From: a virus | Lineage: Duplodnaviria; Caudoviricetes | Virus record (IMG/VR): IMGVR_UViG_2576861548_000003 | Span: 45,909-109,908 of that record | Reading direction: 5' to 3' (one strand) | Length of the DNA stretch: 64,000 bases | In this document: in pieces, positions 1 through 64,000 of the stretch | How positions within the stretch are numbered: position 1 is the first letter of the stretch | Layout of the letters: each line of letters begins with the position of its first letter | Translations under genes and position numbers: made by a program | The notes under the pieces: generated by a model | Told to the model about the DNA's origin: nothing | Databases searched by the model: none | What the model saw: the letters and a program-made list of their open reading frames with translations, nothing else

Positions 1-44
1 GAATTTATCAAAGTGGTAACCGATTATTTGAATAACATGTAGTT

Positions 45-458
45 ATGGCTGTTTCGCAAATTATAAAAGATATTCGTTGCCTAAAGAAACTGATAAAAAA
101 TGCTACTGGATTGAAAGTCTATGAGCAAGAAGCTATTTATCATCATGATTCCTATTGGAGCATTTCTAATGAATATAAAGACAAAAACAGTCCTCATATC
201 ACAGTTACTAGAGGTAGCTATTGGACCTTGGATGATGGGGCAGAATACAAAATATCTATTTATGCTTCCTCTTTATCGATTGGCATACGTAGAAATTTCA
301 ACGCTCCATTATTTCAATCTTATATTGACAGAATAGTTCAGGCATTAGATAGCTGTTTTGGAGAAAAGCAGTGGAATTACTGTAATGAAGAATGCATTAC
401 TTGGCGTCCAATGTCTCGATTTAGTTTTTATGTGCAGATTCCAAATTTTAAAGATTGA
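45..458 (+). CDS. Hypothetical phage protein
   Basis: 137-aa ORF, co-oriented with neighbours, no recognised motif. Confidence 0.55.
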   Translation: MAVSQIIKDIRCLKKLIKNATGLKVYEQEAIYHHDSYWSISNEYKDKNSPHITVTRGSYWTLDDGAEYKISIYASSLSIGIRRNFNAPLFQSYIDRIVQALDSCFGEKQWNYCNEECITWRPMSRFSFYVQIPNFKD

Positions 459-463
459 GACTT

Positions 464-616
464 ATGAAACCGAATGAATTAGAAGAATGGCATAAGCTAT
501 CAAAGAGCCTTCTTGCATTTACTAATGATTGCAGTGAGGACATAAAGCCTTATATTCTTGGACAGCTGGAAGCTTTATGCGAGATACTGTCTGGACAAAT
601 TGATTTTGAGAAATAA
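464..616 (+). CDS. Small hypothetical protein (50 aa, MKPNELEEWHK...)
   Basis: Read by hand; ATG 5 nt after previous stop. Confidence 0.4.
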   Translation: MKPNELEEWHKLSKSLLAFTNDCSEDIKPYILGQLEALCEILSGQIDFEK

Positions 617-737
617 AACTTGTGTCGATTGGTTCAACTCCTATTATCGGCAAATCGTTCTTTGACATTTTGTTTTCAGCTTTTAATCTGCCTTATTACT
701 GCATTGGAATAAATAAAGCCAGATATAATGTCTGGCT

Positions 738-1157
738 TTATTTATCAATTAGTCCGAACCTTTTTAATTCGGCTTTATTGATTCGAGAGTTACTCTTTAT
801 CTTATCACAAACAAGGCTAATATCTTCCTCATCCAATGTGCCTAAACTAGTACTTTTAAGAAGTTTGTTCTTCTTTACTATTTTAATTGAAGAGCAATCT
901 ATGTAGCTATCATATGAAAGGAAATCATAACTTTCCCCTTTTATAAGATGTTGCATTGCTCGTACATTAAGTGGCAGATTCATATTAATAAAGGAGTTAA
1001 AGATGACACCACCATAAACGTTTCCATCGTTATCAAAGCCAAGTACTACAAAAAATTTATCACGACTGGTATCTCCGGGTTTGGGTACTACTCCATTGGC
1101 TTTGTTCATCGTAACAAAAAATACATCCCCTATCTTAATTTCCGAAGGTTTCATCAA
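738..1157 (-). CDS. Putative PemK/MazF-like toxin
   Basis: N-terminal IKIGDVF...SRDKFFVVLG and C-terminal DSYIDCSSI...LGTLDEED pattern resembling PemK-fold RNases; overlaps upstream Panacea gene. Confidence 0.55.
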   Translation of the reverse strand: MMKPSEIKIGDVFFVTMNKANGVVPKPGDTSRDKFFVVLGFDNDGNVYGGVIFNSFINMNLPLNVRAMQHLIKGESYDFLSYDSYIDCSSIKIVKKNKLLKSTSLGTLDEEDISLVCDKIKSNSRINKAELKRFGLIDK

Positions 1158-1683
1158 ATGCTATTGAATCATTAATATATTTTACAAGTTCATCATTAGC
1201 TCCTCCATCAAGGGCAATATCCCCCGGATCAATAACATGATTCCCCTTTTTGTCTCTCGCTTTTTGCCAACAAGTTGTATGAGAAGTTTTTTCCAACTCC
1301 TTAAAACTCATTTTCCCGTATTTGGAAATACATAAATCTAAAGTGTCTTTATCATATTGTGAAAGATAATCCATATTCGGTTCACGTTTAGATAATAGAT
1401 AGTAATCTACAACATGAACATCATCTGTCATTTTTGAAAGAACGCTTTTTTGCCCCCGTATTGTACTATACAAAATTGTTGGTACTGGTCCATGGGGAAG
1501 AGCACAAAACTTATCTGCTATCATCAGTTGTCCCCAGTCAACCAAGCTGCGTTGATTGGCAAAATATAATATCTTGAACAAATGATAATAGTCCATACCC
1601 CCAGTTTTATTAAGGATATAAAGTACTATTTCTATGATTTTTTGTTGTTCAAATTTTGTCATTTTTTTAGGGTTCTTGGTCAC
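1135..1683 (-). CDS. Panacea (DUF4065/SocA-like) antitoxin
   Basis: LFKILYFA and ALPHGPVP motifs typical of DUF4065; directly upstream of toxin-like ORF. Confidence 0.8.
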   Translation of the reverse strand: MTKNPKKMTKFEQQKIIEIVLYILNKTGGMDYYHLFKILYFANQRSLVDWGQLMIADKFCALPHGPVPTILYSTIRGQKSVLSKMTDDVHVVDYYLLSKREPNMDYLSQYDKDTLDLCISKYGKMSFKELEKTSHTTCWQKARDKKGNHVIDPGDIALDGGANDELVKYINDSIAFDETFGN

Positions 1684-1857
1684 TAATTATATAACTGCAT
1701 ATTCAAATATATGCATTTTAATGCAAAGAAACAAACAATAATTCAATAAGCAAACGATTAACGGCTTAATTAACACGTTAATTAACATGTTTATAGCTAA
1801 AATATCGGTTTATTAGGGAGCTATATAAATAAAGAGATGCATTTCATCCCTTATTTG

Positions 1858-2124
1858 TTAGCCTTTCTCGATTGTTGTTTTGACTACTATCGGTTGTCCG
1901 CAGTGGGGGCAGATGTCAGACTTGGTTTGTTGGGCGACTTCTTCCGGGGACGCGAATAGCTGCCACATGGGGACGTTGAGGGCGGTGGCGATTTTTTCAA
2001 GTGTAGCAGTTGTCAATGATTCAGCAGCAACCATTTGTCTAACAGCAGATAGGCTTACATTCATTTTATCTGCCAATTCTTGTTGTGTGTAATGTTTCTC
2101 TTTTAAAAGTTCCTTTATTCTCAT
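1858..2124 (-). CDS. XRE-family HTH repressor with C-terminal CxxC zinc knuckle
   Basis: MRIKELLKEK..TQQELADKMNVS..TLEKIATALNV..LF; CPHCG; divergent from the following operon. Confidence 0.9.
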   Translation of the reverse strand: MRIKELLKEKHYTQQELADKMNVSLSAVRQMVAAESLTTATLEKIATALNVPMWQLFASPEEVAQQTKSDICPHCGQPIVVKTTIEKG

Positions 2125-2139
2125 AATTATCTTTTTGAT

Positions 2140-2256
2140 TTCAAAAATACAGATTATTTATGAAGAATACAGTATATACTATATTAATTTATGCAAAAGA
2201 AATAGTATATTATAGTTGTTTTGTTTGGCGATATACAGTAAATACTGTATCTTTGC
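2140..2256. promoter_or_regulatory. Divergent promoter/operator region
   Basis: Palindrome ATACAGTA-AA-TACTGTAT (2233-2250) overlapping rightward -7 element TATCTTTG (2248-2255); second copy ATACAGTA-TA-TACTATAT (2167-2184); leftward TATTTTTG near 2142-2149. Confidence 0.7.
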
Positions 2257-2295
2257 ATCAAATAAAAGAACTAATAACAATTAACTCCTAAATAT

Positions 2296-2607
2296 ATGAA
2301 ACGCTACAATTTATCAGAGATAATGAAAAACGCTCACAGATCGTATAAGTATTCAGGCAAGCAGCAAGGTAAGACTTTCGGTGAGGTGCTTAAAGCAACT
2401 TGGAAGCTTGCAAAACTTCAAGCTATCTTCACGCAGGAAGCAGTAAAAGCACGAACTGATAAATTTTTGACAGAAAGTAACGAAGCTATAAGAAGAGCGG
2501 CTAAGTCTACTCCTAGCAAAGCATACAATGATTTATCAATTCCTTCGTCGGCATATTACAATCCGAATAGCACCGGTAGATATGGGGCCCATTATGTAGG
2601 AGATTAA
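2296..2607 (+). CDS. Hypothetical phage early protein
   Basis: 103 aa; first gene after the rightward promoter. Confidence 0.7.
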   Translation: MKRYNLSEIMKNAHRSYKYSGKQQGKTFGEVLKATWKLAKLQAIFTQEAVKARTDKFLTESNEAIRRAAKSTPSKAYNDLSIPSSAYYNPNSTGRYGAHYVGD

Positions 2608-2630
2608 CTAACACTTTAAAATATAAAACA

Positions 2631-2783
2631 ATGAAATACGAAGTTTCTAAGAAAGGTTCAAGCGTAACATTTAAGTTCGAAACATACGAACAGGCGGCTG
2701 ATTTCTGCTATATGTATGTCATGTCAATGCACGTGAAAGGTGATAGATTCCCTGAACTTTCAATTAGAGAGATAAGCGAGTAA
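2631..2783 (+). CDS. Small hypothetical protein (50 aa)
   Basis: Read by hand, A-rich leader, MKYEVSKKG... Confidence 0.5.
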   Translation: MKYEVSKKGSSVTFKFETYEQAADFCYMYVMSMHVKGDRFPELSIREISE

Positions 2784-2806
2784 TCAGAACATTAAAATTT
2801 AGAGCA

Positions 2807-3211
2807 ATGGACAATATTTTGAACTCAACAGTTGAAATGAGCCAAGCAGAACTTATTCTTCAGTTGGCCAAGACGAATGTGGAACAAGAGAAAAGGCTTA
2901 AAACTACAGAGCTAAGATTAAGCGCACTCGAAGAGGAAATAAAAAAGTTGTCTTCAAAGTGCATTGGTAACTATGGGTGCTCCACCATGTCATCATATAT
3001 CCAGAGGTACAAATTACCGATTTATGTGAGTGACATTTCGAAGCTTAGTAATGATGCTGCACGATTATGCAGAAAAAGGGGGTATCCGGTCAATAAGGTA
3101 AATATTGAACGTTTCGGTGCAATCAATGTTTATCCGGACTTCATTCTTCATGAACTACTGGATGACTATATAAGGACCACACAGCGTCTTAATGGAAGTA
3201 TAATAAGATAA
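2807..3211 (+). CDS. Antirepressor-like protein (coiled coil plus C-terminal DNA-binding-like domain)
   Basis: SQAELILQLAKTNVEQEKRL and ERFGAINVYP segments resemble phage antirepressor C-termini. Confidence 0.5.
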   Translation: MDNILNSTVEMSQAELILQLAKTNVEQEKRLKTTELRLSALEEEIKKLSSKCIGNYGCSTMSSYIQRYKLPIYVSDISKLSNDAARLCRKRGYPVNKVNIERFGAINVYPDFILHELLDDYIRTTQRLNGSIIR

Positions 3212-3230
3212 TAATACAAACTATAAAGCA

Positions 3231-3431
3231 ATGATTAAGGTAGAAATAAGCCAATACTTAGCAATGTTAAAGTCATTCACTGAATGCGCTCAATACAGAG
3301 CGGAGTGTTACCGGTTAAAAGCTGAAAACGAAAAGCTAAGATCTGAACTGTCGGATAGTTTAAAAGATTCTCGGTCTCCCCGTAACAAAATCGAATACTT
3401 CGATTACGGTAGCCGGATAGGAACTAACTAA
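3231..3431 (+). CDS. Hypothetical protein
   Basis: 66 aa, AAAGCAATG start context. Confidence 0.55.
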   Translation: MIKVEISQYLAMLKSFTECAQYRAECYRLKAENEKLRSELSDSLKDSRSPRNKIEYFDYGSRIGTN

Positions 3432-3649
3432 ATATGAAAGTTGTGTTGGGGCTTCGGTCTGACACTTTAAGTTGATGCCAATCGACACAGTGACAATCTG
3501 AAAAATGGTTGTCACTGTTTTACCGATTTTAGTGGTTCTAAGTGAATCATGTAATTTGAAATAATAACTATTATCCTTAATTATCAATATGATATGAAGG
3601 TAAAATAGTACATAAAACAATTTTATTAACAACATAAATAATTAGTATT

Positions 3650-3844
3650 ATGAAACAAGAATCAAGCGCAATCAATCCGTATAACGGAATGTTTGGACAG
3701 CAAGGATGGATTTGTCCGAAGTGTGGAAGGGTATATTCACCTTTTACCCAAATGTGTTTGTATTGCAAACCCAATAATACAAATACAATTTCTAATACAA
3801 CCGTCAGTGAAGAAAAATTAAGAGAAAACCGTAAAACAGAGTAA
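3650..3844 (+). CDS. Zinc-ribbon protein
   Basis: GWICPKCG...CLYC. Confidence 0.7.
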   Translation: MKQESSAINPYNGMFGQQGWICPKCGRVYSPFTQMCLYCKPNNTNTISNTTVSEEKLRENRKTE

Positions 3845-3845
3845 T

Positions 3846-4208
3846 ATGAAACAGACATTAGAAGAAGCCGAGAAAGAATATTGCGAAAAGAATTATCCGT
3901 ATTCAGATTTGAATATAAGGTTGCTGGTGGAAAATGCGTTTGAAGCTGGTGCTGAATGGCAATCAAATCAATCACCTTGGATAAGTGTGAAAGAGAAGGC
4001 TGGTTGCGATTCATCGAATGATTGTATTGTAATGGATAGTGATGGTGAGGTATTTAGAGCATGTTTCATCAGAAACAAGTGGCTGAAATATAATCGCGGG
4101 TATTATGTGATAGACAATGTGACTCACTGGATGCCTATCCCTTCATTCGATGAAATACTGGAAGCTAATAGGGATGTATTAGAACGGATTAAAGAGAAAG
4201 GAGATTAA
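3846..4208 (+). CDS. DUF551-family phage protein (copy 1)
   Basis: PWISVKE...VTHWMPIP signature. Confidence 0.75.
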   Translation: MKQTLEEAEKEYCEKNYPYSDLNIRLLVENAFEAGAEWQSNQSPWISVKEKAGCDSSNDCIVMDSDGEVFRACFIRNKWLKYNRGYYVIDNVTHWMPIPSFDEILEANRDVLERIKEKGD

Positions 4209-4210
4209 AT

Positions 4211-4579
4211 ATGAAAGCAAGAGTAAAATCAACAGGGGTTCTAATAGATGTAATTCCGAAAATAAATACCAATGCGTTACATAGTGGAGATAACCTATAT
4301 GTATGTGATAATATGGTATTCAGAGAGTGTGAACTTGACTTTTTAAATATTGGAAATTCAGCTATTGATTGGGAACAGAGGCGCTACGAATTGGCGAAAG
4401 CTGCTATGCAAGGGATTTTAAGTGACAATACAGAAGTTGGTTACGCTTGTTCGGAAGCAGATTACAAGAAAGGAGAGAAACATACAATACCTATAAGCAT
4501 TGCTCGGTTTGCAATTGCTTGTGCTGATGCTTTAATTAATGAATTAATGAATAAAAATGATAGAAGTATTAAGGAATAA
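4211..4579 (+). CDS. Hypothetical phage protein
   Basis: IDWEQRRYELAKAAMQG...ADALI motif common in phage accessory proteins. Confidence 0.7.
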   Translation: MKARVKSTGVLIDVIPKINTNALHSGDNLYVCDNMVFRECELDFLNIGNSAIDWEQRRYELAKAAMQGILSDNTEVGYACSEADYKKGEKHTIPISIARFAIACADALINELMNKNDRSIKE

Positions 4580-4907
4580 AACTCCTGTCGCTCGTAAAGA
4601 GCATAGATGTGAATTTTGTGGTGAGGTGATACACGTTGGAGAAAAGTATAACAGGCAGTCCAATGTTTATGATGGTCGTATTTATGATTGGGTAAGTCAT
4701 TGTGTATGCTCCAAGTTAGCCTATGAACTTGACATGTTTGATGATTGTGATGAAGGTCTTGACGGTGATGGGTTTGTTGACAGATTGAATCAGTATGTTT
4801 ATGACAATCATTATGATGATAAAATAGATGATATTGCGAAAGATTGGCAATTACCACGCTACGAACTTGTAAAGAAAGTATTAGATGAATTAAAAAAGGA
4901 GGAATAA
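4557..4907 (+). CDS. Zinc-binding hypothetical phage protein
   Basis: ARKEHRCEFC...HCVC. Confidence 0.7.
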   Translation: MIEVLRNKTPVARKEHRCEFCGEVIHVGEKYNRQSNVYDGRIYDWVSHCVCSKLAYELDMFDDCDEGLDGDGFVDRLNQYVYDNHYDDKIDDIAKDWQLPRYELVKKVLDELKKEE

Positions 4908-4909
4908 CC

Positions 4910-5284
4910 ATGACCGAAGAACTTGTAACGCTTGAAATAGCAAAGCTTCTAAAAGAAAAAGGTTTTAATGAATACTGCGAGAATGTTATTGATGATAACG
5001 GTGTATTGCGCAAAACTTTATACCGAACAAATAACTATTTGCCTAAAGTGTGTTATTCTCGACCTACCCAAACTATTGTGGCTAAATGGTTAAGAGAGAC
5101 AAAGAATGTTCATATATGTATTTATAATAATGCTTGCGGCTATGGATATGAAATATCTAAAGCAGATAATGGCACACACATATCTAATGACTTAAAAGAT
5201 GGTCCTAACAATGGAGGAGTTTGGGATACATATGAAGAAGCATTGGAAGCAGGTATTAAAGAGGCACTAAGTCTTTTGTCTTAA
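4910..5284 (+). CDS. Hypothetical phage protein
   Basis: 124 aa, coupled to previous gene. Confidence 0.7.
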   Translation: MTEELVTLEIAKLLKEKGFNEYCENVIDDNGVLRKTLYRTNNYLPKVCYSRPTQTIVAKWLRETKNVHICIYNNACGYGYEISKADNGTHISNDLKDGPNNGGVWDTYEEALEAGIKEALSLLS

Positions 5285-5383
5285 TTATTATTACGTGCTT
5301 TATTTTGATGAAGAGCTTAAAAAGTTATTTGAAAAATATCTAATTTAATTTAAATCATATATGATAAGAAAGGAGGACTAACT

Positions 5384-5776
5384 ATGGGATTTACAACACC
5401 CTGTTTTATACGAAAGAATAATTCGGAGCTTAGGAATAAATTAAAAGAGCTTGGTTATTATTGCAATCCGTATTTAGGTTGGAATAATCTATACACTTCC
5501 ACATACGGACTTGCTTCTGTTTATTCAATGAGCGATGATATAAATGTTATCTCTAAAGAAATGGATATTATTGATTGCGGAACCAATGAGGAACTTTTCC
5601 TGGCTATAGTAGCATTGAGGGACGATACAGACAAGAACCAGTGGTTTACGGATGGTTACTTATGGTTTAAATGTGGTGATGAAATGTGTGATGAAACTAT
5701 TGAATACTATCTTAATAAATACGGTAGAAAATTTCACAAGGCTACGGTAGAAGAACTTATTAATCATTTCAAATAA
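5384..5776 (+). CDS. Hypothetical phage protein
   Basis: 130 aa, GGAGGA upstream. Confidence 0.7.
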   Translation: MGFTTPCFIRKNNSELRNKLKELGYYCNPYLGWNNLYTSTYGLASVYSMSDDINVISKEMDIIDCGTNEELFLAIVALRDDTDKNQWFTDGYLWFKCGDEMCDETIEYYLNKYGRKFHKATVEELINHFK

Positions 5777-5790
5777 AAGGAAGAAAATTT

Positions 5791-6543
5791 ATGCCGATAA
5801 GCGAAGTATGCAATATAGACCGAATGGATTTCTTAAAGAAATTCCCAGATAACTTCTTTGACTTGTTCATAGATGATCCACCATACGGAATTGGAGCGGA
5901 TAATCCTTCGATCAAGCCCAATACTGTAAAACAAAGTAATGGTAATATACTGTATGTTAAACAATCCGTTTATCCGAAATCAGACTGGGATTCACGAGTT
6001 CCCCCTCCAGAATATTTCGATGAAGTAAAAAGGGTTAGCCGAAATCAGATAATATGGGGAGTAAACTACTTTAATTACGACTTTACTGGTGGACGCATTG
6101 TTTGGGATAAGCTAAATGGTGATACTGACCAATACGATTGTGAAATAGCTTACTGCAGTATGAATGACAGAACCGACCTTATATATTGCATGTGGCGGGG
6201 AATGATTCAGGGAACCTATTGTGGAAAGGATTTATCTAAGGCAATTATCCAGCAAGGAAACAAAAAATTGAATGAAAAGCGGATTCATCCCTGCCAAAAG
6301 CCTGTGATTCTATATGGGTGGTTACTCAATCAATATGCCAACCCCGGTTATAAGATCGGTGATGCTCACATGGGTAGTCAAAGTAGCCGGATTGCAGCTT
6401 ACAAGCTAGGATTCGACTATTGGGGATGTGAAAAAGATAAGTTTCATTTCAAAGAAGGTAATTCTCGTTTCCGCTATGAATGCCACGGAGAAATAAAAAC
6501 AAATAAAGGGATTTTAGTGCAAACAAATCTATTTGACTTATAA
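5791..6543 (+). CDS. DNA N6-adenine/N4-cytosine methyltransferase (beta class)
   Basis: DPPY motif IV near the N-terminus, HPCQKP and DAHMGS motif I near the C-terminus. Confidence 0.9.
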   Translation: MPISEVCNIDRMDFLKKFPDNFFDLFIDDPPYGIGADNPSIKPNTVKQSNGNILYVKQSVYPKSDWDSRVPPPEYFDEVKRVSRNQIIWGVNYFNYDFTGGRIVWDKLNGDTDQYDCEIAYCSMNDRTDLIYCMWRGMIQGTYCGKDLSKAIIQQGNKKLNEKRIHPCQKPVILYGWLLNQYANPGYKIGDAHMGSQSSRIAAYKLGFDYWGCEKDKFHFKEGNSRFRYECHGEIKTNKGILVQTNLFDL

Positions 6544-6556
6544 TATTAATATAACA

Positions 6557-7105
6557 ATGAAGAAAATTGAATTTTACCCAGGAATCAATCTTGATAAAGC
6601 ATATCAAGAATTGCAGGAGAATGCACCATGTTATGGTGAATTTAACGAGAAAACGTTGTATTCTACCGATTCTCTCAATGACGTGTATGTCAAAGTGACC
6701 GGCAAGTCAAAAGTGGAGCATGATGAATATATTCGCAAAATACGCGAAGAGTACGAACGTAAAGAGGCGGAATTTAAGGCTAAGATCCCGAAATTAACCG
6801 CAGATTACAGAAAACGTGCAAGGGGAATTATTCCGGAAGAACATTTAAAATACTGGGATAAAATAGTTCCTATCAGACTGAATGACTTATATCATGGTAT
6901 GGAACTTGACTGCTGGTTGACGTTTATTGAGATTTTGAATGATACATCAAAGGAAGTGTTGGAAAGATTTGAAAGATGTCGGTTTATCTTCTGTGAACAA
7001 GGTCACAGTGGCATGAGTTCAGGACTTGTCTTTATGGGGTTGAAGCGTTTTCATCCATTAGGGGAAGCGTTAGTATCATATATTAAAGATTCAATAAAAG
7101 CATAG
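6557..7105 (+). CDS. Hypothetical phage protein
   Basis: Long ORF; ATG 6557 preferred over 6533. Confidence 0.7.
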   Translation: MKKIEFYPGINLDKAYQELQENAPCYGEFNEKTLYSTDSLNDVYVKVTGKSKVEHDEYIRKIREEYERKEAEFKAKIPKLTADYRKRARGIIPEEHLKYWDKIVPIRLNDLYHGMELDCWLTFIEILNDTSKEVLERFERCRFIFCEQGHSGMSSGLVFMGLKRFHPLGEALVSYIKDSIKA

Positions 7106-7112
7106 TATTTGT

Positions 7113-7556
7113 ATGGAAATAAACTGTAAATACTGCCCTAAAAACGATGGTGCAGGGACGTGCAAAATAGATGACTGTCCTCTTCTTCCTATTATACAGG
7201 AAATAGAAAAAATGCAGTCATTCCTTGAAACAACCGCTAGTGATAACCCAAAAGAACTGATAGAACGTCTTACTGACATAAATGTCTACTTGGCCCGTTC
7301 AGGAAAACTCTTAGCTGATGCAAAAGCATATCAGGATCAAGTGACTGCAAATATATATTCGCAGCACATGGAGTTTATATCGCGGGTTCCGGCTACTGTT
7401 GCAATAAAGTTTGTTGCAGCCCAAAGTGTGACTGCTAATCAGTTGGTTGTATGGCTAGATCGCATAAATCGAACACTTGTTCATGCTGGAGATAATATAC
7501 GTACGCAGATATCCTTTGCAAAGCAGGACATGGCATTGCAAAGAAAGGGATATTGA
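7113..7556 (+). CDS. Hypothetical phage protein (Cys-rich N-terminus, helical)
   Basis: 147-aa ORF. Confidence 0.7.
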   Translation: MEINCKYCPKNDGAGTCKIDDCPLLPIIQEIEKMQSFLETTASDNPKELIERLTDINVYLARSGKLLADAKAYQDQVTANIYSQHMEFISRVPATVAIKFVAAQSVTANQLVVWLDRINRTLVHAGDNIRTQISFAKQDMALQRKGY

Positions 7557-7588
7557 AAAAACGTTAATCACGGAAAAATAACTGATTT

Positions 7589-7626
7589 AAAGTGATTGTT
7601 TTTACGTCACTTTTGTTTAGCTTTAC
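7589..7626 (+). promoter_or_regulatory. Phage operator-promoter unit AAAGTGR-N~9-GTCACTTTT + -7 box (copy upstream of rep)
   Basis: Same motif at 19147, 28404, 33819, 42959 and 47557. Confidence 0.65.
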
Positions 7627-7816
7627 ACCGTGAAAATAATGAATCATCTTAGTGGTGTTTGATGACAAAAGGATATTAAATAGGCTTTCTTGGAGTATAT
7701 ACCCTAAACACCACATCAAGGGTATAGAAACTCGAAAGCCTTCGCTTTTTATAGATGAATACAATAGGCATACATGGCAAATCCATTGGTTAATTTCTAA
7801 AATACTAGATTTAATT

Positions 7817-8800
7817 ATGTCGAGACCTAATAAGACAGGTTTGAGTTATTTCCCAATGGATGTTGATTTATTCCAAGACATACGAATAAGGAAACTAATC
7901 AAGTATCAGAGTGGCAAGGCTATAACAGTATATGCTCTCCTGCTATGTCTTATCTACCAGCGTGGGTACTACATGAGGTGGGATGAAGAGTTGCCCTTCA
8001 TTATATCGGAACAAACCGGGTTTGAAGAGGCGTATATACTGGAGGTCATCAGAAGCTGCATGACACTAGGGTTATTCTCCAAGAAACTGTATGATGACGA
8101 ACAAATCATTACGTCAAAAGGGATTCAAGAGCGATACCTGTATATATGTAAACTGCTCAAAAGAAGAGTGAGCATTACTGAATATTTGCTTATTGATGAA
8201 GAAAAGGAGCTTGTTACTTCTCAAGAAACCGGGGTTATTTCCGGAAAAACCCCGGTTATTTCCGAAGAAACTGCTTTAAATTCGGTGAAAATGCAACAAA
8301 AGAAAAGAAAGGAAAAGGAAATAAAAGAAATCTCTCTATTGAGAGATAAAGAAAAGTTTCCCCCTCCCGAGGTTGTAGACAAAACATTAAGCGAATGCTA
8401 TGATGAACTATCATGTGACAGAAGTTGGATTGAAATCGTAACGATGAATACACGTAATTCCGGTCATAAGGATTTTACGATAGACATGTTCGGAATGTAT
8501 TTAAAACGTTTTTTCGAGAAGCTCCAAAACGAGGGAGAGGTAAGAAAGTCTCCCAAGGATGCAAAATCGCATTTCTCCCGTTGGTTGAATATTGAACTGA
8601 AAAAGAAAGGCAATTATGAACCAAAACCAATTACCAACAACATCTACGAGCAGAAGCGAATTGATTCTGAGCGGAGAAAATCTAAACTCATGGCTGAGTT
8701 CGCAGAAGCGGACGCAAAATTCCTTGCAGAACAAGAAGCTAAACGAAAAGCAGTTGGCTTTATTGGAGAAATATCCGACACCTTCCCGGATGGCGGTTGA
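7817..8800 (+). CDS. Phage replication initiator (DUF4373/Lin1244-like N-terminal domain)
   Basis: MSRPNKTGLSYFPMDVD...ITSKGIQERY N-terminus, internal iterons, basic KKRKEKE linker; start 7817 preferred over 7652. Confidence 0.85.
   Translation: MSRPNKTGLSYFPMDVDLFQDIRIRKLIKYQSGKAITVYALLLCLIYQRGYYMRWDEELPFIISEQTGFEEAYILEVIRSCMTLGLFSKKLYDDEQIITSKGIQERYLYICKLLKRRVSITEYLLIDEEKELVTSQETGVISGKTPVISEETALNSVKMQQKKRKEKEIKEISLLRDKEKFPPPEVVDKTLSECYDELSCDRSWIEIVTMNTRNSGHKDFTIDMFGMYLKRFFEKLQNEGEVRKSPKDAKSHFSRWLNIELKKKGNYEPKPITNNIYEQKRIDSERRKSKLMAEFAEADAKFLAEQEAKRKAVGFIGEISDTFPDGG
8213..8296 (+). repeat. Four 21-bp iterons inside the rep gene (probable origin)
   Basis: gttacttctcaagaaaccggg / gttatttccggaaaaaccccg / gttatttccgaagaaactgct / ttaaattcggtgaaaatgcaa followed by an A-rich tract, as in lambda O. 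Confidence 0.75.
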
Positions 8801-9356
8801 TTACAATCCTGACCTGCAAGGGAAACTTGCGAAGTCGAATCTTACACTTGCGGATATTGCAATGAATGACAACATACCTTCGTTGTCCATCATCCGCTCC
8901 GTGTACGGTGAAGACAATGCACTTAGGTGGATGAAAGTGCAGTTTGACAGCCTAAACGATTATGCGGAGCAAGGGAAGGGTATAGCAGACTCACAACTGG
9001 ATGAACTTTGTATCCTTGTCCTGGGTGAGTATTATTGGATGAATTTAGCTGAAATATGCAACTTCATATCCAGGCTCAAGTTGGGAAAATATGGGCCGTT
9101 TTATGGAGCCATTGGTCCAATGAAGATTACTTGTTCGCTCCTGGAGTATATCAAAGAGCGACGTATTGACATCGAACGTTATGAACGTGAGCAATACCGC
9201 ATTCAGCGACAAAAAGAGATAGAGGAGCGTGGTAATAATAGCATATCATACGCAGAATATCTTGAGCAAGAAAAGAAGCTTGTCGAAAAGGGTGATAAGG
9301 ATGCTATTGAAAGAGCTTCGAAGCGTATCGGAAGCACTTGTTTGTCAACAGGTTAA
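8616..9356 (+). CDS. Replication-associated protein (putative helicase-loader partner, DUF6633-like)
   Basis: 246 aa directly after and overlapping rep; LKLGKYGPFYGAIGP motif. Confidence 0.55.
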   Translation: MNQNQLPTTSTSRSELILSGENLNSWLSSQKRTQNSLQNKKLNEKQLALLEKYPTPSRMAVDYNPDLQGKLAKSNLTLADIAMNDNIPSLSIIRSVYGEDNALRWMKVQFDSLNDYAEQGKGIADSQLDELCILVLGEYYWMNLAEICNFISRLKLGKYGPFYGAIGPMKITCSLLEYIKERRIDIERYEREQYRIQRQKEIEERGNNSISYAEYLEQEKKLVEKGDKDAIERASKRIGSTCLSTG

Positions 9357-9459
9357 TTAAAGATAAAGCCTTGTGAATAAAACGAGTAATGTTTGTTTAC
9401 AAGTGGAAAAATAAGTAACTTTATACCTGTAAATCAGAAATATATAAAATATAAGAGCA

Positions 9460-9603
9460 ATGAAAACAATTAGAAAATTAACTGAAAGGGAAGTGGTACT
9501 CAACAGGCTCACACAACCTATTCTTATGCCTGTTATTTACTCACTAAATTACAAAGTTAGTAACCAAACAGATGATAATTCAAGGTTATCCAGTAATTTG
9601 TAA
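9460..9603 (+). CDS. Small hypothetical protein (47 aa, MKTIRKLTE...)
   Basis: Read by hand; ATAAGAGCAATG start context downstream of a TAACTTTA promoter-like element. Confidence 0.45.
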   Translation: MKTIRKLTEREVVLNRLTQPILMPVIYSLNYKVSNQTDDNSRLSSNL

Positions 9604-9728
9604 CGGCATTCATAATGCCGAAAGGCATCTTAAGCCTATGTGCAAACAATGCCTGTTGTATACCAAAGTAAAGCAGCCATCGAGAAGTTCATGGCGCATA
9701 AGTGGAATTGAAAAATGTATCATAAATC

Positions 9729-10121
9729 ATGTTAGTAGGAACAACAAATCTTAATACGACGCTCAACCTAACCTACGTGTTGACTGACGTCGTGGAAACG
9801 CTTCTCTACGATTTGAGGAGTGAAATGGGAAAACAAGGCTATGAATTGCGTCATGATGCAAAACGCAACTTCAACACTGCGATAGCAGCAATTCGTAAAT
9901 TGAAACTTGATGTTGACAAAACGCAATTATCCACACAGGAAAACTTCGGGAATGACTCCGATTGTCTTCTTGCCTTCATTAAGCTGTTAATAGATCGCTG
10001 CGGTGATGATGACAAGAAGATGTTTGAGTTCTATAATTATATCAAACGGTATCCGTCGCAACTCGGCTTGGAGCTGTCTGATGAAAAGTGTGTGTTTGCG
10101 CATGTTTTTGAGAATAAGTAA
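9729..10121 (+). CDS. Hypothetical phage protein
   Basis: 130-aa ORF. Confidence 0.7.
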   Translation: MLVGTTNLNTTLNLTYVLTDVVETLLYDLRSEMGKQGYELRHDAKRNFNTAIAAIRKLKLDVDKTQLSTQENFGNDSDCLLAFIKLLIDRCGDDDKKMFEFYNYIKRYPSQLGLELSDEKCVFAHVFENK

Positions 10122-10309
10122 CCATTAAAACTTAGTAAAATGGACCCAAGAATACTTCTTCGTTTGGCTGCAATGTTTGTCTTTATTGCTTCGATTGTGG
10201 TTAACTTTCGAGACAGGGACGATTCAACCCTGATGTCCTTTTTATTAAATATTATTGGGTGGTTGATATTGATTTATAGTAAATTATAAACGTTTAAAAC
10301 CAATAAGTA

Positions 10310-10618
10310 ATGAACAAAAATATAATCATAAAGAAAGAGAAGCCTATCTGTCAGTTAGATGGGCTTCCGGGAGTAAAAAGACGTAAGGTTGATGCGTATA
10401 GTATCAATAATACAAGTGACATTGAATCAACCATCGAACTGGGATATGCGTGTACTTCTGCCGGAGATAATGGAGCTATAAATGTTTGGAAGGATGATGC
10501 AGGAATTATTCGCGGTGAATTAATGCGGTACTGTGTAACTGTTGAAAAAAGAACGTTTACCAGCTATGCAGAAGTGGAAAAATGCGTTAGTGATTGGCTT
10601 GAAAGGATTAACCCATAA
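10310..10618 (+). CDS. Hypothetical phage protein
   Basis: 102-aa ORF. Confidence 0.65.
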   Translation: MNKNIIIKKEKPICQLDGLPGVKRRKVDAYSINNTSDIESTIELGYACTSAGDNGAINVWKDDAGIIRGELMRYCVTVEKRTFTSYAEVEKCVSDWLERINP

Positions 10619-10629
10619 CCTTTATTGTA

Positions 10630-11163
10630 ATGAACACAGAAAGAACTTTATATGAAATTGAAGTAGCTCTATCTAAAAGTGATGCTTTCAACTTTGTACG
10701 AAATATCATAGCTTTTAATGTAAATGGTATGAGTGATAGTTTAAGTATCTGGCACGAATGCGATATGCTCGTCTTATCAAAGTCCGGTTATCTCACAGAG
10801 ATTGAAATTAAGCGTAGTTGGGCTGATTTTCTTGCTGATTTCAAGAAAAGGCATACTCACGAAGGAAGAGGCATTATCAAGTATTTCTATTACTGTGTTC
10901 CAGAATGCTTGCTTAAACAAGTTTACGATAAACTGGATGAACTAAAGGCTGACTATACAGGGATAATAACATACGATGAAGATTTAAAAATAACACTCCA
11001 CGGACATCGATGGATTACTCACGATGGAAATTATTCGTATCACTTCACCGAACAACACCCATATCGTAAGTTATTTCTTGAAGAACAGCTACAAGTCGCT
11101 CGGTTCGGCGCAATGCGAGCAATTAAATTAAAGGAAAAGTTAATTAATAGCCATTTGGCGTAA
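10630..11163 (+). CDS. PD-(D/E)XK nuclease-like protein (MmcB-like)
   Basis: ECDML...EIEIKRSWADFLADFKK...FYYCVP. Confidence 0.7.
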   Translation: MNTERTLYEIEVALSKSDAFNFVRNIIAFNVNGMSDSLSIWHECDMLVLSKSGYLTEIEIKRSWADFLADFKKRHTHEGRGIIKYFYYCVPECLLKQVYDKLDELKADYTGIITYDEDLKITLHGHRWITHDGNYSYHFTEQHPYRKLFLEEQLQVARFGAMRAIKLKEKLINSHLA

Positions 11164-11350
11164 AACAGTGTAGAAATGATTCAAATTAAGATTCGTGAGT
11201 TAATTATCTTCATTATAATCATTGCGCTATTTTCCTCTTTATTAATTAATTGTTCTCAGCATTCTTTGATAAAAGCGTTAGAACATTCAATAGAGCAAAG
11301 AGATAGCCTACTGAATGAAAGTTTTAAATTGAAATACTAATAATAAACAA

Positions 11351-12265
11351 ATGAACATTGGATTAATCGACGTGGATGGTCATAACTTCCCTAACTTTGC
11401 TCTTATGCGTACGTCTGCCTACCATAAAGATAGAGGTGATCAAGTAGAATGGGCTGCTCCTTTTAGCAAATACGATAAAGTAATTGCAAGCAAGATATTT
11501 ACCTTCACTCCTGATTTTAATTACTTGACTTTGGAAGCTGGCATAATAGAGAAAGGAGGGACTGGCTATAATATAAAAAAACAATTACCATGTGAAATTG
11601 AAAGTAGCAAATCTATGGATTATTCGATCTATCCTCAATACAAGTTTTCAATTCAATTTTTTAGTCGAGGCTGCATCCGTAAATGTCCTTTCTGCCTTGT
11701 CCGTGAAAAAGAGGGGTATATTCATCCAGTGGAACCTGTTGATTTGAACCCTAAAGGAGACTGGGTTGAGGTACTGGACAATAATTTTTTTGCTAATCCG
11801 GAATGGAAAGATTCGGTTGATTATCTTCTCAAAGTGAAACAGCCCGTAAAGCTTCATGGTGTAGATGTTAGAATTATGGATGAAGAGCAGGCTTATTATC
11901 TGAATAAGCTGAAAATGAAACAGAATATTCATATCGCTTGGGATTTACCGCAGATTGATCTAACGGATAGACTAAAAGAAATGATTAAGTACGTGAAGCC
12001 TTACAAAATAACCTGCTATGTGCTGGTAGGATTCAACTCTACTATTGAGCAGGATTTGTTTCGGCTTAATACACTAAAGAGCTTGGGTATTACTCCTTTT
12101 GTTCAACCTTATAGGGATTTTGTGAACAAAAGAAAACCTAAGCAATATGAGTTAGATCTTGCGAGGTGGGCGAATAGAATGTGGTTGTTTAAGTCGCTTG
12201 ATTTTGCAGACTTTTCACCACTCAAAGGATTTAAGTGTGATTATTATTTAAAGCAATTAGCGTAA
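11351..12265 (+). CDS. Radical SAM protein
   Basis: SRGCIRKCPFC (CxxxCxxC), LDNNF, YVLVGF. Confidence 0.9.
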   Translation: MNIGLIDVDGHNFPNFALMRTSAYHKDRGDQVEWAAPFSKYDKVIASKIFTFTPDFNYLTLEAGIIEKGGTGYNIKKQLPCEIESSKSMDYSIYPQYKFSIQFFSRGCIRKCPFCLVREKEGYIHPVEPVDLNPKGDWVEVLDNNFFANPEWKDSVDYLLKVKQPVKLHGVDVRIMDEEQAYYLNKLKMKQNIHIAWDLPQIDLTDRLKEMIKYVKPYKITCYVLVGFNSTIEQDLFRLNTLKSLGITPFVQPYRDFVNKRKPKQYELDLARWANRMWLFKSLDFADFSPLKGFKCDYYLKQLA

Positions 12266-12278
12266 AACAAAATTAGAA

Positions 12279-12716
12279 ATGAAGATAATAGCCAAACAAG
12301 ATTCAGAGGGTGAGATACTGAAACAACAGAACGAACTTCTTCTGGGAGATTATGAAAGAGCGGTTGCATCCGATTGCTTTCAAGGTACGCTTGAAGAATT
12401 TAAAGAATTTCGGGAAGTTGGCTGCTGGGGAATTACCAGCATGAATCGGGACGATTTTTCAGGCTTTTCCCCAATCCCTAATGAGTTAGGATGTGGTGTT
12501 AACGGCGCTTTAGGTCCTCTGGGTACAAACTCCGGCTCTGCCTTTATTCTTGTTCCCTCGGAGTGCAAGTATTGCAAGGTGCGTTCTTTCCCTACTCTTG
12601 AGCAAGCGGAATGCTTTGTTTCAGAGAATCCCAGAATGACTGATGTCGAAATTATCACAGAATGTGAATTTGTAAAAGCATGGAATGATAGGTTTTATCC
12701 GTTGAACCGATTATAA
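12279..12716 (+). CDS. Hypothetical phage protein
   Basis: 145-aa ORF in the operon. Confidence 0.6.
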   Translation: MKIIAKQDSEGEILKQQNELLLGDYERAVASDCFQGTLEEFKEFREVGCWGITSMNRDDFSGFSPIPNELGCGVNGALGPLGTNSGSAFILVPSECKYCKVRSFPTLEQAECFVSENPRMTDVEIITECEFVKAWNDRFYPLNRL

Positions 12717-13101
12717 ATACTCAAGTAGTTATGATAGAAATATTAGAATTTATCTTTCAGAGTTTCTGGCATTGGATAGGTACCGTAATACTTATAGCTG
12801 CCATTCCTGTGCCATTTGGGAGCACTCGAACCCTGTTACGTATAAAAGGGAAAAGACATGAAAAAAGTAAAACTGATAAGACATGAAGGAACCACATACA
12901 GGCATTGGGATATGCCATTGCCGCCAATGTCGAATGGATAAGAAGCATTGCAGTTCTAAAAAAAGAAAGTTTGAGAAACGGGCTATAAATAAGTTCCGTC
13001 GGAAACAATTGAAATTAGATGAAATAATAAAATGCAATCGTTTCGGAAAATATTGGGCTTGATTCCATTAGTTCCGATTTAAAAAAAGAAAGGATATAAT
13101 T

Positions 13102-13488
13102 ATGAAACAGACAATAGAAGAAGCCGAGAAAGAATATTGCGATAAGAATTATCCGTATTCAGATTTGAATATAAGGTTAATGGTGGAAAATGCGTTTGAA
13201 GCCGGAGCAGACTGGCAGGCAAAACAATCACCGTGGATAAGTGTAGAGAAGCGATTACCGGAAGTTGGTGAACTTGTTCTTTGTAGAATGGTATCAAACG
13301 GAGCGATAGTAAGTGGATTCCTTGATCCAATTCCGAATTGTCTTCCCAAAGTGGCTACAAGGCCTGATTTTGAATTTGAAGATTACGGTTATTATTATTG
13401 TGATTTTTGGATGCCTATCCCTTCTTTCGATGAAATACTGGAAGCTAATAGGGATGTACTAGAACGGATTAAAGAGAAAGGAGATTGA
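13102..13488 (+). CDS. DUF551-family phage protein (copy 2)
   Basis: PWISVEKRLPE...WMPIP; ends nearly identical to 3846-4208. Confidence 0.75.
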   Translation: MKQTIEEAEKEYCDKNYPYSDLNIRLMVENAFEAGADWQAKQSPWISVEKRLPEVGELVLCRMVSNGAIVSGFLDPIPNCLPKVATRPDFEFEDYGYYYCDFWMPIPSFDEILEANRDVLERIKEKGD

Positions 13489-13904
13489 TAATGACAGCAA
13501 AAGAATTAAGTAAGTTAATCACTACTGGCAGAAAACTGAAAAAGTTTATTAAAGAAACTCTCCCTAAAATCAGAGAAGAGTATCAAAGACATGGCAATAA
13601 TGGAATAGATAAGCATACAGATGGATTTGGCAGAAGGGAGAGTATTCAGAGTATGAATATAAGTAATCTTTGTTATTCTTCTTTTTCTGGCAGTTGTGGA
13701 AGTGGAGATACATATTCGGATATAGCAAATATGGATACTGATTTGATGAAGGAATACTTTATCAGATATCTGAATGGGCATAAGGATGAAATAATGGAGG
13801 GAGTAGCAGATTTAATGATAAATGATGCAAAATCAAATCAAGAAAATGCTATTAAGGAAATAGACGAATATAAAAATTCACTGCTAAAACTATTGGAGGA
13901 ATAA
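13485..13904 (+). CDS. Hypothetical phage protein
   Basis: 139-aa ORF. Confidence 0.65.
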   Translation: MIMTAKELSKLITTGRKLKKFIKETLPKIREEYQRHGNNGIDKHTDGFGRRESIQSMNISNLCYSSFSGSCGSGDTYSDIANMDTDLMKEYFIRYLNGHKDEIMEGVADLMINDAKSNQENAIKEIDEYKNSLLKLLEE

Positions 13905-13906
13905 TC

Positions 13907-14086
13907 ATGAAGATAACACTTCATGGGCATAGATATGTCACTCATGATGGAAATTATTCATATCATTTTGTTGAGCAACACCCATATCGTAAGTTGTTTC
14001 TTGAAGAACAGCTTCAAGTGGCTCGTTTCGGTGCAATGCGAGCAATAAAATTAAAGGAAAAGTTAATTAATAGCCATTTGGCGTAA
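13907..14086 (+). pseudogene. 3' fragment (59 aa) of a paralogue of the 10630-11163 nuclease gene
   Basis: MKITLHGHRYVTHDGNYSYHF...KEKLINSHLA matches the C-terminus of 10630-11163; nuclease core missing. Confidence 0.75.
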
Positions 14087-14099
14087 AACTGATAAAATA

Positions 14100-14660
14100 A
14101 TGAATTTAAACGAACTTCGTGACAAAGCCTATAGAATAGCTTGTGACCATGGCTTTCATGATAAGGAATTAAGTAATGAACATTGCTTAATGTTAGTGAT
14201 CACAGAGCTTTCCGAAGCTGTAGAAGCGGACCGAAAAGGTAGATTAGGAAAAAATTGTAAACGTCGTTTTGAAATGGAATACAATCGTTATCCTGCATTA
14301 GTAGAGGAAGAAAAACGATTTAAGTGCTCGTTTGAAAATAATGTAAAAGATTCACTTCCCGATGAACTTGCCGATGCTGCTATACGACTGTTAGACCTAT
14401 GCGGGCTACGTAACATTGAGTTAGAAAATGATTGTCTGGATGATGAAGTGCTTGAAGAATATTCGCGTATATTCATTAACAAAACATTCACAGAGTCCAT
14501 TTTCAATATTACTAAAAATCTTATTGATAGAGATATATCCTACTCTCTTATTAAGATTTTTGGGCTTGCTAAGCATCTCGATATTGATTTGCTCTGGCAT
14601 ATTGAGCAGAAACAAAGATATAATGAATTAAGACCTGTGTTGAACGGAAAAAGATATTAA
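14100..14660 (+). CDS. MazG-like nucleotide pyrophosphohydrolase
   Basis: ELSEAVEA...DELADAAIRLLD acidic motifs. Confidence 0.8.
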   Translation: MNLNELRDKAYRIACDHGFHDKELSNEHCLMLVITELSEAVEADRKGRLGKNCKRRFEMEYNRYPALVEEEKRFKCSFENNVKDSLPDELADAAIRLLDLCGLRNIELENDCLDDEVLEEYSRIFINKTFTESIFNITKNLIDRDISYSLIKIFGLAKHLDIDLLWHIEQKQRYNELRPVLNGKRY

Positions 14661-14662
14661 TC

Positions 14663-15064
14663 ATGAACAGAGAAATAATATTCAGAGGGAAAAGCACAAA
14701 TAATGGTAAATGGGTGTATGCAAAATTACATGGGTTTGGCATGGACTTATTTAATGAGTGTGTACAGGAGAATACTGTTGGGCAGTTCACCGGCTTGCAT
14801 GACAAGAACGGAAAAGAAATATACGAAGGTGATATTGTTGAACGAATAGTTACAAATGGATACGGTTTTGGTTTTATAGGTGAAGTGGGCTTTGATAATG
14901 GAGTTTTTGGTATAAAACATAAGACTTATAAAGGTTACATTGTATCCAGTTTTGTATATTCTTCGGATTGGAATGATGGTCATGCGCACGGAACTGTTTT
15001 ATATGAATATGAACTAAAAGGAAATATCTACGATAATCCAGAGTTAATCAAGGAGGAATTATGA
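14663..15064 (+). CDS. YopX-family protein (copy 1)
   Basis: REIIFRGK...GQFTGLHDKNGKEIYEGDIV...GNIYDNPEL. Confidence 0.9.
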   Translation: MNREIIFRGKSTNNGKWVYAKLHGFGMDLFNECVQENTVGQFTGLHDKNGKEIYEGDIVERIVTNGYGFGFIGEVGFDNGVFGIKHKTYKGYIVSSFVYSSDWNDGHAHGTVLYEYELKGNIYDNPELIKEEL

Positions 15065-15705
15065 AAAAGATACTTTTTAATGATAAATTTGGACTTACAC
15101 AGGCTGTTCTTGACGGTCGGAAGACGATGACGAGAAGGGCAATAACTTGTCCGAGAACCTTTAGAGGTGAATGGGTTGCAGGATTCAATGTGCATATCCA
15201 GCAATCTGACAGGAAAATAGTTGATTATCCTTGTATGTACGATGCAGACGAAAGGGAATTTGATGGGGGCCAAATACTTCCAAAATACAAAGTAGGCGAA
15301 GTGGTTGCTATTGCGCAATGCTATATGGATATTGACCAGTTTCACCGAAATGGTAAAAATGCAGCTTATTTAGAACTGTTACCTGGACTGAAATTATATC
15401 CAGGATGGGGTAACAAAATGTTTGTTAGATCTGATCTAATGCTACATCATATCCGTATTACTGATATCAAAGTCGAGCGCCTAAAGGGTATATCTGATAC
15501 AGATTGCTTACGTGAGGGAATAGTGAAGGGGCAATGCGGCTCAAAAGAAACACATTTCTTGGATGCTTATTATCTGCCTGTTTCCTACCAACCATATTGT
15601 ACTCCGCAAGAAGCTTTTTCCGTATTAATAGACAAAATTTCTGGTAGAGGTACATGGGAGTCTAATCCCTACGTATGGGTATATGAGTTTGAATTGGTTG
15701 ATTAA
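15061..15705 (+). CDS. ASCH/PUA-like phage protein
   Basis: AVLDGRKTMTRR...IKVERL...WESNPYVWVYEF. Confidence 0.6.
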   Translation: MKKILFNDKFGLTQAVLDGRKTMTRRAITCPRTFRGEWVAGFNVHIQQSDRKIVDYPCMYDADEREFDGGQILPKYKVGEVVAIAQCYMDIDQFHRNGKNAAYLELLPGLKLYPGWGNKMFVRSDLMLHHIRITDIKVERLKGISDTDCLREGIVKGQCGSKETHFLDAYYLPVSYQPYCTPQEAFSVLIDKISGRGTWESNPYVWVYEFELVD

Positions 15706-15842
15706 TTGCTTGTTATTTAGTAAGTTAAACAAAGTTTAAGTAAAAGTTTTTAGATTGTTTTATTTTGGTTAACTCGTTGATAATGACTATCTTTACAATA
15801 CTAAAAGAAACCAATAATACTAATCATTAAAAGACAAGAGCA

Positions 15843-16493
15843 ATGAATACTTACCACAAATTCTGTCCAAATGTATTTTTAGCAAAGTGCGAAGAAAAGC
15901 ACGAAAGAGGTGAAGAAATTCTAGTTACCACTAGGTATGGCAAAGAAAACGAAAGCATAGTTTTCAATCTAATTTTTGAGAAAGACGGTTTTTACTATTA
16001 CTCCATCGTACGTGCTGACGGTTTTAACGTTCAGGAATGGGCTAAGCAAAGAGCGGAACGCAGACGTGAATGGGTTATATCGGCAGAACGTAAAAGTAAA
16101 GAGTACTTTGACAGGTCTAATAAAGATAGAGATTTTCTTTCACTTGGTGAACCTATCAAGATTGGTCACCATAGTGAAAAACGTCATAGAAAAGCAATAG
16201 AGGATGCTTGGAATAATACCGAAAAAGCTGTTGCATTCAGCGATAAGGCTTTAGAGCATGAAAGCAAAGCCGAATATTGGGACAAGCGCGCTAATACAAT
16301 CAATTTGTCTATGCCGGAAAGCATTGACTTCTACGAACACAAGTTGGAACAAGCGAAAGAATACCATGAAGGTGTAAAGTCTGGCAAATATCCGCGTGAA
16401 CATGCTTATACTCTTACTTATTCCAAGAAAGCAGTTAATGAAGCACAAAAGAATTACGAACTGGCTAAAAAGTTGTGGGGAGACGAACTATGA
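15843..16493 (+). CDS. DUF3560-domain protein
   Basis: GEPIKIGHHSEKRHR motif. Confidence 0.8.
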   Translation: MNTYHKFCPNVFLAKCEEKHERGEEILVTTRYGKENESIVFNLIFEKDGFYYYSIVRADGFNVQEWAKQRAERRREWVISAERKSKEYFDRSNKDRDFLSLGEPIKIGHHSEKRHRKAIEDAWNNTEKAVAFSDKALEHESKAEYWDKRANTINLSMPESIDFYEHKLEQAKEYHEGVKSGKYPREHAYTLTYSKKAVNEAQKNYELAKKLWGDEL

Positions 16494-16675
16494 ATATATC
16501 ACTATTAAGTCTTACTGACAAACAGGAATATGCCGTAAGGAATATCCTGCAATCATTAGATAATGCAAAAGTTTTCTGCTCGTATCTTGATAAGAATGAT
16601 TTGAGAAAAGAGCTGGAGGATATGATTGAACGATTCATTAAACAAACCGAAAAGAAAATCAATGAAAATTTTTGA
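16490..16675 (+). CDS. Hypothetical protein
   Basis: ATGA overlap with the previous gene. Confidence 0.55.
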   Translation: MNISLLSLTDKQEYAVRNILQSLDNAKVFCSYLDKNDLRKELEDMIERFIKQTEKKINENF

Positions 16676-17184
16676 ATATGGTACAGTTGATATTAGAAAA
16701 TAGACTTATAGGTAATTCGGGCTGGATTGTTGAGTATTTCGATGTGCAAGGTTCAAAGTACATCAATACCGTAAAGATAAGAGGAGACAAGGATTACCAA
16801 ATAGGAGATATATTCAACGCAATAGAGTATGGACATGATGGACTAAGTAGCTACCAACGCAAACACGGCATTGAGTATGACGGAATAAGTTTCCAATCCT
16901 CCATTGAAAAAGCAGAGGTTGAAATACTCTTGAATTTTCATTTGATAGACGAACTCAAAAAACGCTTCAAACCATGTTTCGTTTACCAAGAAGAATGGAT
17001 GAACGAAGATGACTACGATGAAGCTGTTCGTGATAAAGCAAAGGAAATTTATGTTGATATTATAACTAATCTTTCTGAGGAATTGCATAAGGACTTTGAA
17101 GAGATAGATGAATCGGTGTCAGTCAATGAATACGATGATATTATATGTAGTTTTAGTAGTCAAATCATAAATTATACAGCATGA
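16672..17184 (+). CDS. Hypothetical acidic protein
   Basis: 170-aa ORF. Confidence 0.6.
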   Translation: MNMVQLILENRLIGNSGWIVEYFDVQGSKYINTVKIRGDKDYQIGDIFNAIEYGHDGLSSYQRKHGIEYDGISFQSSIEKAEVEILLNFHLIDELKKRFKPCFVYQEEWMNEDDYDEAVRDKAKEIYVDIITNLSEELHKDFEEIDESVSVNEYDDIICSFSSQIINYTA

Positions 17185-17516
17185 AAACGAAAGTAACTAA
17201 AGATGGTTTTATATGGCTTGTTGTACCAAGTGACGACGCAATGGAAATGTGGAAATCAAAGACAGCCGAATTGTATATACTCCACAATGATGACAGCGAA
17301 ACAATGGTTGAAACCGATTTACAAGTGCAACGTGCCACATTCAGCGGAGAGCAGATTGGCATCGAAGTAGGATTCATCAAAGACTTGCTTCCTGTTTGCC
17401 CCAAATGTGGCAAAAGGCTTGTTCCAAGTGACAATCCTGAATATGTTTGGCAGTGTTATGAATGCGATGAGGATTTTTATTCATTTGAAGTGTGTAATGG
17501 AGACCAAAACCAATAA
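17181..17516 (+). CDS. Zinc-ribbon hypothetical protein
   Basis: CPKCG...CYEC. Confidence 0.65.
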   Translation: MKTKVTKDGFIWLVVPSDDAMEMWKSKTAELYILHNDDSETMVETDLQVQRATFSGEQIGIEVGFIKDLLPVCPKCGKRLVPSDNPEYVWQCYECDEDFYSFEVCNGDQNQ

Positions 17517-17736
17517 AGCGATTTCACTACTCCAGTGCGGTGATTTTAAAGCCGCACTGACTATTTTCTCCACTTTTCGCATTGGATTTACCAAAGAAGA
17601 GCAAAGAACCTTGAAAATAGCAAGCGAAAGCCTTTCTGGTAATTCCTCGTTCTATCGTCAACTTGGAATTGATACCGACAAAGCGATAGAAAAAAGTAAG
17701 TCTATTATTACATCGAAGTACTTGAAAATGAAATAG
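17497..17736 (+). CDS. Hypothetical protein
   Basis: METKTNKAISLL...; start 17497 preferred. Confidence 0.55.
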   Translation: METKTNKAISLLQCGDFKAALTIFSTFRIGFTKEEQRTLKIASESLSGNSSFYRQLGIDTDKAIEKSKSIITSKYLKMK

Positions 17737-17859
17737 TTAAACAAAGTTTAAGTTATGTATGTTTGTGGTTTAAACTATTGGTAATCAATATATTATTTGT
17801 ATCTTTACATATCAAAAATAACAAAATACGTAATCGCGGAGACGCTTACAAAATAATCA

Positions 17860-18153
17860 ATGAGAGCAATGAAAAAGATAGAACAAATGACATCCGAACT
17901 TAACCGAGTATTGCATTCTAACACCTACCAATTCGAGATTGACACCGAAGATTTTGTTTTCGGTTTCAAGGAAACAATAAGAACGAGGACTAAGGATTTG
18001 GCAATGGCTATTAAGCTTGAACAAAAGGTAACAAGGGACTGCGGACGTTTCCTGTCCGACACCGTTAGAATCGTATCTGTAAGAATTTACAAAAACGGTG
18101 ATTTGAGAAAAGAAATTCATGCTGAAGAAATAACAGCATCATATAATGGATAA
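17860..18153 (+). CDS. Hypothetical protein
   Basis: AGAGCAATG start context (likely start 17869), own promoter-like element upstream. Confidence 0.6.
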   Translation: MRAMKKIEQMTSELNRVLHSNTYQFEIDTEDFVFGFKETIRTRTKDLAMAIKLEQKVTRDCGRFLSDTVRIVSVRIYKNGDLRKEIHAEEITASYNG

Positions 18154-18164
18154 AATATAGAGCA

Positions 18165-18593
18165 ATGAAAACATTGAAAAAATTAACAAGCAAAGAAAGC
18201 TTTGCCATCCTTAGAGAAATCGAAAGCAAGAAATGTCCTAATGGCGTTAAGTATTCAGAGTGGAGAGAGGAAAGAGATAGACTACAGACGGAAGCCATCA
18301 GAAATTTAGTTCCCGAAGTCGGGCTAGGTTGTACCGTATGTTACTATTCTGACAGGCGAGCAGCTACTGTAACCAAAGTTATTTCTCCATGCAAGATTGA
18401 GGTTACATTTAATCAAACGGAATGTATCGACTACTATGCTGGTGATTATAAGATTTTACCAGAACTTGAAGGTGGACCAAAGGTGTTCACTAAAAGGAGA
18501 AATGGCCGTTGGGTGGCAGATGGGCAAGCGTACAAGGACGGTGTTTTGCTTATGCTTCATTATCAAAGTCATTATATTGATCCACGTTTTTAG
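18165..18593 (+). CDS. Hypothetical protein
   Basis: 142 aa, TAGAGCAATG start context. Confidence 0.7.
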   Translation: MKTLKKLTSKESFAILREIESKKCPNGVKYSEWREERDRLQTEAIRNLVPEVGLGCTVCYYSDRRAATVTKVISPCKIEVTFNQTECIDYYAGDYKILPELEGGPKVFTKRRNGRWVADGQAYKDGVLLMLHYQSHYIDPRF

Positions 18594-18604
18594 CATTAAA
18601 AGCA

Positions 18605-18949
18605 ATGAAAGCAAATAAAATAATGTTCCTATACTATCCTTGTATAGTAATTGTATGTGAATCAATGGAAACCCCTAATTCCAAAGACCCGGAAACAAAC
18701 GATCTGAGGGAATATGCTAGAATAGTTAGATTTTCATATGAAACAAAATTTTTCCCTTATTTTGAATTTATCCCTGCTGGTTCAATTGAATGGACTAAGC
18801 ATGCAGATATGCTTAGCAAAGAACAAAGAGACAGCATAGAAAAACGTTCCCAACAATTGCGGGAAGAGGATAAAGAGCGGATTGATTATTTCAACAAACT
18901 AAAAGAAGCAAGTATAAAATCACATAACCAACATAATAATAAGCAATGA
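18605..18949 (+). CDS. Hypothetical protein
   Basis: 114 aa, AAAGCAATG start context. Confidence 0.6.
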   Translation: MKANKIMFLYYPCIVIVCESMETPNSKDPETNDLREYARIVRFSYETKFFPYFEFIPAGSIEWTKHADMLSKEQRDSIEKRSQQLREEDKERIDYFNKLKEASIKSHNQHNNKQ

Positions 18950-19131
18950 AAACAACTGTAAAAGTGTATTTAAGAGATGAACAAGGTAATGAAGACTACT
19001 TCATTACTCCTATTAACTTATCAGAGCAAGAAGCTCACAAGTACTATCTCGGTAACATCTTCAATATGGGGTGCGAAACAGATCACATGATGAAATGCTA
19101 CAAAGTTGAGACAATAAAATCATCAAATTAG
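18946..19131 (+). CDS. Hypothetical protein
   Basis: 61 aa, AAGCAATG start context. Confidence 0.6.
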   Translation: MKTTVKVYLRDEQGNEDYFITPINLSEQEAHKYYLGNIFNMGCETDHMMKCYKVETIKSSN

Positions 19132-19200
19132 ATAAATTTATGACTAAAAGTGATTGTTTTTACTTCATATTTTGTATTTTTACACCATAAAATTAAAGCA

Positions 19201-19611
19201 ATGAGGATTTACACAAGTTATTTCGGGAATTACAGAAAACTAGCAGCTGCAAACGTAAAAATGATATGTGTTGCGCTAGGGAAGCCAAGATTTTATAATG
19301 CACCTCAGATCATAGAGGTGGCACCAAGAAGATACATGTTGGATGATAAATGGACTTATGAAGAGTACACGAATATGTATTTGAATGATGTCCTTGCAAA
19401 AGTCAATCCGCAAGAATTGATTCAAACTATCCAGCGACTCAGTGAAGACAAAGACGTCGCTCTCTGCTGTTACGAAAAACCGGGTGATTTCTGCCATCGT
19501 CATATTTTGGCAAAATGGCTTACCGAAAAGACTGGCATTGAAATAACAGAGTTCGGAGTAGTTGAAAGGAAAGAACCTAAATACGAACAAGCAAGTTTGT
19601 TTGAGATATGA
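19201..19611 (+). CDS. DUF488-family protein
   Basis: MRIYTSYF...VALCCYEKPGDFCHRH. Confidence 0.8.
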   Translation: MRIYTSYFGNYRKLAAANVKMICVALGKPRFYNAPQIIEVAPRRYMLDDKWTYEEYTNMYLNDVLAKVNPQELIQTIQRLSEDKDVALCCYEKPGDFCHRHILAKWLTEKTGIEITEFGVVERKEPKYEQASLFEI

Positions 19612-20009
19612 ACAGAGAAATAATATTCAGAGGGAAAAGCACAAATAATGGTAAATGGGTGTATGCAAAATTACATGGGTTTGGCATGGACTTATTTAAT
19701 GAGTGTGTACAGGAGAATACTGTTGGGCAGTTCACCGGCTTGCATGACAAGAACGGAAAAGAAATATATGAAGGTGACATTGTTGAACAAATAGTTACAA
19801 ATGGATACGGTTATGGTTTTATAGGTGAAGTAAGTTTTGATAACGGAGTTTTTGGTATAAAACATAAGACTTATAAAGGTTACATTGTATCTAGTTTTGT
19901 ATATTCCTCAGATTGGAATGATGGTCATGCGCACGGAACCGTTTTATATGAATATGAATTAAAAGGAAATATCTACGATAACCCAGAATTATTAACCAAC
20001 TATCAATAG
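19608..20009 (+). CDS. YopX-family protein (copy 2)
   Basis: Near-identical to 14663-15064. Confidence 0.9.
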   Translation: MNREIIFRGKSTNNGKWVYAKLHGFGMDLFNECVQENTVGQFTGLHDKNGKEIYEGDIVEQIVTNGYGYGFIGEVSFDNGVFGIKHKTYKGYIVSSFVYSSDWNDGHAHGTVLYEYELKGNIYDNPELLTNYQ

Positions 20010-20069
20010 CGTTTGATAGAATGCTGTCAGATTTGCCAAGCAAGCGGTGGTTTGACAGCATAGTTAAAA

Positions 20070-20142
20070 GGGAATTTAGCAAAGATGGTCTATGCGTCGG
20101 ACTAAAAATCCGAAGAACAAGGTTCGAATCCTTGAGTTCCCA
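20070..20142 (+). tRNA. tRNA-Phe with AAA anticodon
   Basis: Acceptor GGGAATT/AGTTCCC, anticodon arm TCGGA-CTAAAAA-TCCGA, T-arm CAAGG-TTCGAAT-CCTTG. Confidence 0.8.
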
Positions 20143-20155
20143 CAGTCTTGTATCA

Positions 20156-20336
20156 ATGAACGCACCACTCTATCCGAATTGAAGACGGGCGTCGGGTCTG
20201 TCTGAAGATAGGAAAGCCGATAGAGTAGCAGATAGAAAGGGGAAGGGTAAATCCGAAATAAGTCCCAGAGAGTATCTATCAAGGTGGATTCCCACAAAAT
20301 CATGTGGCAGTTGACGGTGACGACATGGCGGTTCAT
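20156..20336 (+). ncRNA. Unidentified ~180-nt structured RNA
   Basis: Closing ATGAAC/GTTCAT, internal ACTCTATC/GATAGAGT, TCGG/CCGA, AGATA/TATCT and CCACA/TGTGG helices; no credible ORF. Confidence 0.5.
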
Positions 20337-20367
20337 AATGTTGGCAGCTTGGAATAGACAAGCATTT

Positions 20368-20437
20368 GCGGAAATAGCTCATCGGTAGAGCGTTGGCATT
20401 CCAGCCAAAGAGTGGGGTTCGATTCCCTGTTTCCGCT
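20368..20437 (+). tRNA. Atypical tRNA-Gly(TCC)-like
   Basis: GCGGAAA/TTTCCGC+T73, D-arm GCTC/GAGC, T-loop TTCGATT; anticodon arm TTGGC-ATTCCA-GCCAA (6- or 8-nt loop). Confidence 0.7.
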
Positions 20438-20511
20438 CTAATGCCGTTAAACTCGGCTCGTTGATTGAGGTTGTGTAAAGTAAGCGACAAGGTTCGATTC
20501 CTTGCATTTAG
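20438..20511 (+). ncRNA. tRNA-like element without a normal anticodon loop
   Basis: Perfect T-arm CAAGG-TTCGATT-CCTTG, GCCG/CGGC hairpin, TCGTT/AGCGA stem around a 20-nt loop, imperfect acceptor CTAATG/CATTTAG. Confidence 0.4.
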
Positions 20512-20556
20512 TTGGTACTGCAAACAATCTGACAGCGTGGAAAGACACGCAAATTT

Positions 20557-20712
20557 GGTAGTATGGCGGAATTGGTAGACGCTGACAACTCTTAGTAGAC
20601 TTGGTTACGATGTTATGAAAACTGGGCATCATTGTAAAACGAACCAATCCAGTGTTACACGGAAGATGTAGAAGATTGCCAAGCATTGCAGGTTCGAGTT
20701 CTGCTGCTACCT
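20557..20712 (+). tRNA. tRNA-Leu-like RNA with a ~105-nt structured insert in place of the anticodon/variable arms
   Basis: Acceptor GGTAGTA/TGCTACC, Leu-type D-arm TGGCGGAATTGGTAGACGC, T-arm GCAGG-TTCGAGT-TCTGC. Confidence 0.6.
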
Positions 20713-20739
20713 CAACCCTTATAGTAGCGATAAGCAAAA

Positions 20740-20834
20740 GCAAGAACATTAAAGCTTGTACAGTTTACGGGGTGATGGAAATTGCCATCTGACACGACTG
20801 AAAGAAGCCGAATAAATTGCATAGGTGTTCTTGC
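20740..20834 (+). ncRNA. Unidentified ~95-nt structured RNA
   Basis: GCAAGAACAT/GTGTTCTTGC, TGTACAGTTTA/TAAATTGCATA, CGG/CCG and GATGG/CCATC nested helices. Confidence 0.5.
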
Positions 20835-20867
20835 AAATAGCTTGAAGAATAGTTAGATTTGTGTTAA

Positions 20868-20897
20868 GCCTGCCGGGAATACGCCCGGTAGGCATTT
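20868..20897 (+). terminator. GC-rich hairpin closing the RNA cluster
   Basis: GCCTGCCGGG-AATACG-CCCGGTAGGC-ATTT; U-tract is weak. Confidence 0.55.
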
Positions 20898-20936
20898 AGT
20901 GCAAAATGTATATGAAGTTATATACAACTTAAATAT

Positions 20937-21836
20937 ATGAACGATAAAGGACTAATAAGAGCATGTGAAAACTCCGGCTGTGGTTGGAAGTGTTGTTCGT
21001 TCGGATCAGACGGACATATTGTAATTTTGCCCCATGAATTTGACGGGCATGAAAAAGAAATCTCCCATTTACAGATTATAGACGATGATTACTTTGGCGG
21101 TAAAAAGGTAAAATGTATCGCTAAAGATTGCAAATCATGTGACAATGGTTACAAGCCTATTATGTGTCGTACTTATCCTTTGTGGGTAAAATCAGTGAAA
21201 AAAAGTTTTGTGTTTCGTAGTGGTAAGTGTCCGCTAAATAATGAACAACTTGCTAAACATAAGGAGTTTGTATTAGACATTTTCAACAATTACAGAAAAG
21301 TGCTGTTGCCTGAAAATGATATAGACACATTCCTTTCAAAAGCATGGATTGACCGTTACGAACCGCTGTTCCCAATAAAGAAGGAAAGCACAGAGTACAA
21401 GATGCAGGTCAAATCTTTATCTATGTCTGATATATCAGATATTGAAAAGATGGAGCAGACGCTTCTTCGCAATCCAGATATGTGTTTCGCATCAGAGCCG
21501 GAAGACATAGCCAAATGCTTGGAATCAGGTTGCAGTTATGGGTTATTCGTAAATGACAAACTGGCTGCCTATTCTCTTGCATACTTCACAGAATACGGTA
21601 CTGCCTATGTGGATAAATGCTTTGTTCATTCTGATTACAGAGGGAATGGATTCCAATACGTACTTCTCAATTCTAATATTGCTAAATTAATATCTAATGG
21701 GGTCCAGGAAATCTATGCCATGGTCTCACCGAAAAATGAAGCAAGTATCAAGAGTTTCATTAATGCAGGATTTTCTTTTAAACGAGATAGCAAATACAAA
21801 GAGATTGAACGTTTAATCTTAAAGTGGGAACTATGA
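20937..21836 (+). CDS. Cys-cluster (YkgJ-like) domain fused to a GNAT acyltransferase
   Basis: CENSGCGWKCC...KPIMCRTYP N-domain; C-domain FVHSDYRGNGFQ (acyl-CoA motif A) and NEASIKSFINAGF. Confidence 0.8.
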   Translation: MNDKGLIRACENSGCGWKCCSFGSDGHIVILPHEFDGHEKEISHLQIIDDDYFGGKKVKCIAKDCKSCDNGYKPIMCRTYPLWVKSVKKSFVFRSGKCPLNNEQLAKHKEFVLDIFNNYRKVLLPENDIDTFLSKAWIDRYEPLFPIKKESTEYKMQVKSLSMSDISDIEKMEQTLLRNPDMCFASEPEDIAKCLESGCSYGLFVNDKLAAYSLAYFTEYGTAYVDKCFVHSDYRGNGFQYVLLNSNIAKLISNGVQEIYAMVSPKNEASIKSFINAGFSFKRDSKYKEIERLILKWEL

Positions 21837-22711
21837 AAGTTGTTGTCTATACCAAGAATATAATAGAGAACATTGAAAAGGCGCAAAGCTTTATTAATGT
21901 TCCTATCTCGTTAATGTTCAAAGATTTCTACGAGGATATTTATGGACATATCGCGGATAAAATAAACAATAAGATTTTTGGGCTTCATTTAAAAGATAGT
22001 ATATGTTATTCTATTGGCAAAGCGACAAAAGATAATAGTGGTGCCGTGGTGACATCATTTACTGATGTTTGGCAATATCTTAATATCAATGGTATCGCAT
22101 GTCAAGGAATACATAATTTCTACATTCCGATTAATGCTTGTGATGATAGAGAAGGTTTAAGTTGTTATGAAGCAAGTAAGTTGGCCAATGAAATAAGAAT
22201 GATTTCAAGCTCCCATATATATGGCTTGATTACTTCTGGATGTCTGAATGAAAACCATCCCTCGGAAAAAGAATTGTACCGTATTTGGAAAAGCCTACGC
22301 GATAATATTGAATCTATTAGTTTGGGTGGTAGCTTTTGGCTTGGACAAGAAACTAAGATCCCAGAATTCACAAGCGATGTTCGTATTGGTGAATATATGC
22401 TGTTTGGCACAATCCCATATTGTGATTATGAGGTGAGAAAAGGTCTTAATGGCATAGAAATCGAAACAAGGGTTATAGGTATTTACCCAGAACGTAATCA
22501 ATTGATTTTGGATTGTGGCTATTCAATGGTAGACTTAGATAAGTGTCAAATTAGTGATTGTACCAATTTGAAGTTTGTAGATAGTTCTAGTGAATACTCA
22601 ATTATGGAGTGTGACCATGTCTCAGATTATTGCATTGGTGATGTGGTTACGTTTGTTCCCAATTATAAATCATTAGTCAAGTTGAGATATGCAGAACATG
22701 AATATAGATAA
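21833..22711 (+). CDS. PLP-dependent alanine/ornithine racemase-family protein
   Basis: N-terminal MFK (putative PLP lysine), DDREG, ISLGGS, VRIGEYMLFG, SSSEY and IGDVVTFVPNY parallel ornithine racemase motifs; ATGA overlap with the previous gene. Confidence 0.75.
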   Translation: MKVVVYTKNIIENIEKAQSFINVPISLMFKDFYEDIYGHIADKINNKIFGLHLKDSICYSIGKATKDNSGAVVTSFTDVWQYLNINGIACQGIHNFYIPINACDDREGLSCYEASKLANEIRMISSSHIYGLITSGCLNENHPSEKELYRIWKSLRDNIESISLGGSFWLGQETKIPEFTSDVRIGEYMLFGTIPYCDYEVRKGLNGIEIETRVIGIYPERNQLILDCGYSMVDLDKCQISDCTNLKFVDSSSEYSIMECDHVSDYCIGDVVTFVPNYKSLVKLRYAEHEYR

Positions 22712-24776
22712 ACCTTGGATTGATTATATATCCAATCGTACATTTGGCATGGAACTGGAGTTTGCCGATGGTGACAAACAACGCATCCCGCTTCCATCCG
22801 GTTACAAGTGGACGGACAACAAGTTGACCATGATGAACAATTCGGATGGTTCGGCAGTTACGCATCACGGCCAGTTCGGTGGTGAGATAAACACCCGTCC
22901 ATACCATTACTGCGCTGAAGACCTTCAGGAGTTGAAAGACTTCATTCATACCATGAAAGATGCGGGAAGCTATCTTATGTGGAATGAAGGCTTTGATGCG
23001 CATCTGTACATCAAGGATATGGACCTGGATGTTATCAAGCGTATGTTTGTCCTCTCTTATTATACTGCATATCCAATCAAACGGATATTTGATATTGCGG
23101 AGTGGTGGGAAACAAAATATCTCGTACCAAGCCCTCCTTGGGATGTAGTGAAGCGTGTATTGGAAGCAGATACTATTGAGAATCTACTGAAAGTTTTTAG
23201 CAATGGTTCAGATCGAGGACACATCCGGTACTGGCTTAATTTATGTTCTATTGAAAAGATAGGAACGGCAGAATTTAGGATCTTCAATAGCTCCTGGGAT
23301 TTCGATAAAATACTGGAAACAATCAAATTCATGTATTCGTTTGTGGAGTACGCCTACCTGCATGAAGATATGGAAGAGTATAAGCAACTCACCACAATTG
23401 ATAGGTGCCTTGAAGTGTTCAATATAGACTATTCTAAGGTTCCCCAAAGACATAAACCGTTACTTTGGGCAGCAGAACACTCGGATAATGTTACAATAGT
23501 AGGCTCCATGTTTAAGAAATCCAACCGTATGCTTTCCTTTATCAAGAAAGAGGCTTCCAAATTCGATGTAGCCCATGTGGTAAACTCGTATTATATGGAT
23601 ATAGAGCAAATACTTACCAACCGTGAGATTAAGGTGTATACAAAGGAGTATTTTATCTACATGATGTATAAGGCAATCAAGGGAGAGATAAAAGAACTGC
23701 GCTTTAATGAAGAATATGAGTTTCTAAGTATTAAATCTGAAAATCCTGCTGAAATTATTGCCACTATTCACCTTTTTAATGCCATCAAAAAGCATAAGAA
23801 TTCACAGGATATTTATCACAAATCGCTTTATGACGATTTTATGGCAAAGTTAGAGCATTACCATAAGAAGTATACGGAACGTTATCAAAAGCTAGTAGAT
23901 AACCTTAAAAGTAAGTCTATTGAAGTGCTTTATTGTGCTGATATATCGGATGCGATTCTTAACTGTAAAGAGGATGATATACTAATCTATCAGAATGAAT
24001 TTCATTCCGGAATGAAAGCTACGAGTAACGCATTGCAACGTTTCTTATTGGATGATTTTGGATCTCAAGAAAGAACTAAAACGAAATATGCAGAAATAGA
24101 TGAAGAACAAGTTAATTACATGGCTCTCTCGCAGCATGGATTTATGGGCAGAAGAGAGGTATTCAAAGACCAACGCACATATATTTGGTCTAATGTGGTA
24201 GAAAGCGGAGATAGTAGCTTTAACAAGCGAACTATCGTTCCTTTAAAATATAAACGGCTTCCGGATGATTATATGCTTACGGATAAAAGCAAACTCCGGT
24301 TTGTACGTGCTTCTATGGCAGAGATTGATTATCTGCGTATGATTTACTTGAAAAAGGGTATTCTCCTCGGTTCTGCACCATTCTGTTACTTATGGTTCTT
24401 GGATGATTATGTGTTTGGGGCTTGTATGTTTGATTTCCTGAAGGTAAGCAAATACGGCATGGATGCAGTTTGGATGAAGTCGGATTTCGTGATAGACCAT
24501 CCATTGCCCAAATTGAGTAGATTGCTAATTATGGGTGTACTTTCGTCAGAGTTCAAAGATGAATTGGACATAAGATATAAACATGAATGTGGAGTGATTG
24601 CTACTTCTGTATTTACCGATAAACCGGTAAGTATGAAGTATCGGGGAGTGTTTAAACTGCATGAACGCTGTGTTGGTAAACTCCATTACATACAAGATGC
24701 AGGCATTCGTGGCAACTTAGATGATATTTTAAAAGATTTTGTGAAAAAATACGGTGATGAGCCGAGAAAGGAATAA
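22689..24776 (+). CDS. Amidoligase-2 (COOH-NH2 ligase) domain fused to a degenerate methyltransferase-like domain and a C-terminal Mom-like GNAT domain
   Basis: RTFGMELE..DGS..GEINT..AHLY..RYWLN..GTAEFRIF; C-terminal KSDFVI..KLSRLL..TSVFTDKPVSMKYRGVF typical of phage ParB-linked DNA-modification proteins. Confidence 0.75.
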   Translation: MQNMNIDKPWIDYISNRTFGMELEFADGDKQRIPLPSGYKWTDNKLTMMNNSDGSAVTHHGQFGGEINTRPYHYCAEDLQELKDFIHTMKDAGSYLMWNEGFDAHLYIKDMDLDVIKRMFVLSYYTAYPIKRIFDIAEWWETKYLVPSPPWDVVKRVLEADTIENLLKVFSNGSDRGHIRYWLNLCSIEKIGTAEFRIFNSSWDFDKILETIKFMYSFVEYAYLHEDMEEYKQLTTIDRCLEVFNIDYSKVPQRHKPLLWAAEHSDNVTIVGSMFKKSNRMLSFIKKEASKFDVAHVVNSYYMDIEQILTNREIKVYTKEYFIYMMYKAIKGEIKELRFNEEYEFLSIKSENPAEIIATIHLFNAIKKHKNSQDIYHKSLYDDFMAKLEHYHKKYTERYQKLVDNLKSKSIEVLYCADISDAILNCKEDDILIYQNEFHSGMKATSNALQRFLLDDFGSQERTKTKYAEIDEEQVNYMALSQHGFMGRREVFKDQRTYIWSNVVESGDSSFNKRTIVPLKYKRLPDDYMLTDKSKLRFVRASMAEIDYLRMIYLKKGILLGSAPFCYLWFLDDYVFGACMFDFLKVSKYGMDAVWMKSDFVIDHPLPKLSRLLIMGVLSSEFKDELDIRYKHECGVIATSVFTDKPVSMKYRGVFKLHERCVGKLHYIQDAGIRGNLDDILKDFVKKYGDEPRKE

Positions 24777-24779
24777 TAT

Positions 24780-25481
24780 ATGGGAAAATTCAAGATAGCG
24801 GAAGTGCAATTATCTGACATTAAACTGGTCAAGAAAAATGCGCATTTCATGCAGCAGGACACGTTTAATGCCTTAGTGAATAACATTCGTAGAGACGGTC
24901 AATTATCGTCTGTACCATTCTGTGTAAAGCATTCGGATGGCTCTTATACGGTGGTGAGTGGTAATCACCGAACACAAGCGGCAAAAATGGCTGGGCTTAC
25001 TTCCATCCATGTTATGTACATAGATGAAGAGGAGACTACAAACGATTGGTTGCTGGCAACACAATTGTCACATAACAGTATAGTTGGGCAAGACGATGCG
25101 GAGATTTTGAAGCAATTGCTTGATGAAATAACAGATGTCGCACTGAAAGAATATGCGCATATCAGTAATGAAGTTCTGGAAAGTGTGAAGGACATTAACT
25201 ATACGGTTGAAATGCCGAATAATGAAATCGTCCCGGTAACTCTTATGTTTGTTGATACGCAGAAAACCGCATTCGATAAGTTGATGGAAACATTGGATTG
25301 CTATTCTGAAAAAGAACTTGGCAATCTTACTTTGGTAGATATGGATACAATGCACCGGTTGAATGAAGTATCGGCTAAAGTACAAGCCAAGTATAAAATC
25401 AAGGCCCAGGCTTTGAGTATTTGCAAAATGTTGGAAATTGTAAATAATGTATTGGAGGGTAATGCGGATGGAGAAAGATAG
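24780..25481 (+). CDS. ParB/Srx N-terminal domain protein
   Basis: KNAHFM..LVNNIRRDG..VVSGNHRTQAA. Confidence 0.85.
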   Translation: MGKFKIAEVQLSDIKLVKKNAHFMQQDTFNALVNNIRRDGQLSSVPFCVKHSDGSYTVVSGNHRTQAAKMAGLTSIHVMYIDEEETTNDWLLATQLSHNSIVGQDDAEILKQLLDEITDVALKEYAHISNEVLESVKDINYTVEMPNNEIVPVTLMFVDTQKTAFDKLMETLDCYSEKELGNLTLVDMDTMHRLNEVSAKVQAKYKIKAQALSICKMLEIVNNVLEGNADGER

Positions 25482-25839
25482 AAAATACAGGTTGAATACA
25501 AGGCAAAAGAAAACATTGTTTCTAAAAGCCCTTGATGCAAGACTTCTTAATGTGACGAAAGCATGCGAGGCCGCAAGTATATGTCGTTCTCTTGCTTATA
25601 AATGGAGAGAAAATGACCCCGAGTTTAAAGCGAAATGGGAAGAGGTTGAAGAAGCGTTCAAAGACAAAATAGAAACGTGTATGTTCACAAAAGCTATTAC
25701 GGAACAGGACAATACTATGCTTATTTGGCTAAGTAAAACTAAGCTTCGTGATAGAGGCTACGTAGAAAAGATTGAACAGGATTTGAACGTGAACCCGTTT
25801 GAAAAACTTATGCAGGAATTGCCAGATGATGAAGAATGA
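25468..25839 (+). CDS. Terminase small subunit
   Basis: HTH-like NVTKACEAASICRSLAYKWRENDPEF, RDRGY; immediately upstream of TerL. Confidence 0.75.
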   Translation: MEKDRKYRLNTRQKKTLFLKALDARLLNVTKACEAASICRSLAYKWRENDPEFKAKWEEVEEAFKDKIETCMFTKAITEQDNTMLIWLSKTKLRDRGYVEKIEQDLNVNPFEKLMQELPDDEE

Positions 25840-27350
25840 CAATAGCAGATGAAAAATCTTTGCGGAAAATCAAATCATGGACAGAAGACTGGAATAGGTT
25901 TGTGCGTGATGCTCTTAAAGCTCGTTTGGATAAGGAGCAACAGGATATTATTTCATCTGTGCAGTACAATCCTATGACAGCTGTTGCATCGGGAACAGCT
26001 CGTGGTAAGGACTTCGTGGCGGCCTGTGCATCTTTGTGTTTCATGTATCTTACTCCTCGTTGGAAAGATGGGAAGTTGACTAAAAACACTAAAATTGCTA
26101 TGACAGCGCCTACCGCTCGTCAAGTACAAAATATTATGATTCCGGAAATCTCACGTTTATACAGGAATGCAGGTTTCCTTCCGGGAAGATTGTTGTCGTC
26201 AGGTATAAAGACTGATTACGAAGAGTGGTTCCTGACGGGGTTTAAGGCGGGTGATGATAACACCGAAGCATGGTCCGGTTTTCACGCTGTAAATACGATG
26301 TTTGTTGTTACCGAAGCTTCTGGTATTTCTGAATCAACGTATAACGCCATTGAAGGTAACTTACAAGGTAATTCTCGTTTGCTTATCGTGTTTAATCCGA
26401 ATGTTACTACCGGTTATGCCGCACGCGCTATGAAGTCGGAGCGTTTTGCAAAATTTCGTTTGGATTCTCTTAATGCGGAGAATGTGGTATCTAAGAAAGC
26501 TGTAATTCCAGGACAGGTAAACTACGAGTGGGTTAAGGATAAAGTTGAGAATTGGTGTTCTCTGTTACAGAAAGCAGATTTCAATGAGGGAGAGGGAGAT
26601 TTTACATGGGAAGGTAAGTTATATCGTCCAAATGATCTTTTCCGTGTCAAGGTCAGAGGTATGTTCCCTAAAGTTTCCGAGGATGTACTTATACCTTATG
26701 AATGGATAGAAATAGCAAACAGAAATTGGCAGGAATTACAGGCAAGCGGCTTCATTCCATCCAAATCGTGCAAGTTAGGTGTTGACGTGGCTGGTATGGG
26801 ACGCGACAATAGTGTACTTTGTCCTCGATATGGTAACTATGTGGCGCAATTTGAAGTACATCAATCCGCTGGTCGAGCAGACCATATGCATGTAGTCGGT
26901 ATGGCGATACCCTATTTGAAGAAGAGGGGAGCTAAAGCATTTATTGATACGATAGGAGAGGGGGCAGGTGTTTATTCCCGCTTGTTAGAAGAAGAATTTA
27001 CAAATGCTTTTTCATGTAAATATTCAGAAGGTGCGGATGGATTGCATGATATTACCGGAGAATATGAATTTGCCAATATGCGCGCATATTTGTATTGGGC
27101 TTTGCGCGACTGGCTCAATCCTAAAAATGGATTTGGTGCAGCTTTACCTCCATGTGACCAGTTAATGGAAGAAGCGACTGAAACTAAATGGAAGTTTCTC
27201 AGTAATGGAAAGATTATCATTGAGGCTAAAGAAGACATAAAAAAACGTATCAAGCGTTCTCCTGACTATATGGATGCATTAGCGAATACATTTTATCCTA
27301 GGGATTACAGCTTTATTAGCGATGAAGAGCTGCTCAAAGATTTTTTGTAG
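25836..27350 (+). CDS. Terminase large subunit
   Basis: Walker A-like SGTARGKD, VVTEASG, FNPN coupling motif, LGVDVAG nuclease motif, SPDYMDAL. Confidence 0.92.
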   Translation: MTIADEKSLRKIKSWTEDWNRFVRDALKARLDKEQQDIISSVQYNPMTAVASGTARGKDFVAACASLCFMYLTPRWKDGKLTKNTKIAMTAPTARQVQNIMIPEISRLYRNAGFLPGRLLSSGIKTDYEEWFLTGFKAGDDNTEAWSGFHAVNTMFVVTEASGISESTYNAIEGNLQGNSRLLIVFNPNVTTGYAARAMKSERFAKFRLDSLNAENVVSKKAVIPGQVNYEWVKDKVENWCSLLQKADFNEGEGDFTWEGKLYRPNDLFRVKVRGMFPKVSEDVLIPYEWIEIANRNWQELQASGFIPSKSCKLGVDVAGMGRDNSVLCPRYGNYVAQFEVHQSAGRADHMHVVGMAIPYLKKRGAKAFIDTIGEGAGVYSRLLEEEFTNAFSCKYSEGADGLHDITGEYEFANMRAYLYWALRDWLNPKNGFGAALPPCDQLMEEATETKWKFLSNGKIIIEAKEDIKKRIKRSPDYMDALANTFYPRDYSFISDEELLKDFL

Positions 27351-27377
27351 TTGTGTTTCTTTTAGTACCTTTGTAAC

Positions 27378-27446
27378 CGAAAACACTTCTTTTGTGTTTT
27401 CATTGCTCTTATGTGCACTGGCTTGTGAAAGTCGGTGCCATTTTTG
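27378..27446 (+). ncRNA. Candidate trans-acting antisense sRNA
   Basis: -7 box TACCTTTG (27366-27373), 5' hairpin GAAAACAC/GTGTTTTC, seed TGTTTTCATTGCTCTTAT, terminator GCACTGGCT-TGTGAA-AGTCGGTGC-CATTTTT. Confidence 0.65.
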
Positions 27447-27588
27447 TTCTATGTCAAAAGTTAAATCTTTGATTTAGAGAGGTTTGTTGTAAAAATAAAA
27501 GTGCAAATGTTTGGATAACTCGTTGATAATTATTATCTTTACAATACAAAAAGAAACCAATAATACTAACAATTAAAAGACAAGGGCA

Positions 27589-27771
27589 ATGAAAGCAACA
27601 ACAATCCAACAGAGAATAATAGAAAAGTTCATCATGTCAGAGTTTGTACAAGGTAACTTAGATACAAAAGAACAGGTTAGCTGTATGCTTATCCTAATTC
27701 AAAAGAAGCTGAATATGTCAGTAGAGCAAGCAAGTGACTTTATGAGAAAATCAATTGGTATTAACGCTTAA
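27589..27771 (+). CDS. Hypothetical protein (insert between terL and portal)
   Basis: 60 aa behind a duplicated promoter/leader. Confidence 0.55.
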   Translation: MKATTIQQRIIEKFIMSEFVQGNLDTKEQVSCMLILIQKKLNMSVEQASDFMRKSIGINA

Positions 27772-27782
27772 TACACACGATT

Positions 27783-28100
27783 ATGAAAGTATATGATATA
27801 AATGGCAATGTAGTAGCAGAAGGCTATTTAGTTCCCAATCCCAATTTCATTCCTAAAGGTGAATACAAAGAAACTGAACTGGATTATCAAAAGAAGCAAG
27901 CTGATATGTTGATAACTTCAATTGATGGCAGTTTCTATGAAATCAGTTTGCCTAAAAATGCTACACTTCGCCAGAAGATAAGCAAAGATATAAAAGGATA
28001 TGGCAGAAACGTAAGAAGGTATAATGAAGATATAATTCATGTAACAGAAAAAGTCCTAAAGATTTTGCAAACTAAATATACTATAATGTGTGACTTTTAA
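27783..28100 (+). CDS. Hypothetical protein
   Basis: 105-aa ORF. Confidence 0.6.
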   Translation: MKVYDINGNVVAEGYLVPNPNFIPKGEYKETELDYQKKQADMLITSIDGSFYEISLPKNATLRQKISKDIKGYGRNVRRYNEDIIHVTEKVLKILQTKYTIMCDF

Positions 28101-28108
28101 AAATAGAT

Positions 28109-28378
28109 ATGACACAAGATCGACTTGATATATTTGAAAAAGTACTCCTTCTTTATGGAGAATACGTCTTACTCAATCTTTATTCTTCTGCTAAAGTTAT
28201 GGAAAGGTACGAAGATTGTGCCATTATGCGAGATTTGATGAAAAGGCACAATATTGATGAACGTAATGAAATCCAGGATTGGCAAGCTGAATTATGGCGT
28301 TGTGGATATTCTGGTGAAATTGCTGGCATTAACTTTCCATATTATATGCATGAAGCTGTAAAAATGGTAGGTTATTAG
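28109..28378 (+). CDS. Hypothetical protein
   Basis: 89-aa ORF. Confidence 0.6.
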   Translation: MTQDRLDIFEKVLLLYGEYVLLNLYSSAKVMERYEDCAIMRDLMKRHNIDERNEIQDWQAELWRCGYSGEIAGINFPYYMHEAVKMVGY

Positions 28379-28403
28379 ATAAATATTATTATTTTTTTTG
28401 TTT

Positions 28404-28443
28404 AAAAGTGGCATAGTGAATGTCACTTTTGTTATATTTGCAC
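28404..28443 (+). promoter_or_regulatory. Operator-promoter unit upstream of portal
   Basis: AAAAGTGGC-atagtgaat-GTCACTTTT-gt-TATATTTG. Confidence 0.7.
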
Positions 28444-28563
28444 CATAGCATCTGATGCTAACGTATCCTTTCACGTTCTCGGGTATACGTATTGTTTTAT
28501 CCGGTCCCTTTTGGAAGGTATTTATTGTTGTTCAACTAATTACCGTATGAAGATGTACGGAAC

Positions 28564-29970
28564 ATGCCCATGGATGAAATAACCGCTATATTAGACAGTA
28601 CCCGACCTGTTGATAATATTATCAACGACTTAAAAGAGAAATCAGTCTGTGTCCCCTCATGGGATAAACTTATCAAAGACTATGAACCAACGATGCACGA
28701 CATAGTTACTGATACTGTTACTCGTCAAAACAAGGTAAGGTCTGACGGTACGGTAGAGCAAGCTTCACGTATCTATGTTGGTCTTGAAAAGCTTCTAACG
28801 AAGCGAATAACAGAGTTCATGTATTCTATTCCGGTAAAACGTATATATCACAATATAGAGGGTAATCCTACCAGACAACAAATAGCAAAAGCGATCGAAG
28901 CAATATACAAGTATGCTCGTATTGATAGTGAGAATATTAAGCGAGGTAATGCTTACTTTGCATCATGTGAAGTGTTCACTATTTGGTACACAGTTGAGAG
29001 CCCCAATACTCTATATGGTTTTACAAGTAGATATAAACTAAAATGTAAGACCTACTCACCAATGGACGGTGTTAAGCTATATCCTTTACTTGATGAACTT
29101 GGTGATATGATCGCAATGTCTTTTGAATACACAAAAAAGGTCAAAAATGAACAAATTACTTTTTTTGAGACATATACAGCAAACATGCATTATAAGTGGA
29201 AACAGGAGGGTAGCGGATGGGAATTAGTCAAATCAGAACCGGTTGCTATTCTAAAAATACCAGGAGTCTACGCCTATTGTTCGGTACCTATTTATCACGG
29301 GCTTTCCTATATCAGAAAAGAAATAGAATATACCCTTTCACGCAATAGCGATGTAATCGCGTATAATTCCGCTCCTATACTAAAAATAGCTGGTGGGATA
29401 AAGGGTAGTGAGAATAAAGGAGAAAGTCGTAGAGTTTATCGCGTAGAACAAAATGGGGATGTAGCCTATGTTTCGTGGGCACAATCTATCGAGGCATTAA
29501 AATACCATGTTGACACTTTAGTCAAATTGTTTTGGTCACAATCACAAATGCCAGATATCTCTTTTGAAAACATGAAATCTCTCGGTAATATCGGATTTGA
29601 TGCAAGGCAGACTTTACTTACTGACGCTCATTTAAAGGTTGGAGACGAAAGCGGAGCGTGGATAGAAGCATTTGAACGCGAATGTAGTGTAATTAAGGCC
29701 TTCTTGAAAATGATGAATGTTACGTGGAAAGGTGAAGTAGATAATGTTGAAGTTGAGCATGTTATTACTCCGTTTATCCAAAATGATGAAAAGTCAGAAA
29801 TAGAGAAGTGGGTTACAGCCAGTGGGGGGAAAGCGGTTGTCAGTCAATTAGAGGCCATCAAGAACTTGGGCATTTCTACCGATCCGCAAGAGACTCTCTC
29901 TCAAATTCAAAAAGAAGATGAAACTGCTTCTAGAATCAGAGTGAGCAACATATTTGAACAATCAGAATAA
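28564..29970 (+). CDS. Portal protein (SPP1 gp6-like)
   Basis: 468 aa after TerL; QSQMPDISFENM..GNIG motif. Confidence 0.85.
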   Translation: MPMDEITAILDSTRPVDNIINDLKEKSVCVPSWDKLIKDYEPTMHDIVTDTVTRQNKVRSDGTVEQASRIYVGLEKLLTKRITEFMYSIPVKRIYHNIEGNPTRQQIAKAIEAIYKYARIDSENIKRGNAYFASCEVFTIWYTVESPNTLYGFTSRYKLKCKTYSPMDGVKLYPLLDELGDMIAMSFEYTKKVKNEQITFFETYTANMHYKWKQEGSGWELVKSEPVAILKIPGVYAYCSVPIYHGLSYIRKEIEYTLSRNSDVIAYNSAPILKIAGGIKGSENKGESRRVYRVEQNGDVAYVSWAQSIEALKYHVDTLVKLFWSQSQMPDISFENMKSLGNIGFDARQTLLTDAHLKVGDESGAWIEAFERECSVIKAFLKMMNVTWKGEVDNVEVEHVITPFIQNDEKSEIEKWVTASGGKAVVSQLEAIKNLGISTDPQETLSQIQKEDETASRIRVSNIFEQSE

Positions 29971-29990
29971 TAATCTAAAATATAAATATT

Positions 29991-30275
29991 ATGGCAAAAA
30001 CGGATACTCTAGAATTTAATAAAGAAAAACAGGGATATTCCTGCGAATTTACCTCTGTTGGGAAATGTGTGATACAGATAGACAGAGAGAAAAGTGGCAC
30101 ACTTAGTATATACGCAAAGTTGGAAGGAATGGATTATACGCTATTGTATCAATACCCATCTGTTTCATTCAATGATAATATAATTTTTGAGCTTGATGTA
30201 CAAAAAGGACTTTCTATCAAGATACTAAGTTCGGTAGGTGTCATGAGTGCAAAGATGACTTATGAAGATTTATAG
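29991..30275 (+). CDS. Small beta-rich hypothetical protein
   Basis: 94 aa; resembles 56087-56374 in length and pattern. Confidence 0.6.
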   Translation: MAKTDTLEFNKEKQGYSCEFTSVGKCVIQIDREKSGTLSIYAKLEGMDYTLLYQYPSVSFNDNIIFELDVQKGLSIKILSSVGVMSAKMTYEDL

Positions 30276-30349
30276 ATTGTCTGCCAAGTTGTAGAAAAGG
30301 TAAAGACAACATAGGAAATGTTTACGCTGCTGGCTTAAAACTTAAAATC

Positions 30350-30718
30350 ATGAAGACAAAAATATCAAACTGGCTTATTAGATTAGCAGAAAAAATCAAT
30401 CCACAAGAAAGATTGAGCAGTATTGAACGAGTTGATAACTACGAAGCAAAGAAGCTTGGTATCTGCCTTGCCAGAACTAAAAAAGAAATCAAGGATTACC
30501 GGAAAAAGAAGAAACTTGATGAAGGGTGGTCCAATCGTAAAGCCGATGAAATGCTTATCAGAGAACTTAAGAACGAAGTGCGCCAGTCAATCAACAACTC
30601 TATCAACCAAAGAGGGTTGGTTGAATACTCCGTTGAAAAGGTTGGTGACGAACTTCATGTTACCGGTGAAATCAAAGTCTATATCAAAAAAGAATCACAT
30701 GAAAGTTCCAATAGATGA
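30350..30718 (+). CDS. Hypothetical protein
   Basis: 122-aa ORF. Confidence 0.6.
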   Translation: MKTKISNWLIRLAEKINPQERLSSIERVDNYEAKKLGICLARTKKEIKDYRKKKKLDEGWSNRKADEMLIRELKNEVRQSINNSINQRGLVEYSVEKVGDELHVTGEIKVYIKKESHESSNR

Positions 30719-31061
30719 AATGACGTTTGCCGAAAGCGAATATCATAGAGGTAACAAAATATGGAATGCCCAAACGTTATACGATTTTGCTAAGGCAAAA
30801 GAGTATCCAGTTATGGATATGCCACTTTGGTGCATTGATTTGACTACTGAAGCATTTGAATGCAGCCAACTTCATAGTTTCATATTCCAATGCAAGCGGG
30901 TTCGTAACTGTTCGCTTGATTATCCTATCATATTAGATGAAGTTGGCCAAATTGCTGATGGCTATCATCGTTTATGCAAAGCTATATTAGAGGGTAAGGA
31001 GACAATTAAAGCTATTCGGTTATTGGAAATGCCGGCACCTGATAGGATTGAGGAGGAATAA
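30699..31061 (+). CDS. ParB/Srx-like small protein
   Basis: YPIILDEVGQIADGYHRLCKA; start 30699 preferred over 30423. Confidence 0.75.
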   Translation: MKVPIDEMTFAESEYHRGNKIWNAQTLYDFAKAKEYPVMDMPLWCIDLTTEAFECSQLHSFIFQCKRVRNCSLDYPIILDEVGQIADGYHRLCKAILEGKETIKAIRLLEMPAPDRIEEE

Positions 31062-31187
31062 TATGAAGAAGCATACAAGAATTATTACGGTAGAATATGT
31101 TGTACGAGATTGCCCTATCTGCGGTAAAGTTATAGTGAAGCATCATTTGTATCCAGAAATTGATAAAAAGCAAGAAAAACTGCGTAG

Positions 31188-31382
31188 ATGGCAAAGGAGG
31201 TAATGATTCAGTCTAAATATCATTGTCGAGATTGTGTACACAGCTACGATTGGCATGAGAAAAATAGTAAAGGTGAATTGTTTATGTGCCGATGTCGGTT
31301 ATCTAAATGGACTAAATTTTTGAATCGTAATATATGTGATAAGTTTAAGGAGAAAGAATTGATTCTTAAAAATATGCCATGA
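31188..31382 (+). CDS. Small Cys-rich protein
   Basis: CRDCVH...CRC...CDKF. Confidence 0.5.
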   Translation: MAKEVMIQSKYHCRDCVHSYDWHEKNSKGELFMCRCRLSKWTKFLNRNICDKFKEKELILKNMP

Positions 31383-31445
31383 TTATTAGTCTAACCCCCG
31401 TGATTTTTCTGACAACTTAGAACGTAATATTAAAAATAGGACAAT

Positions 31446-33062
31446 ATGGCAAAACCTAAAATTCCAAATCAGAAAAAGAAGTATCAAGAACTTAACAGTC
31501 GGATAAATAGGTATGTCGTTCTTGTTGAGCAGATATACGACACACTGAATTTGGACGCCGCCAAAGCTGTTTCACGTACGGAATATTCCTCTGATAGCAA
31601 TAAACCGTTTAAATGGTCCGATTACCCTCAAACTAAAAAACAAATTGACGACATACAAAGGCATTTCGTAGAAGATATAAACGCAATTATCTATCGTGGT
31701 ACGACCGAAGAATGGAAAAATAGTAATGAAGCACAGGATTTGATAGCAAACAGAGTATTAAAAGCATATAACGCACAAGTTGATAGAGAGAAATATAAAG
31801 TTTTGTATCAAGTAAATTCTGATGCTCTGAAAGCATTTCAAAACCGGAAGGATAAAGGATTCAATATATCGGCAAAACTCTGGCAGCAATCTATGATCTA
31901 CAAAGAGGAATTGGAGGCTGCGATCTCATGCGCTATTCAAAAAGGAACCAGCGCTGTTACGTTGAGTAAGCAAATATCTCAATACTTACTTGATTTTCCA
32001 TCACTGCAAAAAGATTATAAAGACAGATACGGAAGTGCTGAACATATACAAGATTGTGAATACAGATCTATCCGCCTAGCCCGTTCGGAGATAAACATGG
32101 CTTATCGAACATCCGAAAATGAACGTTGGAAGCAAATGGATTTCGTAGTAGGATATGAAATTAAATTAAGTTCCTCTCATCACAACCGTATGCCACATGG
32201 AGATATTTGTGATACACTTGCCGGAAAATATCCTAAAGATTTCAGATGGACAGGATGGCACCCGAACGACTTATGTTATAAAGTCCCTATCCTCAAAACA
32301 GAAGAAGAATTCTGGGAATGGGATGGACTGAGCGATGTTTCTACAGAAAGTATTAATGAAGTAAAGGATGTTCCTGACGAATTTAAAAAATGGGTACTTG
32401 ACAACCAACAAAAGATTGAGAAAGCGCGGGAAAGAAACACCTTACCTTATTTTTTGAGAGATAACAAATCAATTGTTCAGAATATAAATACTGAAAATTC
32501 AGCTAAAGAGCTTGTTAATCGTGCTTCTTTAGTTGGGAAGGAGGTACAAAGTTTAGCAGAATCCATCGCTAAAAATAATAAAGGATTTGTAACTCCAATC
32601 AATTACAAAAGCATTTCATCAATAACAAGAAAAGCGACAACGGAGGGTATAACTCCATACGATATAAAAGACGCAGTTAGGACGACAATCATAGTTCCCA
32701 AATCACAAATAGATCAAGTCTTGAACGAACTATCTGAAAACGATTCGTTTGTGCGACTGAAAAGACAAAAGCCGGAATCATTTATGGGATATAGTGGCAA
32801 TATAGTTAATATTCAAACATCTAACGGATTAATTGCTGAGATTCAAGTTAATACAGACCGTATGATTTATGCCAAAGAAAAACCGGAAGACGCAAAACGA
32901 ATTCTTGGAGAAAAACGTTGGAAGGATATACAAAATCAAACAGGTATGAAGGGGGGGCTGGGGCATAAATATTATGAAGAATGGCGAGTATTAGACAAAG
33001 CTGATAAAAAGGCGCAAAAAATAGTTGAAAAATCAATCGAATATTATAGTCATTTCCAATAA
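31446..33062 (+). CDS. MuF-family minor head protein with C-terminal RelA/SpoT-type alarmone synthetase (Apk2-like) toxin domain
   Basis: MuF: RLARSEINMAY..CDTLAG.YPK.F.WTGWHP; C-terminal YKSISSITRK, IKDAVR, GYSG, AEIQVNT, GHKYYE. Confidence 0.85.
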   Translation: MAKPKIPNQKKKYQELNSRINRYVVLVEQIYDTLNLDAAKAVSRTEYSSDSNKPFKWSDYPQTKKQIDDIQRHFVEDINAIIYRGTTEEWKNSNEAQDLIANRVLKAYNAQVDREKYKVLYQVNSDALKAFQNRKDKGFNISAKLWQQSMIYKEELEAAISCAIQKGTSAVTLSKQISQYLLDFPSLQKDYKDRYGSAEHIQDCEYRSIRLARSEINMAYRTSENERWKQMDFVVGYEIKLSSSHHNRMPHGDICDTLAGKYPKDFRWTGWHPNDLCYKVPILKTEEEFWEWDGLSDVSTESINEVKDVPDEFKKWVLDNQQKIEKARERNTLPYFLRDNKSIVQNINTENSAKELVNRASLVGKEVQSLAESIAKNNKGFVTPINYKSISSITRKATTEGITPYDIKDAVRTTIIVPKSQIDQVLNELSENDSFVRLKRQKPESFMGYSGNIVNIQTSNGLIAEIQVNTDRMIYAKEKPEDAKRILGEKRWKDIQNQTGMKGGLGHKYYEEWRVLDKADKKAQKIVEKSIEYYSHFQ

Positions 33063-33086
33063 AAATCACTATCTTTACATATAAAA

Positions 33087-33314
33087 ATGAACCAGAAGGA
33101 ATTATATAATAAATTACAGTCAGGCGAAACGGTTTATTTACTTGACGATTTTGAAGAAGCTGTTATCCGTTTATATTTCGATAACGGCCAAACAAAATCA
33201 TATATAAAACATCATGGACGTAATGAAATAGAAATTCCGCAATCCGATGATACAGTGTGTGATATAATTCTTGGAGGAAAAGAGATTTCAAAATCAGAAT
33301 ATGACAAATACTAG
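33087..33314 (+). CDS. Probable immunity protein for the MuF toxin (IapK-like)
   Basis: 75 aa between toxin and HD hydrolase; C-terminal EISKSEYDKY. Confidence 0.6.
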   Translation: MNQKELYNKLQSGETVYLLDDFEEAVIRLYFDNGQTKSYIKHHGRNEIEIPQSDDTVCDIILGGKEISKSEYDKY

Positions 33315-33732
33315 TACTTTATTAGAAAAAGCTCTTCAAATAGCAACTGATGCGCATCTTTATCAAGTTGACAAAGCTGGGGTACCTTATATTTTCCATC
33401 CTATCCGTGTCTCAAACAGATGTTCTACTGATGACGAAAGGATTGTTGCTTTGCTGCACGATACAATAGAAGATACCGAAGTTACCGCTGAATATTTACT
33501 TATGGAAGGGTTTCCTCGTAATATAGTAGATGCTATACTTTCTGTCACTCGCAACGAGGATGAAAACTATGAAGATTTCATAAAACGCTCTAGGCTTAAT
33601 CCTATAGGAAGACAAGTAAAACTACATGATTTAGAAGACAACATGGATATAACACGTTTGAATGAACTTACAGAAAAGGATCTTTACAGATTGAACAAAT
33701 ACATAAAAGCATATAAATATCTTAAAGAATAA
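33301..33732 (+). CDS. HD-domain small alarmone hydrolase (Aph1/Mesh1-like)
   Basis: AH..QVDKAGVPYIFHP..ALLHDTIEDT..VKLHDLEDN. Confidence 0.9.
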   Translation: MTNTSTLLEKALQIATDAHLYQVDKAGVPYIFHPIRVSNRCSTDDERIVALLHDTIEDTEVTAEYLLMEGFPRNIVDAILSVTRNEDENYEDFIKRSRLNPIGRQVKLHDLEDNMDITRLNELTEKDLYRLNKYIKAYKYLKE

Positions 33733-33818
33733 TCGCTGATGTACAATTACATTCAGTTTCACGGCACGAAGTACAAGATTACTCTCGTGCCGTGCGTTTA
33801 TTATGATAGTTTAACATT

Positions 33819-33856
33819 AAAAGTGGCGTTGTTTATGTCACTTTTGCTACTTTTGT
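33819..33856 (+). promoter_or_regulatory. Operator-promoter unit upstream of the capsid operon
   Basis: AAAAGTGGC-gttgtttat-GTCACTTTT-gc-TACTTTTG. Confidence 0.7.
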
Positions 33857-34024
33857 ATCAGAAGCGTATGAAGATGTACGCCACAGAACTTGTCGTGTTG
33901 TGATTTGCTTCAATTTAGCACGATTGAACGAAACTCATTGCTCTAATGTTTAGTAAAGTTCTAAGCGAATAGTCTGCTGGCATACGTGCTACGCAGACTA
34001 TTTTTGTAATTAAAACATTGTACA

Positions 34025-34744
34025 ATGGACAGAAAACAACAAGTATTGTTGAGATTGAAACCGAAAGTGAAGGCATTCGGGTTCAATTCAAGGGAATTAA
34101 AGGGTATTGCTGCCAAGATTGCCGATAACCTTACTTCCGCAGATGATGCCTCAGATGAAGACGTAAATGCAGAAATTGACAAAGAGATTGACTCCGCATT
34201 ACGTTACTTGCCTTTCGGCCAGTCACAAGCCAATCGCTTGCTTGATGAATGGAAGAAAAATCACCCTGAAACAGATGACGACGACAACGATGACGATGAT
34301 GACGACGACGGAGCTTCGGATAATCAAAGACGTCAAGCTGGTTCAAACACCAAAAATCCCAAAAACAAAGGAAAGAATGATGATGCTCCGGAATGGGCTA
34401 AAGGTTTGGTTCAGACAGTACAAACACTGAATGACGAAATCGCAGCATTGAAAGGTGAAAAAGTTACCACTACACGTAGAGAGAAACTTGAAACCCTTTT
34501 AAAAGATGCTGGTACATTCGGAACTCGCACATTGAAATCCTTCAATAAAATGAAGTTTGAAAATGATGAAGAGTTTGAAGAATTCTATTCCGAAGTTGAG
34601 GAAGATTTAAAATCTTACAACCAAGAACGTGCCGACGCAGGACTATCTAGTTTGGGGAATCCTCCAGGTGCAGGAAGTAAGAAACAAGAAAAAAATGAAG
34701 TATTAACCGATGAAGAGGTTATAGCAATTGCTAAAGGCCTTTAA
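34025..34744 (+). CDS. Capsid scaffolding protein
   Basis: Acidic, coiled coil, APEWAK motif, position before capsid genes. Confidence 0.7.
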   Translation: MDRKQQVLLRLKPKVKAFGFNSRELKGIAAKIADNLTSADDASDEDVNAEIDKEIDSALRYLPFGQSQANRLLDEWKKNHPETDDDDNDDDDDDDGASDNQRRQAGSNTKNPKNKGKNDDAPEWAKGLVQTVQTLNDEIAALKGEKVTTTRREKLETLLKDAGTFGTRTLKSFNKMKFENDEEFEEFYSEVEEDLKSYNQERADAGLSSLGNPPGAGSKKQEKNEVLTDEEVIAIAKGL

Positions 34745-34761
34745 TCAAAAGTAAAATTAAA

Positions 34762-35163
34762 ATGGGCGCAAAAGCTGATTTAGTAAACGAACAGGAGACG
34801 ATTTTAACCGGAATGGATTCGATTGTTATTCGTAACTATTTGGGCGGAATTATGAATGGGCGGACATTAGACATGACTGGATTTAAGCAGTCTGTAATTA
34901 AAGCCGGTCATATTGTTATCCGCGATACAGAGAACGATACCTATAAGCCAATGCCTGTTAACTCAGCAGGCACAGCTTACGAATCATTGCCATCTAATCA
35001 TGAATACGTTGGTGTTGTTGTTTGTTCAAAACCTGCCGACAAGCCATTCGTTGGTATTATGTATGCTGGTGAAGTAAATGATGTGGCGAGTCCTTATCCT
35101 ATTGACAGCATTAAGGCTGCATTAAAAACGGCATTGCCGCAATTGGCTTTTTTACACGATTAA
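34762..35163 (+). CDS. Head decoration protein
   Basis: 133 aa between scaffold and MCP; IKAGHIV. Confidence 0.6.
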   Translation: MGAKADLVNEQETILTGMDSIVIRNYLGGIMNGRTLDMTGFKQSVIKAGHIVIRDTENDTYKPMPVNSAGTAYESLPSNHEYVGVVVCSKPADKPFVGIMYAGEVNDVASPYPIDSIKAALKTALPQLAFLHD

Positions 35164-35177
35164 AAAGGAGGTGAAAG

Positions 35178-36515
35178 ATGAATGAATCATTATTTATTGA
35201 ATTTGTAAAAAAAATATGGCCCAAATTGAGCCTATATGTGAAAGAAAAGATCAATGGAACAAATAAGAATTTGACCTATCTTCACAAAACTATGCTTACC
35301 AGAGTATATTCTCCTGATCAAAAATGGGAAGGTACTTCTGCTAACACTACTTATGTAGCAGCGGATATGGTAGCTATGGATTCTCCTTTGTCTCCCAAGA
35401 AACGTGACTCTATTGCACGTTCTAGTGGTGAATTGCCTAAAGTTGGTATTAAAAAGATTCTGAGAGAAACTCAGATCAACGCTATTAATATCATGAAAGC
35501 ACATTTGTCTAATGCCACTACAGAGGAAGCGCAAAAATCTCTCAAAAACAGAATCTTTTCTCGATTAACTGATGACGGAACCGCATGTTCTGTTGGTATT
35601 GATGAAAGGAATGAAGCTAATTTCCTTACTGGGCTGTCTGATGGGGTTATTATTGTTGAAGGTGATGATGATAAAAATTCCGGTCTCGGACTTCGTGTAA
35701 ATTATGGTTATTTGCCAGAACATAGTTTTGGTGTTGTTACTACCGGAGAAGTAACAGGTGATGATATTGAAAGAGTTATAGGTAAAGCCAACGATGACGG
35801 GAATAGCATTTCTGTTATCATGTTAGCGTTGTCTACCTATAACAAAATGCGTCAATCTCAATGGGCTAAGGAATTGGTGGCAAGTTATCGAGGGCAAACC
35901 TTTGATAATGAAACAAAGTTGCCTGTTCCCACTTCTACGTTGTTTGATGAAGCATTTTCTGATCAATATAATGGCATTTCATTCTTTAAGATTGATCGTT
36001 CTGTCACTTATGAAAAGAATGGTAAAAGAGTTTCTTATAAGCCGTGGAACGCAAATAAACTTATATTCCTTCCTTCTGCTGACAATGTAGGTTCTTTTGT
36101 ATGGGGAACTTTGGCTGAATCTACTAACCCTGTCAAGGGAGTAGAATATACCATTGTTGATGAATATAAGCTGATTAGCCGTTACTCCAAAACAGACCCG
36201 TTGCAGGAATTTACGAATGGGCAGGCTCTTTGTTTGCCGGTTATTGAGAATGTAGACCAGATTTATTCATTGGATATTCTGGAAGCTCAAACAGTAGATA
36301 CAACGAAAGAATCTGAGGATTCTACTGATGTAAAGATTACGATTTGGGGAGTAACTTACAAGAAGCCAGAATTTGTGACAGAATACAATAAAATCGCTGG
36401 TAAAAACTTGACTTCCACCGTTTCCGATGATAAACTTATCGCGGCAGTCAACAGATTGAGTGATGCAGACGAAGCATCGTTGAAAAAAGCGGTTGAATCC
36501 CATAAAACAACATAA
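35178..36515 (+). CDS. Major capsid protein
   Basis: 445 aa, position; AADMVAMDSP..SGELPK and ALCLPVI segments. Confidence 0.8.
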   Translation: MNESLFIEFVKKIWPKLSLYVKEKINGTNKNLTYLHKTMLTRVYSPDQKWEGTSANTTYVAADMVAMDSPLSPKKRDSIARSSGELPKVGIKKILRETQINAINIMKAHLSNATTEEAQKSLKNRIFSRLTDDGTACSVGIDERNEANFLTGLSDGVIIVEGDDDKNSGLGLRVNYGYLPEHSFGVVTTGEVTGDDIERVIGKANDDGNSISVIMLALSTYNKMRQSQWAKELVASYRGQTFDNETKLPVPTSTLFDEAFSDQYNGISFFKIDRSVTYEKNGKRVSYKPWNANKLIFLPSADNVGSFVWGTLAESTNPVKGVEYTIVDEYKLISRYSKTDPLQEFTNGQALCLPVIENVDQIYSLDILEAQTVDTTKESEDSTDVKITIWGVTYKKPEFVTEYNKIAGKNLTSTVSDDKLIAAVNRLSDADEASLKKAVESHKTT

Positions 36516-36518
36516 TCC

Positions 36519-36857
36519 ATGAAGACAATTCAGCAAGCCCTTATAGACGAAATACATTACCCGATTCCAGCTGGTTTTGTAGAGAATGTTATGATTAAAC
36601 GTAATCTCAAAGTTGATGAAGAGTTTGATTATGACGTTTCTCGTTCCAACGAATATCAGGGGGCATTAGCTGATTGTCTTTGGTCTTTAGTTCAGTCTAT
36701 CAATTTTTCTGAAGCAGATAAGTCTTTTGGAGCTTTATCTGATAAAGACAAAGAGCGAATTTTGTTACGTGTCAACTCTATCTACAATACTATTGGTGAG
36801 CCTTCGGTAGAACTGGAGGCAAAGCCGATGGTATATGTAGGTGATTGCTTGTTGTAG
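36519..36857 (+). CDS. Head-tail adaptor
   Basis: Synteny, size, NFSEADKS. Confidence 0.6.
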   Translation: MKTIQQALIDEIHYPIPAGFVENVMIKRNLKVDEEFDYDVSRSNEYQGALADCLWSLVQSINFSEADKSFGALSDKDKERILLRVNSIYNTIGEPSVELEAKPMVYVGDCLL

Positions 36858-36858
36858 A

Positions 36859-37185
36859 ATGGCAGTATTGAATAGAAAACCCCACCGTTTGTCATATCTT
36901 GTATCCGGTTCTGGATATGATGATGAAAACGGCGATTATCATCCCGGTTCCTCTGAATGGAAAGGCGTGATACCTTGTGATGCCGTACCTGCTGGAAAAG
37001 CGGAACAAAGAGAGTTTGAGGATGGTGTTGTAAGAAGCTATTCATACACGGTTTATCTTCCAAGTGATTGTCGTACGTTTACTATTGGAGACAGGGTTAA
37101 GATTGATCTTATCGGAGAAATTGAAAGAGAATTTGAAGTGAAAGGTTTTCATCGTTACCAGCTTCAGTGTAAAATTTGGGTTTAG
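36859..37185 (+). CDS. Head closure/stopper protein
   Basis: Synteny; GYDDENGDY, IGDRV. Confidence 0.6.
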   Translation: MAVLNRKPHRLSYLVSGSGYDDENGDYHPGSSEWKGVIPCDAVPAGKAEQREFEDGVVRSYSYTVYLPSDCRTFTIGDRVKIDLIGEIEREFEVKGFHRYQLQCKIWV

Positions 37186-37188
37186 GAT

Positions 37189-37650
37189 ATGGGTATAAGA
37201 ATGGCTACCAAACTTGATGAAATTCATAATACACTTATGAGGGAGGCACAACGGGTTGAAAGGCTAACAATACGCGCTTTGTCGTATCTTGGAGAACAAT
37301 GTGTTATCAGGGTACGTGATAGAGGTGGTGATAAAAGTTGGTATGATCAGTCTGGTAATTTGCGTAGTTCAGTTGGCTATGTAATAGCCCGTAATGGCAG
37401 TATTATCCAATACTCGGACTTTAATCAGGTGAAGCAGGGTTCACAAGGTGTAAAAGTCGGTAAAGACCTGGCAGAAGAACTGGCTAGAAGATATTCCAAT
37501 GACTATGTTCTTGTTATTGTTGCCGGAATGAATTATGCTGAATATGTAGAAGCGATGGATAACAAGGATGTATTAGCATCAACGGAGCTATGGGCTATAG
37601 AACAGGTCCCTAAGATGCTTGAAAAACTGAAAAAACAGATTGCTAGATGA
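37189..37650 (+). CDS. Neck/tail completion protein (HK97 gp10-like)
   Basis: DQSGNLRSS...GMNYAEYVE. Confidence 0.75.
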   Translation: MGIRMATKLDEIHNTLMREAQRVERLTIRALSYLGEQCVIRVRDRGGDKSWYDQSGNLRSSVGYVIARNGSIIQYSDFNQVKQGSQGVKVGKDLAEELARRYSNDYVLVIVAGMNYAEYVEAMDNKDVLASTELWAIEQVPKMLEKLKKQIAR

Positions 37651-38069
37651 AATCGGACATTGAAATACAGAAGTTTGTCTATCACAAGATTAAAGGTACA
37701 GCTCTTGAACAAAATGTTACTGGAAAATTGAGTGATAGAGGTAGACCTAACAAATCAGACAAGGAAGATATTGTCATATCAGTACTTGCTAATGAGGGGT
37801 GCGGTCAAATTCAACGGGCTTATGTGAATATCAATGTTTACGTTAGTGACCAATGGAATGAAGATACGAAACAATGGGAACGAAATACAGTCCGTGTAGG
37901 CAAATTATGCGAATTATGTAAGTTCCTTTTCTCCATACGAGAGGAAGAGTATCATACGGTACCTAAGCAATGTTCTCAGAAAACCATTCCAACAGGAGTG
38001 ACCTTTGAAGATGGACATACCGAACATTTCATTAATAACAAACTGTATATTGAGATAAATAACGAATAA
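37647..38069 (+). CDS. Tail terminator
   Basis: Synteny and size. Confidence 0.55.
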   Translation: MKSDIEIQKFVYHKIKGTALEQNVTGKLSDRGRPNKSDKEDIVISVLANEGCGQIQRAYVNINVYVSDQWNEDTKQWERNTVRVGKLCELCKFLFSIREEEYHTVPKQCSQKTIPTGVTFEDGHTEHFINNKLYIEINNE

Positions 38070-38098
38070 TTATTAACTATATTAAATGATATAGAATT

Positions 38099-38647
38099 AT
38101 GGCAGTAATCGGGTGGGGGAAACCACGTATATTTATTAAAGATTTGGATGCAAGTTCTCCAAAGTGGGAAGAGCTTCCGACTCCTGTAGAGGATTCTACA
38201 CAATTGACAACAACCAAAGGAGATAAACAGGAAGCCAAGATTGAAGGTGGGGAAAACGAAGACGTAAAGTATGGCAAAAATACTTATGCTCTTGCTCTCA
38301 ACATTCGTGCCGCAAAGGGACGCAAAAGACCTATTAGTGATAGTGATGGTGTAGTTGCTCACAATTACGCTATTGCGTTACAGCCGGAGGATCCGGAAGT
38401 TCAGGGTTTCTGTATGGAAAAGACTACTGTTTCTGTTGAAGATACATTTACTACGGCAGATGGTGGTGTTTGGGCGTATATGTTTGATGCATTAAAACCT
38501 GGTGCCGACAAAAAGCAAATTCAATGGGGTAAAATTATTGTAACTCCGAACACTGGTACACCAACTAAAATTGAATGTGATCCAGAAGATGAATCCGGAG
38601 ATGGGGATAAGTTTGAAGTAGCTCCTAATCCTGGTATAGGAGGTTAA
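38099..38647 (+). CDS. Major tail tube protein
   Basis: Synteny; beta-rich 182 aa. Confidence 0.7.
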   Translation: MAVIGWGKPRIFIKDLDASSPKWEELPTPVEDSTQLTTTKGDKQEAKIEGGENEDVKYGKNTYALALNIRAAKGRKRPISDSDGVVAHNYAIALQPEDPEVQGFCMEKTTVSVEDTFTTADGGVWAYMFDALKPGADKKQIQWGKIIVTPNTGTPTKIECDPEDESGDGDKFEVAPNPGIGG

Positions 38648-38695
38648 GTTTTGATAGGTAATGCCGAGCGTGGGGGCGTAGTACCCACGTGTTTT

Positions 38696-38766
38696 GCGGA
38701 GATGGTGTAATGGTTGCATATATATCATCCAGATATCAGGTTACGGTTCAAGTCCGTATCTCCGCT
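38696..38766 (+). tRNA. Second atypical tRNA-Gly(TCC)-like gene
   Basis: GCGGAGA/TCTCCGC+T73, D-arm GTGT/GCAT, T-arm TACGG-TTCAAGT-CCGTA, anticodon loop CATCCAG (A instead of U33). Confidence 0.7.
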
Positions 38767-38843
38767 CTGTTTTTTGAGAATCTGATTTGTTGTTCATAAT
38801 TTAATGTCGGTTGTCTGTGAAGATAGCCGATAAAAAATAATTG

Positions 38844-39560
38844 ATGATGAAAGAAACTATAAAAGATATAGACGCGGATATTGCTGATATAATAATGAGC
38901 GTTCCGAGAGGATTTAAAGTGGGTAAAAGAAAGTTCTATCTTTATCCTATTACTCTTGGTAAAACATATCTTATTTCACGCCTTATGTCTTCCTTGAATA
39001 TAAATCTAAAAATAGTACACGCTAATCCATACATGGAGGCTTTAAGGCTATGCCAAGACAAGAAAAATATTGTATGCCGTATATTATCCTATCACACAAT
39101 TAATAAGAAAAAAGATTTGTTTGATAATGATGTGATTCAGGAAAGATGTGATTTTTTTATTAAAGAACTTGATAATGAAAGTTTGGCACAACTGCTTGTG
39201 ATGGTCCTTTCCGAAGGGGATATATCTCAATTTACTAAGCATTTAGGCATTGACAAAGAAAAAGAGTGGCAAGAAAAGGCGATGAAGGCTAAAAGAGACA
39301 ATAATTCTTTCGTTTTCGGTGGAAAAAGTATATACGGTACACTAATAAGTTCTGCTTGTGAACGTTATGGCTGGACTTTTGAATATGTTGTATGGGGAAT
39401 AAGCTATGCCAATCTGCAACTACTTCTTGCCGATTCTATAACGTCTATCTATTTGTCTGACGAAGAACGTAAGCGAGTTAATATACCTAAAGACCGCAAC
39501 GTGATAAATGCTGATGATCCGGCAAATATGGCAAGGATTAAGGCAATGAAATGGGATTGA
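38844..39560 (+). CDS. Tail assembly chaperone
   Basis: Between MTP and tape measure; LYPITLG..ERYGWTFEYVVWGISYANL. Confidence 0.65.
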   Translation: MMKETIKDIDADIADIIMSVPRGFKVGKRKFYLYPITLGKTYLISRLMSSLNINLKIVHANPYMEALRLCQDKKNIVCRILSYHTINKKKDLFDNDVIQERCDFFIKELDNESLAQLLVMVLSEGDISQFTKHLGIDKEKEWQEKAMKAKRDNNSFVFGGKSIYGTLISSACERYGWTFEYVVWGISYANLQLLLADSITSIYLSDEERKRVNIPKDRNVINADDPANMARIKAMKWD

Positions 39561-39565
39561 TTCAA

Positions 39566-39710
39566 CATAAATGTATGCAATAACTGGGTTTCTTCGGAAA
39601 TAACCCCAGTTTCTTCCGAAATAACCCCAGTTTCTTCGAAAATAATACGGTATTATTCCGTGATTAATCACTGATTATTCCGTGATCACTACGTCAACAC
39701 TACGTGATTT
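39566..39710. repeat. Intergenic ~21-bp-period array containing inverted copies of the rep iterons plus other short repeats
   Basis: ataaccccagtttcttc.gaa x3; GTTTCTTCGGAAATAACC (39588-39605) is the exact reverse complement of 8254-8271; then ttattccgtgat x2 and cactacgt x2. Confidence 0.85.
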
Positions 39711-40181
39711 TTAAAATATATTAATTCTTATCTGTTTTATATTGAATATAGATAAAAATATCTATATTTGCATCTGTAACAAGTACGAGATGTTACCAGA
39801 CATTGATTCAGTATTCTCCTGTACGGAGTTTATATATGAATAGCCTCGTAGTAGCTCGTACCTATTACGGGGCTTTCTATTTAAAGCCAGTTATACAATC
39901 GGTTCTATCAGTGCCAACCGTTCCGAACTTTGACAGCGGAGAGATAAAATGGCTCTTATGTTTTGCACTATATGTCTTTTATTGGAAAGTCCTGCTCTGT
40001 TCCTATCACCTAACAACAGGCGCCCAAGCGTTGTATTACGATAACCAATAAGGGATGAATCAAAGATATTGGAGAAGTATTGAGTGTTAAAGCAACAAAA
40101 TGGATAATTGAAGTTTAATAAAGTCCATCCACCTCCTAATAATTATCTTGGGAGAAAGGGTGAGGTATAAAATTAGTCAAC

Positions 40182-40667
40182 ATGGAAGAGATATATTCGT
40201 TTGAAGAAATTGCAGATTATATCAATAAGCGTAATTTAGCCGTATCTCCTGAGTACGTTGTTAGTTATTGGACAAAGAAAAAATGGATAACTAAGAAAGG
40301 GACTCCTGTAAAAACATTAGCTGCTGTTGTTGATGTTGCTAATAGCATATTTCTCACTAAAAAGAGAAGAGAGAAAGGAGAGCCAACTTCTAATTTAAAA
40401 TCTCTTCGGAAAATGAAGAGAGAAAAAGAAAAATTAGAATATACTAAATTTACCACTTATAATAACCAACTTCAAGATGATAGATGGATAGCGTTTAGAA
40501 ACTTTGTTCTTACAGCAAGAGGGAAACGTTGTGAAAAATGTGGGAGTGACAAACATATTAAAATACATCATCCATATTATATTAAAGGAAGAGCTGCATG
40601 GGAATACAACTGCTTAGATGTTATCGTATTATGTAGTTGTTGTCATGAAAAAGAGCATCACATTTAA
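40182..40667 (+). CDS. HNH endonuclease with an N-terminal helical domain resembling phage replication-protein C-termini
   Basis: CEKCG..IHH..WEY..LCSCCH.EH; N-terminal SFEEIADYI..VSPE..VSYW...W. Confidence 0.75.
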   Translation: MEEIYSFEEIADYINKRNLAVSPEYVVSYWTKKKWITKKGTPVKTLAAVVDVANSIFLTKKRREKGEPTSNLKSLRKMKREKEKLEYTKFTTYNNQLQDDRWIAFRNFVLTARGKRCEKCGSDKHIKIHHPYYIKGRAAWEYNCLDVIVLCSCCHEKEHHI

Positions 40668-40696
40668 AAGAACAATATAACTTTAAATTATAGTTT

Positions 40697-40786
40697 ATGA
40701 ATGAACTTGTTTTCAAAGGTCAGAATGACCAAGTTTTAACAAGCAGCCTATTCAGTCTAAAAGTAAAGGGCAATAAATCACGATAG
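40697..40786 (+). pseudogene. Truncated Rha-type antirepressor N-terminus (29 aa)
   Basis: MNELVFKGQNDQVLTSSL then runs into a terminator. Confidence 0.55.
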
Positions 40787-40812
40787 GCTTTGTGTAACCA
40801 TCGTGATTTATT
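40772..40812. terminator. Bidirectional hairpin between convergent units
   Basis: AATAAATCACGAT...ATCGTGATTTATT. Confidence 0.7.
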
Positions 40813-40843
40813 GGTAGTAAAATAGAACATATATAGCATCTAA

Positions 40844-41716
40844 TTAGGAAACTATTTCTCCAGTATCCTTATTTAATATCAGATGGTATTTCTTTTTTTC
40901 TCCTACTTTGGTAGTGGCTTCAATGTCTAATATTACGTTATCTTTATCTAATGAATATATGGATTGGTTAACTCTTATCTCTTCATCGGTGATGGGTACC
41001 TGCCAAATTAGATATTCATCATATATATACATTGAAAGGTCGACACACATAACCATATTGTCATAGATATATACCATATTACTGTAAGATATAGGCAAGT
41101 AATTATTTCTTTCAATTTCTTTAATCCATCCTTCGGTACCTGTAGCATTATTCCCAATTGTCTGCTTTAAATCACTATCCAATACTCCAATTTCGTAACC
41201 TCCTGTTCTTGTGGTTATATAAATGGCAACATATTCTCCATACCAATCTGCTATTGCTTCTGGATAGAAGACAGTTTCTTCAAAGCCATTATTATGTTCT
41301 TTATCAAAATATTCTTTTTTAAGGACCTTACCATCTTTTATTTTCAAGATGAATTTATGTGGGTGATTAGCCATATTTGCGTATAAGCTAACCAATATAT
41401 AGAAATAGTCGTCTTTTTTTAAGGCACTTTGAAGAAAACACCCGTTGACTATATATTCTCTTTTATCTCCGAACCCAAGATCATGAGTGTAATTCTCTGC
41501 TTTATCTTTGATAGTAAATACCTTGTTCCCTGATTCATCAATAGCCTCTATATAGTAATCTCCTTCAAAGATATAGGCTTGTAGTTTTAAATCATCTACT
41601 AAGATAGCACTGTCTATTTTATATTGGGGCTGATCTGGTTCATTAACAAGATTGTCGTTTGAACTACAACTTGTAAATATAATTATTGCTATTATAAAGA
41701 ATAAATTTTTTCTCAT
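40844..41716 (-). CDS. Lipoprotein (moron)
   Basis: MRKNLFFIIAIIIFTSC lipobox; very AT-rich; opposite strand. Confidence 0.8.
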   Translation of the reverse strand: MRKNLFFIIAIIIFTSCSSNDNLVNEPDQPQYKIDSAILVDDLKLQAYIFEGDYYIEAIDESGNKVFTIKDKAENYTHDLGFGDKREYIVNGCFLQSALKKDDYFYILVSLYANMANHPHKFILKIKDGKVLKKEYFDKEHNNGFEETVFYPEAIADWYGEYVAIYITTRTGGYEIGVLDSDLKQTIGNNATGTEGWIKEIERNNYLPISYSNMVYIYDNMVMCVDLSMYIYDEYLIWQVPITDEEIRVNQSIYSLDKDNVILDIEATTKVGEKKKYHLILNKDTGEIVS

Positions 41717-41729
41717 AAGTTGTCTGTTG

Positions 41730-42854
41730 TTATTCCCTTATTGCCATTTTAAGTGATTCTTCTAGTTTTCCTGCATATTTAAATATATCGTCTATACTGT
41801 CAATCTGAAGCCATTCGCAACTCTTGTAGTTATCTAATGGTATTCCTATCTGCTTCTTTCTTGCGCCAATAGAGATACGGCATATCCAAAACCACTGGCT
41901 GTTATCAAGGTTCACGACGAAGTAGCTCTTGTAGTCTCTATAGGTTATACGTGTTACATCCACGCTTTTTCTTAAAATACTTCTTACGATATTGTAAGCA
42001 TCCAATTCTTCTTGCGTCGTTACAACACCGGATTCTTTGTCCATATATACAACTCCGTCCGGGAGTTTCTCTTCTGTATTTTCTGTGGAAGTATTTATGG
42101 ATGTATTGTCTGACATCTGGAGTGGATCAGATGTCTGCTCACCATTCTTTATGGCTGTGTTTAGCCTATCTGAAATGATGTCATTGATAATTGATGAGAT
42201 GGATTTCTTTACAAGTGGAGTGAACATATCTATAACCTTGGATGTGATTTGCCCGGAAGTATATGCTTGGCGGGCGAAGAATCGTACAAATTCAGGTGTT
42301 GGCGATGAAAACTCGTTGTTTAGTATAGACTTTATCTCCGTTGTATATTTAAGTTCATTTGCCGTACTTAGAACATCCTCTTCGTTGTAATATGATTTAT
42401 GAAACTTTTTTAGCTGTTCTATATCCGCATCTGATAACTCAAGCATATCCACAATAAGAAACGGCTTTTCATCCATGATGTTGATTTTCTCCAAGTCTGT
42501 ATAAAAGCGGTATTCTATCCCATTGGTAAGTACTCCAAATCGTGCTTTTGATGCAACAAAATACTTCTGTAGTTGCGTGTCATGCAAGTTTAAGTCCTGT
42601 TTGCAGTGTTTGCATTCTATGAGTATTATTGGGCTTTCGTCCTTCATTATGGCGTAGTCAATCTTTTCTCCCTTTTTCTTTATAAGGTCGCAATCAAGTT
42701 CTGGAATGACTTCAAAAGGATTAAATACATCGTAGCCTAAAGCAGCGATCATAGGCATAATAAATGCTGTTTTCGTAGCCTCTTCTGTAGCTATACTATC
42801 CTTTTGCTTTTGGATACGTTCTGCAAGTTGTAAGATTTGATCTTTAAAGTCCAT
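41730..42854 (-). CDS. Type I restriction HsdR N-terminal domain protein (moron)
   Basis: TEEATKTAFI.P...LGYD..EKIDYAI..IECK..LTNGIEYRFY; own TATATTTG promoter near 42884-42891. Confidence 0.85.
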   Translation of the reverse strand: MDFKDQILQLAERIQKQKDSIATEEATKTAFIMPMIAALGYDVFNPFEVIPELDCDLIKKKGEKIDYAIMKDESPIILIECKHCKQDLNLHDTQLQKYFVASKARFGVLTNGIEYRFYTDLEKINIMDEKPFLIVDMLELSDADIEQLKKFHKSYYNEEDVLSTANELKYTTEIKSILNNEFSSPTPEFVRFFARQAYTSGQITSKVIDMFTPLVKKSISSIINDIISDRLNTAIKNGEQTSDPLQMSDNTSINTSTENTEEKLPDGVVYMDKESGVVTTQEELDAYNIVRSILRKSVDVTRITYRDYKSYFVVNLDNSQWFWICRISIGARKKQIGIPLDNYKSCEWLQIDSIDDIFKYAGKLEESLKMAIRE

Positions 42855-42958
42855 GCTTTTATTGTTGTATAATAATATATGCACAAATATATTTTATATA
42901 ACAATATAAACAAAATTAAAGATAAAAAAATAATCTATTAAATATGTTTTTGCTATGT

Positions 42959-42995
42959 ATGTGGCATTTAATACGTCACTTTTATTATCTTTGCA
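42959..42995 (+). promoter_or_regulatory. Operator-promoter unit upstream of tape measure
   Basis: atGTGGC-atttaatac-GTCACTTTT-at-TATCTTTG. Confidence 0.65.
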
Positions 42996-43039
42996 ATGCC
43001 GTGTGATGTTGCACGGAACTATTTCTATCGAAAAGACTT

Positions 43040-46000
43040 ATGGCTGGATTACACTTCGACATAACCGGTGACAACTCCAACTTTATACGTAAACTTCATG
43101 AGTGTGAAAATGGAGTAAAAAACACATCCCGACAAATAGAACAAAGTGGGTTAGGTATAGAAGATTTATTTAACCGTATGACTAAAGCTGCTGCCGCATT
43201 CGGAGTTGGTTTCACTGCGAAAGAATTAATTTCAAATATAGCACATGTTCGCGGCGAGTTTCAACAATTGGAAGTTGCATTTAAGACAATGCTTGGTAGC
43301 GAAGATAAAGCTAATGCTCTTATGCAACAGTTGGTCAAAACAGCTGCTACTACACCATTTGATTTGCAAGGAGTTGCAAATGGAGCCAAACAGCTTCTTG
43401 CTTACGGAGAAAACGTTGAGAATGTCAATGATGATTTGATACGTCTTGGGAATATAGCAGCAGGTCTTTCTCAGCCGCTTGGTGATATTGTGTATTTGTA
43501 CGGTACTACCATGACGCAAGGACGGTTATACACGGCGGATTTAAACCAATTTACTGGCCGTGGTATCCCTATGATTCGCGAATTAGCAAAAGTATTTGGT
43601 GTCGCTGAAGGGAAAGTAAAAGGTTTGGTTGAAGCAGGGAGGGTTGGTTTTCCTGAAGTGCAGAAAGTTATCCAGAATCTTACAAATGAAGGTGGAATGT
43701 TTTTCAACTTGATGCAGGAACAATCTAAAACGATTGCTGGTCAGATTTCAAATATTGAAGATGCAATTGCTACTATGTTCAATGAAATTGGTAAAGCCAA
43801 TGAAGGTATTATCAATGATGCTTTGTCTGGGGTTTCTTATCTGGTTGAAAACTACGAAAAGGTAGGAGCTCTTTTATTAGAAATAGTAGGAACTTATGGA
43901 GTATACCGTACAGCCCTTATGGCTACGACTGCATTGCAGGCTTTGCAAGCTTCCGGTATAACTGCTTTAACGGCGAAAGAAGCTATTCATTATGGGTGGT
44001 TAGTGCTTACGAAGAAAGCTCAAGATGCCTTAAATTTATCCATGCTTAAAAATCCTTATATATTGGTTGCTGCATCTATTGCAGGATTGGTTTATGGTAT
44101 ATATAAATTTGCTACAGCAGAAAGTGATACGGAACAAGCAATTCGTAAAACGAACGATGCACTTGAGGCACAAAATAATCATTATGAAGAGTTGAAAAAT
44201 AAGGCAAGTCAACTCTCTAATATTTTAAGTGATGAATCTAAATCTATAGAAGAGCGTTTCATTGCATATCGTAAACTTCAGCGTTTAATGCCAGAAGTTT
44301 TTAAAGATATGGATTGGGAAGCAGCTAAACGGAAAACAAATGCTGAGCTTACAAAACTTGAGAATGATGAACTTTTAAGACAGCAACGTATTGGGCTAAA
44401 AACAAAGGTTGTAATGTCTCAACAAAAAATACAGGGGCTAAGGAGTAGCTTAATAAAAACTCAAAATGCTGGTGGGTATACTGGGGCATTAAAGGAAGAT
44501 TTAGCTGCTGCTGAAAAAGAATTGGAAATATATCAAGAGGCCCTTAAGGCTTTTGAGGAAGCCAAAGAAGAATCGAAAAAAGCTAAAAATGCTCCAACTG
44601 TACAAGACAAAGAATATTGGGAGAATCAAAAAAAAGAAGCTGAAAATGCCTTAGAATCTATTGCATCTTCTCAAAAGAGATTGTTGGACGCTGGTAACTT
44701 TAAAGGTATAGATACTGCTGTTGTAAAGAGTTACAAGGATAATGTTAAAAAGCTAAAGGAGGCTGAAAAAGAACTGAAGGTTTATGACACCTCTTCCAAA
44801 CAGGAATCTGCTGCTGAAAAACTTCGCAAACAGCAAGAAGGCATTCGTTCCCAGAATGATAAGATCTCTGAAATAGAACGCAAACAGGCAATCCAGCGTA
44901 AAAGGCAGGCTGAAGATATGGAAATGGAAATCTCACAGTCTGAGATCAATGCCATGGCTGATGGATCTGAGAAAAAACGTATGCAGAGGGAATTGGATAA
45001 CCGGAAAGAGATCCAATCACTGGAAAGGCAAAAAGAAGATATGATCCAGGCTGTAATTCAAGCTGAGAAAGAGATTTTTGATGCTCAGGAAGAGTTGAAG
45101 GTTAAAGAGAATAACAAATATCAGAAAAAGACTTTTGATTCTTCTAAGGTGGATACAGAGAAGATTAGCTCTATCTGGGATACCATTATAGGGAACACGT
45201 CTAGAAAGCAACTTGATGATAAAATACGCGAACAAGAGGCGTCTTGGAACGAATATCTTATCAAGTTTGGCAACTATCAACAGAAAAGGCTGGCCATTAT
45301 TGAGAAATATGATAGGGCCATAAAGGAGGCCGAAACGGCGGGGGATGTAGCTATCTTGATGAAAGAGAAAGCTAATGCGCTTGATGATTTTGACAACTCC
45401 GTAAAGAATAGTACAACCTTAATGGGGCAGCTCTTTGCTGATGCTTCCCAAAAGAGTGTGAACGAGATTCAGTCCATCATTGCAAAAGCCGAATTATTGA
45501 TGCAATACCTTGGTGCCGTTAAGGATGAACAGGGAAATGCTCAAATCGGTGGAAAGACAGTTTCAAAGAAGGATATTTTAGGTCTTGGGATAAGTGACAA
45601 TACCCTTCAAAATTTAGAACTTTCAACCGAGCAAACAGAGGCACTAAGAAATGCTATTGGTCGTTTAAAAGAGGAATTGGGAGCAAAGAGTCCTTTTGCG
45701 CTTTTCAAAAAGCAAGTAAAAGAAGCGGCAGGTGAAATAGCGAAAGGAGGTCAGGAAAATATTGCTCGAGGGATTGCAGGGATCGGAAGTGCTATTGTTC
45801 AATTTACTCCTGCTATATCTCAGTTTGGTCAGGATCTTGGTACAATATTTGGCAACGACGATCTTGGTAATAAAATAGCTGGTATTTCTGATGCGTTAGG
45901 TGGAGTTGGCCAAACAGCCATGGGAGTTGGCCAGATAATGTCTGGTGATATTGTAGGTGGTGCTATGAGTGCTGTTTCCGGTATTTCATCAGTTGTAAAG

Positions 46001-47122
46001 GCCTTGGATGGTTTGTTTGGTGCTGATTATTCCCGATACAATGAAATGAAGTCACAATATGAAGCTCTTAATTCTGTGTGGGATGAACTTATCAATAAGA
46101 AGAAAGAGTATATTGATATGTCTTATGGGGATGAAGCGTATAAAGTTGGGAAAGAGGCCGAAAGCCTGATAAAGCAACAAACCCAAAGATATTATGAACT
46201 TCTGAATGAATTAAGAAAAAGTGGGTCCAGTATCGGGTCAAGTTCTTTAGGCAAACGAATAGAAAAAAGACTTAATAAAGAAGATTGGGCCAGAATATCC
46301 AGTGCTGTTGGTGAATCTGTAACAAATGCAGAAACTTTATTAAATCTTTCAGCAGAACAGCTAGAAGAAGTGCTTGCCGACCCTAAGCTAGTCTCTGTCC
46401 TCAATACTGTCAACGAAGACTTTATAAAGTATATACAAGATATTGTGAATGGTTCCGAAAAATTAGAGGATATACAGAATCAAGTCAAAGAACAGCTTAC
46501 TCAAGTATCGTTTGATAGCGTGTTTGACAGTTTTGTAGACACTTTGATGAATATGGATAGTTCGGCTAAGGATTTCGCTGATGATTTCACTTCTTATATG
46601 CAAAAAGCTATCCTTTCTACTATGTTAGGAAAGACATATGAAAAACGGTTGCAAGAATGGTATGATGCGTTTGCTTCGGCTAATGAAGATAAAGGCGGTA
46701 TCTCTAGTGATGAATATAAGAATCTGCAAGAACAGTGGAATAGCATTGTTAATGATGCCATTAAGGAACGTAATGAATTAAAGGATTTGCTTGGTTGGAG
46801 TTCCGATACTTCCGTTTCGCAAGATTCTACAAAACGAGGGTTTGAAGGAATGTCCCAGGATACAGCAGAAGAACTGAACGGACGTTTCACGGCTTTGCAG
46901 ATGGCAGGGGAAGAGATTAAGAATCAAATGATAAATGTTGTTGTTGGAGTTAACTCTTTAATTTCAATCTCAACAGAAGGGAATGTTACCTTGAGTAATA
47001 TCCTTAGCCAACACGTAATTACAAATGGCTATTTAGAAGATATTGTGAAACACACAAAGCTGATGCTTGGTTTTGGAGATAAATTTGATAAGATGATTAC
47101 TGTTTTTAATGATAGACTATAA
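43040..47122 (+). CDS. Tail tape measure protein
   Basis: 1360 aa; tape-measure N-domain (AATTPF..GAKQLLAYG..LNQF..RGIP), helical/Gly-Ala rich. Confidence 0.93.
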   Translation: MAGLHFDITGDNSNFIRKLHECENGVKNTSRQIEQSGLGIEDLFNRMTKAAAAFGVGFTAKELISNIAHVRGEFQQLEVAFKTMLGSEDKANALMQQLVKTAATTPFDLQGVANGAKQLLAYGENVENVNDDLIRLGNIAAGLSQPLGDIVYLYGTTMTQGRLYTADLNQFTGRGIPMIRELAKVFGVAEGKVKGLVEAGRVGFPEVQKVIQNLTNEGGMFFNLMQEQSKTIAGQISNIEDAIATMFNEIGKANEGIINDALSGVSYLVENYEKVGALLLEIVGTYGVYRTALMATTALQALQASGITALTAKEAIHYGWLVLTKKAQDALNLSMLKNPYILVAASIAGLVYGIYKFATAESDTEQAIRKTNDALEAQNNHYEELKNKASQLSNILSDESKSIEERFIAYRKLQRLMPEVFKDMDWEAAKRKTNAELTKLENDELLRQQRIGLKTKVVMSQQKIQGLRSSLIKTQNAGGYTGALKEDLAAAEKELEIYQEALKAFEEAKEESKKAKNAPTVQDKEYWENQKKEAENALESIASSQKRLLDAGNFKGIDTAVVKSYKDNVKKLKEAEKELKVYDTSSKQESAAEKLRKQQEGIRSQNDKISEIERKQAIQRKRQAEDMEMEISQSEINAMADGSEKKRMQRELDNRKEIQSLERQKEDMIQAVIQAEKEIFDAQEELKVKENNKYQKKTFDSSKVDTEKISSIWDTIIGNTSRKQLDDKIREQEASWNEYLIKFGNYQQKRLAIIEKYDRAIKEAETAGDVAILMKEKANALDDFDNSVKNSTTLMGQLFADASQKSVNEIQSIIAKAELLMQYLGAVKDEQGNAQIGGKTVSKKDILGLGISDNTLQNLELSTEQTEALRNAIGRLKEELGAKSPFALFKKQVKEAAGEIAKGGQENIARGIAGIGSAIVQFTPAISQFGQDLGTIFGNDDLGNKIAGISDALGGVGQTAMGVGQIMSGDIVGGAMSAVSGISSVVKALDGLFGADYSRYNEMKSQYEALNSVWDELINKKKEYIDMSYGDEAYKVGKEAESLIKQQTQRYYELLNELRKSGSSIGSSSLGKRIEKRLNKEDWARISSAVGESVTNAETLLNLSAEQLEEVLADPKLVSVLNTVNEDFIKYIQDIVNGSEKLEDIQNQVKEQLTQVSFDSVFDSFVDTLMNMDSSAKDFADDFTSYMQKAILSTMLGKTYEKRLQEWYDAFASANEDKGGISSDEYKNLQEQWNSIVNDAIKERNELKDLLGWSSDTSVSQDSTKRGFEGMSQDTAEELNGRFTALQMAGEEIKNQMINVVVGVNSLISISTEGNVTLSNILSQHVITNGYLEDIVKHTKLMLGFGDKFDKMITVFNDRL

Positions 47123-47123
47123 T

Positions 47124-47546
47124 ATGGCAGCGGGAGAACTTTATATAAATAATAAAGACGCTTATACTACATGGGGTATAAGTATGGATACTTCTTCTTT
47201 ATCATCATTGATGACGCCACCTCCAATGAAAGATTTTATAGAAAACAAATCTCGTTTGGAGCACGGCAAGAGGGTCATAACATCAAATCCTAAAATTGAT
47301 GAACGGAATATTACATTGACATTTAATCTTACAGCTAAAAATGAAGAGCAATTTTTTTCACGGTACAACTCTTTTTGTGAAGAACTTGCTACTGGGGTAT
47401 TGCATATCAAAAGCAAATATCAACCCAGTATTGTATATAAAACTATTTATTTGTCATGTAATCAGTTCACACAGTTTATGAGAGGAATCGCTAAATTTTC
47501 GTTGAAATTAGTAGAACCTAATCCGACAGATAGGGCTATAACATAA
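47124..47546 (+). CDS. Distal tail protein
   Basis: INNKDAYTTWG...EPNP directly after TMP. Confidence 0.65.
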   Translation: MAAGELYINNKDAYTTWGISMDTSSLSSLMTPPPMKDFIENKSRLEHGKRVITSNPKIDERNITLTFNLTAKNEEQFFSRYNSFCEELATGVLHIKSKYQPSIVYKTIYLSCNQFTQFMRGIAKFSLKLVEPNPTDRAIT

Positions 47547-47556
47547 TTTTAATTAT

Positions 47557-47594
47557 AAAGTGATTGTTTCAATGTCACTTTTGTTATATTTGCA
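47557..47594 (+). promoter_or_regulatory. Operator-promoter unit upstream of the tail tip gene
   Basis: AAAGTGAT-tgtttcaat-GTCACTTTT-gt-TATATTTG. Confidence 0.7.
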
Positions 47595-47633
47595 TTCAAT
47601 AAAAGCATTGTGTGAAGGCGCACAAAAACCAAT

Positions 47634-50600
47634 ATGATTAGCATTAAAGACATAACTGGCAAAATACGTTTCTCTTTCGTAGAGAATACCGGTTCTGTAT
47701 ACCGTAAGACTTTGATGAAAGAAGATTATATTCTTCTTCATTTCAGCGTCTACCAACCGGTTCTTTTTGAGAAGGGAGATTATTGTGAAACAGAATTTGG
47801 ACGATTTGAAATTGTTGATCTTGTATTCCCGAAGTACAACACTTCAACAGGAGGCTATGATTATGAACTCCGGCTTGACGCGGAATACTATAAGTGGAAG
47901 AATAAGATCTTGTTCTATGATCGTCAAGGTGGTAACCGCGAAGCTTCATGGAATCTTACCCGTACTCCGGATGCACATCTATCGATAGTGGTCTCTAACT
48001 TAAAATCTTTAGGTTACACATACAACTCAGGAGTAGAATATACTTTTTCTATTGACAGCACAGTAGAGAAGTCTGCTAAGTTGATCCAGTACGATAATAC
48101 GAATATCATTGATGCTTTGACCAAAATAGCGGAAACATGGGACGCTGAATGGTGGATCGTTGATAATGTGATTCATTTGGGCAGATGTGAATATAACACA
48201 GCGGTAGATTTTGAACTGAATGGGCTTGTTTCCGAAATGTCTCGTTCTGAAAGCAACGATAATTATGCTACCCGTGTTTACGCTTTCGGTTCTACCCGCA
48301 ATCTTCCTACTAATTATCGTCCGGATATAACCGGTGTTGTGGTCGACGGAGTAGTCCAAAGAAGATTGATGCTTCCCGAGGGTACTCCTTATGTTGACGC
48401 TTTTCCGGATATGTCTACGGAAGAAGCTGTTGAAGAAGTCGTTGTATTTGAGGACGTGTACCCCAAACGTATAGGTACCATGTCAGACGTGACCACTAAG
48501 GAATACACAGACAAGATTGAGAATGAAGATGGTACCACAACGGAAGTCAAATGGAATGCCTACCGTTTCAGGGATTCCGGCATAACTTTTTCAAAAGAGT
48601 ATATTATCCCCGGTCAGGAGTTAAGAATTGTATTTCAGTCAGGTCCTTTAAACGGTATGGACTTCGCTGTTACCTTTAATCCGGGTGCTGCGGATGAAAA
48701 GAACAGTGACGGATCATGGAACTCCGCTGCCCAGTTATGGGAGATCGTAAGGAATGAAGATTACGGCCGCGAACTTCCGTCTGCCCCGTTAATCCCTGAG
48801 AATGGGAACACTTATGTCTTGTATGGATATGATACAAAATTTGTTTCTGTGTCCATGATTCCTGATGCCGAAAAGGAATTGCTTGAAAAGACAAAAAGCT
48901 ACGTAGAGAAGAGTAAAATAGACCCATCTGTATATACATGCGTCATGGACCCGATAAAAGTGGGTGGATTTAATGGAGGACGCGTTATTGATTTGGAGAT
49001 AGGGGACCGTGTCAATATTATCAATCCGGCTTATGCAATAAAGAGCCGGCAATCTCGTATATATGGCTTTGAAAAGGCACTGGATAAGAAGTATGAAGTT
49101 ACTTATACGGTGGGACAATCGACTAAATATTCTCGTATCGGAGAGATTGAAAGTAAAGTCGAAGCGTTGACATATAAAGGGGAGGCTTTTACTGGTTCCG
49201 GTACCGGAAGTGTTTACATTGTCGGGCGATACGATAAAACGAGGCTTACTGACCGTAATGCTTTATCTTCCCTTCGGTCTTTGGAAACATTTTTTCGGAA
49301 AGACCAAGAGGATGTTACCTTCTACAAACAGGCCTTTCGTAAAGGTATAGAAATCGGTTGGAATGAATCCGAAGGAAAGCCTACTGCTTCTCTATATGAG
49401 GATGGCATATTAAACGCTGCCGCAGCTATACTGAAGGAATACATCTCTTCGCCTAAGTTTATTCCGGGATTCACCGGAGAAGGCTTTAAAATATATAAAG
49501 ACGAGTATGGCAACTGGCATATAGAATGCGACATTCTAGATGTGAGGAAAGTTATGAATGTATTTGAGTTGCTTATACAGAAAATACGTTCAATAAATGG
49601 TGCTCTTGTAATAAGCCAAGCGAACGGGAAAGTCAGTGCAGTTACTGAGACTCCTGATTTGCAATCTTGGATTCTTGAATTTGAGGATGAAGATGAAACA
49701 TTCCAGGCGCACGACTTAGTGAGGTGTCAAGTATTTGATAGAAGAATAATCCAGTCACCGGCTTTTGATTTCACAAAATTTACAGCCTATTTATATGATG
49801 GTTCAGCCATAGATGATAGCGTAAGGATAACGAACACAAGCATTGAGTTTAGCATGAATAATTCAGCAAATTCAGGCTTTCAGTTATATTTACGTCCTGC
49901 TGGTCATAGCGAACAAACTCCAATTACTACTAAAGAATGTATTTTAGAAGTATCAGGTCTATATGATGGCATGATGGCTATATGGAATGCACTTGATAAA
50001 GAAGAAATTGGAATGGAAGGTGTTGGAGGCTTTTTAGTAAATGGCGAAAATACAATTAGAGCTATTACAGAAGCTGATAATGCGTATAACCTTGTCATAA
50101 TGGTTCTTGCAGACTCTGGACATGGTAACGGAAAGGTTACTGTTACTCAAAAAATGGAGGATACATCATCTAAAAAAGGTAAATACTATTGGTGCGAAGT
50201 TGCAAGCGTAAATGGTAATCTCGTAACTATTCCTAAGTCTGAATTTGAGGGTATTACGCCAACTGTAGGTGATGAAGTTGTACAGATGGGTAATACAGAG
50301 AATCCTCTTCGTCAGAGCTTGATATATATGTCGGCCGCCGAGGATGGCAAGCCTAAGATTGAGATATTAGGTGGAGTCAAGACTAAGTCATTTGCCGGAG
50401 CGTCTCGCTCTGTATTTGGGAATTTAGATCATATAACGGACCCGGATTTTCCGGATAATATGCAGCCGCACGATAATGGTGTATATACAAATAACGGTTA
50501 TTTCAAAGGCATCTTCATCCTTCGCAACGGAAAGACCATCGAGCAGGAGTTTGAGTCAACCAACAAGGAAATAGACATCGCCAAAACCGATGCGAAAGCT

Positions 50601-53600
50601 GCTCAGGACAGATTAAACACTTGGGCAGATGATGGTGTAATATCCCCGACTGAAAAGACCGCGTTAAAGCAGGAAATGGAGGCATTAAAAGCAGAAAGAG
50701 ATTCTATTCTGGCTAATGCAACACGGTATGGCATTGATACCGTTGCTTATCGGAATGCTTTCAACGATTACTATCATGTGCTTGAAACACATTCGGCGAG
50801 CGAGCCAGAGAACATACCGGTTAGCGCTTCATTCAAGACTCTTCAACAGGCTTATTATGACCAGCAGCGGACAATTATAGATGCGATAAACTCCGCTTCA
50901 TACTCTTATGTTGGGGAAAAGGTTAAGATTGAGACTGACACGATTATGGAGGCTTTGCCCGGGCAGATTACGTTGGCTGTGAAGGGTGAGGTGAGTAAAA
51001 TAAAGGTGGGGGATGTTAACTTGCTGAAAGGTTCTAATATTGAAACATCAAATCCGTCATATAGAGTTGCAGAATATAGGTATGATGTTAGGCCTGAGAT
51101 TGGTAAAGAGTATACTTTAACCCTTTGTTATACTCTTGGTGCTAACAATTGGGGTATTGGTGCATTTTCGGATATTGGTTCTTCTAAAATTGCGCAATTT
51201 GAAACTCGTGGAGAAAGAATAATTGAATCTAAGAGAGTCGAAATAGCACGCATTTTATCAGGAGATGGCATAAGTTTCTATCAGTTTGAGAATGGAAATT
51301 ATGGTTCAATTATACATTGGGCCGTTTTAGCAGATAGCAATGTAGGTGTAACGCAGTGGATTCCGTCTGCAAGCGAGCGGGGAGTAGGTATTAAGAACTT
51401 ATGCTCTTATAGTAACATTGTAAAAGCAGGATTTACATATGCTTCACGTTATGACGATGATGGAACAATATTAATGCTACCGGGGATTTTACACTCAGAA
51501 TCGTATAATGCTAATAAGGATATGTTCGGTTTGACCTATGACCCTCAAAAAAGGTATTATGTGTTTATAGATCATTCTGTTCTATCATCTACAATTCCTA
51601 ATGGCACAAGAAGTATCTTTTTGCGGATCGTATACACTGATGGCACAAGCGAGGACATGTCGGTATTTAATGACAGCATAGGAAACAATTTCATCCTTAC
51701 ATCAAAGGCTATTAGATACATATTGGGTTCTTATGGTACTTCTGTCTCGACTTGCTTGCGTATTGGAATATTTGAAACCAATACTCCTGTAACCTGGAGC
51801 CCAGCCCCAGAAGATCTTAACTACATTGCCAAGACCTACACCGACTCAGAGATAAAAGTTACGAAAGGGTTAATTGAAAGCAAAGTCTCCCAAACCGACT
51901 TTGACGCTCTCGGACAGGTTGTATCCAATCAGGGCACTGAGATCTCTCAGACCAAGACGGATATTAACCTTGTATCAACGGTATCGGGTAATGCACGTTT
52001 GATTGCCCTTGCTATGAGCAAGGGTAAGATGTTGAATCGTGATCCGGAGTTTAGGAGCGGGATGAACGGCATTGGAACCTACAATAACAGTGGTAATGGT
52101 ATGGTTGCAGTTGAAAGAGTGGCAGATATTAATTTGCCTAATCAATCCGGATATAAAATTAAAATTACGACGTCTGGGGCTGCAGAACCGGGTTTAGGTG
52201 GGTTTACTTTTGGCACTCAAACACGCGCCAATGCTGTATTTATAACTCGGTTTATTGCATGGGTTCCTGTTGGATATAGAATTGAGTGGGCTACAAACTC
52301 TACGGGTAACGGTGGTACATCAAAATGGCTCACCAACAATGTCGGGACTGGCGACTGGGAGGAATATGCATTATATGTCAAGTGTGGTTCAAGTGGTACA
52401 TTCTCTTCTACTAATTATTTTTATTTAGCGGGAGGTGATGGCAGTTTACCCGTCACCTGGTACCTTGCCTTTGCCACGGTTTATGACGCCGGCTCTATTG
52501 ATGACACTCCTACAAAGGATGAATTAAAAACGGGAATCACTATTAAGCCGGGTGCTATCAATATATTCGGGAAAGATATCAGTATTGCAGGCATGGTTAC
52601 TTTTTCCGGCTTGTCGGCATCCGAGCAGCAAAATTTCAAGGGTAATACAGGACCACAAGGACCGCAGGGTCCCCAAGGTCCAACTGGACCTACCGGTGCT
52701 ACTGGTGCTACCGGATCTATTGGTCCTATTGGTCCCCAGGGACCACAGGGATCTCAGGGATCTCAGGGGCCTAAAGGAGATAAGGGAGACACTGGTCCAC
52801 AAGGACCTCAAGGACCGCAGGGATTCTTGGACGCTACCGCTATGCGTAACTTGCAGAATGATTTCGCAACGAAACTCGGATACTCTTCGTATGACCAAAT
52901 GGCTTCGTATGCTACTCAGGGTAAAACAATTATCAATGGTGGATTGATTCGAACGAACTTGATAGATGCAACCGCAATCGTTACCAATGCCTTAGCGGCT
53001 GGTCGAATTACTACTGGAAATCTTACGGTAACGAATGGCTCTTACCTTGGTGGCTGGGAGATCAAAGACAACGCCATATATTCCCGTAACATAGCAGACG
53101 CTAAGATACAGCTTGAAATCAACGGCTATCGCTTCTTGCGTATAAATCAGTATGGAGGTGCAGCTACAGTAGGAAGTTACCCATTGATGGAGATTCGTAA
53201 TGACAACCAAGACTGTCTCTCTCTGTCTACATACGGACAAGGAGGAAAGGCTTTGAGAATCATCGCAAACTCTGAGGGTGGGCATGCAATACAGAGTCAT
53301 GGATCGCATCTGTTTGGTCAACGTAATTCTGAGTCATGGAACGCTCCTGGTATTCTTTGCGGTGTTTATGTGTATGCTGCTGGCACTGGTAACCAATTTT
53401 GGGGGAATGGTTGTACAGTTGGTACAGTAAGTAATATATCAACCGGAAGGTACCGTATCTATCATAATTTAGGTCACACAAAATATTCGGCGATTATACA
53501 GGCCTCAGATGACAATGGATGGTGTTTTGGCATGGTAAAGAGTATTACTAGCACTTACCTTGAAGTGCATTTGGTCGATGCTAATCAAGGAGATAGAAAC

Positions 53601-53642
53601 GTAAATTTCTACTTGTATTTAGTAGGTCGTAACGTCTGGTAA
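47634..53642 (+). CDS. Large tail tip/host-specificity protein with carbohydrate-binding-like inserts and collagen repeat
   Basis: 2002 aa; [11 protein letters not shown] hub motif, NLL..S / WSPAPED module borders, G-X-Y run. Confidence 0.85.
52641..52823 (+). repeat. Collagen-like (Gly-X-Y)n coding repeat
   Basis: [22 protein letters not shown]...GPQGPQG. Confidence 0.9.
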
Positions 53643-53678
53643 GTAAAGAGATAATTATTAAATCAAAATATATAGAGT

Positions 53679-54017
53679 ATGAAAATAGATTTTAGAAAGA
53701 TCGTGGTTAACGATATCGAAGGCAACGTCTTGATGAAAGAGGTTGAGAAGAGAGACTCTGAGGGCAACATTGTCGGGACGGAGAGAGTGATTGATTACAA
53801 AGATGTAAGCAAGGACTTAGGTAATGCTATTTACTTTAATGTGAGTGACATCAAAGATCAGGAGATCGGCAGAAAGTTATATCTTGAAGGTGAGATTGAA
53901 GTCGATGGTCCCACTGCTGCTCTGATTAAGAAATTTGCAGATCAGATTTTCTATGCTTATGTAAAGTTCCCCCTCTTCAAATTGCTGGATTCAGCATTGA
54001 ATCAGAACAAAGAATAA
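53679..54017 (+). CDS. Hypothetical tail-associated protein
   Basis: 112 aa after the tail tip gene. Confidence 0.6.
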   Translation: MKIDFRKIVVNDIEGNVLMKEVEKRDSEGNIVGTERVIDYKDVSKDLGNAIYFNVSDIKDQEIGRKLYLEGEIEVDGPTAALIKKFADQIFYAYVKFPLFKLLDSALNQNKE

Positions 54018-54046
54018 ATTTATTATAAACTTAAAATTAAAATGCA

Positions 54047-54397
54047 ATGAACGAAGAGATTAAAATTGTAGCTACCGATACAACAGAAGTAAAGAGCTTT
54101 GAAGGAACTTCTTTAAGTATTCCGACCGTTAAGTATTCGATCAGATATACTTCAATCAATGGTAACAAACAGTCGATATTTGTCGGTGTAACCGATAATG
54201 CAACAGAAACGGTACCGAACGCCGACGGAGATGGTACACATGAAGAGATCAGAGAGATGAAGTTGGGAGAGGTCCGATTTGACCCTGTTCCAACTCCGCA
54301 GATAACTACTGTTAGTTTTATCTACACGAATGACTTTGAATGTTATATGTCTGATATCCGTAAGATCATTGAGCAGATCACTAGTGATAAGTCATAG
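54047..54397 (+). CDS. Hypothetical protein
   Basis: 116-aa ORF. Confidence 0.6.
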   Translation: MNEEIKIVATDTTEVKSFEGTSLSIPTVKYSIRYTSINGNKQSIFVGVTDNATETVPNADGDGTHEEIREMKLGEVRFDPVPTPQITTVSFIYTNDFECYMSDIRKIIEQITSDKS

Positions 54398-54511
54398 CAT
54401 AAAAAAGCCCACCTCACCTTCACAGGCAAGATAGGCTCACGCATTTATCTAGTTTTAATTTAATTATGTAATCTGATTACAAATGTAGTATTATTATTTA
54501 AAAAGACAAAT

Positions 54512-54979
54512 ATGCAAGACAAATCAATACATCAATTCTCTTCTGGTCTGTTTGCTCCTGTAGCCGGAAGTTTCGTAATGGAAGCTATAGAGCACATGAT
54601 CCCATGGTTGATCACTATGTTCTTTGTAATACTGTGTGATTTGGCTACGGGATGCAGGAAGAGCTTGTTGATGGGTGAGCGCGTGAGGTTTAGTAGGGCT
54701 TGGCGGGCTACAATGGGTAAGATGGTTACCTATTTTAGCTTTGTAATCATGGTGGTGATGATAAACGAGGCCAGTGGTGGAAGATATAACATTGATATAT
54801 TTGCTTGCTTATCTGTCTGCTTTATCGAAGGTTGCTCTATCATATCGAATATTCTTAAGCCCAAGGGATATGATTTTAATCTGATAGTAGCTATTGGGTT
54901 ATTCGCTAAAAAGGTATTCAAGATAGAGAAAGAAGATTTAAAAGAGGTGATAACTAAAAAGGAGGAGGACAAGAAATGA
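54512..54979 (+). CDS. Holin
   Basis: Three hydrophobic segments, DLATG..K and EGCSIISN, charged C-terminus, before endolysin. Confidence 0.8.
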   Translation: MQDKSIHQFSSGLFAPVAGSFVMEAIEHMIPWLITMFFVILCDLATGCRKSLLMGERVRFSRAWRATMGKMVTYFSFVIMVVMINEASGGRYNIDIFACLSVCFIEGCSIISNILKPKGYDFNLIVAIGLFAKKVFKIEKEDLKEVITKKEEDKK

Positions 54980-54996
54980 ATTTAAATTTAGTATAT

Positions 54997-55430
54997 CTAA
55001 TTCCCTTTATGCTTTATGTCATATTCTTTGCATTTACGAATGATAAAACCGATAATGGCAATAGGGGTATAAGTAATAGCAGAGGACCTAAGAAAGGTTG
55101 ATAAAGCATATTCGTGTCCAAGTGTATAGTTTTCCGGTGAACGTATAAGGTAAAAAGATGCAGCTAACATTGGACATATGAGTATTAGGATTTCAAGTTT
55201 ATATCTACGTTTTGCTAATACAGAACATAAGCAGAGCATTGCAAATGAATAGTATATAGATAAAATGGAAGCCGTAGCAGAAAATATAATCTGCAAATAG
55301 ATATCTAAATTATTGAATTGCGGAATATATAAATATAGTATAGTGAAAATCAATGGAAGCTGTATGCAAAGCCGGTAAAAACATTTTTCTGTTCTGTATT
55401 ATAGCTTTTAATTAGTTCAGATATATCCAT
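54997..55430 (-). pseudogene. Frameshifted multi-pass membrane protein (moron in lysis cassette)
   Basis: ATG 55430 (MDISELIK..) stops after 26 codons; one extra T in GGCTTT(T)GC would join it to the 118-aa hydrophobic ORF; TAACTTTG promoter near 55449-55456. Confidence 0.55.
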
Positions 55431-55500
55431 AAAAATCTAATTTTTTTGCAAAGTTAATATTAAATAAATAAAGAGGAAAAGAAAATAAGGAGGAAAGAGT

Positions 55501-56085
55501 ATGAAAATTCTAATTGACAACGGACACGGTGAAAACACTCCCGGGAAACGTTCACCGGACGGAAGGTTGCGTGAGTGGGCTTATTCCAGAGAGATAGCGG
55601 ATATGGTCGTTTTCGGGCTGAGAAAGCATGGTGTTGACGCGGAACGCATTGTGAAGGAGGACGTGGATGTTCCATTGTCTGAGCGTTGCAAACGTGCTAA
55701 TAATATTTATCGCGATTCTCAAAAAAACGCTATTCTGGTATCCATTCATTGTAATGCGGCCGGTAACGGGACAAGTTGGATGAATGCTCGGGGATGGGGT
55801 GTATATGTCAGTGATAATGCTTCTTTTAATAGCAAAAGGTTGGCTTCCTCCCTTGCGGAAGTAGCGGAAGGTAAAGATGTGACAGTACGCAAACAGACTC
55901 CGGATGTGGACTATTGGGTGCAGAACTTGGCTATTTGCCGGGATACGAACTGCCCCGCTGTACTGACAGAGAACTTCTTCCAGGACAACAAGGAAGATGT
56001 GGAGTTCTTATTGTCGGCTGAGGGCAAGCGGACTGTGGCAAATATTCACATAGAAGGTATTATTAACTATTTAAATTCAAAGTAA
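55501..56085 (+). CDS. Endolysin, N-acetylmuramoyl-L-alanine amidase (Amidase_3)
   Basis: ILIDNGHG..E..VSIHCNA..PAVLTENFF. Confidence 0.93.
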   Translation: MKILIDNGHGENTPGKRSPDGRLREWAYSREIADMVVFGLRKHGVDAERIVKEDVDVPLSERCKRANNIYRDSQKNAILVSIHCNAAGNGTSWMNARGWGVYVSDNASFNSKRLASSLAEVAEGKDVTVRKQTPDVDYWVQNLAICRDTNCPAVLTENFFQDNKEDVEFLLSAEGKRTVANIHIEGIINYLNSK

Positions 56086-56086
56086 C

Positions 56087-56374
56087 ATGGCTCTAACAGA
56101 TTTAACTTTCAGCAAACATGGTGAAGCTTATGTATCGGACCCTGTGCAACTTCAATCGGATGCAGGCCTTCATCTTGAATTTGCAAGTGAAGATAAGAAT
56201 AACGTTGTCTCTCTGTTTCAGAGTATGACGAATACAAATTACGTTCCTTTCGGATCATATAACTATGTGGGTAGCACAATGGATGTTGCTATTACAGGAG
56301 TGATTCCCGGGATGTATATCAAAGTGCAGTCTATCTCACAGCCTACTTTGGCTAAAATTCTTGTATCGGAATGA
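56087..56374 (+). CDS. Small beta-rich hypothetical protein
   Basis: 95 aa, coupled to endolysin. Confidence 0.6.
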   Translation: MALTDLTFSKHGEAYVSDPVQLQSDAGLHLEFASEDKNNVVSLFQSMTNTNYVPFGSYNYVGSTMDVAITGVIPGMYIKVQSISQPTLAKILVSE

Positions 56375-57840
56375 AAGTTTCAATCAATCAGGTAAAGATT
56401 AACCGCGTTGGCATTAACACGGCTCAGGTTAGGGGAATACGTCTTGGATCAGCTTCAAAGGGAGGGCAAACTTCTCCTTTTCACCCGTCCCTTGTAGATT
56501 ATTGGAACTTTAAAGGTAAGAGCAATTTTGATAAAGATAGGAATACTATCAAGGGAATAAAAGGTGAATTATTGACCGCGTATAACTTCGGTTGGAGCTT
56601 AGGCAGTGGTTATGGGTTATTTAAGGAGAATTACCTAACTTATAATAAAGCGCAGAATGTATTCGTAACGGATGATCATTCTGTTACGATAATGAACTTT
56701 GTTCCGGCCAATAATTGGATACTTTCAAAATACGGGAATAGTCAATTAAATGCTACAAGAATAAGAGTGACAGGACTTACAGCCAATAACCAACTTGCTT
56801 ATGGGTATTCACCTACTAATGATGGAGCAAGAGTCTTAATGGCAATTCCCTCAGATGGAGAATATGATTTACCTAAGAGTGTAGTTAATACTCAAACTTA
56901 TAGTGTTGGTTTCATTGTACAGAACGCCTTATCTCAAAATGTAACTATACAGCAAATTCCAGAATATGAAGGAGCAATAGTTACGGATGGCGTTGACGAT
57001 TATCTGAAACTTGATAAGGTAGGATATAAGATAGGAACTGTTATAGTTAAATATGTCCCTATTTCAATACATGGAGTATGGAATACTGTATTTGATACTT
57101 ATAATGACGTTTATGTTGATAAATGTGTTATGTTCTATAATAATACCCTTGAAAATTGGGGTTCTACTATGAACAGAAAAATTATAAATGATTATTCTGC
57201 ATTTGTTAGCGATACTCCTAAAAATGTAGATGTGCCTTTATATCTTGCAGCAAGGTATGAAAATACAGTTAGAGATTATCTTTCTATGGCTCTATATGAA
57301 ATGGCTATTTATAGCGAGATACTCACTGCTGAAGAAATTCAGAAAGAAATCAACGTCATGAAATATGGTACTCCAAATCCAGTGTTTGCATTGAACTTTG
57401 ATAACTTTGCATATAAAGCCGTTGATTATCCTGAATTTGCCAGTGGCGAAGCTACAACAAATAAAATTGTTGTATATAGCACAGCTGAAACCTTTAACGG
57501 TGCTATTGCGGTAGCTATGAATCCCGAAGCAGATACAGGAGACCCTATTGAAGTACCGTCTTACAAAATAAAAGTCACAGGGCTTAATCAGTATAGCGTT
57601 GGTGAAGGTAATTGGGCAGTTGGATTAATGGGAATGATGATTGATTCAACTAAAGACCCTTGGACTTATCCTATATCTAAAGATGGAGTTTACGATATAC
57701 CGGCAATTTCATTGAGTGATGGGATTTATAATTTAGGAATAATGGCTCAAATCGCAATTGACAATCCTATTGAGATAGAAGTCCTCTACGATAAGAATAT
57801 CACAAAGAGCTTCCCGGAGAACAAACAAATATTCCCTTAA
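56371..57840 (+). CDS. Beta-rich, LamG/lectin-like putative virion or surface protein
   Basis: TDGVDDY and MAIYSEILTAEEI LamG-like motifs; repeated VTGL..DG.YD.P module. Confidence 0.55.
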   Translation: MKVSINQVKINRVGINTAQVRGIRLGSASKGGQTSPFHPSLVDYWNFKGKSNFDKDRNTIKGIKGELLTAYNFGWSLGSGYGLFKENYLTYNKAQNVFVTDDHSVTIMNFVPANNWILSKYGNSQLNATRIRVTGLTANNQLAYGYSPTNDGARVLMAIPSDGEYDLPKSVVNTQTYSVGFIVQNALSQNVTIQQIPEYEGAIVTDGVDDYLKLDKVGYKIGTVIVKYVPISIHGVWNTVFDTYNDVYVDKCVMFYNNTLENWGSTMNRKIINDYSAFVSDTPKNVDVPLYLAARYENTVRDYLSMALYEMAIYSEILTAEEIQKEINVMKYGTPNPVFALNFDNFAYKAVDYPEFASGEATTNKIVVYSTAETFNGAIAVAMNPEADTGDPIEVPSYKIKVTGLNQYSVGEGNWAVGLMGMMIDSTKDPWTYPISKDGVYDIPAISLSDGIYNLGIMAQIAIDNPIEIEVLYDKNITKSFPENKQIFP

Positions 57841-57856
57841 AGTTAATAAGAAAATT

Positions 57857-58084
57857 ATGAAATACGTAATTGTAACAGTAGAATGGTGCCTGAATCACGG
57901 TGTTGTGGTACCGGCACAAGCAAGAAGATCTGTTGACGGATTGAAAGTTATCCTGCATGAAGATTATATCGATCCCGTCTTGAGAGAAGAGGATGACATG
58001 ACCGCGTACCGGCATGATTCGTCCGAGTTAAGGAATATATTGAGTGGTCCTGAGTGGACGGTTCCGCAAGAGGGGGTATTATGA
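57857..58084 (+). CDS. Hypothetical protein
   Basis: 75 aa, coupled. Confidence 0.6.
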   Translation: MKYVIVTVEWCLNHGVVVPAQARRSVDGLKVILHEDYIDPVLREEDDMTAYRHDSSELRNILSGPEWTVPQEGVL

Positions 58085-58467
58085 AACGGTTGACATGTAT
58101 CGTCTTGCTGATGTCGGCAATGTGTTTAGCCGGATGTAGGACAACTCAATACGTACCGGTTGAAACTATTAAGACTGAGTATAAGACAAGAGATAGTATT
58201 CGTCATGATAGCATCTATCAGCGTGACAGTATTTATGTAATAGACAGGGGTGATACAGTGTATACTTATAAAGATCGGTATCTATATAAGTATTTATATC
58301 TTAACCGTATTGATACCGTGATTAAGACGGACAGTGTTCAGATACCTTATCCGGTTGAAAAGGCGTTGACCAGATGGCAGAAGGCAAAGATAGAACTTGG
58401 CGGATGGGCATTTGGCGTACTTATAATGTTAGCTATTGTGTTAATAATTAGATTACTCAAGAATTAA
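58081..58467 (+). CDS. Lipoprotein with C-terminal TM helix (unimolecular-spanin architecture)
   Basis: CLAG-C lipobox, DSI/DTV beta repeats, C-terminal GGWAFGVLIMLAIVLII. Confidence 0.6.
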   Translation: MKRLTCIVLLMSAMCLAGCRTTQYVPVETIKTEYKTRDSIRHDSIYQRDSIYVIDRGDTVYTYKDRYLYKYLYLNRIDTVIKTDSVQIPYPVEKALTRWQKAKIELGGWAFGVLIMLAIVLIIRLLKN

Positions 58468-58654
58468 CCGGCTAATATCTTCACAGACCTCACCGGTATG
58501 AAAAGTTTAAGTGTAACAATAACAAAAAAAGTATATAAGATGTTCAATAAAGGGAGGGAAAATATGGTATAAATAGACTCTAATTTGTACACCGGTAAAG
58601 TAGAAGGCCGGTTATCTTACAAACGTGCTCTTTTGGGGGAAGAGTTAAAAGAAC

Positions 58655-58800
58655 CCCCGACACTGAAAGTTGACGCCAATCAAACTTTTAAACATACAAA
58701 AGCATGCATAGATAGTGCCAGGGGTATAATGTCCTTAACATTTCTATACATGCTTTTGTTCTTTCAATAACCGTAAGTTTGATTGGCAAGGGCAAAAGTA
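58655..58800 (-). ncRNA. Candidate long-hairpin RNA with its own minus-strand promoter
   Basis: GCCAATCAAACTT/AAGTTTGATTGGC and ACAAAAGCATG/CATGCTTTTGT nested IRs; TACTTTTG on the minus strand at 58793-58800. Confidence 0.5.
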
Positions 58801-58820
58801 CAACAAAAAATTAAATTACT

Positions 58821-59117
58821 ATGTGTAAGTCAGAGATTTTTGCCGAGATTCTAAATATTGTTGGAAAAGAAACTGAAGTTTCTACTGAATTGATCCTTTC
58901 ATCAAGTAAAGTTACTGAAGTTGTTGACGCCCGTTCTATTGTAGTATTCTTCCTCACTGAATACGGGCTATACCCTGAACAAATAGCGACTTTTCTTCAC
59001 AAGACATCCGCTAGTATCCGTTACCTTATATCTACTTTCGAAAGCCGTAAACTGGCAAACAAAATGATTGCAATATATCTGCAAAATATTCGCAAATCGC
59101 TTGAAAATGAGCTCTGA
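58821..59117 (+). CDS. HTH protein resembling DnaA domain IV
   Basis: ILSSSK..EVVDARSIVVFFL..GL..EQIATFLHKTSASI. Confidence 0.65.
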   Translation: MCKSEIFAEILNIVGKETEVSTELILSSSKVTEVVDARSIVVFFLTEYGLYPEQIATFLHKTSASIRYLISTFESRKLANKMIAIYLQNIRKSLENEL

Positions 59118-59186
59118 TTTACGCAGTTCCTATTATATACTTTTGTGGTGCGGTTAATATTGACCGTGTTATAATTGTATATTAAT

Positions 59187-60170
59187 ATGAGTGAAACAAA
59201 GACTTACGTTTTCCCGGAGTCAGGCGGGAACGGTGGTGGTAGTGGAATGATGGCTATGCTTGCTCCACTATTGCAACAGAAAGGTATTGATCCGAACTTG
59301 TTGGTTGCTATGCAAGGAAAGAACAACAGCGGATTTGGCGGAGATGGATCATGGTTCCTTTGGATAATCTTCCTGTTCTTCCTGTTCCCATTGTTTGGAC
59401 GCAATGGCTGGGGAAATAATGGAGATGGCGGAAACGGTGGCGGATTTGCTGGAGCCGGTATCCCTAACTTAATTAACAACGATGCAGGAAGGGAGTTACT
59501 TATGAGTGCAATTCAGGGGAACGGACAGGCAATCAACAATCTGGCTACTAATTTAAACTGTTCAATCGGTCAGGTTCAGAATGCTATCAATGGGGTGATG
59601 TCACAGGTGCAACAGGTAGGAAATCAGGTTGGTCAAAGCTCAATGCAGATTATCAATGCTATCCAGCAGGGTAACTGTCAGATCGCTCAACAGATTGCTT
59701 CATGCTGCTGCGAAAACCGTCTGGCGATCTGTCAGCAAACGAACACATTGCAAAATGCCATTAACGGTGTTGCGACTGGTCAGGAAAGAGGCTTTGCTTC
59801 TGTTGCATATGAAACTCAACGTCAGACTTGTGATCTGCAAAATTCCATCAAGGATAGCACACAACAGATTCTTGCCGGCCAGCGTGCAGCTGAAATGCGC
59901 GAAATGCAGAACAAGATTGATAAACTTCGTGAGGAGAATAGCACATTTAAAAGTTCTGCCATGACCTCTCAGATCGTCGGACAGGCAACGGCTCCTCTTG
60001 GTGCAGCTTTAAATGATTTGAGTTCTCGTCTTGCGAAAATCGAATGTAACCAGCCGGAAGTAGCGAAGGTGCCTTATAGTCCGGTTGTAGGGATTCCTTC
60101 TTGCGTTGCAGCTCAGTATGGTCTTTACAATGGTATTGGAGCATGGGGCAATTTTAATGGTTGGGGATAA
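59187..60170 (+). CDS. Gly-rich membrane protein with long N/Q-rich coiled coil and CCC motif
   Basis: GFGGDGSWFLWIIFLFFLF TM, heptads, ASCCCENR; TACTTTTG promoter at 59138. Confidence 0.8.
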   Translation: MSETKTYVFPESGGNGGGSGMMAMLAPLLQQKGIDPNLLVAMQGKNNSGFGGDGSWFLWIIFLFFLFPLFGRNGWGNNGDGGNGGGFAGAGIPNLINNDAGRELLMSAIQGNGQAINNLATNLNCSIGQVQNAINGVMSQVQQVGNQVGQSSMQIINAIQQGNCQIAQQIASCCCENRLAICQQTNTLQNAINGVATGQERGFASVAYETQRQTCDLQNSIKDSTQQILAGQRAAEMREMQNKIDKLREENSTFKSSAMTSQIVGQATAPLGAALNDLSSRLAKIECNQPEVAKVPYSPVVGIPSCVAAQYGLYNGIGAWGNFNGWG

Positions 60171-60187
60171 AAGGAAGGAGGCATTAT

Positions 60188-60532
60188 ATGGCATTCATTA
60201 GTCCTTTTATCATGGCAAATAAGAATGGTATTCCAAGATTGGAAAGTACAGGTGTTACCGTAGGTACTACCAACGTACGTTTCTCTTTTCGGAATCATCC
60301 GTTCCTTTCTGCTCCATTTAGCGGATTGATTCTGTTCCGTTTGGCACAGCCGATCCCTTCCGGTACTACCGGTACATTGCCGGTAGTTTTTGATACCAAC
60401 GGTGCTACTCAAGCACTGACTACGATTGCCGGCGCAGATGTTACTGCTTCGGATATTACCGGTACCGGAATTTATCTGTGCTACTACGAATCAGGTAGCA
60501 ACACATTGCAAATTCTTACCGGAGTAGTTTAA
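60188..60532 (+). CDS. Thr/Gly-rich beta protein
   Basis: 114 aa in operon. Confidence 0.7.
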   Translation: MAFISPFIMANKNGIPRLESTGVTVGTTNVRFSFRNHPFLSAPFSGLILFRLAQPIPSGTTGTLPVVFDTNGATQALTTIAGADVTASDITGTGIYLCYYESGSNTLQILTGVV

Positions 60533-60577
60533 AACAATGGGCGGGAGTAATCCCGCTCCTTAAAGAGTTTATTGATT

Positions 60578-61111
60578 ATGCCTTTTCAGAATCTAAGAGT
60601 AAATAGTGAGTTTTTCATTTTGCATAGGGATGGTACTCCATATATAGAGGTCGGCTCCGTTTCTGGAGTGTCTAATCCTGTTCCTGAGTTTATGCAGCAA
60701 CCCCTTCCTTATGGACAACCTCCTAAGATGGTGGTTGATATAACTATCAAGGTAGGTGAACAGACTGTTACCTTTCAAAAAATACCTGCCATGTCTGATA
60801 TTGCTGATGCAAATTTTCCAGGTGGAGGTAATATGGTAATATCCGGTTCAAGAGAATCTATGAATGCGGAAGTGGCGGCTATGCGAAATCGTTCTTCTGA
60901 GATATTAGGAAGTGTCGAGCATCATAAGTCTGTGATGGAATCATGTGATAAAATGCTCCAGGTACTTAATCCCGAATTTGCAGAAAGACAGAAGCAGGAA
61001 GCGGAGAACAAAGCGCTTCGGCAAGAACTTAGCGAATTGAAAGCTATGATGGCTGATTTCTTTAAGTCCTCTGAGAAGGCTGCAAGTAGTAACAATTCTA
61101 AAAAACAATAA
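60578..61111 (+). CDS. Hypothetical protein with C-terminal coiled coil
   Basis: 177 aa in operon. Confidence 0.7.
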   Translation: MPFQNLRVNSEFFILHRDGTPYIEVGSVSGVSNPVPEFMQQPLPYGQPPKMVVDITIKVGEQTVTFQKIPAMSDIADANFPGGGNMVISGSRESMNAEVAAMRNRSSEILGSVEHHKSVMESCDKMLQVLNPEFAERQKQEAENKALRQELSELKAMMADFFKSSEKAASSNNSKKQ

Positions 61112-61113
61112 GT

Positions 61114-61401
61114 ATGATGATGATTGAAATTTCCGAAAGCAAGGTCGAGAAAATGTCCGACTACGCTGAAAAGATGCTTCGCTACGGTGGTAAGCTCATG
61201 CAATGCATAGAAGAGCTTTCCGAGGGTGAGGGCATGGGTGAACGCTGGGATGAAGATCGTAGATATGATGACGATCGCTATTTTGACGAAGAAACCATGG
61301 GTGAACGCGGTGGTTATGGCCGAGGTGGTAATTCTAATCGTGGTGGTATGGGTGAAAGACGTGGTGTACGGGGTACCGGACGCTATTCACGCTATCGCTA
61401 A
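61114..61401 (+). CDS. Small protein with MGER repeats and RGG-rich tail
   Basis: MGER x3, RGGYGRGG. Confidence 0.7.
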   Translation: MMMIEISESKVEKMSDYAEKMLRYGGKLMQCIEELSEGEGMGERWDEDRRYDDDRYFDEETMGERGGYGRGGNSNRGGMGERRGVRGTGRYSRYR

Positions 61402-61449
61402 TGTTTAATTAGGGAGTAGTTTATCTGCTCCCTATAACCTTATTAAGTC

Positions 61450-61869
61450 ATGAAAAGAGAACCTCTGGATATAAGAGATAGAAGACCGGAAGAAATGGAA
61501 GTATATCTTTCGCATTTTGGATGGCATTTCAACAAGAAAATGTGTGAATTTGCTGTTTCTTTAATGGAATGGAAGGGTCAGAACGGAGAAAAAGAAAAAC
61601 TGCCTGCGATGTCTAAGGACGAGGTGGACGCACTGTTAACTAAATACGGTGTAACTCTTAAAAATAAGATCGGTTATGACTACGTATATGTAGCTAATAT
61701 GTGCAAAGCCGATTTTCTTAAATCATCTGTTCCGAACGAACAGTATCAAGCATTGTATGTAAAAGACACGATTGATGATCCTGACGCACCTGATGGAACA
61801 ACGATGCGAAGATGGTATGTTACAATGATTGCGGCTGGAATACCTATAGAGTGGGACGAAATGCTTTGA
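61450..61869 (+). CDS. Hypothetical helical protein
   Basis: YVANMCKADF..DDPD..WDEML. Confidence 0.75.
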   Translation: MKREPLDIRDRRPEEMEVYLSHFGWHFNKKMCEFAVSLMEWKGQNGEKEKLPAMSKDEVDALLTKYGVTLKNKIGYDYVYVANMCKADFLKSSVPNEQYQALYVKDTIDDPDAPDGTTMRRWYVTMIAAGIPIEWDEML

Positions 61870-61872
61870 TAA

Positions 61873-62307
61873 ATGATAAGGCAACGGTTTATACTATCCA
61901 AATATGACTGGAACTGCATGGTGTATTACGCAGTAGATACGTATTACACGGAAGAAATATTGGATTATATGCACTCTATCGGCTGCGACGGTAATATGCT
62001 CCGTACTGCGTACGATAACATAAACTCCGGCAACCTGAATACCGGAGTTACTTACTCTAACTTCGGTACCCGGGAAACAGTAATGGTCATTGCTCTCACT
62101 TCTTCACCAAAGGAGTTTGCTAAATCATGGAGGCACGAATGTGGACACATGGCCACCCATATATGTCAGGCTCTCGGCATAGATCCGTACGGTGAGGAAA
62201 TACAGTATATCGGTGATGATATTGTTGAAAAGACGTGGGAATATGCAAAGTCGTTATTATGTGAGTGTGATTGCTGTAAAAACAAGGTCAAACATTTAAT
62301 ACGTTAA
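61873..62307 (+). CDS. HExxH zincin-like metalloprotein
   Basis: WRHECGHM..GEE. Confidence 0.65.
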   Translation: MIRQRFILSKYDWNCMVYYAVDTYYTEEILDYMHSIGCDGNMLRTAYDNINSGNLNTGVTYSNFGTRETVMVIALTSSPKEFAKSWRHECGHMATHICQALGIDPYGEEIQYIGDDIVEKTWEYAKSLLCECDCCKNKVKHLIR

Positions 62308-62310
62308 TTC

Positions 62311-62475
62311 ATGAAAAATAAAGAAATTAAGAAAGCATTGAAGAGCGATACTCCTATTAATAGTATGTATGCTCTTATTCCAGGTGACAGGATGCGCTCT
62401 TTCAAAAAGTTTGCTGCCCGTTTTGGCTTTACTGAAGAACGGATAAAATCAGTTCTTGACAATGAAAAACGATAA
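62311..62475 (+). CDS. Small basic protein (54 aa)
   Basis: Read by hand, coupled to neighbours. Confidence 0.45.
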   Translation: MKNKEIKKALKSDTPINSMYALIPGDRMRSFKKFAARFGFTEERIKSVLDNEKR

Positions 62476-62749
62476 GCTGGACATATTGTTGGAACAAGTC
62501 GAGGATCGGTACCATTCCGATTTTTGTAGACTTCTGTTGGTTATGTTATGGAACGCATAGAAAGGTGGTTATATTGGTTGATTCCTCTTGCGATTATTGT
62601 AAGGGTTGCATCTCTATGTTTGTCTCTGGTTATGTAACTGGGGATTTTTTATATTTTGAGTCACTAAGTATAAAATTGCTTTTCGTAGCAGGTAAATTCG
62701 TGTTTGATCTATCCGATTAGGTGTAAAAAGGCGGCTTTTTAGGCTGCCT

Positions 62750-64000
62750 TTATGTTTTCATCAACATTATATCCGCTTTCATCTCGATATACTCTTTATA
62801 TTTGCTTGGATTGTTAATATAATCAATAACCCTATTTATTGCTATTTCTGCTTGTTTAAACCTGGTTTTTGTATAATATCTAACGACACCTCTTCCTTTG
62901 TCTGAATGAGCTAAACAGTAATCTATTATACTGTCCGGTATTCCAAGATCAAAAGCGTATTGAGCAAACGACTTTCTGGCAGAATAAAAGACTACCTTTT
63001 CCTTTATTCCTAGGTCCTTTGCTAATGTAGCAAGAGAACGGCATGTGTACCTTGAAAAATTGTGATATGAAAATTTATATCCAAAATCCAGTTTTCTTGT
63101 CTTTTTATCTATCCATCTATCTATTATTATCTTTGCTGGTTCTGTGATTGGAAGCAGACAATGTTGTTCAGTTTCTGTTTTGAGTCTTGTTTTAATTCTG
63201 ACATAATCCACTTTGTCATTAATAAAACGAGTATTCATTATATCTATCAAGTTCATTCCCCCAAGATAGAAAGAAAGCATAAATACATCTCTTGCTACAA
63301 TGTATTTTTTCTCTTTGGGGGTACTTTCCCTTATCATGTTAAGACTTTCCAAAGAAATATCAACTTCTCGAACTGGAGATTTAGGAATTTTCTTGTTCAC
63401 AAATGGATGTATATCATACCTTAAATAACCAGAATTAATGTTTCTGTTAATAACAGCTTTTATTTGGGACATCATCATTCCAATTGTTGTGTTTCCGATG
63501 TTTCTTTTAGTCTTCAAATATCGTGAAAACCCTTCAATCATATTAGGGGTTATATCTGACATAGGTATTTCCCCTCTAGTAAACTCCGTAAAGTATCGAC
63601 AGCTCCTTTCGATTAATACAGCATAGCTTTCTCTCCCTTCTGATTTCAGGTCAGTAATGAAATCGCTACAAGCTTTCTGATAAGTAATATTTTGTTTTCC
63701 TTGTGAATCCAATTCAGACACAAGCATGTCTTTGATTTGCTTACAAGAATAAAGTGATTGATGGTTTATTTCATCTAATTTATTTTGTAAATCATTCATC
63801 ATGCTTCTTAGTTTGGTGTTTATGATTGAAGCGTCAGCTCGTTTGACTACTTGCCCATCTTTGAACTGGGATAGATTATCTATAATGAAGCGTGTTACAA
63901 TGTAACATGTTTCTTGCTTATGACAGACAGCTATTCTTATTTTATGTCTTCCGTCCTTTAAAACCTTTGCCTTGAAAATAGTTAATTTAAGAGTTGCCAT
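62750..64000 (-). CDS. Tyrosine recombinase/integrase (arm-binding + SAM-like + catalytic domains)
   Basis: KDGRHKIRIAV arm domain, FMLSFYLGGMNLID, RIKT, YSARKSFA, LAH, YY. Confidence 0.92.
   Translation of the reverse strand: MATLKLTIFKAKVLKDGRHKIRIAVCHKQETCYIVTRFIIDNLSQFKDGQVVKRADASIINTKLRSMMNDLQNKLDEINHQSLYSCKQIKDMLVSELDSQGKQNITYQKACSDFITDLKSEGRESYAVLIERSCRYFTEFTRGEIPMSDITPNMIEGFSRYLKTKRNIGNTTIGMMMSQIKAVINRNINSGYLRYDIHPFVNKKIPKSPVREVDISLESLNMIRESTPKEKKYIVARDVFMLSFYLGGMNLIDIMNTRFINDKVDYVRIKTRLKTETEQHCLLPITEPAKIIIDRWIDKKTRKLDFGYKFSYHNFSRYTCRSLATLAKDLGIKEKVVFYSARKSFAQYAFDLGIPDSIIDYCLAHSDKGRGVVRYYTKTRFKQAEIAINRVIDYINNPSKYKEYIEMKADIMLMKT

What the first reader, a model, noticed from the sequence alone, without database searches (positions are those of the whole stretch)
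20368..38766. Two tRNA-Gly genes with intact Gly identity but broken anticodon loops: possible non-ribosomal glycyl donors
Seen: 20368-20437 and 38696-38766 both keep perfect GCGGA acceptor stems, U73 and a TCC triplet, yet both have an aberrant CAT(T)CCAG loop (6/8 nt in one, A33 in the other). Known: non-proteinogenic tRNA-Gly species supply Fem-type GNAT ligases in staphylococci, and the GNAT-fold Mu Mom enzyme has been reported to use Gly-tRNA(Gly) to modify adenine. Inference: these are chargeable but ribosome-poor tRNAs feeding the Mom-like enzyme encoded ~2 kb downstream of the first copy. Alternatives are frameshift suppressors or nuclease decoys.
Basis: partly seen in the sequence, partly recalled or inferred. 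Interest (0 to 1): 0.72.

Follow-up and report, generated by a model that had tools for sequence, protein, structure and literature searches.

The report
Phage glycine tRNAs unfit for decoding
A gut Bacteroides-type prophage keeps two glycine tRNA look-alikes that still carry the marks for glycine loading but have abnormal anticodon loops, and one of them belongs to a widespread class of such RNAs that sit next to a DNA-modifying enzyme shaped like phage Mu Mom, so it is probably a private glycine carrier for DNA modification rather than for protein synthesis.

Summary
Observation confirmed. Both genes exist (20368-20438, 38696-38767). They keep G1-C72, C2-G71, G3-C70, U73, C35 and C36. One has a 6-nt loop AUUCCA (or 8 nt with a 4-bp stem); the other has A33.

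Both are conserved: tRNA#1 in 70 of 72 related loci, tRNA#2 in 67 of 78. Stems show compensatory changes. Loop positions 32-34 vary.

tRNA#1 lies 2.25 kb upstream of a 695-aa fusion protein (amidoligase, Dam-like domain, GNAT). For the GNAT domain the top solved structural match is Mu Mom (Z 11.3), formally tied with ordinary GNATs (Z 10.6).

Key test: 80 loci of distant ~435-aa Dam-like/GNAT homologues from unrelated phages. A model of these RNAs found 50 Gly-like tRNAs in 48 loci. Of these, 45 lie upstream on the same strand (median 73 nt). Only 3 other tRNAs were present (Met). C35/C36 are fixed, but position 33 is not U in 14 of 38 loops.

This supports a glycyl-donor role for tRNA#1.

tRNA#2 occupies a separate slot in the tail module. 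That slot also holds an aberrant tRNA-Gly in two phages without the enzyme, so its link is unproven.

No biochemistry exists. The scan has noted the same pairing on other genomes. My three searches found no paper describing phage-encoded tRNA-Gly beside Mom-like enzymes.

The parts
20368..20438 (+). tRNA#1: Gly-identity tRNA with a 6-nt loop AUUCCA (or an 8-nt loop CAUUCCAG on a 4-bp stem). No encoded CCA.
   Evidence: 53 bits; 71.5 bits. Conserved in 70 of 72 related loci. The bases flanking the loop are C-G in 36, U.G in 29 and C.A in 3 of 68 loci, and U-A in L209.
38696..38767 (+). tRNA#2: tRNA-Gly(UCC) with A33 (loop CAUCCAG). No encoded CCA.
   Evidence: 63.3 bits. Homologue present in 67 of 78 loci, with loops CAUCCAG (13), CUACCAG (34) and CAACCAG (20).
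38669..38689 (+). G+C-rich hairpin just upstream of tRNA#2. Its place is conserved in other clades although its sequence differs.
   Evidence: flank comparison of the window with L253, L255 and L232-L234.
19150..19611 (+). DUF488-family gene that opens the conserved module.
   Evidence: Pfam PF22751/PF04343. Its homologue lies upstream of the GNAT homologue in 20 of the 21 compared loci that hold DNA upstream of it; L162, with only 577 nt, shows none.
20937..21836 (+). 299-aa protein with a C-terminal GNAT that carries a CoA-type motif (YRGNGF). Likely an ordinary acyl-CoA acyltransferase that acts as a tailoring enzyme.
   Evidence: Pfam Acetyltransf_1, E 2.3e-7. PDB matches are only weak GNAT hits.
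21824..22711 (+). 295-aa protein with a D-serine-dehydratase-like C-terminal domain. Putative PLP enzyme.
   Evidence: Pfam PF14031, E 4e-5. Weak match to PDB 3anu, E 0.15.
22689..24776 (+). 695-aa fusion protein: Amidoligase_2 (about aa 62-218), Dam-like domain (about aa 273-504, nt 23505-24200) and Mom-shaped GNAT (about aa 531-673, nt 24279-24707).
   Evidence: Pfam PF12224, PF22555 and PF22559. AF2 model with pLDDT 94.4. VIA-align gives Dam 2ore_D Z 11.7 and Mom 8bv8_B Z 11.3, rmsd 2.7 over 136 residues.
24780..25481 (+). ParB_N-like protein that closes the module, just before the small and large terminase genes.
   Evidence: Conserved synteny.

Best explanation
tRNA#1 is a phage-encoded RNA descended from tRNA-Gly. 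It keeps everything bacterial GlyRS reads: G1-C72, C2-G71, G3-C70, U73, C35 and C36. It has given up the loop geometry needed for normal decoding.

Most likely the host GlyRS charges it, and it then hands glycine to the GNAT domain of the 695-aa protein. In that protein a Dam-like domain would hold a flipped adenine in double-stranded DNA, as Mu Mom does with host Gly-tRNA-Gly. The fused amidoligase, the neighbouring PLP-type enzyme and the CoA-type GNAT would then tailor the adduct before packaging.

tRNA#2 is a second RNA of the same make-up in a separate genomic slot. It may be a second donor, but its link to the enzyme is not shown.

What is shown: conservation, identity elements, loop relaxation, genetic coupling and the fold. 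What is inferred: charging, poor ribosomal use, glycyl transfer and the chemistry.
For: 1. Identity elements stay fixed while the decoding positions drift.
- In 39 aligned Gly-like tRNAs, pairs 1-72 and 2-71 are invariant (39 of 39) and 3-70 is G-C in 38 of 39, while pairs 4-7 covary freely. C35, C36, U73 and G10 are also invariant.
- In 38 unique 7-nt loops from enzyme-linked RNAs: position 33 is U 24, C 6, A 5, G 3; position 34 is U 16, A 13, C 8, G 1; position 35 is C in 37 of 38; position 36 is C in 38 of 38; position 37 is A 16, C 10, G 7, U 5.
- The Gly identity set is taken from passages of PMC9976931.

2. Genetic coupling.
- In 80 loci of ~435-aa Dam-like/GNAT homologues (about 20% identical to the window protein), ARAGORN found 38 tRNAs: 35 Gly or Gly-like and 3 Met.
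- Model R1 found 50 Gly-like hits in 48 of the 80 loci. Of these, 45 are upstream on the same strand (median 73 nt, 43 within 400 nt), 4 are downstream and 1 is on the opposite strand.

3. In the window's wider family a Gly tRNA sits just upstream of the operon in diverged lineages with different acceptor stems.
- Examples are L060, L153, L154, L162, L209/L217, L245 and L246.
- Their loops are AUUCCA-type, CAUCCAG or canonical.

4. Three records hold a single tRNA match, and it is Gly-like: G004 and G005 (64% and 59% complete) and G007, which is complete with terminal repeats.

5. The enzyme.
- The AF2 model has pLDDT 94.4.
- Dam fold: Z 11.7. For the GNAT domain the top solved match is Mom 8bv8_B, Z 11.3, rmsd 2.7 over 136 residues.
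- There is no Q/RxxGxG/A motif. An invariant Ser sits at the N-cap of helix alpha3, where Mom's essential S124 lies.

6. Mom transfers glycine from Gly-tRNA-Gly to N6 of adenine in double-stranded DNA. Source: PMC13219725; I read the abstract, the Discussion and found passages.
Against: - Nothing has been tested at the bench.
- The enzyme is not a Mom-family member by sequence: PF25680 has no hit in the genome, BLASTP shows nothing meaningful, and hhalign gives probability 0.03.
In Foldseek, Mom ranked only 24th.
- The tRNA is not obligatory. R1 found none near the operon in L155-L157, L159-L161, L163, L164, L208, L211, L226, L229, L244 and L247-L249, and 32 of the 80 short-form loci have none.
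- One metatranscriptome contig (run X6) joins 20130 to 20701. That is a variant without tRNA#1.
- Other tRNAs (Phe, Ser, Cys) share the same spot in the window clade, so it is also a tRNA island.
- GGA plus GGG make up 252 of 576 Gly codons in late genes, so decoding use by canonical-loop relatives is plausible.
- Mom accepts all host isoacceptors, so the need for a private tRNA is unclear.
- Among 80 true Mom-family loci, only 3 have a canonical tRNA-Gly 132-179 nt upstream, and 1 has a weak deformed hit.
- A tRNA#2-type gene persists in G014 and G015, which lack the enzyme.
Confidence: 0.55

Rival explanations
1. They are decoding tRNAs whose positions 32-34 have changed so that a host anticodon nuclease, or another effector that reads the anticodon loop, no longer recognises tRNA-Gly(UCC). 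The phage would then keep translating GGN codons during defence.
For: - Changes cluster at positions 32-34 and recur independently. U33A appears in the window tRNA#2 clade, L245 and L154. U34A appears in two different backbones. U33C appears in G014/G015.
- Canonical-loop relatives exist (L153, L162, L246, L232).
- GGA is the second most used Gly codon in late genes, 172 of 576.
- The tRNA#2 slot persists in phages without the enzyme.
- A34 also appears in a tRNA-Val(AAC) in the same slot.
- The concept is published in PMC10264068; I saw the title, the abstract listing and found passages.
- That tRNA-Gly(ACC) can read all four GGN codons is recalled (Boren et al. 1993), not checked here.
Against: - This reading does not explain why these RNAs sit a median of 73 nt upstream of one enzyme family in unrelated phages, where 50 Gly-like tRNAs stand against 3 others.
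- Pyrimidine at position 37 in 15 of 38 loops, non-U33 in 14 of 38, and 6- or 8-nt loops are poor for decoding.
- PMC10264068 does not mention Gly, U33 or loop size.
- No nuclease specific for tRNA-Gly was identified here.
Confidence: 0.17
2. They are acceptor-stem decoys or spare substrates against host immune effectors that target tRNA-Gly through U73/G71, such as TacT-type GNAT toxins or toxSAS FaRel2. They would soak up the toxin rather than donate glycine.
For: - The conserved parts (first three acceptor pairs and U73) are the ones such effectors read. TacT identity is U73 plus G71 (passage of PMC9976931).
- FaRel2 selects tRNA-Gly and tRNA-Thr by the acceptor stem and is linked to anti-phage immunity (abstract listing of PMC11245113).
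- This would fit tRNA#2 in phages that lack the enzyme.
Against: - C35 and C36 are also invariant, which matters for GlyRS but not for acceptor-stem readers.
- The tight linkage to the Dam-like/GNAT gene is left unexplained.
- No such toxin was examined in the host.
Confidence: 0.08
3. tRNA#1 is a frameshifting tRNA that reads a 4-base (8-nt loop) or 2-base (6-nt loop) codon at a programmed site in a phage gene.
For: The loop size is abnormal. Expanded-loop tRNAs such as SufB2 cause +1 frameshifting (abstract listing only, 10.1101/2020.12.31.424971).
Against: - Genes of the window read as intact single frames and align end to end with homologues in phages that lack this tRNA.
- The bases flanking AUUCCA can pair in 65 of 68 loci, so the loop is more likely 6 nt.
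- Relatives at the same position have normal 7-nt loops.
- No systematic search for frameshift sites was made.
Confidence: 0.03
4. They are decaying tRNA genes in tRNA-insertion hot spots, with no present function. This applies above all to tRNA#2.
For: - The intergenic stretch after tRNA#1 holds tRNA debris: a T-arm at 20488-20504 and a split tRNA-like at 20557-20713.
- The neighbouring tRNA-Phe carries a private G34A change.
- A variant deleted for tRNA#1 exists.
Against: - Stems keep pairing through compensatory changes: 95.5% of cells paired and 17 of 21 pairs with double changes.
- Changes avoid C35, C36, the T-loop and the first three acceptor pairs.
- The genes are kept in 70 of 72 and 67 of 78 related loci.
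Confidence: 0.07

Closest known systems
Phage Mu Mom (Pfam PF25680, PDB 8bv8) using host Gly-tRNA-Gly (Silva et al., Nat Commun 2026, PMC13219725)
   Same: - GNAT fold acting on adenine in double-stranded DNA; top solved structural match to the window GNAT domain (Z 11.3).
- No CoA glycine loop.
- A Ser at the alpha3 N-cap.
- Glycine tRNA is the partner molecule.
   Different: - No sequence-level membership.
- Here the GNAT is fused to a Dam-like domain and an amidoligase, and it sits in an operon with a PLP-type enzyme and a CoA-type GNAT.
- Mu has no tRNA of its own and uses any host isoacceptor.
- Mom's HTH-like insertion was not examined here.
Non-proteinogenic tRNA-Gly of Staphylococcus aureus, which feeds Fem-type peptidoglycan transferases
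   Same: Chargeable tRNA-Gly species set aside for a GNAT-fold transferase rather than for the ribosome (passage of PMC9976931).
   Different: - The staphylococcal species escape EF-Tu through T-stem pairs 49-65 and 51-63 and keep normal anticodon loops.
- Here the anticodon loop itself is altered.
- The acceptor substrate here would be DNA, and the genes are viral.
Phage tRNAs with anticodon-loop changes that evade anticodon nucleases (van den Berg et al. 2023, PMC10264068)
   Same: Phage tRNAs that differ from host tRNAs in the anticodon loop.
   Different: - Those remain decoding tRNAs.
- That paper does not mention Gly, U33 or loop size.
- It describes no linkage to a DNA-modifying enzyme.
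Gly-like tRNAs next to short Dam-like/GNAT (PF22559) genes in unrelated phages
   Same: Same identity set, same relaxed loop, same strand, and upstream of the same enzyme family.
   Different: - In the window the RNA lies 2.25 kb upstream (not about 73 nt), with two tailoring genes in between.
- No CCA is encoded.
- The enzyme has gained an amidoligase domain.
- A second Gly-like tRNA lies 14 kb downstream of the enzyme gene (18 kb from tRNA#1).

Membership tests
Bacterial tRNA-Gly as a GlyRS substrate | G1-C72, C2-G71, (G3-C70), U73, C35 and C36 | tested here: met
   Both genes carry all of these. They are invariant or nearly so in 39 related RNAs. The identity set is taken from passages of PMC9976931.
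Bacterial tRNA-Gly as a GlyRS substrate | Actual aminoacylation with glycine | not testable with these tools
   Needs charging assays or tRNA sequencing of infected cells.
Canonical elongator tRNA | 7-nt anticodon loop with U33 and a purine at position 37 | tested here: not met
   tRNA#1 has a 6-nt (or 8-nt) loop, and tRNA#2 has A33. In the wider class, non-U33 occurs in 14 of 38 loops and a pyrimidine at 37 in 15 of 38.
Mom family (PF25680) | Match to the family profile | tested here: not met
   0 hits in the whole provirus record at E <= 1. The control, phage Mu, matches at E 2.8e-77. hhalign gives probability 0.03.
Mom family (PF25680) | GNAT fold closest to Mom | tested here: inconclusive
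   8bv8_B has Z 11.3, rmsd 2.7 over 136 residues, and is the top GNAT row. The next GNATs have Z 10.6, within the tool's tie margin. Foldseek ranks Mom 24th.
Mom family (PF25680) | Essential residues R111 and S124 (paper numbering) | tested here: inconclusive
   An invariant Ser in the KLS motif lies at the N-cap of alpha3, like S124. The position matching R111 is K in close homologues and L in distant ones. The equivalence rests on an ungapped sequence match plus secondary structure, not on a viewed superposition.
PF22559 'GNAT-phage-like' / Dam-like fusion family | Profile matches for both the GNAT-like and the Dam-like domain | tested here: met
   PF22559 E 1.1e-25, above its cut-off. PF22555 E 8.3e-5, 22.4 bits, below its 27-bit cut-off. 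The Dam fold is confirmed at Z 11.7.
Staphylococcal-type non-proteinogenic tRNA-Gly | T-stem pairs 49-65 and 51-63 changed so as to weaken EF-Tu binding | tested here: inconclusive
   tRNA#1 has U49.G65 and G50.U64 wobble pairs but G51-C63. tRNA#2 has U49-A65, A50-U64 and C51-G63. No affinity can be derived from this.
Frameshift-suppressor tRNAs | An expanded anticodon loop together with a gene that needs the shift | tested here: inconclusive
   The 8-nt reading is possible, but the flanking bases can pair in 65 of 68 loci. No split gene was seen, though no systematic search was made.

The most novel reading that the evidence does not exclude
Many phages carry their own translation-disabled tRNA-Gly as a private glycine carrier for a Dam-like/Mom-shaped acyltransferase. 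In this Bacteroides-type prophage the glycyl-adenine adduct would then be built up by a fused amidoligase, a PLP enzyme and a CoA-dependent GNAT into a DNA base not yet described. A second such tRNA is expressed with the tail genes.
Probability: 0.3. Interest if true: 0.85.

Novelty: new variant of a known kind. Interest (0 to 1): 0.72.

Why it matters
Mu Mom was shown in print only in 2026 (preprint 2023) to take glycine from charged tRNA to disguise DNA.

If phages routinely bring a dedicated, non-decoding tRNA-Gly for Mom-shaped enzymes, three things follow:
- tRNA-dependent DNA hypermodification would be widespread.
- It could be predicted from sequence, by looking for a Gly-identity tRNA with a relaxed loop next to a PF22559 gene.
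- It could be tested directly.

It would also give a second natural case, after the staphylococcal cell-wall tRNAs, of tRNAs kept out of translation, and here by a different route: the anticodon loop rather than the T-stem. The class offers natural sequence data on what GlyRS needs and what the ribosome needs.

For gut phage biology, it points to a multi-enzyme adenine modification pathway placed just before the packaging genes.

Tried and rejected
- Single-sequence AF2 of the whole 695-aa protein failed (pLDDT 33.3). It was replaced by a 99-row alignment of residues 268-695.
- Sequence searches of the 695-aa, 299-aa and 295-aa proteins against PDB gave nothing useful.
- BLASTP and hhalign of Mom against the 695-aa family gave nothing.
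- Near-identity DNA search of 'phages' with 19500-24500 gave one 166-nt match only.
- Two literature searches for natural 8-nt-loop or quadruplet tRNAs in phages returned reviews and engineering papers only.
- Three searches for phage-encoded tRNA-Gly with Mom or DNA modification found only the Mom paper and its preprint. The main text of the Mom paper has 0 occurrences of 'phage-encoded tRNA'.
- PMC8989533 (thymidine hypermodification, passages only) and PMC7824862 (jumbo phages, passages only) gave background only.
- I first wrote that record G001 (L154) has the operon but no tRNA. Model R1 later found a CAUCCAG tRNA-Gly there that ARAGORN and Rfam had missed. That statement is withdrawn.
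- Reads: only Logan contigs of RNA libraries were available. They cover both tRNAs (X1 and X2 contigs 19862-27647 and 36485-39300) but cannot show transcription, ends or charging.
- True Mom-family loci: R1 found 3 canonical tRNA-Gly upstream, 1 weak deformed hit and 2 unrelated tRNAs in 80 loci. This is weak support only. The sample is dominated by loci 46-64% identical to the query Mom homologue.
- Not done: EF-Tu affinity, promoter assignment for Bacteroides-type promoters, a systematic frameshift-site search, comparison with host tRNA-Gly, and a fold of the 299-aa protein.

Full report
WHAT IS THERE

The window is the right-hand 64 kb of a 109,908-base IMG/VR provirus record. I did not test the host, but homologues of its enzyme occur in Bacteroidetes and Dysgonomonas MAGs.

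ARAGORN finds three tRNAs in the window:
- tRNA-Phe(AAA) at 20070-20143.
- An unassignable tRNA with a two-base 'tc' anticodon at 20368-20438 (tRNA#1).
- tRNA-Gly(UCC) at 38696-38767 (tRNA#2).

Rfam's tRNA model scores tRNA#1 at 53 bits and leaves tRNA#2 below its gathering score.

From the sequence:
- tRNA#1 has a perfect 7-bp acceptor stem starting GCGGA, U73, a normal D-arm with GG and a normal T-loop. Its anticodon arm has 16 instead of 17 bases. That gives 5 bp with a 6-nt loop AUUCCA, or 4 bp with an 8-nt loop CAUUCCAG.
- tRNA#2 has a perfect acceptor stem starting GCGGA, U73 and a 7-nt loop CAUCCAG, that is A33 before UCC.
- Neither gene encodes CCA.

CONSERVATION OF tRNA#1

With the 695-aa protein as probe I fetched 72 related viral loci at 78-100% identity.
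- tRNA#1 is present in 70 of 72. The two misses have no DNA, or too little, upstream.
- The neighbouring tRNA varies: Phe-GAA, Ser-GCU, Cys-GCA or none.
- Among the 68 copies within 12 substitutions, the two bases flanking AUUCCA are C-G in 36, U.G in 29 and C.A in 3.
- In a distant lineage (L209/L217, acceptor GCGUGUG) they are U-A.

So a 6-nt loop closed by a pair is at least as good a reading as an 8-nt loop. One variant has GUUCCA.

CONSERVATION OF tRNA#2

tRNA#2 is present in 67 of 78 loci fetched with its downstream neighbour. The loops are:
- CAUCCAG in 13 loci.
- CUACCAG in 34 loci.
- CAACCAG in 20 loci.

Positions 33 and 34 change, while C35, C36, A37, G38, the acceptor stem and U73 stay. 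The stems change by compensation.

THE GENE NEIGHBOURHOOD OF tRNA#1

Downstream of tRNA#1 lie, in order:
- A 299-aa protein with a CoA-type GNAT (motif YRGNGF).
- A 295-aa protein with a D-serine-dehydratase-like domain.
- A 695-aa protein with Amidoligase_2, DAM-like-phage1 and GNAT-phage-like (PF22559) matches.
- A ParB_N protein.
- The terminase, portal and head genes.

A DUF488 gene lies upstream. This module is conserved in all 25 loci I compared, wherever the DNA reaches, down to 28% identity of the large protein.

THE ENZYME

A 99-sequence alignment gave an AF2 model of residues 268-695 with mean pLDDT 94.4.

VIA-align on Foldseek's best 1000 chains gives:
- E. coli Dam: Z 11.7 for model residues 6-237.
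- Mu Mom S124A (8bv8_B): Z 11.3, rmsd 2.7 Å over 136 residues, for model residues 264-406.
- Ordinary GNATs follow at Z 10.6 or lower.

Foldseek itself ranked Mom 24th.

The model places strand beta4 at residues 326-334 and helix alpha3 at 342-350. CoA-dependent GNATs have the Q/RxxGxG/A loop there (motif recalled). This family instead has an invariant Ser in a KLS motif. Mom has SES-R there, with the essential S124. The numbering offset of 10 was derived from W48, Y59, Y159 and W181 in the paper.

By sequence the protein is not a Mom-family member.

THE DECISIVE COMPARATIVE TEST

After my own odds stood at about one third, notes of this scan on other genomes suggested that odd tRNA-Gly genes accompany Dam-like/GNAT fusions. 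I tested that here.

The profile search had shown that most relatives are ~435-aa proteins without the amidoligase domain. With 42 of them (A5) I fetched 80 viral loci, 639 kb in all.

- ARAGORN found 38 tRNAs: 35 Gly or Gly-like and 3 Met.
- I aligned 39 Gly-like tRNAs from all sets (A6). The cloverleaf is paired in 95.5% of cells, against 63.9% in shuffles and 38-50% when slid. 17 of 21 pairs have changes on both sides, and 0 of 500 shuffles reach the score.
- Pairs 1-72 and 2-71 never vary, and 3-70 varies once. Pairs 4-7 vary freely.
- A covariance model built from A6 (R1) found 50 Gly-like hits in 48 of the 80 loci. Of these, 45 are upstream on the same strand, at a median of 73 nt, with 43 within 400 nt. 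Four lie 694-899 nt downstream, and one is on the opposite strand.
- In 38 unique 7-nt loops, position 33 is U in only 24, position 34 takes all four bases, position 37 is a pyrimidine in 15, position 35 is C in 37, and position 36 is C in 38. Two more loops have 6 and 8 nt.

This is the pattern expected of RNAs selected for GlyRS recognition and not for decoding. They are tied to one enzyme family in unrelated phages.

The same class occurs at the same position in the window's wider family:
- L154 and L245 have CAUCCAG.
- L060 and L209/L217 have AUUCCA-type loops.
- L153, L162 and L246 have canonical loops.

WHAT SPEAKS AGAINST, OR LIMITS, THE DONOR READING

- The tRNA is not obligatory. R1 found none near the operon in 17 loci of the wider family, and 32 of the 80 short-form loci have none.
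- In the clade of L156-L164 the only Gly tRNA lies about 18-20 kb downstream, in the tail module, with loop CUUCCAG or CUACCAG.
- That tail-module slot (after the homologue of 38099-38647 and a G+C-rich hairpin) is where the window's tRNA#2 lies. In one record it holds a tRNA-Val(AAC) instead.
- In G014 (100% complete) and G015 the same slot holds a tRNA-Gly with loop ACUCCAU (C33). Neither record has the 695-aa family, PF22559 or Mom; the positive controls matched.
- G014 has another packaging module and ordinary DNA methylases.

So tRNA#2 travels with the structural genes and not with the enzyme. Its role as a donor is possible in this phage but not shown.

- Among 80 loci of true Mom-family genes, only 3 have a canonical tRNA-Gly 132-179 nt upstream, and one has a weak deformed hit just after the gene.
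- Mom accepts all three E. coli isoacceptors.
- GGA and GGG together make up 252 of 576 glycine codons of late genes.
- RNA-library contigs cover both tRNAs but prove no transcription. One contig joins 20130 to 20701 and thus lacks tRNA#1.

MECHANISM PROPOSED

Shown: the fold, the fusion, the genetic coupling, and identity retention with loop relaxation.

Inferred:
- Host GlyRS charges tRNA#1, after CCA addition by the host.
- The abnormal loop keeps it from competing in translation.
- The Dam-like domain flips and holds adenine.
- The Mom-shaped GNAT moves glycine to N6.
- The amidoligase, the PLP-type enzyme and the CoA-type GNAT tailor the adduct.
- ParB and the terminase follow, so that DNA is modified just before packaging.

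I put 0.55 on the donor role of tRNA#1. I put clearly less, about 0.3, on the same role for tRNA#2.

RIVALS

- Decoding tRNAs that evade an anticodon-loop effector: 0.17. This fits tRNA#2 best.
- Acceptor-stem decoys against toxins that target tRNA-Gly: 0.08.
- Decaying tRNA genes: 0.07.
- Frameshifting tRNA: 0.03.

NOVELTY

Mom's use of Gly-tRNA is published. So are the staphylococcal non-proteinogenic tRNA-Gly species.

In three full-text searches I found no paper describing phage-encoded Gly tRNAs coupled to Mom-like or Dam-like/GNAT enzymes. The Mom paper's main text does not mention them.

This scan has noted the same pairing on other DNA several times. Here it was tested afresh.

What this window adds:
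- A Bacteroides-type prophage family with an enlarged operon.
- A 6/8-nt loop variant.
- A second Gly-like tRNA whose slot is independent of the enzyme.

Noticed in passing
window 20070-20143 (anticodon first base at 20104): tRNA-Phe has anticodon AAA here. Every tRNA-Phe that ARAGORN called in the 60 related loci scanned has GAA. RNA-library contigs X5 and X6 read G at 20104, while X1 and X2 read A. This is a private G34A change, which would be hazardous in a split codon box.
   Followed up: partly
window 20557-20713: A third tRNA-like gene, seen only when ARAGORN allows introns: perfect acceptor stem, class-II-like D-arm and good T-arm, called 'Lys(CUU)', with an 80-nt insert in the anticodon loop. 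That is too short for a group I intron.
   Followed up: partly
window 20488-20504: An isolated T-arm-like hairpin (CAAGG-UUCGAUU-CCUUG) without a recognisable rest of a tRNA. Probably a tRNA remnant.
   Followed up: no
window 20130 joined to 20701: One metatranscriptome contig (run X6) joins the T-loop of tRNA-Phe to the T-loop of the split tRNA-like, skipping 570 nt that include tRNA#1. This is a natural deletion variant or an assembly artefact.
   Followed up: no
L235 (record G002), the slot syntenic with window 38696-38767: In one related phage the tail-module tRNA slot holds tRNA-Val with anticodon AAC. This is another A34 tRNA of a four-codon box.
   Followed up: no
G000:C1:8431-8500 (minus strand; outside the window): An unusual tRNA-Glu(UUC) with an A/U-rich acceptor stem elsewhere in the same provirus record.
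   Followed up: no
window 23490-24200 compared with alignments A4 and A5: The short ~435-aa relatives keep methylase-like motifs in the Dam-like domain (consensus CSGNF and FPPTYKGGYE). The window's long form has diverged at both (IYQNEF in place of the second). The Dam-like domain here is therefore probably a non-methylating adenine binder. The motif meaning is recalled, not tested.
   Followed up: no
window 31446-33062: The head-morphogenesis protein also matches a PHROG annotated as Bxa ADP-ribosyltransferase (E 7e-69).
   Followed up: no
window 40182-40667 and 38650-43000: An HNH endonuclease, two minus-strand genes and tRNA#2 fill the space between the tail genes and the tape-measure gene (43040-47122). 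This is an accessory-gene hot spot.
   Followed up: no
L339 10987-11625 (record G014): The homologue of window 30423-31061 aligns in one frame at 73% identity, yet the ORF list shows no open frame of 90 aa or more across its first part (10987-11229). An in-frame stop is possible; the translation was not inspected.
   Followed up: no

Follow-up and report, generated by a model that had tools for sequence, protein, structure and literature searches.

Genomic Organization of the Cassette

The stretch of DNA analysed here (the window) comprises 64,000 nucleotides of the IMG/VR record IMGVR_UViG_2576861548_000003 and belongs to a gut-type prophage in which a conserved set of enzymes and an odd glycine tRNA lie just 5′ of the packaging genes (Table 1). 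Four genes, termed A to D, overlap or abut one another in the ORF list and continue into terS and terL, as an earlier note made from the DNA letters had described; all of the ORFs were found where it had placed them. The start of gene B was set at an ATG by the starts of its homologues, giving an ATGA overlap with the stop of gene A, and the start of an upstream DUF488 gene was set from homologues in the same way. The order A-B-C-D-terS-terL was retained among 72 close viral loci, with A in 71, B in 71, and D/terS/terL in 71, and each missing gene was due to a locus cut at the contig end; the order is therefore not a matter of chance.

Table 1. Features of the cassette and its flanks, by position in the window.
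Feature	Position	Strand	Description
DUF488 (N3a subclade) gene	19201-19611	+	PF22751 E 3e-10, 40.9 bits (cut-off 27); phrog_2450 1.5e-37; start set at ATG 19201, longest ORF begins 19150
tRNA-Gly-like gene	20368-20438	+	ARAGORN tRNA-?(Glu|Gly)(tc); Rfam tRNA 53.0 bits, E 2.5e-10 (cut-off 29)
Gene A	20937-21836	+	299 aa ORF
Gene A, Cys-rich N-terminal domain	20937-21386	+	motifs C-x5-C-x3-CC ... C-x2-C ... C-R-T-Y-P
Gene A, GNAT domain	21430-21836	+	PF00583 E 2.3e-7, aa 185-274
Gene B	21833-22711	+	292 aa from ATG at 21833; longest ORF 21824-22711
Gene C	22689-24776	+	695 aa ORF
Gene C domain 1, Amidoligase_2	22689-23438	+	PF12224 32.4 bits (cut-off 22)
Gene C domain 2, Dam-fold	23508-24200	+	PF22555 DAM-like-phage1 22.4 bits (below cut-off 27)
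Gene C domain 3, GNAT-phage-like	24276-24776	+	PF22559 90.8 bits (cut-off 27), E 1.1e-25
Gene D	24780-25481	+	233 aa ORF
terS	25447-25839	+	phrog_4044 2.9e-11; overlaps cassette end
terL	25836-27350	+	phrog_2 2.8e-28; overlaps terS
Terminator-like hairpin	27415-27438		3′ of terL

A survey of 233 related loci, 165 in a clade that shares the amidoligase domain of gene C and 68 with two-domain relatives, found a same-strand DUF488 homologue upstream in 156 of the 165 amidoligase-clade loci and anywhere in the locus in 40 of the 68 two-domain loci. Two further genes, encoding DUF488 and the tRNA-Gly-like RNA, lie upstream of the four and are a conserved part of the cassette; the earlier note had the four right and overlooked these two. 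A tblastn search of a cultured-phage collection with C recovered no three-domain fusion, none of the 15 matches spanning at least 80% of C, and no paper describing such a cassette was found in the literature.

Genes A and B

Gene A joins a Cys-rich domain to a GNAT domain, the fusion that had been read from the letters. It matched phrog_1249 ('acetyltransferase', 1.4e-6) and contains an R-G-N-G-F stretch at aa 235-239, which we take to be the canonical CoA-binding motif. The Cys-rich part is possibly of the YkgJ/CxxCxxCC type: a language-model lead in the ESM Atlas pointed to PF03692-bearing clusters at 0.91, in which 18-30% of members carry PF03692; the PF03692 HMM gave no match at E ≤ 5 for six Cys-rich domain sequences, and the window's own domain had no Pfam match of any kind at that threshold. 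Among relatives, this domain is a separate ORF in loci L156-L158 and L176 and is fused to GNAT in L160 and L175, and in one locus the Cys-GNAT protein is further fused to NlpC/P60.

Gene B is predicted to be a compact, PLP-dependent enzyme of fold-type III, within the alanine/ornithine-racemase-like superfamily. Its sole Pfam match was PF14031 (D-ser_dehydrat C-domain, E 4e-5), and the Orr model NF040742 matched locally, over aa 226-287, with 26.4 bits, far below its cut-off of 480. The structural model (pLDDT 95.6) has a barrel plus beta-domain fold and returned 263 PDB matches at E ≤ 0.001 in Foldseek, headed by 3anv (E 5e-13; TM 0.71 normalised to the query), after which came D-threo-3-hydroxyaspartate dehydratase, D-threonine aldolases, alanine racemases, lysine racemase, and YhfX. 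The putative PLP lysine, K30 (ATG numbering; codon 21920-21922), occupies the same alignment column as the lysine of longer, racemase-like homologues and is invariant, together with R106, C137, S163, R184, and Y278, in 43 aligned sequences from what is a small family (62 representatives at E ≤ 0.001 in a set of 1.84 billion). These results agree with the racemase-family assignment and PLP lysine proposed beforehand. The D-amino-acid adduct that had been derived from them fares less well: a fold-type III PLP enzyme is in place, but a D-amino acid is one of several chemistries that it would allow, reactions of the racemase, dehydratase, and aldolase types all lying near in the structural comparison.

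The Gene C Fusion and Its ParB-Like Partner

Modelling of gene C (pLDDT 89.7) recovered three folds, of glutamine-synthetase (GS)/YbdK-like, Dam-like, and GNAT type. Residues 1-250 aligned in VIA-align with glutamine synthetase (8fbp_V, Z 11.2, rmsd 3.5, 200 aligned) and with the YbdK entries 1r8g/1tt4 (Z 10.7-11.0), and the domain, anticipated as an amidoligase-2 module and matched as such in Pfam, is thus modelled as a glutamine-synthetase/YbdK-like carboxylate-amine ligase. Seven residues (E22, E24, E66, H105, R180, E195, and R197) do not vary among 52 sequences and are probably the catalytic ones.

Residues 274-504 aligned with E. coli Dam (2ore_D, Z 10.9, rmsd 4.0, 169 aligned; Foldseek 2g1p_B, probability 0.98), and relatives of C carry PF22555 or PF22556. 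In Dam-type enzymes the catalytic motif IV reads (D/N/S)PP(Y/F/W), and motif I is a glycine-rich AdoMet motif. The YQNEF stretch (aa 434-438; 23988-24002), noticed previously where PPY/PPF would be expected, indeed falls at the place of Dam motif IV, aligned with (L/P/A)P(T/F/S)Y of the two-domain relatives. None of 19 such relatives has a [DNS]PP[YFWH] motif, and a motif I-like [FVIL]xGxG string occurs in only four of the 19, at no one shared position. Since the DPPY motif is missing in every relative checked, its loss is old and not a recent replacement. By its sequence the Dam-like domain appears to be a long-standing, non-catalytic part of the family, contrary to the earlier proposal of a methylase inactivated and replaced, and methyl transfer by C is not expected.

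The C-terminal domain belongs to a family in which 24 of 24 members matched PF22559 (best E 1.5e-61). Its motifs S-D-F and S-M-K-Y-R-G are invariant, and PVSMKYRG (aa 646-653), which had been assigned to a GNAT-like domain from the letters, is the most conserved motif of the C family; in the family alignment, no glycine-rich, CoA-type loop is visible after strand 4. Residues 530-673 aligned best with Mom (8bv8_A, Z 11.4, rmsd 3.0, 138 aligned), a score that other GNATs match to within 1 Z (for example 1y9k_D at Z 10.8), and in Foldseek Mom ranked only seventh (E 2.2e-3).

According to excerpts of Silva et al. (2026; PMC13219725), Mom of phage Mu transfers glycine from Gly-tRNA-Gly to N6 of adenine, thereby evading restriction; Mu relies on host Gly-tRNA, N6-acyl groups on adenine are unstable, and Mom has the catalytic residues R111, S124, D149, and R151 and an HTH-like insert that is needed for activity. 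Both Mom and the C-terminal domain of C are GNAT-fold phage modules linked to DNA, with Mom acting late on double-stranded DNA and Gly-type tRNA genes adjoining the cassette here, but what they have in common is the GNAT fold, with no detectable sequence homology. Gene C had no match to PF25680 (Mom) at E ≤ 0.1; PF25680 matched 0 of 24 family GNAT domains at E ≤ 1 (Mu Mom control, 2.4e-75); the C-family profile matched no PDB sequence at E ≤ 10; and hhalign of the family profile with Mu Mom gave a probability of 0.2%, in a non-significant alignment that leaves R111, S124, D149, and R151 unpaired. The label 'Mom-like' is thus apt for fold and context and fails for sequence. In architecture, Mom is a single, stand-alone protein, whereas the GNAT domain of C is joined to a dead Dam fold and, in the clade of the window, also to an amidoligase; Mom also lacks the constant ParB partner, the frequent DUF488, the private odd tRNA, and the exchangeable tailoring enzymes that accompany C.

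Gene D is the ParB-domain protein that had been foreseen (PF02195 ParB_N, 26.7 bits, cut-off 26.3; phrog_7405, 2.8e-57). Only the ParB N-terminal domain was detected, with motifs S-G-N-H-R and Q-L-S-H-N-S, and the score against canonical ParB (TIGR00180) was 34.6 bits, below the cut-off of 58.45. A ParB-N gene lies within 1.5 kb of the C-type gene in all 228 surveyed loci with at least 1.5 kb of downstream sequence, and directly downstream of it in 225.

Exchangeable, Putative Tailoring Genes and the Likely Target

In the amidoligase clade the C-type gene lies a short way 5′ of terS/terL, and the slot upstream of it varies. It holds the Cys-domain, GNAT, and PLP genes in 73 loci (4 clusters), GNAT and PLP in 8 (4 clusters), PLP alone in 4 (3 clusters), or an opine dehydrogenase (PF02317) in 47 (1 cluster), and is empty in 24 (7 clusters). 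A second slot, after ParB, encodes ATP-grasp enzymes of the D-Ala-D-Ala-ligase-like type (PF07478, with E values as low as 6e-22) or AlaDH/PNT-like enzymes, as found for 10 of 10 tested proteins from nine relatives. Gene B falls to 51-65% identity in loci where C keeps 78-97%, which fits diversification of the adduct.

Peptidoglycan and peptide metabolism, too, typically involves racemase-like, D-Ala-D-Ala-ligase-like, and NlpC/P60 enzymes, and the staphylococcal FemXAB proteins, which have the GNAT fold, use Gly-tRNA outside translation, including dedicated, non-proteinogenic tRNA-Gly species that EF-Tu and the ribosome handle poorly. The target might accordingly be a peptide, a protein, or a peptidoglycan precursor, for example in a virion or packaging protein or the host cell wall, with the GNAT domain as a Fem-like, tRNA-dependent aminoacyl transferase and with the amidoligase and the enzymes just named building or remodelling the peptide; B is racemase-like, and relatives supply both PF07478 and an NlpC/P60 domain. 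Fem proteins, however, have two GNAT domains, target lipid II, and use cellular tRNAs, whereas C has a single GNAT domain and the tRNAs here are phage genes. We regard a target other than DNA as quite unlikely: the transferase is always fused to a Dam fold and paired with ParB-N, both DNA-associated modules, and the C-type gene sits within the packaging operon, even though a role in modifying peptides or the cell wall has been suggested for phage amidoligases (Iyer et al., 2009, through an excerpt of PMC11318856). The constant ParB gene, the Dam fold, the adjoining terS/terL, and the tailoring swaps instead favour the earlier suggestion of a cassette tied to packaging that makes an adduct from an amino acid, probably on DNA.

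The tRNA-Gly-Like Gene and the Probable Donor

In ordinary tRNA-Gly the anticodon loop has 7 nt and includes U33, and the anticodon is NCC; the bacterial GlyRS identity set comprises G1-C72, C2-G71, G3-C70, U73, C35, and C36. The RNA encoded in the window folds as a cloverleaf and keeps G1-C72, C2-G71, G3-C70, and U73 in its acceptor, all of them features of the GlyRS identity set; its anticodon loop has 6 nt (AUUCCA) in place of 7, with the UCC letters present, and wobble pairs occupy the first two T-stem positions. Of 21 close loci scanned, 20 have the same tRNA type upstream of A. More widely, 131 of 157 assessable amidoligase-clade loci (those with at least 2.6 kb upstream) have a same-strand tRNA upstream, and all 131 include a Gly-type one, although two large clusters, with 74 and 64 loci, dominate these locus counts; counted by 60% identity clusters, the link holds in 8 of 18 assessable amidoligase clusters (9 with L174, in which the tRNA overlaps the start of the longest ORF) and in 1 of 30 two-domain clusters. 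In the cultured Mycobacterium phage Megabear, tRNA-Gly(tcc) abuts the two-domain gene, and gene 71 (annotated hypothetical) follows the latter at the place of the ParB-like gene of Gordonia phage Sting.

The acceptor set of G1-C72, C2-G71, G3-C70, and U73 is kept in 59 of 63 unique Gly-type sequences, of which 25 have a 6-nt anticodon loop, 6 have A33 or G33, and 9 have A34. The 6-nt-loop class shows compensatory double changes at 13 of 21 stem positions, and U.G and G.U form the first two pairs of the T stem in 20-21 of its 23 unique sequences. The same upstream region also contains tRNA-Phe (28 occurrences), tRNA-Cys (20), and tRNA-Ser (2), and is therefore partly a tRNA island. The neighbouring tRNA-Phe has an unusual AAA anticodon. 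The RNA-library contig of one relative skips 20130-20701, the tRNA included.

Decoding is unlikely to be restored by a tRNA whose anticodon loop has 6 nt, which speaks against a cassette that acts on translation by supplying tRNAs resistant to host anticodon nucleases; the related idea, that glycyl-tRNA is acetylated or otherwise blocked as by GNAT toxins such as TacT, draws on the canonical GNAT of gene A beside the tRNA genes. TacT acts on Gly-tRNA-Gly (excerpt of PMC13219725), and the anticodon loops of many Gly-type tRNAs, like the AAA anticodon of the adjoining tRNA-Phe, are altered. However, most clusters that keep C, ParB, and the tRNA are without A, and the Dam-fold domain, the ParB partner, and the terminase link would be left unexplained, so that action on tRNA or translation is highly improbable.

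It is unlikely, too, that DNA is modified with a donor other than a charged tRNA, be it an acyl-CoA or else an acyl-phosphate or other acyl intermediate that the fused amidoligase forms from a free amino acid readied by A and B, the tRNAs then being an ordinary phage tRNA island. A carboxylate-activating ligase fused to a transferase would suit direct transfer of an activated acyl group; the one tRNA-dependent GNAT known to modify DNA has no sequence homology with C; genes for tRNA-Phe, -Cys, and -Ser lie nearby at some loci; and a Gly-type tRNA is missing from the 2.6 kb upstream in 10 of 18 assessable amidoligase clusters and 29 of 30 two-domain clusters. Yet in all 131 amidoligase-clade loci with a tRNA upstream a Gly-type one is among them, while the other types come and go; in many of these tRNAs, loops apparently unfit for decoding are combined with retained acceptor features and compensatory stem changes, which is hard to square with tRNAs that serve translation only; and the GNAT domain of C is without a visible CoA-type loop. 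Loci that have no private tRNA could draw on host Gly-tRNA, as Mu does (excerpt of PMC13219725).

Comparison With Known Hypermodification Systems

In phages M6, ViI, and PaMx11, free glycine or serine is added post-replicatively to a base and then subjected to 'sculpting': in this thymidine hypermodification, PLP enzymes and a GNAT work on the amino acids once they are tethered to DNA; in metaviromes these gene sets vary combinatorially, and genes with an amidoligase domain are among them (excerpts of Lee et al., 2021; PMC8989533). The exchange of GNAT and PLP genes for other amino-acid-tailoring enzymes resembles, by analogy, the combinatorial clusters described in that text. The pathways differ in that those of M6, ViI, and PaMx11, as the excerpts have it, begin with 5-hydroxymethyl-dU, a DNA kinase, and amino-acid:DNA transferases of the aGPT-Pplase type, whereas none of the 5-hydroxymethyl-dU-route enzymes, DNA kinase, or aGPT-Pplase was found among the window ORFs scanned against Pfam; and their PLP enzymes, as described there, are decarboxylases of another fold (ViI gp226 is tryptophan-synthase-beta-like), unlike gene B.

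Two systems bear on the ParB partner. Excerpts of PMC13229309 describe a phage ParB homologue as an activator that a DNA thymine dioxygenase was shown by experiment to require on double-stranded DNA; this ParB176 is a short homologue with no obvious DNA-binding domain that lies beside a base-modifying enzyme, and gene D, likewise short, lies beside the putative base-modifying enzyme C. Its partner 5mYOX176 is described as an Fe/2-oxoglutarate dioxygenase, unlike gene C, and D is a putative activator of C. Loci with ParB, methylase, and terminase genes are predicted to modify DNA at packaging (Iyer et al., 2013, as cited in an excerpt of PMC4738411), and there, as here, ParB-like and adenine-methylase-fold genes adjoin the terminase genes (ParB-Tls; PMC4738411); the methylase fold of C differs in being without motifs I and IV and in being joined to a putative acyltransferase.

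Proposed Function

Built on the observed gene order, domain folds, conserved residues, and co-occurrence statistics, the explanation that we give slightly better than even chances is that phage DNA is hypermodified late and with the help of ParB, probably at adenine, in a reaction that is primed by glycine borne on a tRNA and followed by tailoring. Weighing against it are the missing sequence homology to Mom and the tie of Mom with ordinary GNATs in structure, the tRNA link being present in fewer clusters than loci suggest, the mixed tRNA content of the upstream region, the relative's contig that skips the tRNA, the peptidoglycan-type enzymes of relatives, and the instability reported for N6-acyl groups on adenine. 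The attached group is most likely glycine-based, further tailored, and carried on the phage's own DNA. The late-operon cassette would act post-replicatively, in the manner of phage Mu Mom plus tailoring steps. In the core common to all family members, the catalytically dead domain of C that derives from Dam would locate and flip out the base, probably adenine, the PF22559 GNAT domain would move an activated acyl or aminoacyl group to it, D may serve as a loader or activator on double-stranded DNA, and DUF488 may be an accessory. In the amidoligase clade, the donor would be glycine on the phage-encoded tRNA-Gly-like RNA, apparently unfit for decoding, and the ATP-dependent amidoligase would add an amide bond to the glycyl group, on DNA or on the tRNA. 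In the lineage of the window, B may epimerise or otherwise reshape the added amino acid, and GNAT A may acetyl-cap its free amine. If this is true, the product would be a bulky, peptide-like adduct that guards packaged DNA against host nucleases.

Organization of the cassette

The window belongs to a 109.9-kb IMG/VR provirus record (G+C about 34–44%). All four open reading frames claimed by the earlier note, genes A (Cys-rich domain plus GNAT), B (PLP enzyme), C (695-residue fusion) and D (ParB-like), were present at the positions it named, and every testable point of its observation was borne out. These genes continue with overlaps into terS and then terL, and the first downstream terminator-like hairpin in a promoter/terminator scan, at 27415–27438, lies beyond terL; promoter-like sites were no commoner than in shuffled sequences (29 observed vs. 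29.7 expected) and were uninformative for operon limits. The order A-B-C-D-terS-terL was retained across 72 close viral loci, with each gene present in 71 of the 72, and the misses were loci truncated by contig ends.

Features of the cassette and the adjoining terminase genes (window coordinates)
Feature	Coordinates	Remarks
DUF488 gene	19201–19611	YopX gene and tRNA genes between this gene and A
tRNA-Gly-like gene	20368–20438	Rfam 53 bits; G1-C72, C2-G71, G3-C70, U73; UCC letters in 6-nt anticodon loop AUUCCA
Gene A	20937–21836	
Gene B	21824/21833–22711	Two candidate starts
Gene C	22689–24776	
Gene D	24780–25481	
terS	25447–25839	
terL	25836–27350	

Metatranscriptome contigs from four runs in three studies covered 19100–25500; these are assembled, possibly from library DNA, and are thus no measure of transcription, strand, level or base modification. 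Two of the run hits (X6 and X7) were a single 7,786-nt contig spanning 19862–25500 with 2 differences from the window, and the contig of a relative (X18) joined 20130 to 20701, omitting the tRNA between.

Domains and predicted folds of the fusion protein

Pfam divided C into Amidoligase_2, DAM-like-phage1 (under the cut-off) and GNAT-phage-like (PF22559, 1.1e-25) domains. NCBIfam gave no match for C, a PDB sequence search with C returned nothing meaningful (one ribosomal protein, E 0.47), and PADLOC linked none of A, B and C to a known defence system. In a structure model built on a 52-sequence alignment (pLDDT 89.7), C was predicted to form three separate domains, as had been claimed: a glutamine-synthetase/YbdK-like ligase fold (residues 1–250, Z about 11), a Dam fold (residues 274–504; 2ore_D, Z 10.9, rmsd 4.0, 169 aligned) and a GNAT fold (residues 530–673). 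The architecture is shared by 82 protein clusters of about 670–695 residues at 25–99% identity. At one locus (L146, 7989–10019) the fusion is split into two open reading frames inside the amidoligase part, and two others (L064 and L065) each show a break in the match at about two thirds of the length of C.

The (D/N/S)PP(Y/F/W/H) motif was absent from all 19 two-domain relatives, which lack the amidoligase; at its place in the alignment they carry (L/P/A)P(T/F/S)Y, and the three-domain proteins carry YQNEF, FQQEY and similar. The earlier note had placed YQNEF where PPY is expected and held that the methylase had been inactivated and replaced; the position was right, but a recent replacement was not, the motif loss being ancient. 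Since that loss is family-wide, a recent pseudogene was ruled out for the Dam-like domain, which is predicted from its sequence to be catalytically dead throughout the family; its present role would be DNA recognition and base flipping in the service of the fused GNAT.

For the GNAT part of C, the top structural row was phage Mu Mom (8bv8_A; Z 11.4, rmsd 3.0, 138 aligned), with ordinary GNATs within 1 Z, and Foldseek ranked Mom seventh (E 2.2e-3). By sequence, however, a profile of 24 diverse GNAT domains had no match among PDB sequences at E ≤ 10, none of the 24 matched the Pfam Mom family at E ≤ 1 (positive control, Mu Mom against PF25680, 2.4e-75), and hhalign gave the family profile a probability of 0.2% against Mom, in an alignment too weak to map the catalytic residues of Mom; all 24 matched PF22559. 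The C-terminal domain is thus Mom-like, as first described, by fold and context but not by sequence, and C was accordingly not assigned to the Mom family.

Distribution and constant partners

Relatives of C are encoded in at least 475 IMG/VR stretches, and in 132 stretches when each of 185,579 species is represented by one genome; many of the carriers are gut Bacteroidota-type phages. A wider family, gathered by a motif search with the conserved SMKYRG block, comprised 80 genome loci from many phyla. The amidoligase fusion occurs in 13 of these (L074–L085 and L146), and the remainder encode a two-domain protein of roughly 440 residues with DAM-like and GNAT-phage-like parts (in L100, PF22555 at 8.7e-89 and PF22559 at 1.4e-60). 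The two-domain form is also present in cultured phages, namely Gordonia phage Sting (gp28, “DNA methyltransferase”, with gp29, “ParB-like nuclease domain”) and Mycobacterium phage Megabear (gp70, with gp71); for the three-domain protein, none of 15 cultured-phage matches covered ≥80% of C.

A homologue of D adjoins the C-type gene in 80/80 genome loci. The whole survey comprised 233 loci chosen by score, not at random (the window region and 232 others), of which 228 had ≥1.5 kb downstream; a ParB homologue lay within 1.5 kb in every one of these 228 and directly downstream in 225. This neighbourhood survey, a check proposed in the earlier note, thus identified a ParB-like gene as the constant neighbour of the C-type gene. 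D itself has a ParB N-terminal domain (phrog_7405, 2.8e-57) and one weak PADLOC match (E 0.0016); a role as a canonical partition protein was rejected because D falls below the TIGR00180 cut-off and is always paired with a GNAT-type gene. Elsewhere in the window, in the structural region, the translation of an open reading frame at 30423–31061 contains a D-G-Y-H-R stretch, which we take to resemble ParB/sulfiredoxin-fold proteins, so that this would be a second ParB-like gene of the phage. Of 165 loci of the amidoligase clade (relatives with the three-domain C), 156 have a DUF488 gene upstream on the same strand; of 68 two-domain loci, 40 have one at any position. A search of PDB sequences with DUF488 found nothing meaningful, and the ESM Atlas returned solely clusters of the DUF488 N3 subclade.

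Genes A and B and the exchangeable tailoring genes

In A, a GNAT domain (PF00583, E 2.3e-7) is preceded by a Cys-rich part, and a PDB sequence search with A gave weak GNAT matches (E ≥ 0.06); the protein also contains an R-G-N-G-F stretch. The Cys-rich domain had no Pfam match in the window and a below-cut-off DUF3109 match in one relative, and a language-model search placed it near YkgJ/CxxCxxCC clusters, a lead only. It forms a separate open reading frame at four loci (L156–L158 and L176), and at L175 the Cys-GNAT protein is fused to an NlpC/P60 domain. Action of the cassette on peptide, protein or cell wall in the manner of Fem-like enzymes appears quite unlikely to us.

For B, the only domain matches were to the D-serine-dehydratase-like C-terminal domain (PF14031, E 4e-5) and, over a short section, to ornithine racemase (26.4 bits against a cut-off of 480); among PDB sequences there was only a 29-residue match to D-serine dehydratase (E 0.15). 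Its structure model (43 sequences, pLDDT 95.6) is a fold-type III PLP enzyme nearest to chicken D-serine dehydratase (E 5e-13) and also like D-threo-3-hydroxyaspartate dehydratase, D-threonine aldolases, alanine and lysine racemases and YhfX. The putative PLP lysine noted earlier corresponds to K30, which is invariant and aligned with the lysine of longer racemase-like homologues. The family is small, with proteins of about 285 residues and 62 representatives at E ≤ 0.001 among 1.84 billion. Across the 72 close loci, B was far more variable than C (51–100% vs. 78–100% identity to the window); in L008, for example, identities were 85% for A, 56% for B, 97% for C and 97% for D. Within L002–L073, B (about 7136–8000 in locus coordinates) occurs as divergent alleles roughly 100, 95, 88, 80, 65 and 56–60% identical to that of the window, in cassettes with C and D kept at 89–100% identity. 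It looks as though the PLP enzyme alone has diverged rapidly or been exchanged by recombination.

Between the tRNA and C is a slot that is occupied by the Cys-domain, GNAT and PLP set of the window in 73 loci (4 clusters), by GNAT and PLP in 8 (4 clusters), by PLP alone in 4 (3 clusters) and by an octopine/nopaline-dehydrogenase-family enzyme (PF02317, E 6e-29 to 3e-27) in 47 (1 cluster), and is empty in 24 (7 clusters). A second slot, between ParB and terS, is absent from the window; in relatives it is taken up by an AlaDH/PNT-family enzyme or by ATP-grasp enzymes resembling D-Ala-D-Ala ligase (one or two per locus), and all 10 second-slot proteins tested, from 9 loci, were of these types. 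All slot enzymes act on amino-acid amines or carboxylates. L177 has an opine-dehydrogenase gene between terS and terL (9996–11222). The C-terminal end of C matches phrog_2443 (“amidoligase enzyme”), and in Clostridium clostridioforme prophages phrog_2443 genes adjoin a gamma-glutamyl cyclotransferase gene (PMC11318856), which may be a further tailoring partner and may point to gamma-glutamyl chemistry.

tRNA-Gly genes of the cassette

The tRNA-Gly-like gene with the 6-nt anticodon loop was found just upstream of A in 20 of 21 close loci scanned, where tRNA-Phe, -Ser and -Cys are variable. Distant amidoligase-clade loci (C 23–36% identical) carry one or two tRNA-Gly (UCC, CCC, ACC or GCC) or 6-nt-loop forms between DUF488 and C. 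Among 63 unique Gly-type sequences, 59 kept the acceptor features G1-C72, C2-G71, G3-C70 and U73, which we take to be the bacterial GlyRS identity set; of the 63, 25 had anticodon loops of 6 nt, 6 had A33 or G33 and 9 had A34. The 6-nt class showed compensatory double changes at 13 of 21 stem positions, and its first two T-stem pairs, a region that tunes EF-Tu binding, were U.G and G.U in 20–21 of 23. That the cassette acts on tRNA or translation is, in our estimate, very unlikely.

A tRNA lies upstream in 131 of 157 amidoligase-clade loci with ≥2.6 kb upstream, and all 131 have at least one of Gly type, although these raw counts are dominated by two clusters (74 and 64 loci); counted by cluster at 60% identity, a Gly-type tRNA accompanies 8 (with L174, 9) of the 18 amidoligase clusters that could be assessed vs. 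1 of 30 two-domain clusters. Outside the amidoligase clade, tRNA-Gly(UCC) occurs near the gene in L128, L100 and L147, and in phage Megabear abutting it. The tRNA genes are striking because Mom takes glycine from Gly-tRNA-Gly, the N6-glycyl adduct then rearranging, as Silva et al. (2026, PMC13219725) showed.

Several further tRNA features were observed. The tRNA-Phe at 20070–20143 has anticodon AAA, and all 39 related loci carrying the same tRNA have GAA; position 20104, its first anticodon base, is G in contigs of two RNA-library runs, and the AAA reading is due either to a sequencing error or to a one-base variant in this record. Some 18 kb downstream, plus-strand genes leave a gap that contains a second tRNA-Gly(UCC) (38696–38767). 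It has A33 in place of the usual U (loop CAUCCAG), a loop shared with cassette tRNAs of L075, L174 and L181/L182. The interval 20439–20936, between the 6-nt-loop tRNA and A, is without an open reading frame and has T-arm-like GGTTCGA motifs near 20490 and 20690, neither called a tRNA by ARAGORN or Rfam. In L206 (5805–5878), a one-base change gives anticodon ACG, called tRNA-Arg by ARAGORN, where sister loci have tRNA-Gly(ACC).

Proposed mechanism and relation to known systems

On balance we favour, with modest confidence, a late, ParB-assisted DNA hypermodification in which glycine would be drawn from Gly-tRNA and then tailored. In the late phase, D would load or activate C on double-stranded DNA, for which there is an experimental precedent in a phage ParB that activates a DNA dioxygenase (PMC13229309). 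A base, probably adenine, would be presented by the dead Dam domain, and the PF22559 GNAT domain would move glycine to it from Gly-tRNA. The fused amidoligase could then link the glycyl amine, or a carboxylate, through another amide bond, which would also block a Mom-type rearrangement, after which the added residue would be epimerised or reshaped by B and its free amine acetylated by A. DNA modification with a donor other than tRNA seems unlikely.

The tRNA is much commoner with the amidoligase clade than with the two-domain clade, and assembly may therefore partly occur on the tRNA; the counts by cluster suggest that the tRNA is needed because glycyl-tRNA is itself modified. We raise, tentatively, a more specific form of tRNA-dependent hypermodification, in which the private, ribosome-unfit tRNA-Gly would be a carrier arm loaded with glycine by host GlyRS. 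The glycyl group would be lengthened and modified while still on the tRNA or directly after it has been transferred: the amidoligase would make an amide bond, the PLP enzyme would epimerise and the Cys-cluster GNAT would N-acetylate. The ParB-switched, Dam-derived flipper and the new GNAT family would put the product on adenine at packaging. If so, relatives with swapped tailoring genes would yield a family of different peptidyl-adenine DNA bases.

The GNAT domain of C has its fold in common with Mom and is suspected of using the same kind of donor, without homology. ParB-dependent phage dioxygenases have the same kind of partner as D, and ParB-methylase-terminase loci occupy the same genome place as the cassette. 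In thymidine hypermodification clusters (PMC8989533), PLP enzymes and a GNAT remodel an amino acid once it is on the DNA, and genes for amidoligases are also present; the exchangeable tailoring genes of the cassette recall these clusters, whose logic is alike but whose entry chemistry is different. Our search, with subscription journals and supplements outside it, found no paper describing the tRNA link, the PF22559/PF22555 proteins or the ParB and DUF488 genes that accompany them. The sole match to the family names was a marine-virome preprint listing phrog_2443, the supplementary Mom homologue network of PMC13219725 and ParB fusion tables of PMC12704722 lying outside this search.

The cassette is somewhat likely to represent phage post-replicative DNA hypermodification with amino acids. 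If true, tRNA-dependent DNA-modifying enzymes would have evolved independently a second time, after Mom, and this family would be the first to have its own non-translational tRNA and to extend the adduct in a peptide-like way. The exchangeable tailoring genes would offer a natural series for studying the diversification of adduct chemistry, and the ParB and DUF488 partners a route to the role of many orphan phage ParB and DUF488 proteins. Given how common the family is, with gut Bacteroidota-type phages making up many of its carriers, gut viromes could widely contain unknown DNA bases, which would affect restriction, sequencing and phage engineering.

What the first reader, a model, noticed from the sequence alone, without database searches (positions are those of the whole stretch)
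27366..27446. One small RNA antisense to the shared start-codon motif of about ten accessory genes
Seen: a self-contained unit (TACCTTTG promoter, 5' hairpin, terminator) whose central TGTTTTCATTGCTCTTAT (27395-27412) is the exact 18-nt reverse complement of ATAAGAGCAATGAAAACA at 9451-9468. It also matches start regions at 18159 (15 nt), 17863 (13), 18942 (13), 15836 (12), 18601 (10) and 2801 (9), the start of the gene at 27589 (16 with two G-U pairs) and, more weakly, those at 3231 and 19201. Inference: the phage tags a set of early/accessory genes with an AGAGCAAUG initiation 'barcode' and silences them all with one trans-acting sRNA, during lysogeny or at the early-late switch.
Basis: partly seen in the sequence, partly recalled or inferred. 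Interest (0 to 1): 0.82.

Follow-up and report, generated by a model that had tools for sequence, protein, structure and literature searches.

The report
Phage sRNA targeting shared start-codon tag
A gut Bacteroidales prophage carries a small, strongly conserved RNA gene whose exposed stretch is the mirror image of a sequence tag sitting on the start codons of a dozen of its own early genes, which suggests one RNA (in fact two) can switch that whole gene set off together.

Summary
27366-27448 is a self-contained unit just 3' of terL: Bacteroidetes-type -7 box, 8-bp 5' hairpin, single-stranded AUUGCUCUUAUGU, and a terminator.

Evidence that it is a real RNA gene:
- It is present in 80 of 80 related IMG/VR loci.
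- The seed is invariant (one C>U), while both helices covary.
- The unit survives, from the -7 box onward, in a non-terL context.

The start-codon tag (A)AGAGCAATGAAA marks non-homologous early-region ORFs in every relative carrying the RNA. It is not a general Bacteroidales start context.

New here: a second, unrelated RNA displays the same anti-tag core, CAUUGCUC. It is a terminated leader behind a late-type promoter at 33862-34008. It occurs in all 8 tag-bearing phages examined and in 0 of 3 tag-less relatives. In one lineage its seed changed CU>AC, and the tags of several genes changed AG>GT to match.

Trans RNA-RNA pairing at start codons is therefore well supported. Repression, timing and expression are inferred; no usable RNA-seq evidence was obtained. 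"One sRNA" is incomplete, and only two targets pair over 18 nt or more.

The parts
27344..27347 (+). TTTG, candidate -33 element of the sRNA promoter; it abuts the terL stop codon (27348-27350)
   Evidence: Sequence. The consensus (TTTG around -33, TAnnTTTG at -7) comes from passages of PMC7366714. It reads TTTTTA in the L069 group.
27366..27373 (+). -7 promoter box TACCTTTG (TAnnTTTG)
   Evidence: Kept as TACCTTTG or TATCTTTG in all 20 distinct variants although the flanks differ. In L169, L196, L198 and L209, identity with the window begins at this box, in a non-terL context.
27379..27401 (+). 5' hairpin GAAAACAC/GUGUUUUC; the transcript start is inferred to lie near 27377-27381
   Evidence: In the L069 group the hairpin is replaced by GAAGACUG...CAGUUUUC plus an inner stem. 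That keeps pairing through double changes. The alignment register hides part of this.
27394..27414 (+). Seed, antisense to positions -11 to +10 of the tagged start regions. 27402-27414 (AUUGCUCUUAUGU) is single-stranded; 27394-27401 is the 3' arm of the hairpin
   Evidence: The 18-nt core is invariant in 79 of 80 loci. L063 has one C>T, which still allows a G-U pair.
27415..27448 (+). Intrinsic terminator: 10-bp stem, GUGA loop, then CAUUUUUGUU
   Evidence: Three stem pairs carry compensatory double changes, and 98.2% of this helix's cells are paired. Two G-U pairs exist only on the + strand.
9449..9603 (+). Tagged start region plus 47-aa ORF (ATG 9460); 18 nt exact complement, 20 with G-U
   Evidence: Cofold ddG is -20.4 kcal/mol. 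The same ORF carries the exact tag in G002 and G005 and in L185 and L205.
18159..18593 (+). Tagged start plus 142-aa ORF (ATG 18165); 15 nt
   Evidence: Orthologues in five other phages carry the tag. The G006 orthologue reads TTAGCAATG.
17863..18153 (+). Tagged start plus 94-aa ORF (ATG 17869); 13 nt
18942..19131 (+). Tagged start plus 61-aa ORF (ATG 18946); 13 nt
15836..16493 (+). Tagged start plus 216-aa DUF3560 gene (ATG 15843); 12 nt. It sits behind an 84-nt promoter/leader repeat shared with 27510-27593
   Evidence: (D7, 92%)
18601..18949 (+). Tagged start plus 114-aa ORF (ATG 18605); 10 nt, 13 with G-U
2801..3211 (+). Tagged start plus 134-aa ORF (ATG 2807); 9 nt to the flagged sRNA and 11 nt (UUAGAGCAAUG) to the second RNA
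   Evidence: The G006 orthologue reads GTAGCAATG.
27580..27771 (+). Tagged start plus 60-aa ORF (ATG 27589), the gene next to the sRNA; 16 nt with two G-U. In relatives this slot holds different ORFs
3227..3431 (+). Weak tag (AAGCAATG, 8 nt) plus 66-aa ORF
   Evidence: A G002 orthologue has AGAGCAATG.
19197..19611 (+). Weak tag (8 nt) plus 136-aa DUF488 gene
   Evidence: Orthologues in G003 and G005 have AAGAGCAATG.
33799..33860 (+). Late-type promoter: palindrome AAAAGTG...CACTTTT plus TACTTTTG at 33848-33855. It is one of four copies of a 62-nt family
   Evidence: D4: 28384, 33799, 42937, 47536
33862..34008 (+). Second anti-tag RNA ('type 2'), a terminated leader. It has hairpin GCGUAUGAAGAUGUACGC, stem GAACUU/AAGUUC enclosing CUCAUUGCUCUAA (core 33936-33943), and a terminator at 33968-34005. 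The 239-aa gene at 34025 follows

Best explanation
27366-27448 encodes a roughly 68-nt trans-acting antisense RNA with its own host-type promoter and terminator.

Proposed mechanism:
- Its single-stranded AUUGCUCUUAUGU nucleates on the tag AAGAGCAAU, at positions -7 to +2 of the tagged mRNAs.
- Pairing can then extend into the 3' arm of the 5' hairpin and cover the start codon (-11 to +10).
- In the Shine-Dalgarno-less mRNAs of Bacteroidales this should block initiation and repress translation.

Primary targets are two small early ORFs, of 59 aa (outside the window) and 47 aa (ATG 9460), with 18-22-nt duplexes. About ten further early or accessory genes carry shorter versions of the tag.

The sRNA is one of two anti-tag RNAs of this phage. 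The second is a terminated leader made from a late-type promoter at 33862-34008, which shows the core CAUUGCUC in an unpaired region. Together they would shut down the tagged early genes. The late leader would act at the early-to-late switch. The stand-alone unit, built like a moron, may also act from the prophage, in lysogeny maintenance or immunity to related phages.

Shown: gene anatomy, conservation, structure covariation, complementarity, tag/anti-tag co-occurrence, and co-variation for the second RNA.

Inferred: transcription, pairing in vivo, direction of the effect, and timing.
For: 1. RNA gene.
- The element is present in 80 of 80 loci whose TerL is 84-100% identical. The 18-nt seed is exact in 79; one locus has C>T.
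- Across 17 distinct rows, 98.0% of cells are paired. Four pairs have double changes, and 0 of 500 shuffles reached either value. Slid controls gave 43-52% paired.
- The strand is asymmetric: -26.2 kcal/mol on + against -14.5 on -.
- The divergent L069 form keeps the plan (hairpin, 13 unpaired seed nt, terminator) with a different hairpin sequence.
- In 4 of 51 sRNA-type loci the unit sits in another context, with identity starting at the -7 box.
- The minus-strand 13-codon ORF is not kept: the loop length varies by 1-2 nt.

2. The tag is real and phage-specific.
- Five relatives have 5-9 sense hits each and one sRNA each. The reversed-pattern control gave 0-2.
- The hits open non-homologous ORFs.
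- Exact 18-mers head at least 6 protein families among 40 target-type matches; at least one of the 40 (L164) is the antisense of an sRNA copy.
- Whole Bacteroidales genomes of 3-4.6 Mb have 9-20 hits against 7-13 for the control.

3. Tag and anti-tag go together.
- Phages with 4-10 AGCAATG gene starts (G000-G007) all have the type-2 RNA, 8 of 8.
- Relatives with 0-1 such starts (G008-G010) have neither RNA, 0 of 3.
- Type 2 was found in 68 of 69 further loci and 5 of 5 further contigs.
- CATTGCTC is kept in 13 of 15 distinct sequences while the loop flanks vary.

4. Co-variation.
- The G006 seed is CAUUGCUAC where other phages have CAUUGCUCU.
- Its tagged starts have T at -5 in 6 of 9, against 1 of 54 in the other seven phages (Fisher p 8e-6).
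- The -6/-5 dinucleotide is GT in 3 of 9 there, and AG in 39 of 54 elsewhere.
- The change is seen in orthologues of three separate gene families.

5. The seed changes that do occur are C>U, which keep G-U pairing: L063 in the flagged sRNA and L275/L357 in type 2.

6. Precedent: the Bacteroides sRNA GibS represses targets through an extended single-stranded seed that pairs with translation initiation regions (PMC7366714, passages).
Against: - No expression evidence. All runs found are Logan contigs, and none of the four laid gave a contig spanning the unit.
- The flagged sRNA's seed never varies with its targets, so the co-variation evidence belongs to the second RNA and rests on one lineage (G006).
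- The seven comparison phages are related, so the Fisher counts are not independent events.
- The tag is kept in 35 of 80 loci that lack the flagged sRNA, so this sRNA is dispensable for the tag.
- Only 2 of 135 start regions give a ddG of -20 kcal/mol or lower.
- The count at -10 or lower is 10, against 0-9 in 20 seed shuffles. One non-tagged start also scores -16.4.
- Eight of the 18 complementary nucleotides lie in the closed hairpin arm.
- Some tag similarity is simple duplication: the 84-nt D7 repeat, and D10 and D20.
- A G at -3 is not the favoured A of Bacteroidetes starts. The tag may therefore have its own, unknown role in initiation.
Confidence: 0.6

Rival explanations
1. Narrow antisense regulator. 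The sRNA controls only the one or two small ORFs with near-perfect duplexes: the 59-aa ORF at G000 36762 and the 47-aa ORF at 9460. This would resemble P22 sar or lambda OOP, but encoded in trans. The 8-15-nt matches to other genes would then be by-products of a tag that serves the second (late leader) RNA or some other function.
For: - Two start regions stand apart at -23.7 and -20.4 kcal/mol. The rest lie at -14 or weaker and overlap the shuffled-seed range.
- The minus strand of the sRNA matches the 59-aa gene's start over about 27 of 29 nt with a 2-nt gap. This suggests origin by inverted duplication of that gene's 5' end.
- The exact 18-mer recurs mostly on a few ORF families.
Against: - Exact 18-mers head at least 6 unrelated ORF families across relatives.
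- G004 has no exact target, yet keeps the sRNA.
- The seed equals the consensus of all the tags rather than of one gene.
Confidence: 0.2
2. No separate RNA. The stretch is only the terL 3' UTR and terminator, and the complementarity is a relic of an inverted gene fragment without function.
For: - It lies directly after the terL stop in 47 of 51 sRNA-type loci.
- In L103 (TerL 76%) a truncated copy without a -7 box or 5' hairpin follows the stop codon directly.
Against: - The seed is invariant over 80 loci while the loop and the stems change.
- The -7 box is kept amid divergent flanks.
- The unit is retained from the -7 box onward in a non-terL context.
- A relic would not stay exact. The second, unrelated RNA shows that the anti-tag sequence is under selection.
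Confidence: 0.07
3. The shared sequence is a double-stranded DNA site for a phage protein. Orientation would then be irrelevant, and the two inverted copies would simply be further sites.
For: A DNA site reads the same in either orientation, and nothing tested here measures RNA directly.
Against: - All sense copies are locked in register to start codons on the coding strand.
- The only two intergenic inverted copies fall in unpaired parts of structures that covary as RNA.
- The seed variants seen are C>U, neutral for G-U pairing but not for a DNA site.
- In G006 the change in the inverted copy is the complement of the change in the sense copies. That would also fit a DNA site, so this point does not discriminate.
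Confidence: 0.05
4. The tag is mainly a recombination or regulatory cassette boundary at which accessory ORFs are swapped, and the anti-tag RNAs are secondary.
For: - The slot next to the sRNA holds different ORFs behind the same leader and tag in G000, G001, G002 and G005.
- Longer shared leaders exist (D7, D10, D20).
- An RNA contig of run X8 joins the same leader to other sequence (tables 7 and 8).
Against: - This does not explain two conserved antisense copies in structured RNAs, nor the co-variation.
- It is compatible with the main reading rather than exclusive of it.
Confidence: 0.08

Closest known systems
P1/P7 c4 antisense RNA (immunity RNA)
   Same: It is phage-encoded, acts in trans on the phage's own mRNA, and pairs around the ribosome-binding site to block translation. 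Its function depends on displaying the complementary bases in unpaired or loop regions (PMC12197685, passages).
   Different: c4 acts on one transcript (ant). That it is processed from the operon it controls is recalled, not from a call. Here there is a stand-alone promoter-terminator unit and a tag spread over a dozen unrelated genes. No Rfam family matched.
T4 RegB endoribonuclease and RegA translational repressor
   Same: Both give coordinate post-transcriptional shut-off of many early genes through a short motif in their translation initiation regions. RegB uses GGAG sites. RegA competes with ribosomes on about 30 mRNAs (PMC3014915, passages).
   Different: The T4 effectors are proteins. 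Here the recogniser is RNA, and the motif includes the start codon itself.
GibS, a trans-encoded sRNA of Bacteroides thetaiotaomicron
   Same: The host is in the same order. It has its own start site and an intrinsic terminator. An extended, conserved single-stranded seed pairs with translation initiation regions of Shine-Dalgarno-less mRNAs and represses them (PMC7366714, passages).
   Different: GibS is chromosomal and has two metabolic targets. There is no sequence relation, since no Rfam hit was found.
Lambda OOP, P22 sar and BTP1 STnc6030 antisense RNAs
   Same: They are small phage RNAs that control the phage's own genes or exclude superinfecting phage by base pairing (PMC12197685, passages).
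   Different: The review calls these antisense RNAs. That each is cis-encoded opposite its single target is recalled. Here the targets lie 8-37 kb away and are many.
Short terminated leader RNAs of late or immunity operons (lambda 6S RNA from pR'-tR'; P4 CI RNA). These are recalled, not from a call
   Same: The second RNA (33862-34008) is a promoter-proximal leader that ends at a strong terminator ahead of late genes. Like P4 CI, it carries a sequence complementary to other phage transcripts.
   Different: No antiterminator is identified here. The complementarity is to start codons of many early genes, not to sites within its own operon.

Membership tests
Canonical intergenic trans-acting sRNA (criteria used for Bacteroides in PMC7366714: own start site, intrinsic terminator, read coverage) | Own promoter and primary 5' end | tested here: inconclusive
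   A TAnnTTTG box is conserved in all 20 distinct variants, and the unit is retained from that box in a non-terL context. The 5' end itself was not observed.
Canonical intergenic trans-acting sRNA | Rho-independent terminator at the 3' end | tested here: met
   A 10-bp stem plus a U-tract. Three pairs have compensatory changes.
Canonical intergenic trans-acting sRNA | Detectable transcript | not testable with these tools
   Only assembled contigs of RNA runs were on offer. None of the four laid spans the unit.
Canonical intergenic trans-acting sRNA | Conserved, accessible seed complementary to distant mRNAs | tested here: met
   The seed is exact in 79 of 80 loci. Thirteen nt are unpaired in both the window form and the L069 form. 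Complementarity to start regions 8-37 kb away is shown.
Canonical intergenic trans-acting sRNA | Regulatory effect on the targets | not testable with these tools
   Needs reporters or a mutant phage.
Cis-encoded antisense RNA (OOP, sar type) | Encoded opposite its target gene | tested here: not met
   The opposite strand at 27366-27448 holds only a 13-codon frame that is not conserved. The targets lie elsewhere.
Any described RNA family (Rfam 15, which should include the P1 c4 family; that inclusion is recalled) | Score at or above a family's gathering threshold | tested here: not met
   Only two tRNAs passed in the whole window. In 27300-27520 the best hit was snoZ278 at 15.7 bits against a threshold of 36.
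Plain 3' UTR or terminator of terL | Always physically joined to terL, with no sequence constraint beyond the stem | tested here: not met
   Four of 51 copies lie in another context. The unpaired seed is more conserved than the stems.

The most novel reading that the evidence does not exclude
An RNA-only counterpart of T4 RegA/RegB. This phage lineage would tag a set of about 13 early genes at the start codon. It would shut them off with two unrelated anti-tag RNAs: one made from a late promoter as a terminated leader (the early-to-late switch), and one a stand-alone unit expressed from the prophage. Because tag and seeds are shared across the clade, the prophage RNA would also give sequence-programmed immunity against superinfecting relatives. 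Tag and seed would co-evolve, as seen in G006.
Probability: 0.35. Interest if true: 0.88.

Novelty: new variant of a known kind. Interest (0 to 1): 0.8.

Why it matters
Phage antisense RNAs known so far mostly control one gene. Coordinate shut-off of early genes is known from proteins, such as T4 RegA and RegB.

A start-codon tag read by small RNAs would be a compact, programmable way to regulate many unrelated genes at once. It would work in a phylum that lacks Shine-Dalgarno-led initiation and Hfq.

Practical consequences:
- It would give a direct handle on the almost unknown post-transcriptional biology of gut Bacteroidales phages.
- It would give a rule for spotting early or accessory genes in uncultured relatives.
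- It would offer a candidate portable tag-plus-sRNA knock-down tool for Bacteroides.

The comparative evidence makes the hypothesis testable with a handful of reporter constructs. That evidence is two scaffolds with one seed, and seed/tag co-variation.

Tried and rejected
- **RNA evidence.** The look-up of sequencing runs listed 23 runs, all kept as Logan contigs. I laid X23, X22, X21 (size-fractionated libraries) and X8.
  - X23 gave three short pieces at 29331-29480.
  - X22 and X21 gave none.
  - X8 gave pieces at 27510-27771 and 28208-29970, plus a 21-nt minus-strand piece at 27395-27415 that belongs to a contig of a related tagged gene.
  - Nothing spans the unit. This is no evidence either way.
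- **Cultured relatives.** tblastn of TerL against 50,697 phage records gave nothing above 31% identity. blastn of 26800-28200 hit only the 60-aa gene region in three B. fragilis phages at 67-69%.
- **Species-representative genomes.** The TerL scan found 17 relatives at 58-76% identity. Model R1 found no further copy in 150 other genomes of G006's family, among those searched. An R1 hit in G007 contig 18 is a host terminator with a similar loop and no seed.
- **Energies.** RNAduplex energies proved too noisy in this AT-rich DNA. I replaced them with register-fixed matches and cofold ddG.
- **Target functions.**
  - PHROGs and Pfam name only DUF3560, DUF488, DUF1351, a weak DUF5446 hit, and a LuxR/GerE-type regulator.
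  - The 59-aa and 47-aa primary targets have no family.
  - The protein atlas gave only unnamed viral clusters.
- **G006-like phages.** A search for more, to replicate the co-variation, failed. There was no exact match to its loop and no TerL closer than 79%.
- **L275.** Its variant seed could not be matched to longer tags, because leading N are ignored by the pattern tool.
- **Minus-strand peptide.** Rejected. The frame is 13 codons, and the loop length varies.
- **Literature.** Searches listed no paper on a Bacteroides phage sRNA or on a start-codon tag. The review PMC12197685 has 0 occurrences of "Bacteroides". I read passages only, and supplements are closed.
Full report
**Setting.** The window is bases 45909-109908 of a 109,908-bp IMG/VR provirus record.
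- The phage of interest runs from an integrase and CI-like repressor (G000 32843-35147, minus strand).
- It continues through a rightward early region: a LuxR-type regulator, RecT, an HNH endonuclease, a YqaJ exonuclease, DUF1351, replication genes and many small ORFs.
- Then come terL (window 25836-27350), portal and tail genes.
- Promoter motifs and relatives place it in Bacteroidales. TerL relatives lie in Bacteroides, Parabacteroides, Prevotella, Paludibacter and Dysgonomonas MAGs.
- No cultured phage has a TerL above 31% identity.

**Observation.**
- The 18-mer at 27395-27412 is the exact reverse complement of 9451-9468. Seven sites match with up to 3 mismatches, against 0.21 expected.
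- The ten match lengths are reproduced in register with ATG codons that open ORFs.
- The unit has TTTG (27344-27347), an 18-nt spacer, TACCTTTG (27366-27373), an 8-bp hairpin (27379-27401), 13 unpaired nucleotides, and a terminator (27415-27438 plus a U-tract).
- TAnnTTTG at -7 and TTTG near -33 is the published Bacteroides promoter consensus (PMC7366714, passages).
- Upstream of the window the record holds an even better target, the 59-aa ORF at G000 36762: 19 nt exact and 22 with G-U.

**Is it an RNA gene?** The comparative evidence says yes.
- TerL-anchored retrieval gave 80 related viral loci at 84-100% identity. All 80 carry the element after terL.
- The 18-nt seed is exact in 79. L063 has one C>T, which would still pair with G.
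- Around the fixed seed the sequence changes in ways that keep structure.
  - The terminator occurs as GCAC/GUGC, GCGC/GCGC, GUGC/GCAC and ACGCC/GGCGU.
  - The whole terminator hairpin is inverted in L068.
  - A divergent group replaces the 5' hairpin by a longer one, GAAGACUG...CAGUUUUC.
- On 17 distinct rows, 98.0% of cells pair, 4 pairs show double changes, and 0 of 500 shuffles reach either figure. Slid partners pair 43-52%. MAFFT misregisters three pairs of the divergent hairpin, so its covariation is seen in the fold rather than in that count.
- The + strand folds far better than the - strand, and its two G-U pairs would be A-C on the other strand.
- The -7 box is kept (TACCTTTG or TATCTTTG) although its surroundings differ.
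- Among the first 80 loci returned for the exact seed, I classified 51 matches as sRNA-type. Of these, 47 follow the terL end. Four (L169, L196, L198, L209) lie after an iteron-like region instead, and there identity with the window begins at the -7 box.
- That argues for a self-contained transcription unit rather than a terL 3' UTR.
- No Rfam family matches.

**The tag.**
- In five fully fetched relatives the 18-mer (up to 3 mismatches) occurs 5-9 times in the sense orientation and once as the sRNA. The reversed-pattern control gives 0-2.
- The sense copies head ORFs that are mostly unrelated to each other, and the set differs between phages.
- Exact 18-mers head at least six protein families among 40 target-type matches. 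At least one of those 40 (L164) is really the antisense of an sRNA copy with a variant terminator.
- Whole Bacteroidales genomes have only 9-20 hits, near the control level, so this is not the host's usual start context. It also has G, not the favoured A, at -3.
- In the window all tagged genes lie upstream of terL, except the gene next to the sRNA. None is in the structural region.
- The named targets are DUF3560, DUF488, DUF1351 and a LuxR-type regulator. The rest, including the two best targets, have no family.

**How strong is the pairing?**
- Cofold ddG over 135 start regions puts the 59-aa ORF (-23.7 kcal/mol) and the 9460 ORF (-20.4) far ahead.
- Eight more lie between -10 and -16.4. 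Seven of these are tagged. The eighth is the untagged CI-like 89-aa gene.
- Twenty shuffles of the unpaired seed gave 0-9 regions at -10 or lower, with minima of -9.3 to -15.4.
- The regulon reading for the second tier therefore rests on register and conservation more than on energy.
- Half of the complementarity (+3 to +10) must displace the 5' hairpin arm.

**A second anti-tag RNA.** I looked at relatives that keep the tag but lack the sRNA.
- Of 80 loci related to the Parabacteroides prophage L105, 44 have the standard sRNA, one has a variant, and 35 have none.
- In those relatives I found another promoter-terminator unit that shows CAUUGCUC in a loop.
- The window has it too, at 33862-34008. 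It lies behind one of four copies of a palindrome-bearing late-type promoter (D4). It has a small GAAG-loop hairpin, a stem enclosing ...ACUCAUUGCUCUAAUG..., and a 15-bp terminator. The 239-aa gene at 34025 follows 20 nt later.
- RNAalifold on nine copies gives 29 pairs, three of them with double changes.
- A covariance model (R2) finds the unit in G000-G007, in 5 of 5 further contigs, and in 68 of 69 further loci. It does not find it in the three relatives without tags, whose whole genomes were searched.
- AGCAATG opens 4-10 called genes in G000-G007 and 0-1 in G008-G010.
- Among 15 distinct sequences:
  - 13 keep CATTGCTC while the loop flanks vary;
  - one has CATTGTTT, which is G-U compatible;
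  - one type (7 loci) has lost the seed, but those phages carry the flagged sRNA.
- Every tagged phage examined thus has at least one anti-tag RNA.

**Co-variation.**
- G006 (an uncultured Bacteroides MAG; TerL 76%) has the type-2 seed CAUUGCUAC instead of CAUUGCUCU.
- Its tagged gene starts have T at -5 in 6 of 9, against 1 of 54 in the other seven phages (Fisher p 8e-6).
- GT at -6/-5, the exact complement of the new seed, occurs in 3 of 9. Elsewhere AG occurs in 39 of 54.
- The change is visible in orthologues of three different families: the 142-aa ORF, the 134-aa ORF and the LuxR-type regulator. A fourth family kept AG.
- This is one lineage, and the comparison phages are related. It is still parallel change at several unlinked genes matched by the complementary change in the RNA.
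- The same phage's copy of the flagged sRNA is truncated and promoterless.

**Mechanism.**
- Shown: two structured, conserved RNAs expose the complement of a start-codon tag, and tag and anti-tag co-occur and co-vary.
- Inferred: the RNAs pair with the tagged start regions and block initiation, as GibS does in B. thetaiotaomicron.
- Inferred: the late-promoter leader would deliver this at the early-to-late switch, functionally like T4 RegA and RegB (PMC3014915).
- Inferred: the flagged unit has a plain host-type promoter and a moron-like layout between late genes. It may also be made in the lysogen, where it could damp leaky early genes or incoming relatives. Compare c4 and STnc6030 (PMC12197685).
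- Nothing here measures RNA. The only runs available were contigs, and they gave no cover of the unit.

**Verdict.**
- The closest known systems are phage antisense immunity RNAs (c4) and protein-based early shut-off (RegA/RegB). I found none with a start-codon tag shared by many unrelated genes and read by two RNAs (searches; passages only).
- I rate it a new variant of a known kind, of high interest, with the mechanism at 0.6.

Noticed in passing
window 33897-33934: A 33-nt insert inside the second anti-tag RNA, directly 5' of its seed, resembles the 47-nt Bacteroidetes CRISPR repeat Rfam RF01362 (28.6 bits; gathering 41; E 0.004). It is present in 8 of 68 copies, those closest to the window. 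It is a candidate solitary-repeat RNA anti-CRISPR or scaRNA-like element; compare bioRxiv 10.64898/2026.06.01.729453 (abstract and passages). Another variant (L329-L332) has a different GUUGUG...CACAAC insert.
   Followed up: partly
window 28384-28445, 33799-33860, 42937-42998, 47536-47597: Four copies of a 62-nt promoter family lie ahead of the portal, the 34025 gene, the 1360-aa gene and the 2002-aa gene. Each has the palindrome AAAGTG...CACTTT overlapping the -33 region, plus TAnnTTTG. They look like late promoters with an operator. The leader I examined (33862-34008) starts with a covarying GAAG-loop hairpin.
   Followed up: partly
window 15764-15847 and 27510-27593: An 84-nt promoter/leader repeat (92% identical) ends in the tag and drives two unrelated genes. 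In relatives the slot after the sRNA holds different ORFs behind the same leader, which suggests cassette exchange at the leader.
   Followed up: partly
L169:600-1250 (also L196, L198, L209): The flagged sRNA unit lies in a non-terL context, after iteron-like repeats. About 300 nt upstream is an inverted partial copy (seed plus the start of the terminator).
   Followed up: partly
L068:4515-4597: The terminator hairpin of the sRNA is exactly inverted relative to all other copies. The stem is kept.
   Followed up: no
G000 1-30000 (outside the window): The first 30 kb of the record looks like a second, unrelated prophage in tandem. It has its own large terminase-sized, portal-sized and tail-sized ORFs, and a GC of 0.39-0.42 against 0.33-0.38 in the next 20 kb.
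   Followed up: no
window 20368-20438 and 20070-20143: ARAGORN calls a tRNA with an undetermined two-base anticodon (tc) and a tRNA-Phe (aaa). A tRNA-Gly (tcc) lies at 38696-38767.
   Followed up: no
window 8201-8285 and 39586-39667: Iteron-like repeats inside the replication gene region recur in inverted orientation after the tail genes (arms 71 nt long, 76% complementary).
   Followed up: no
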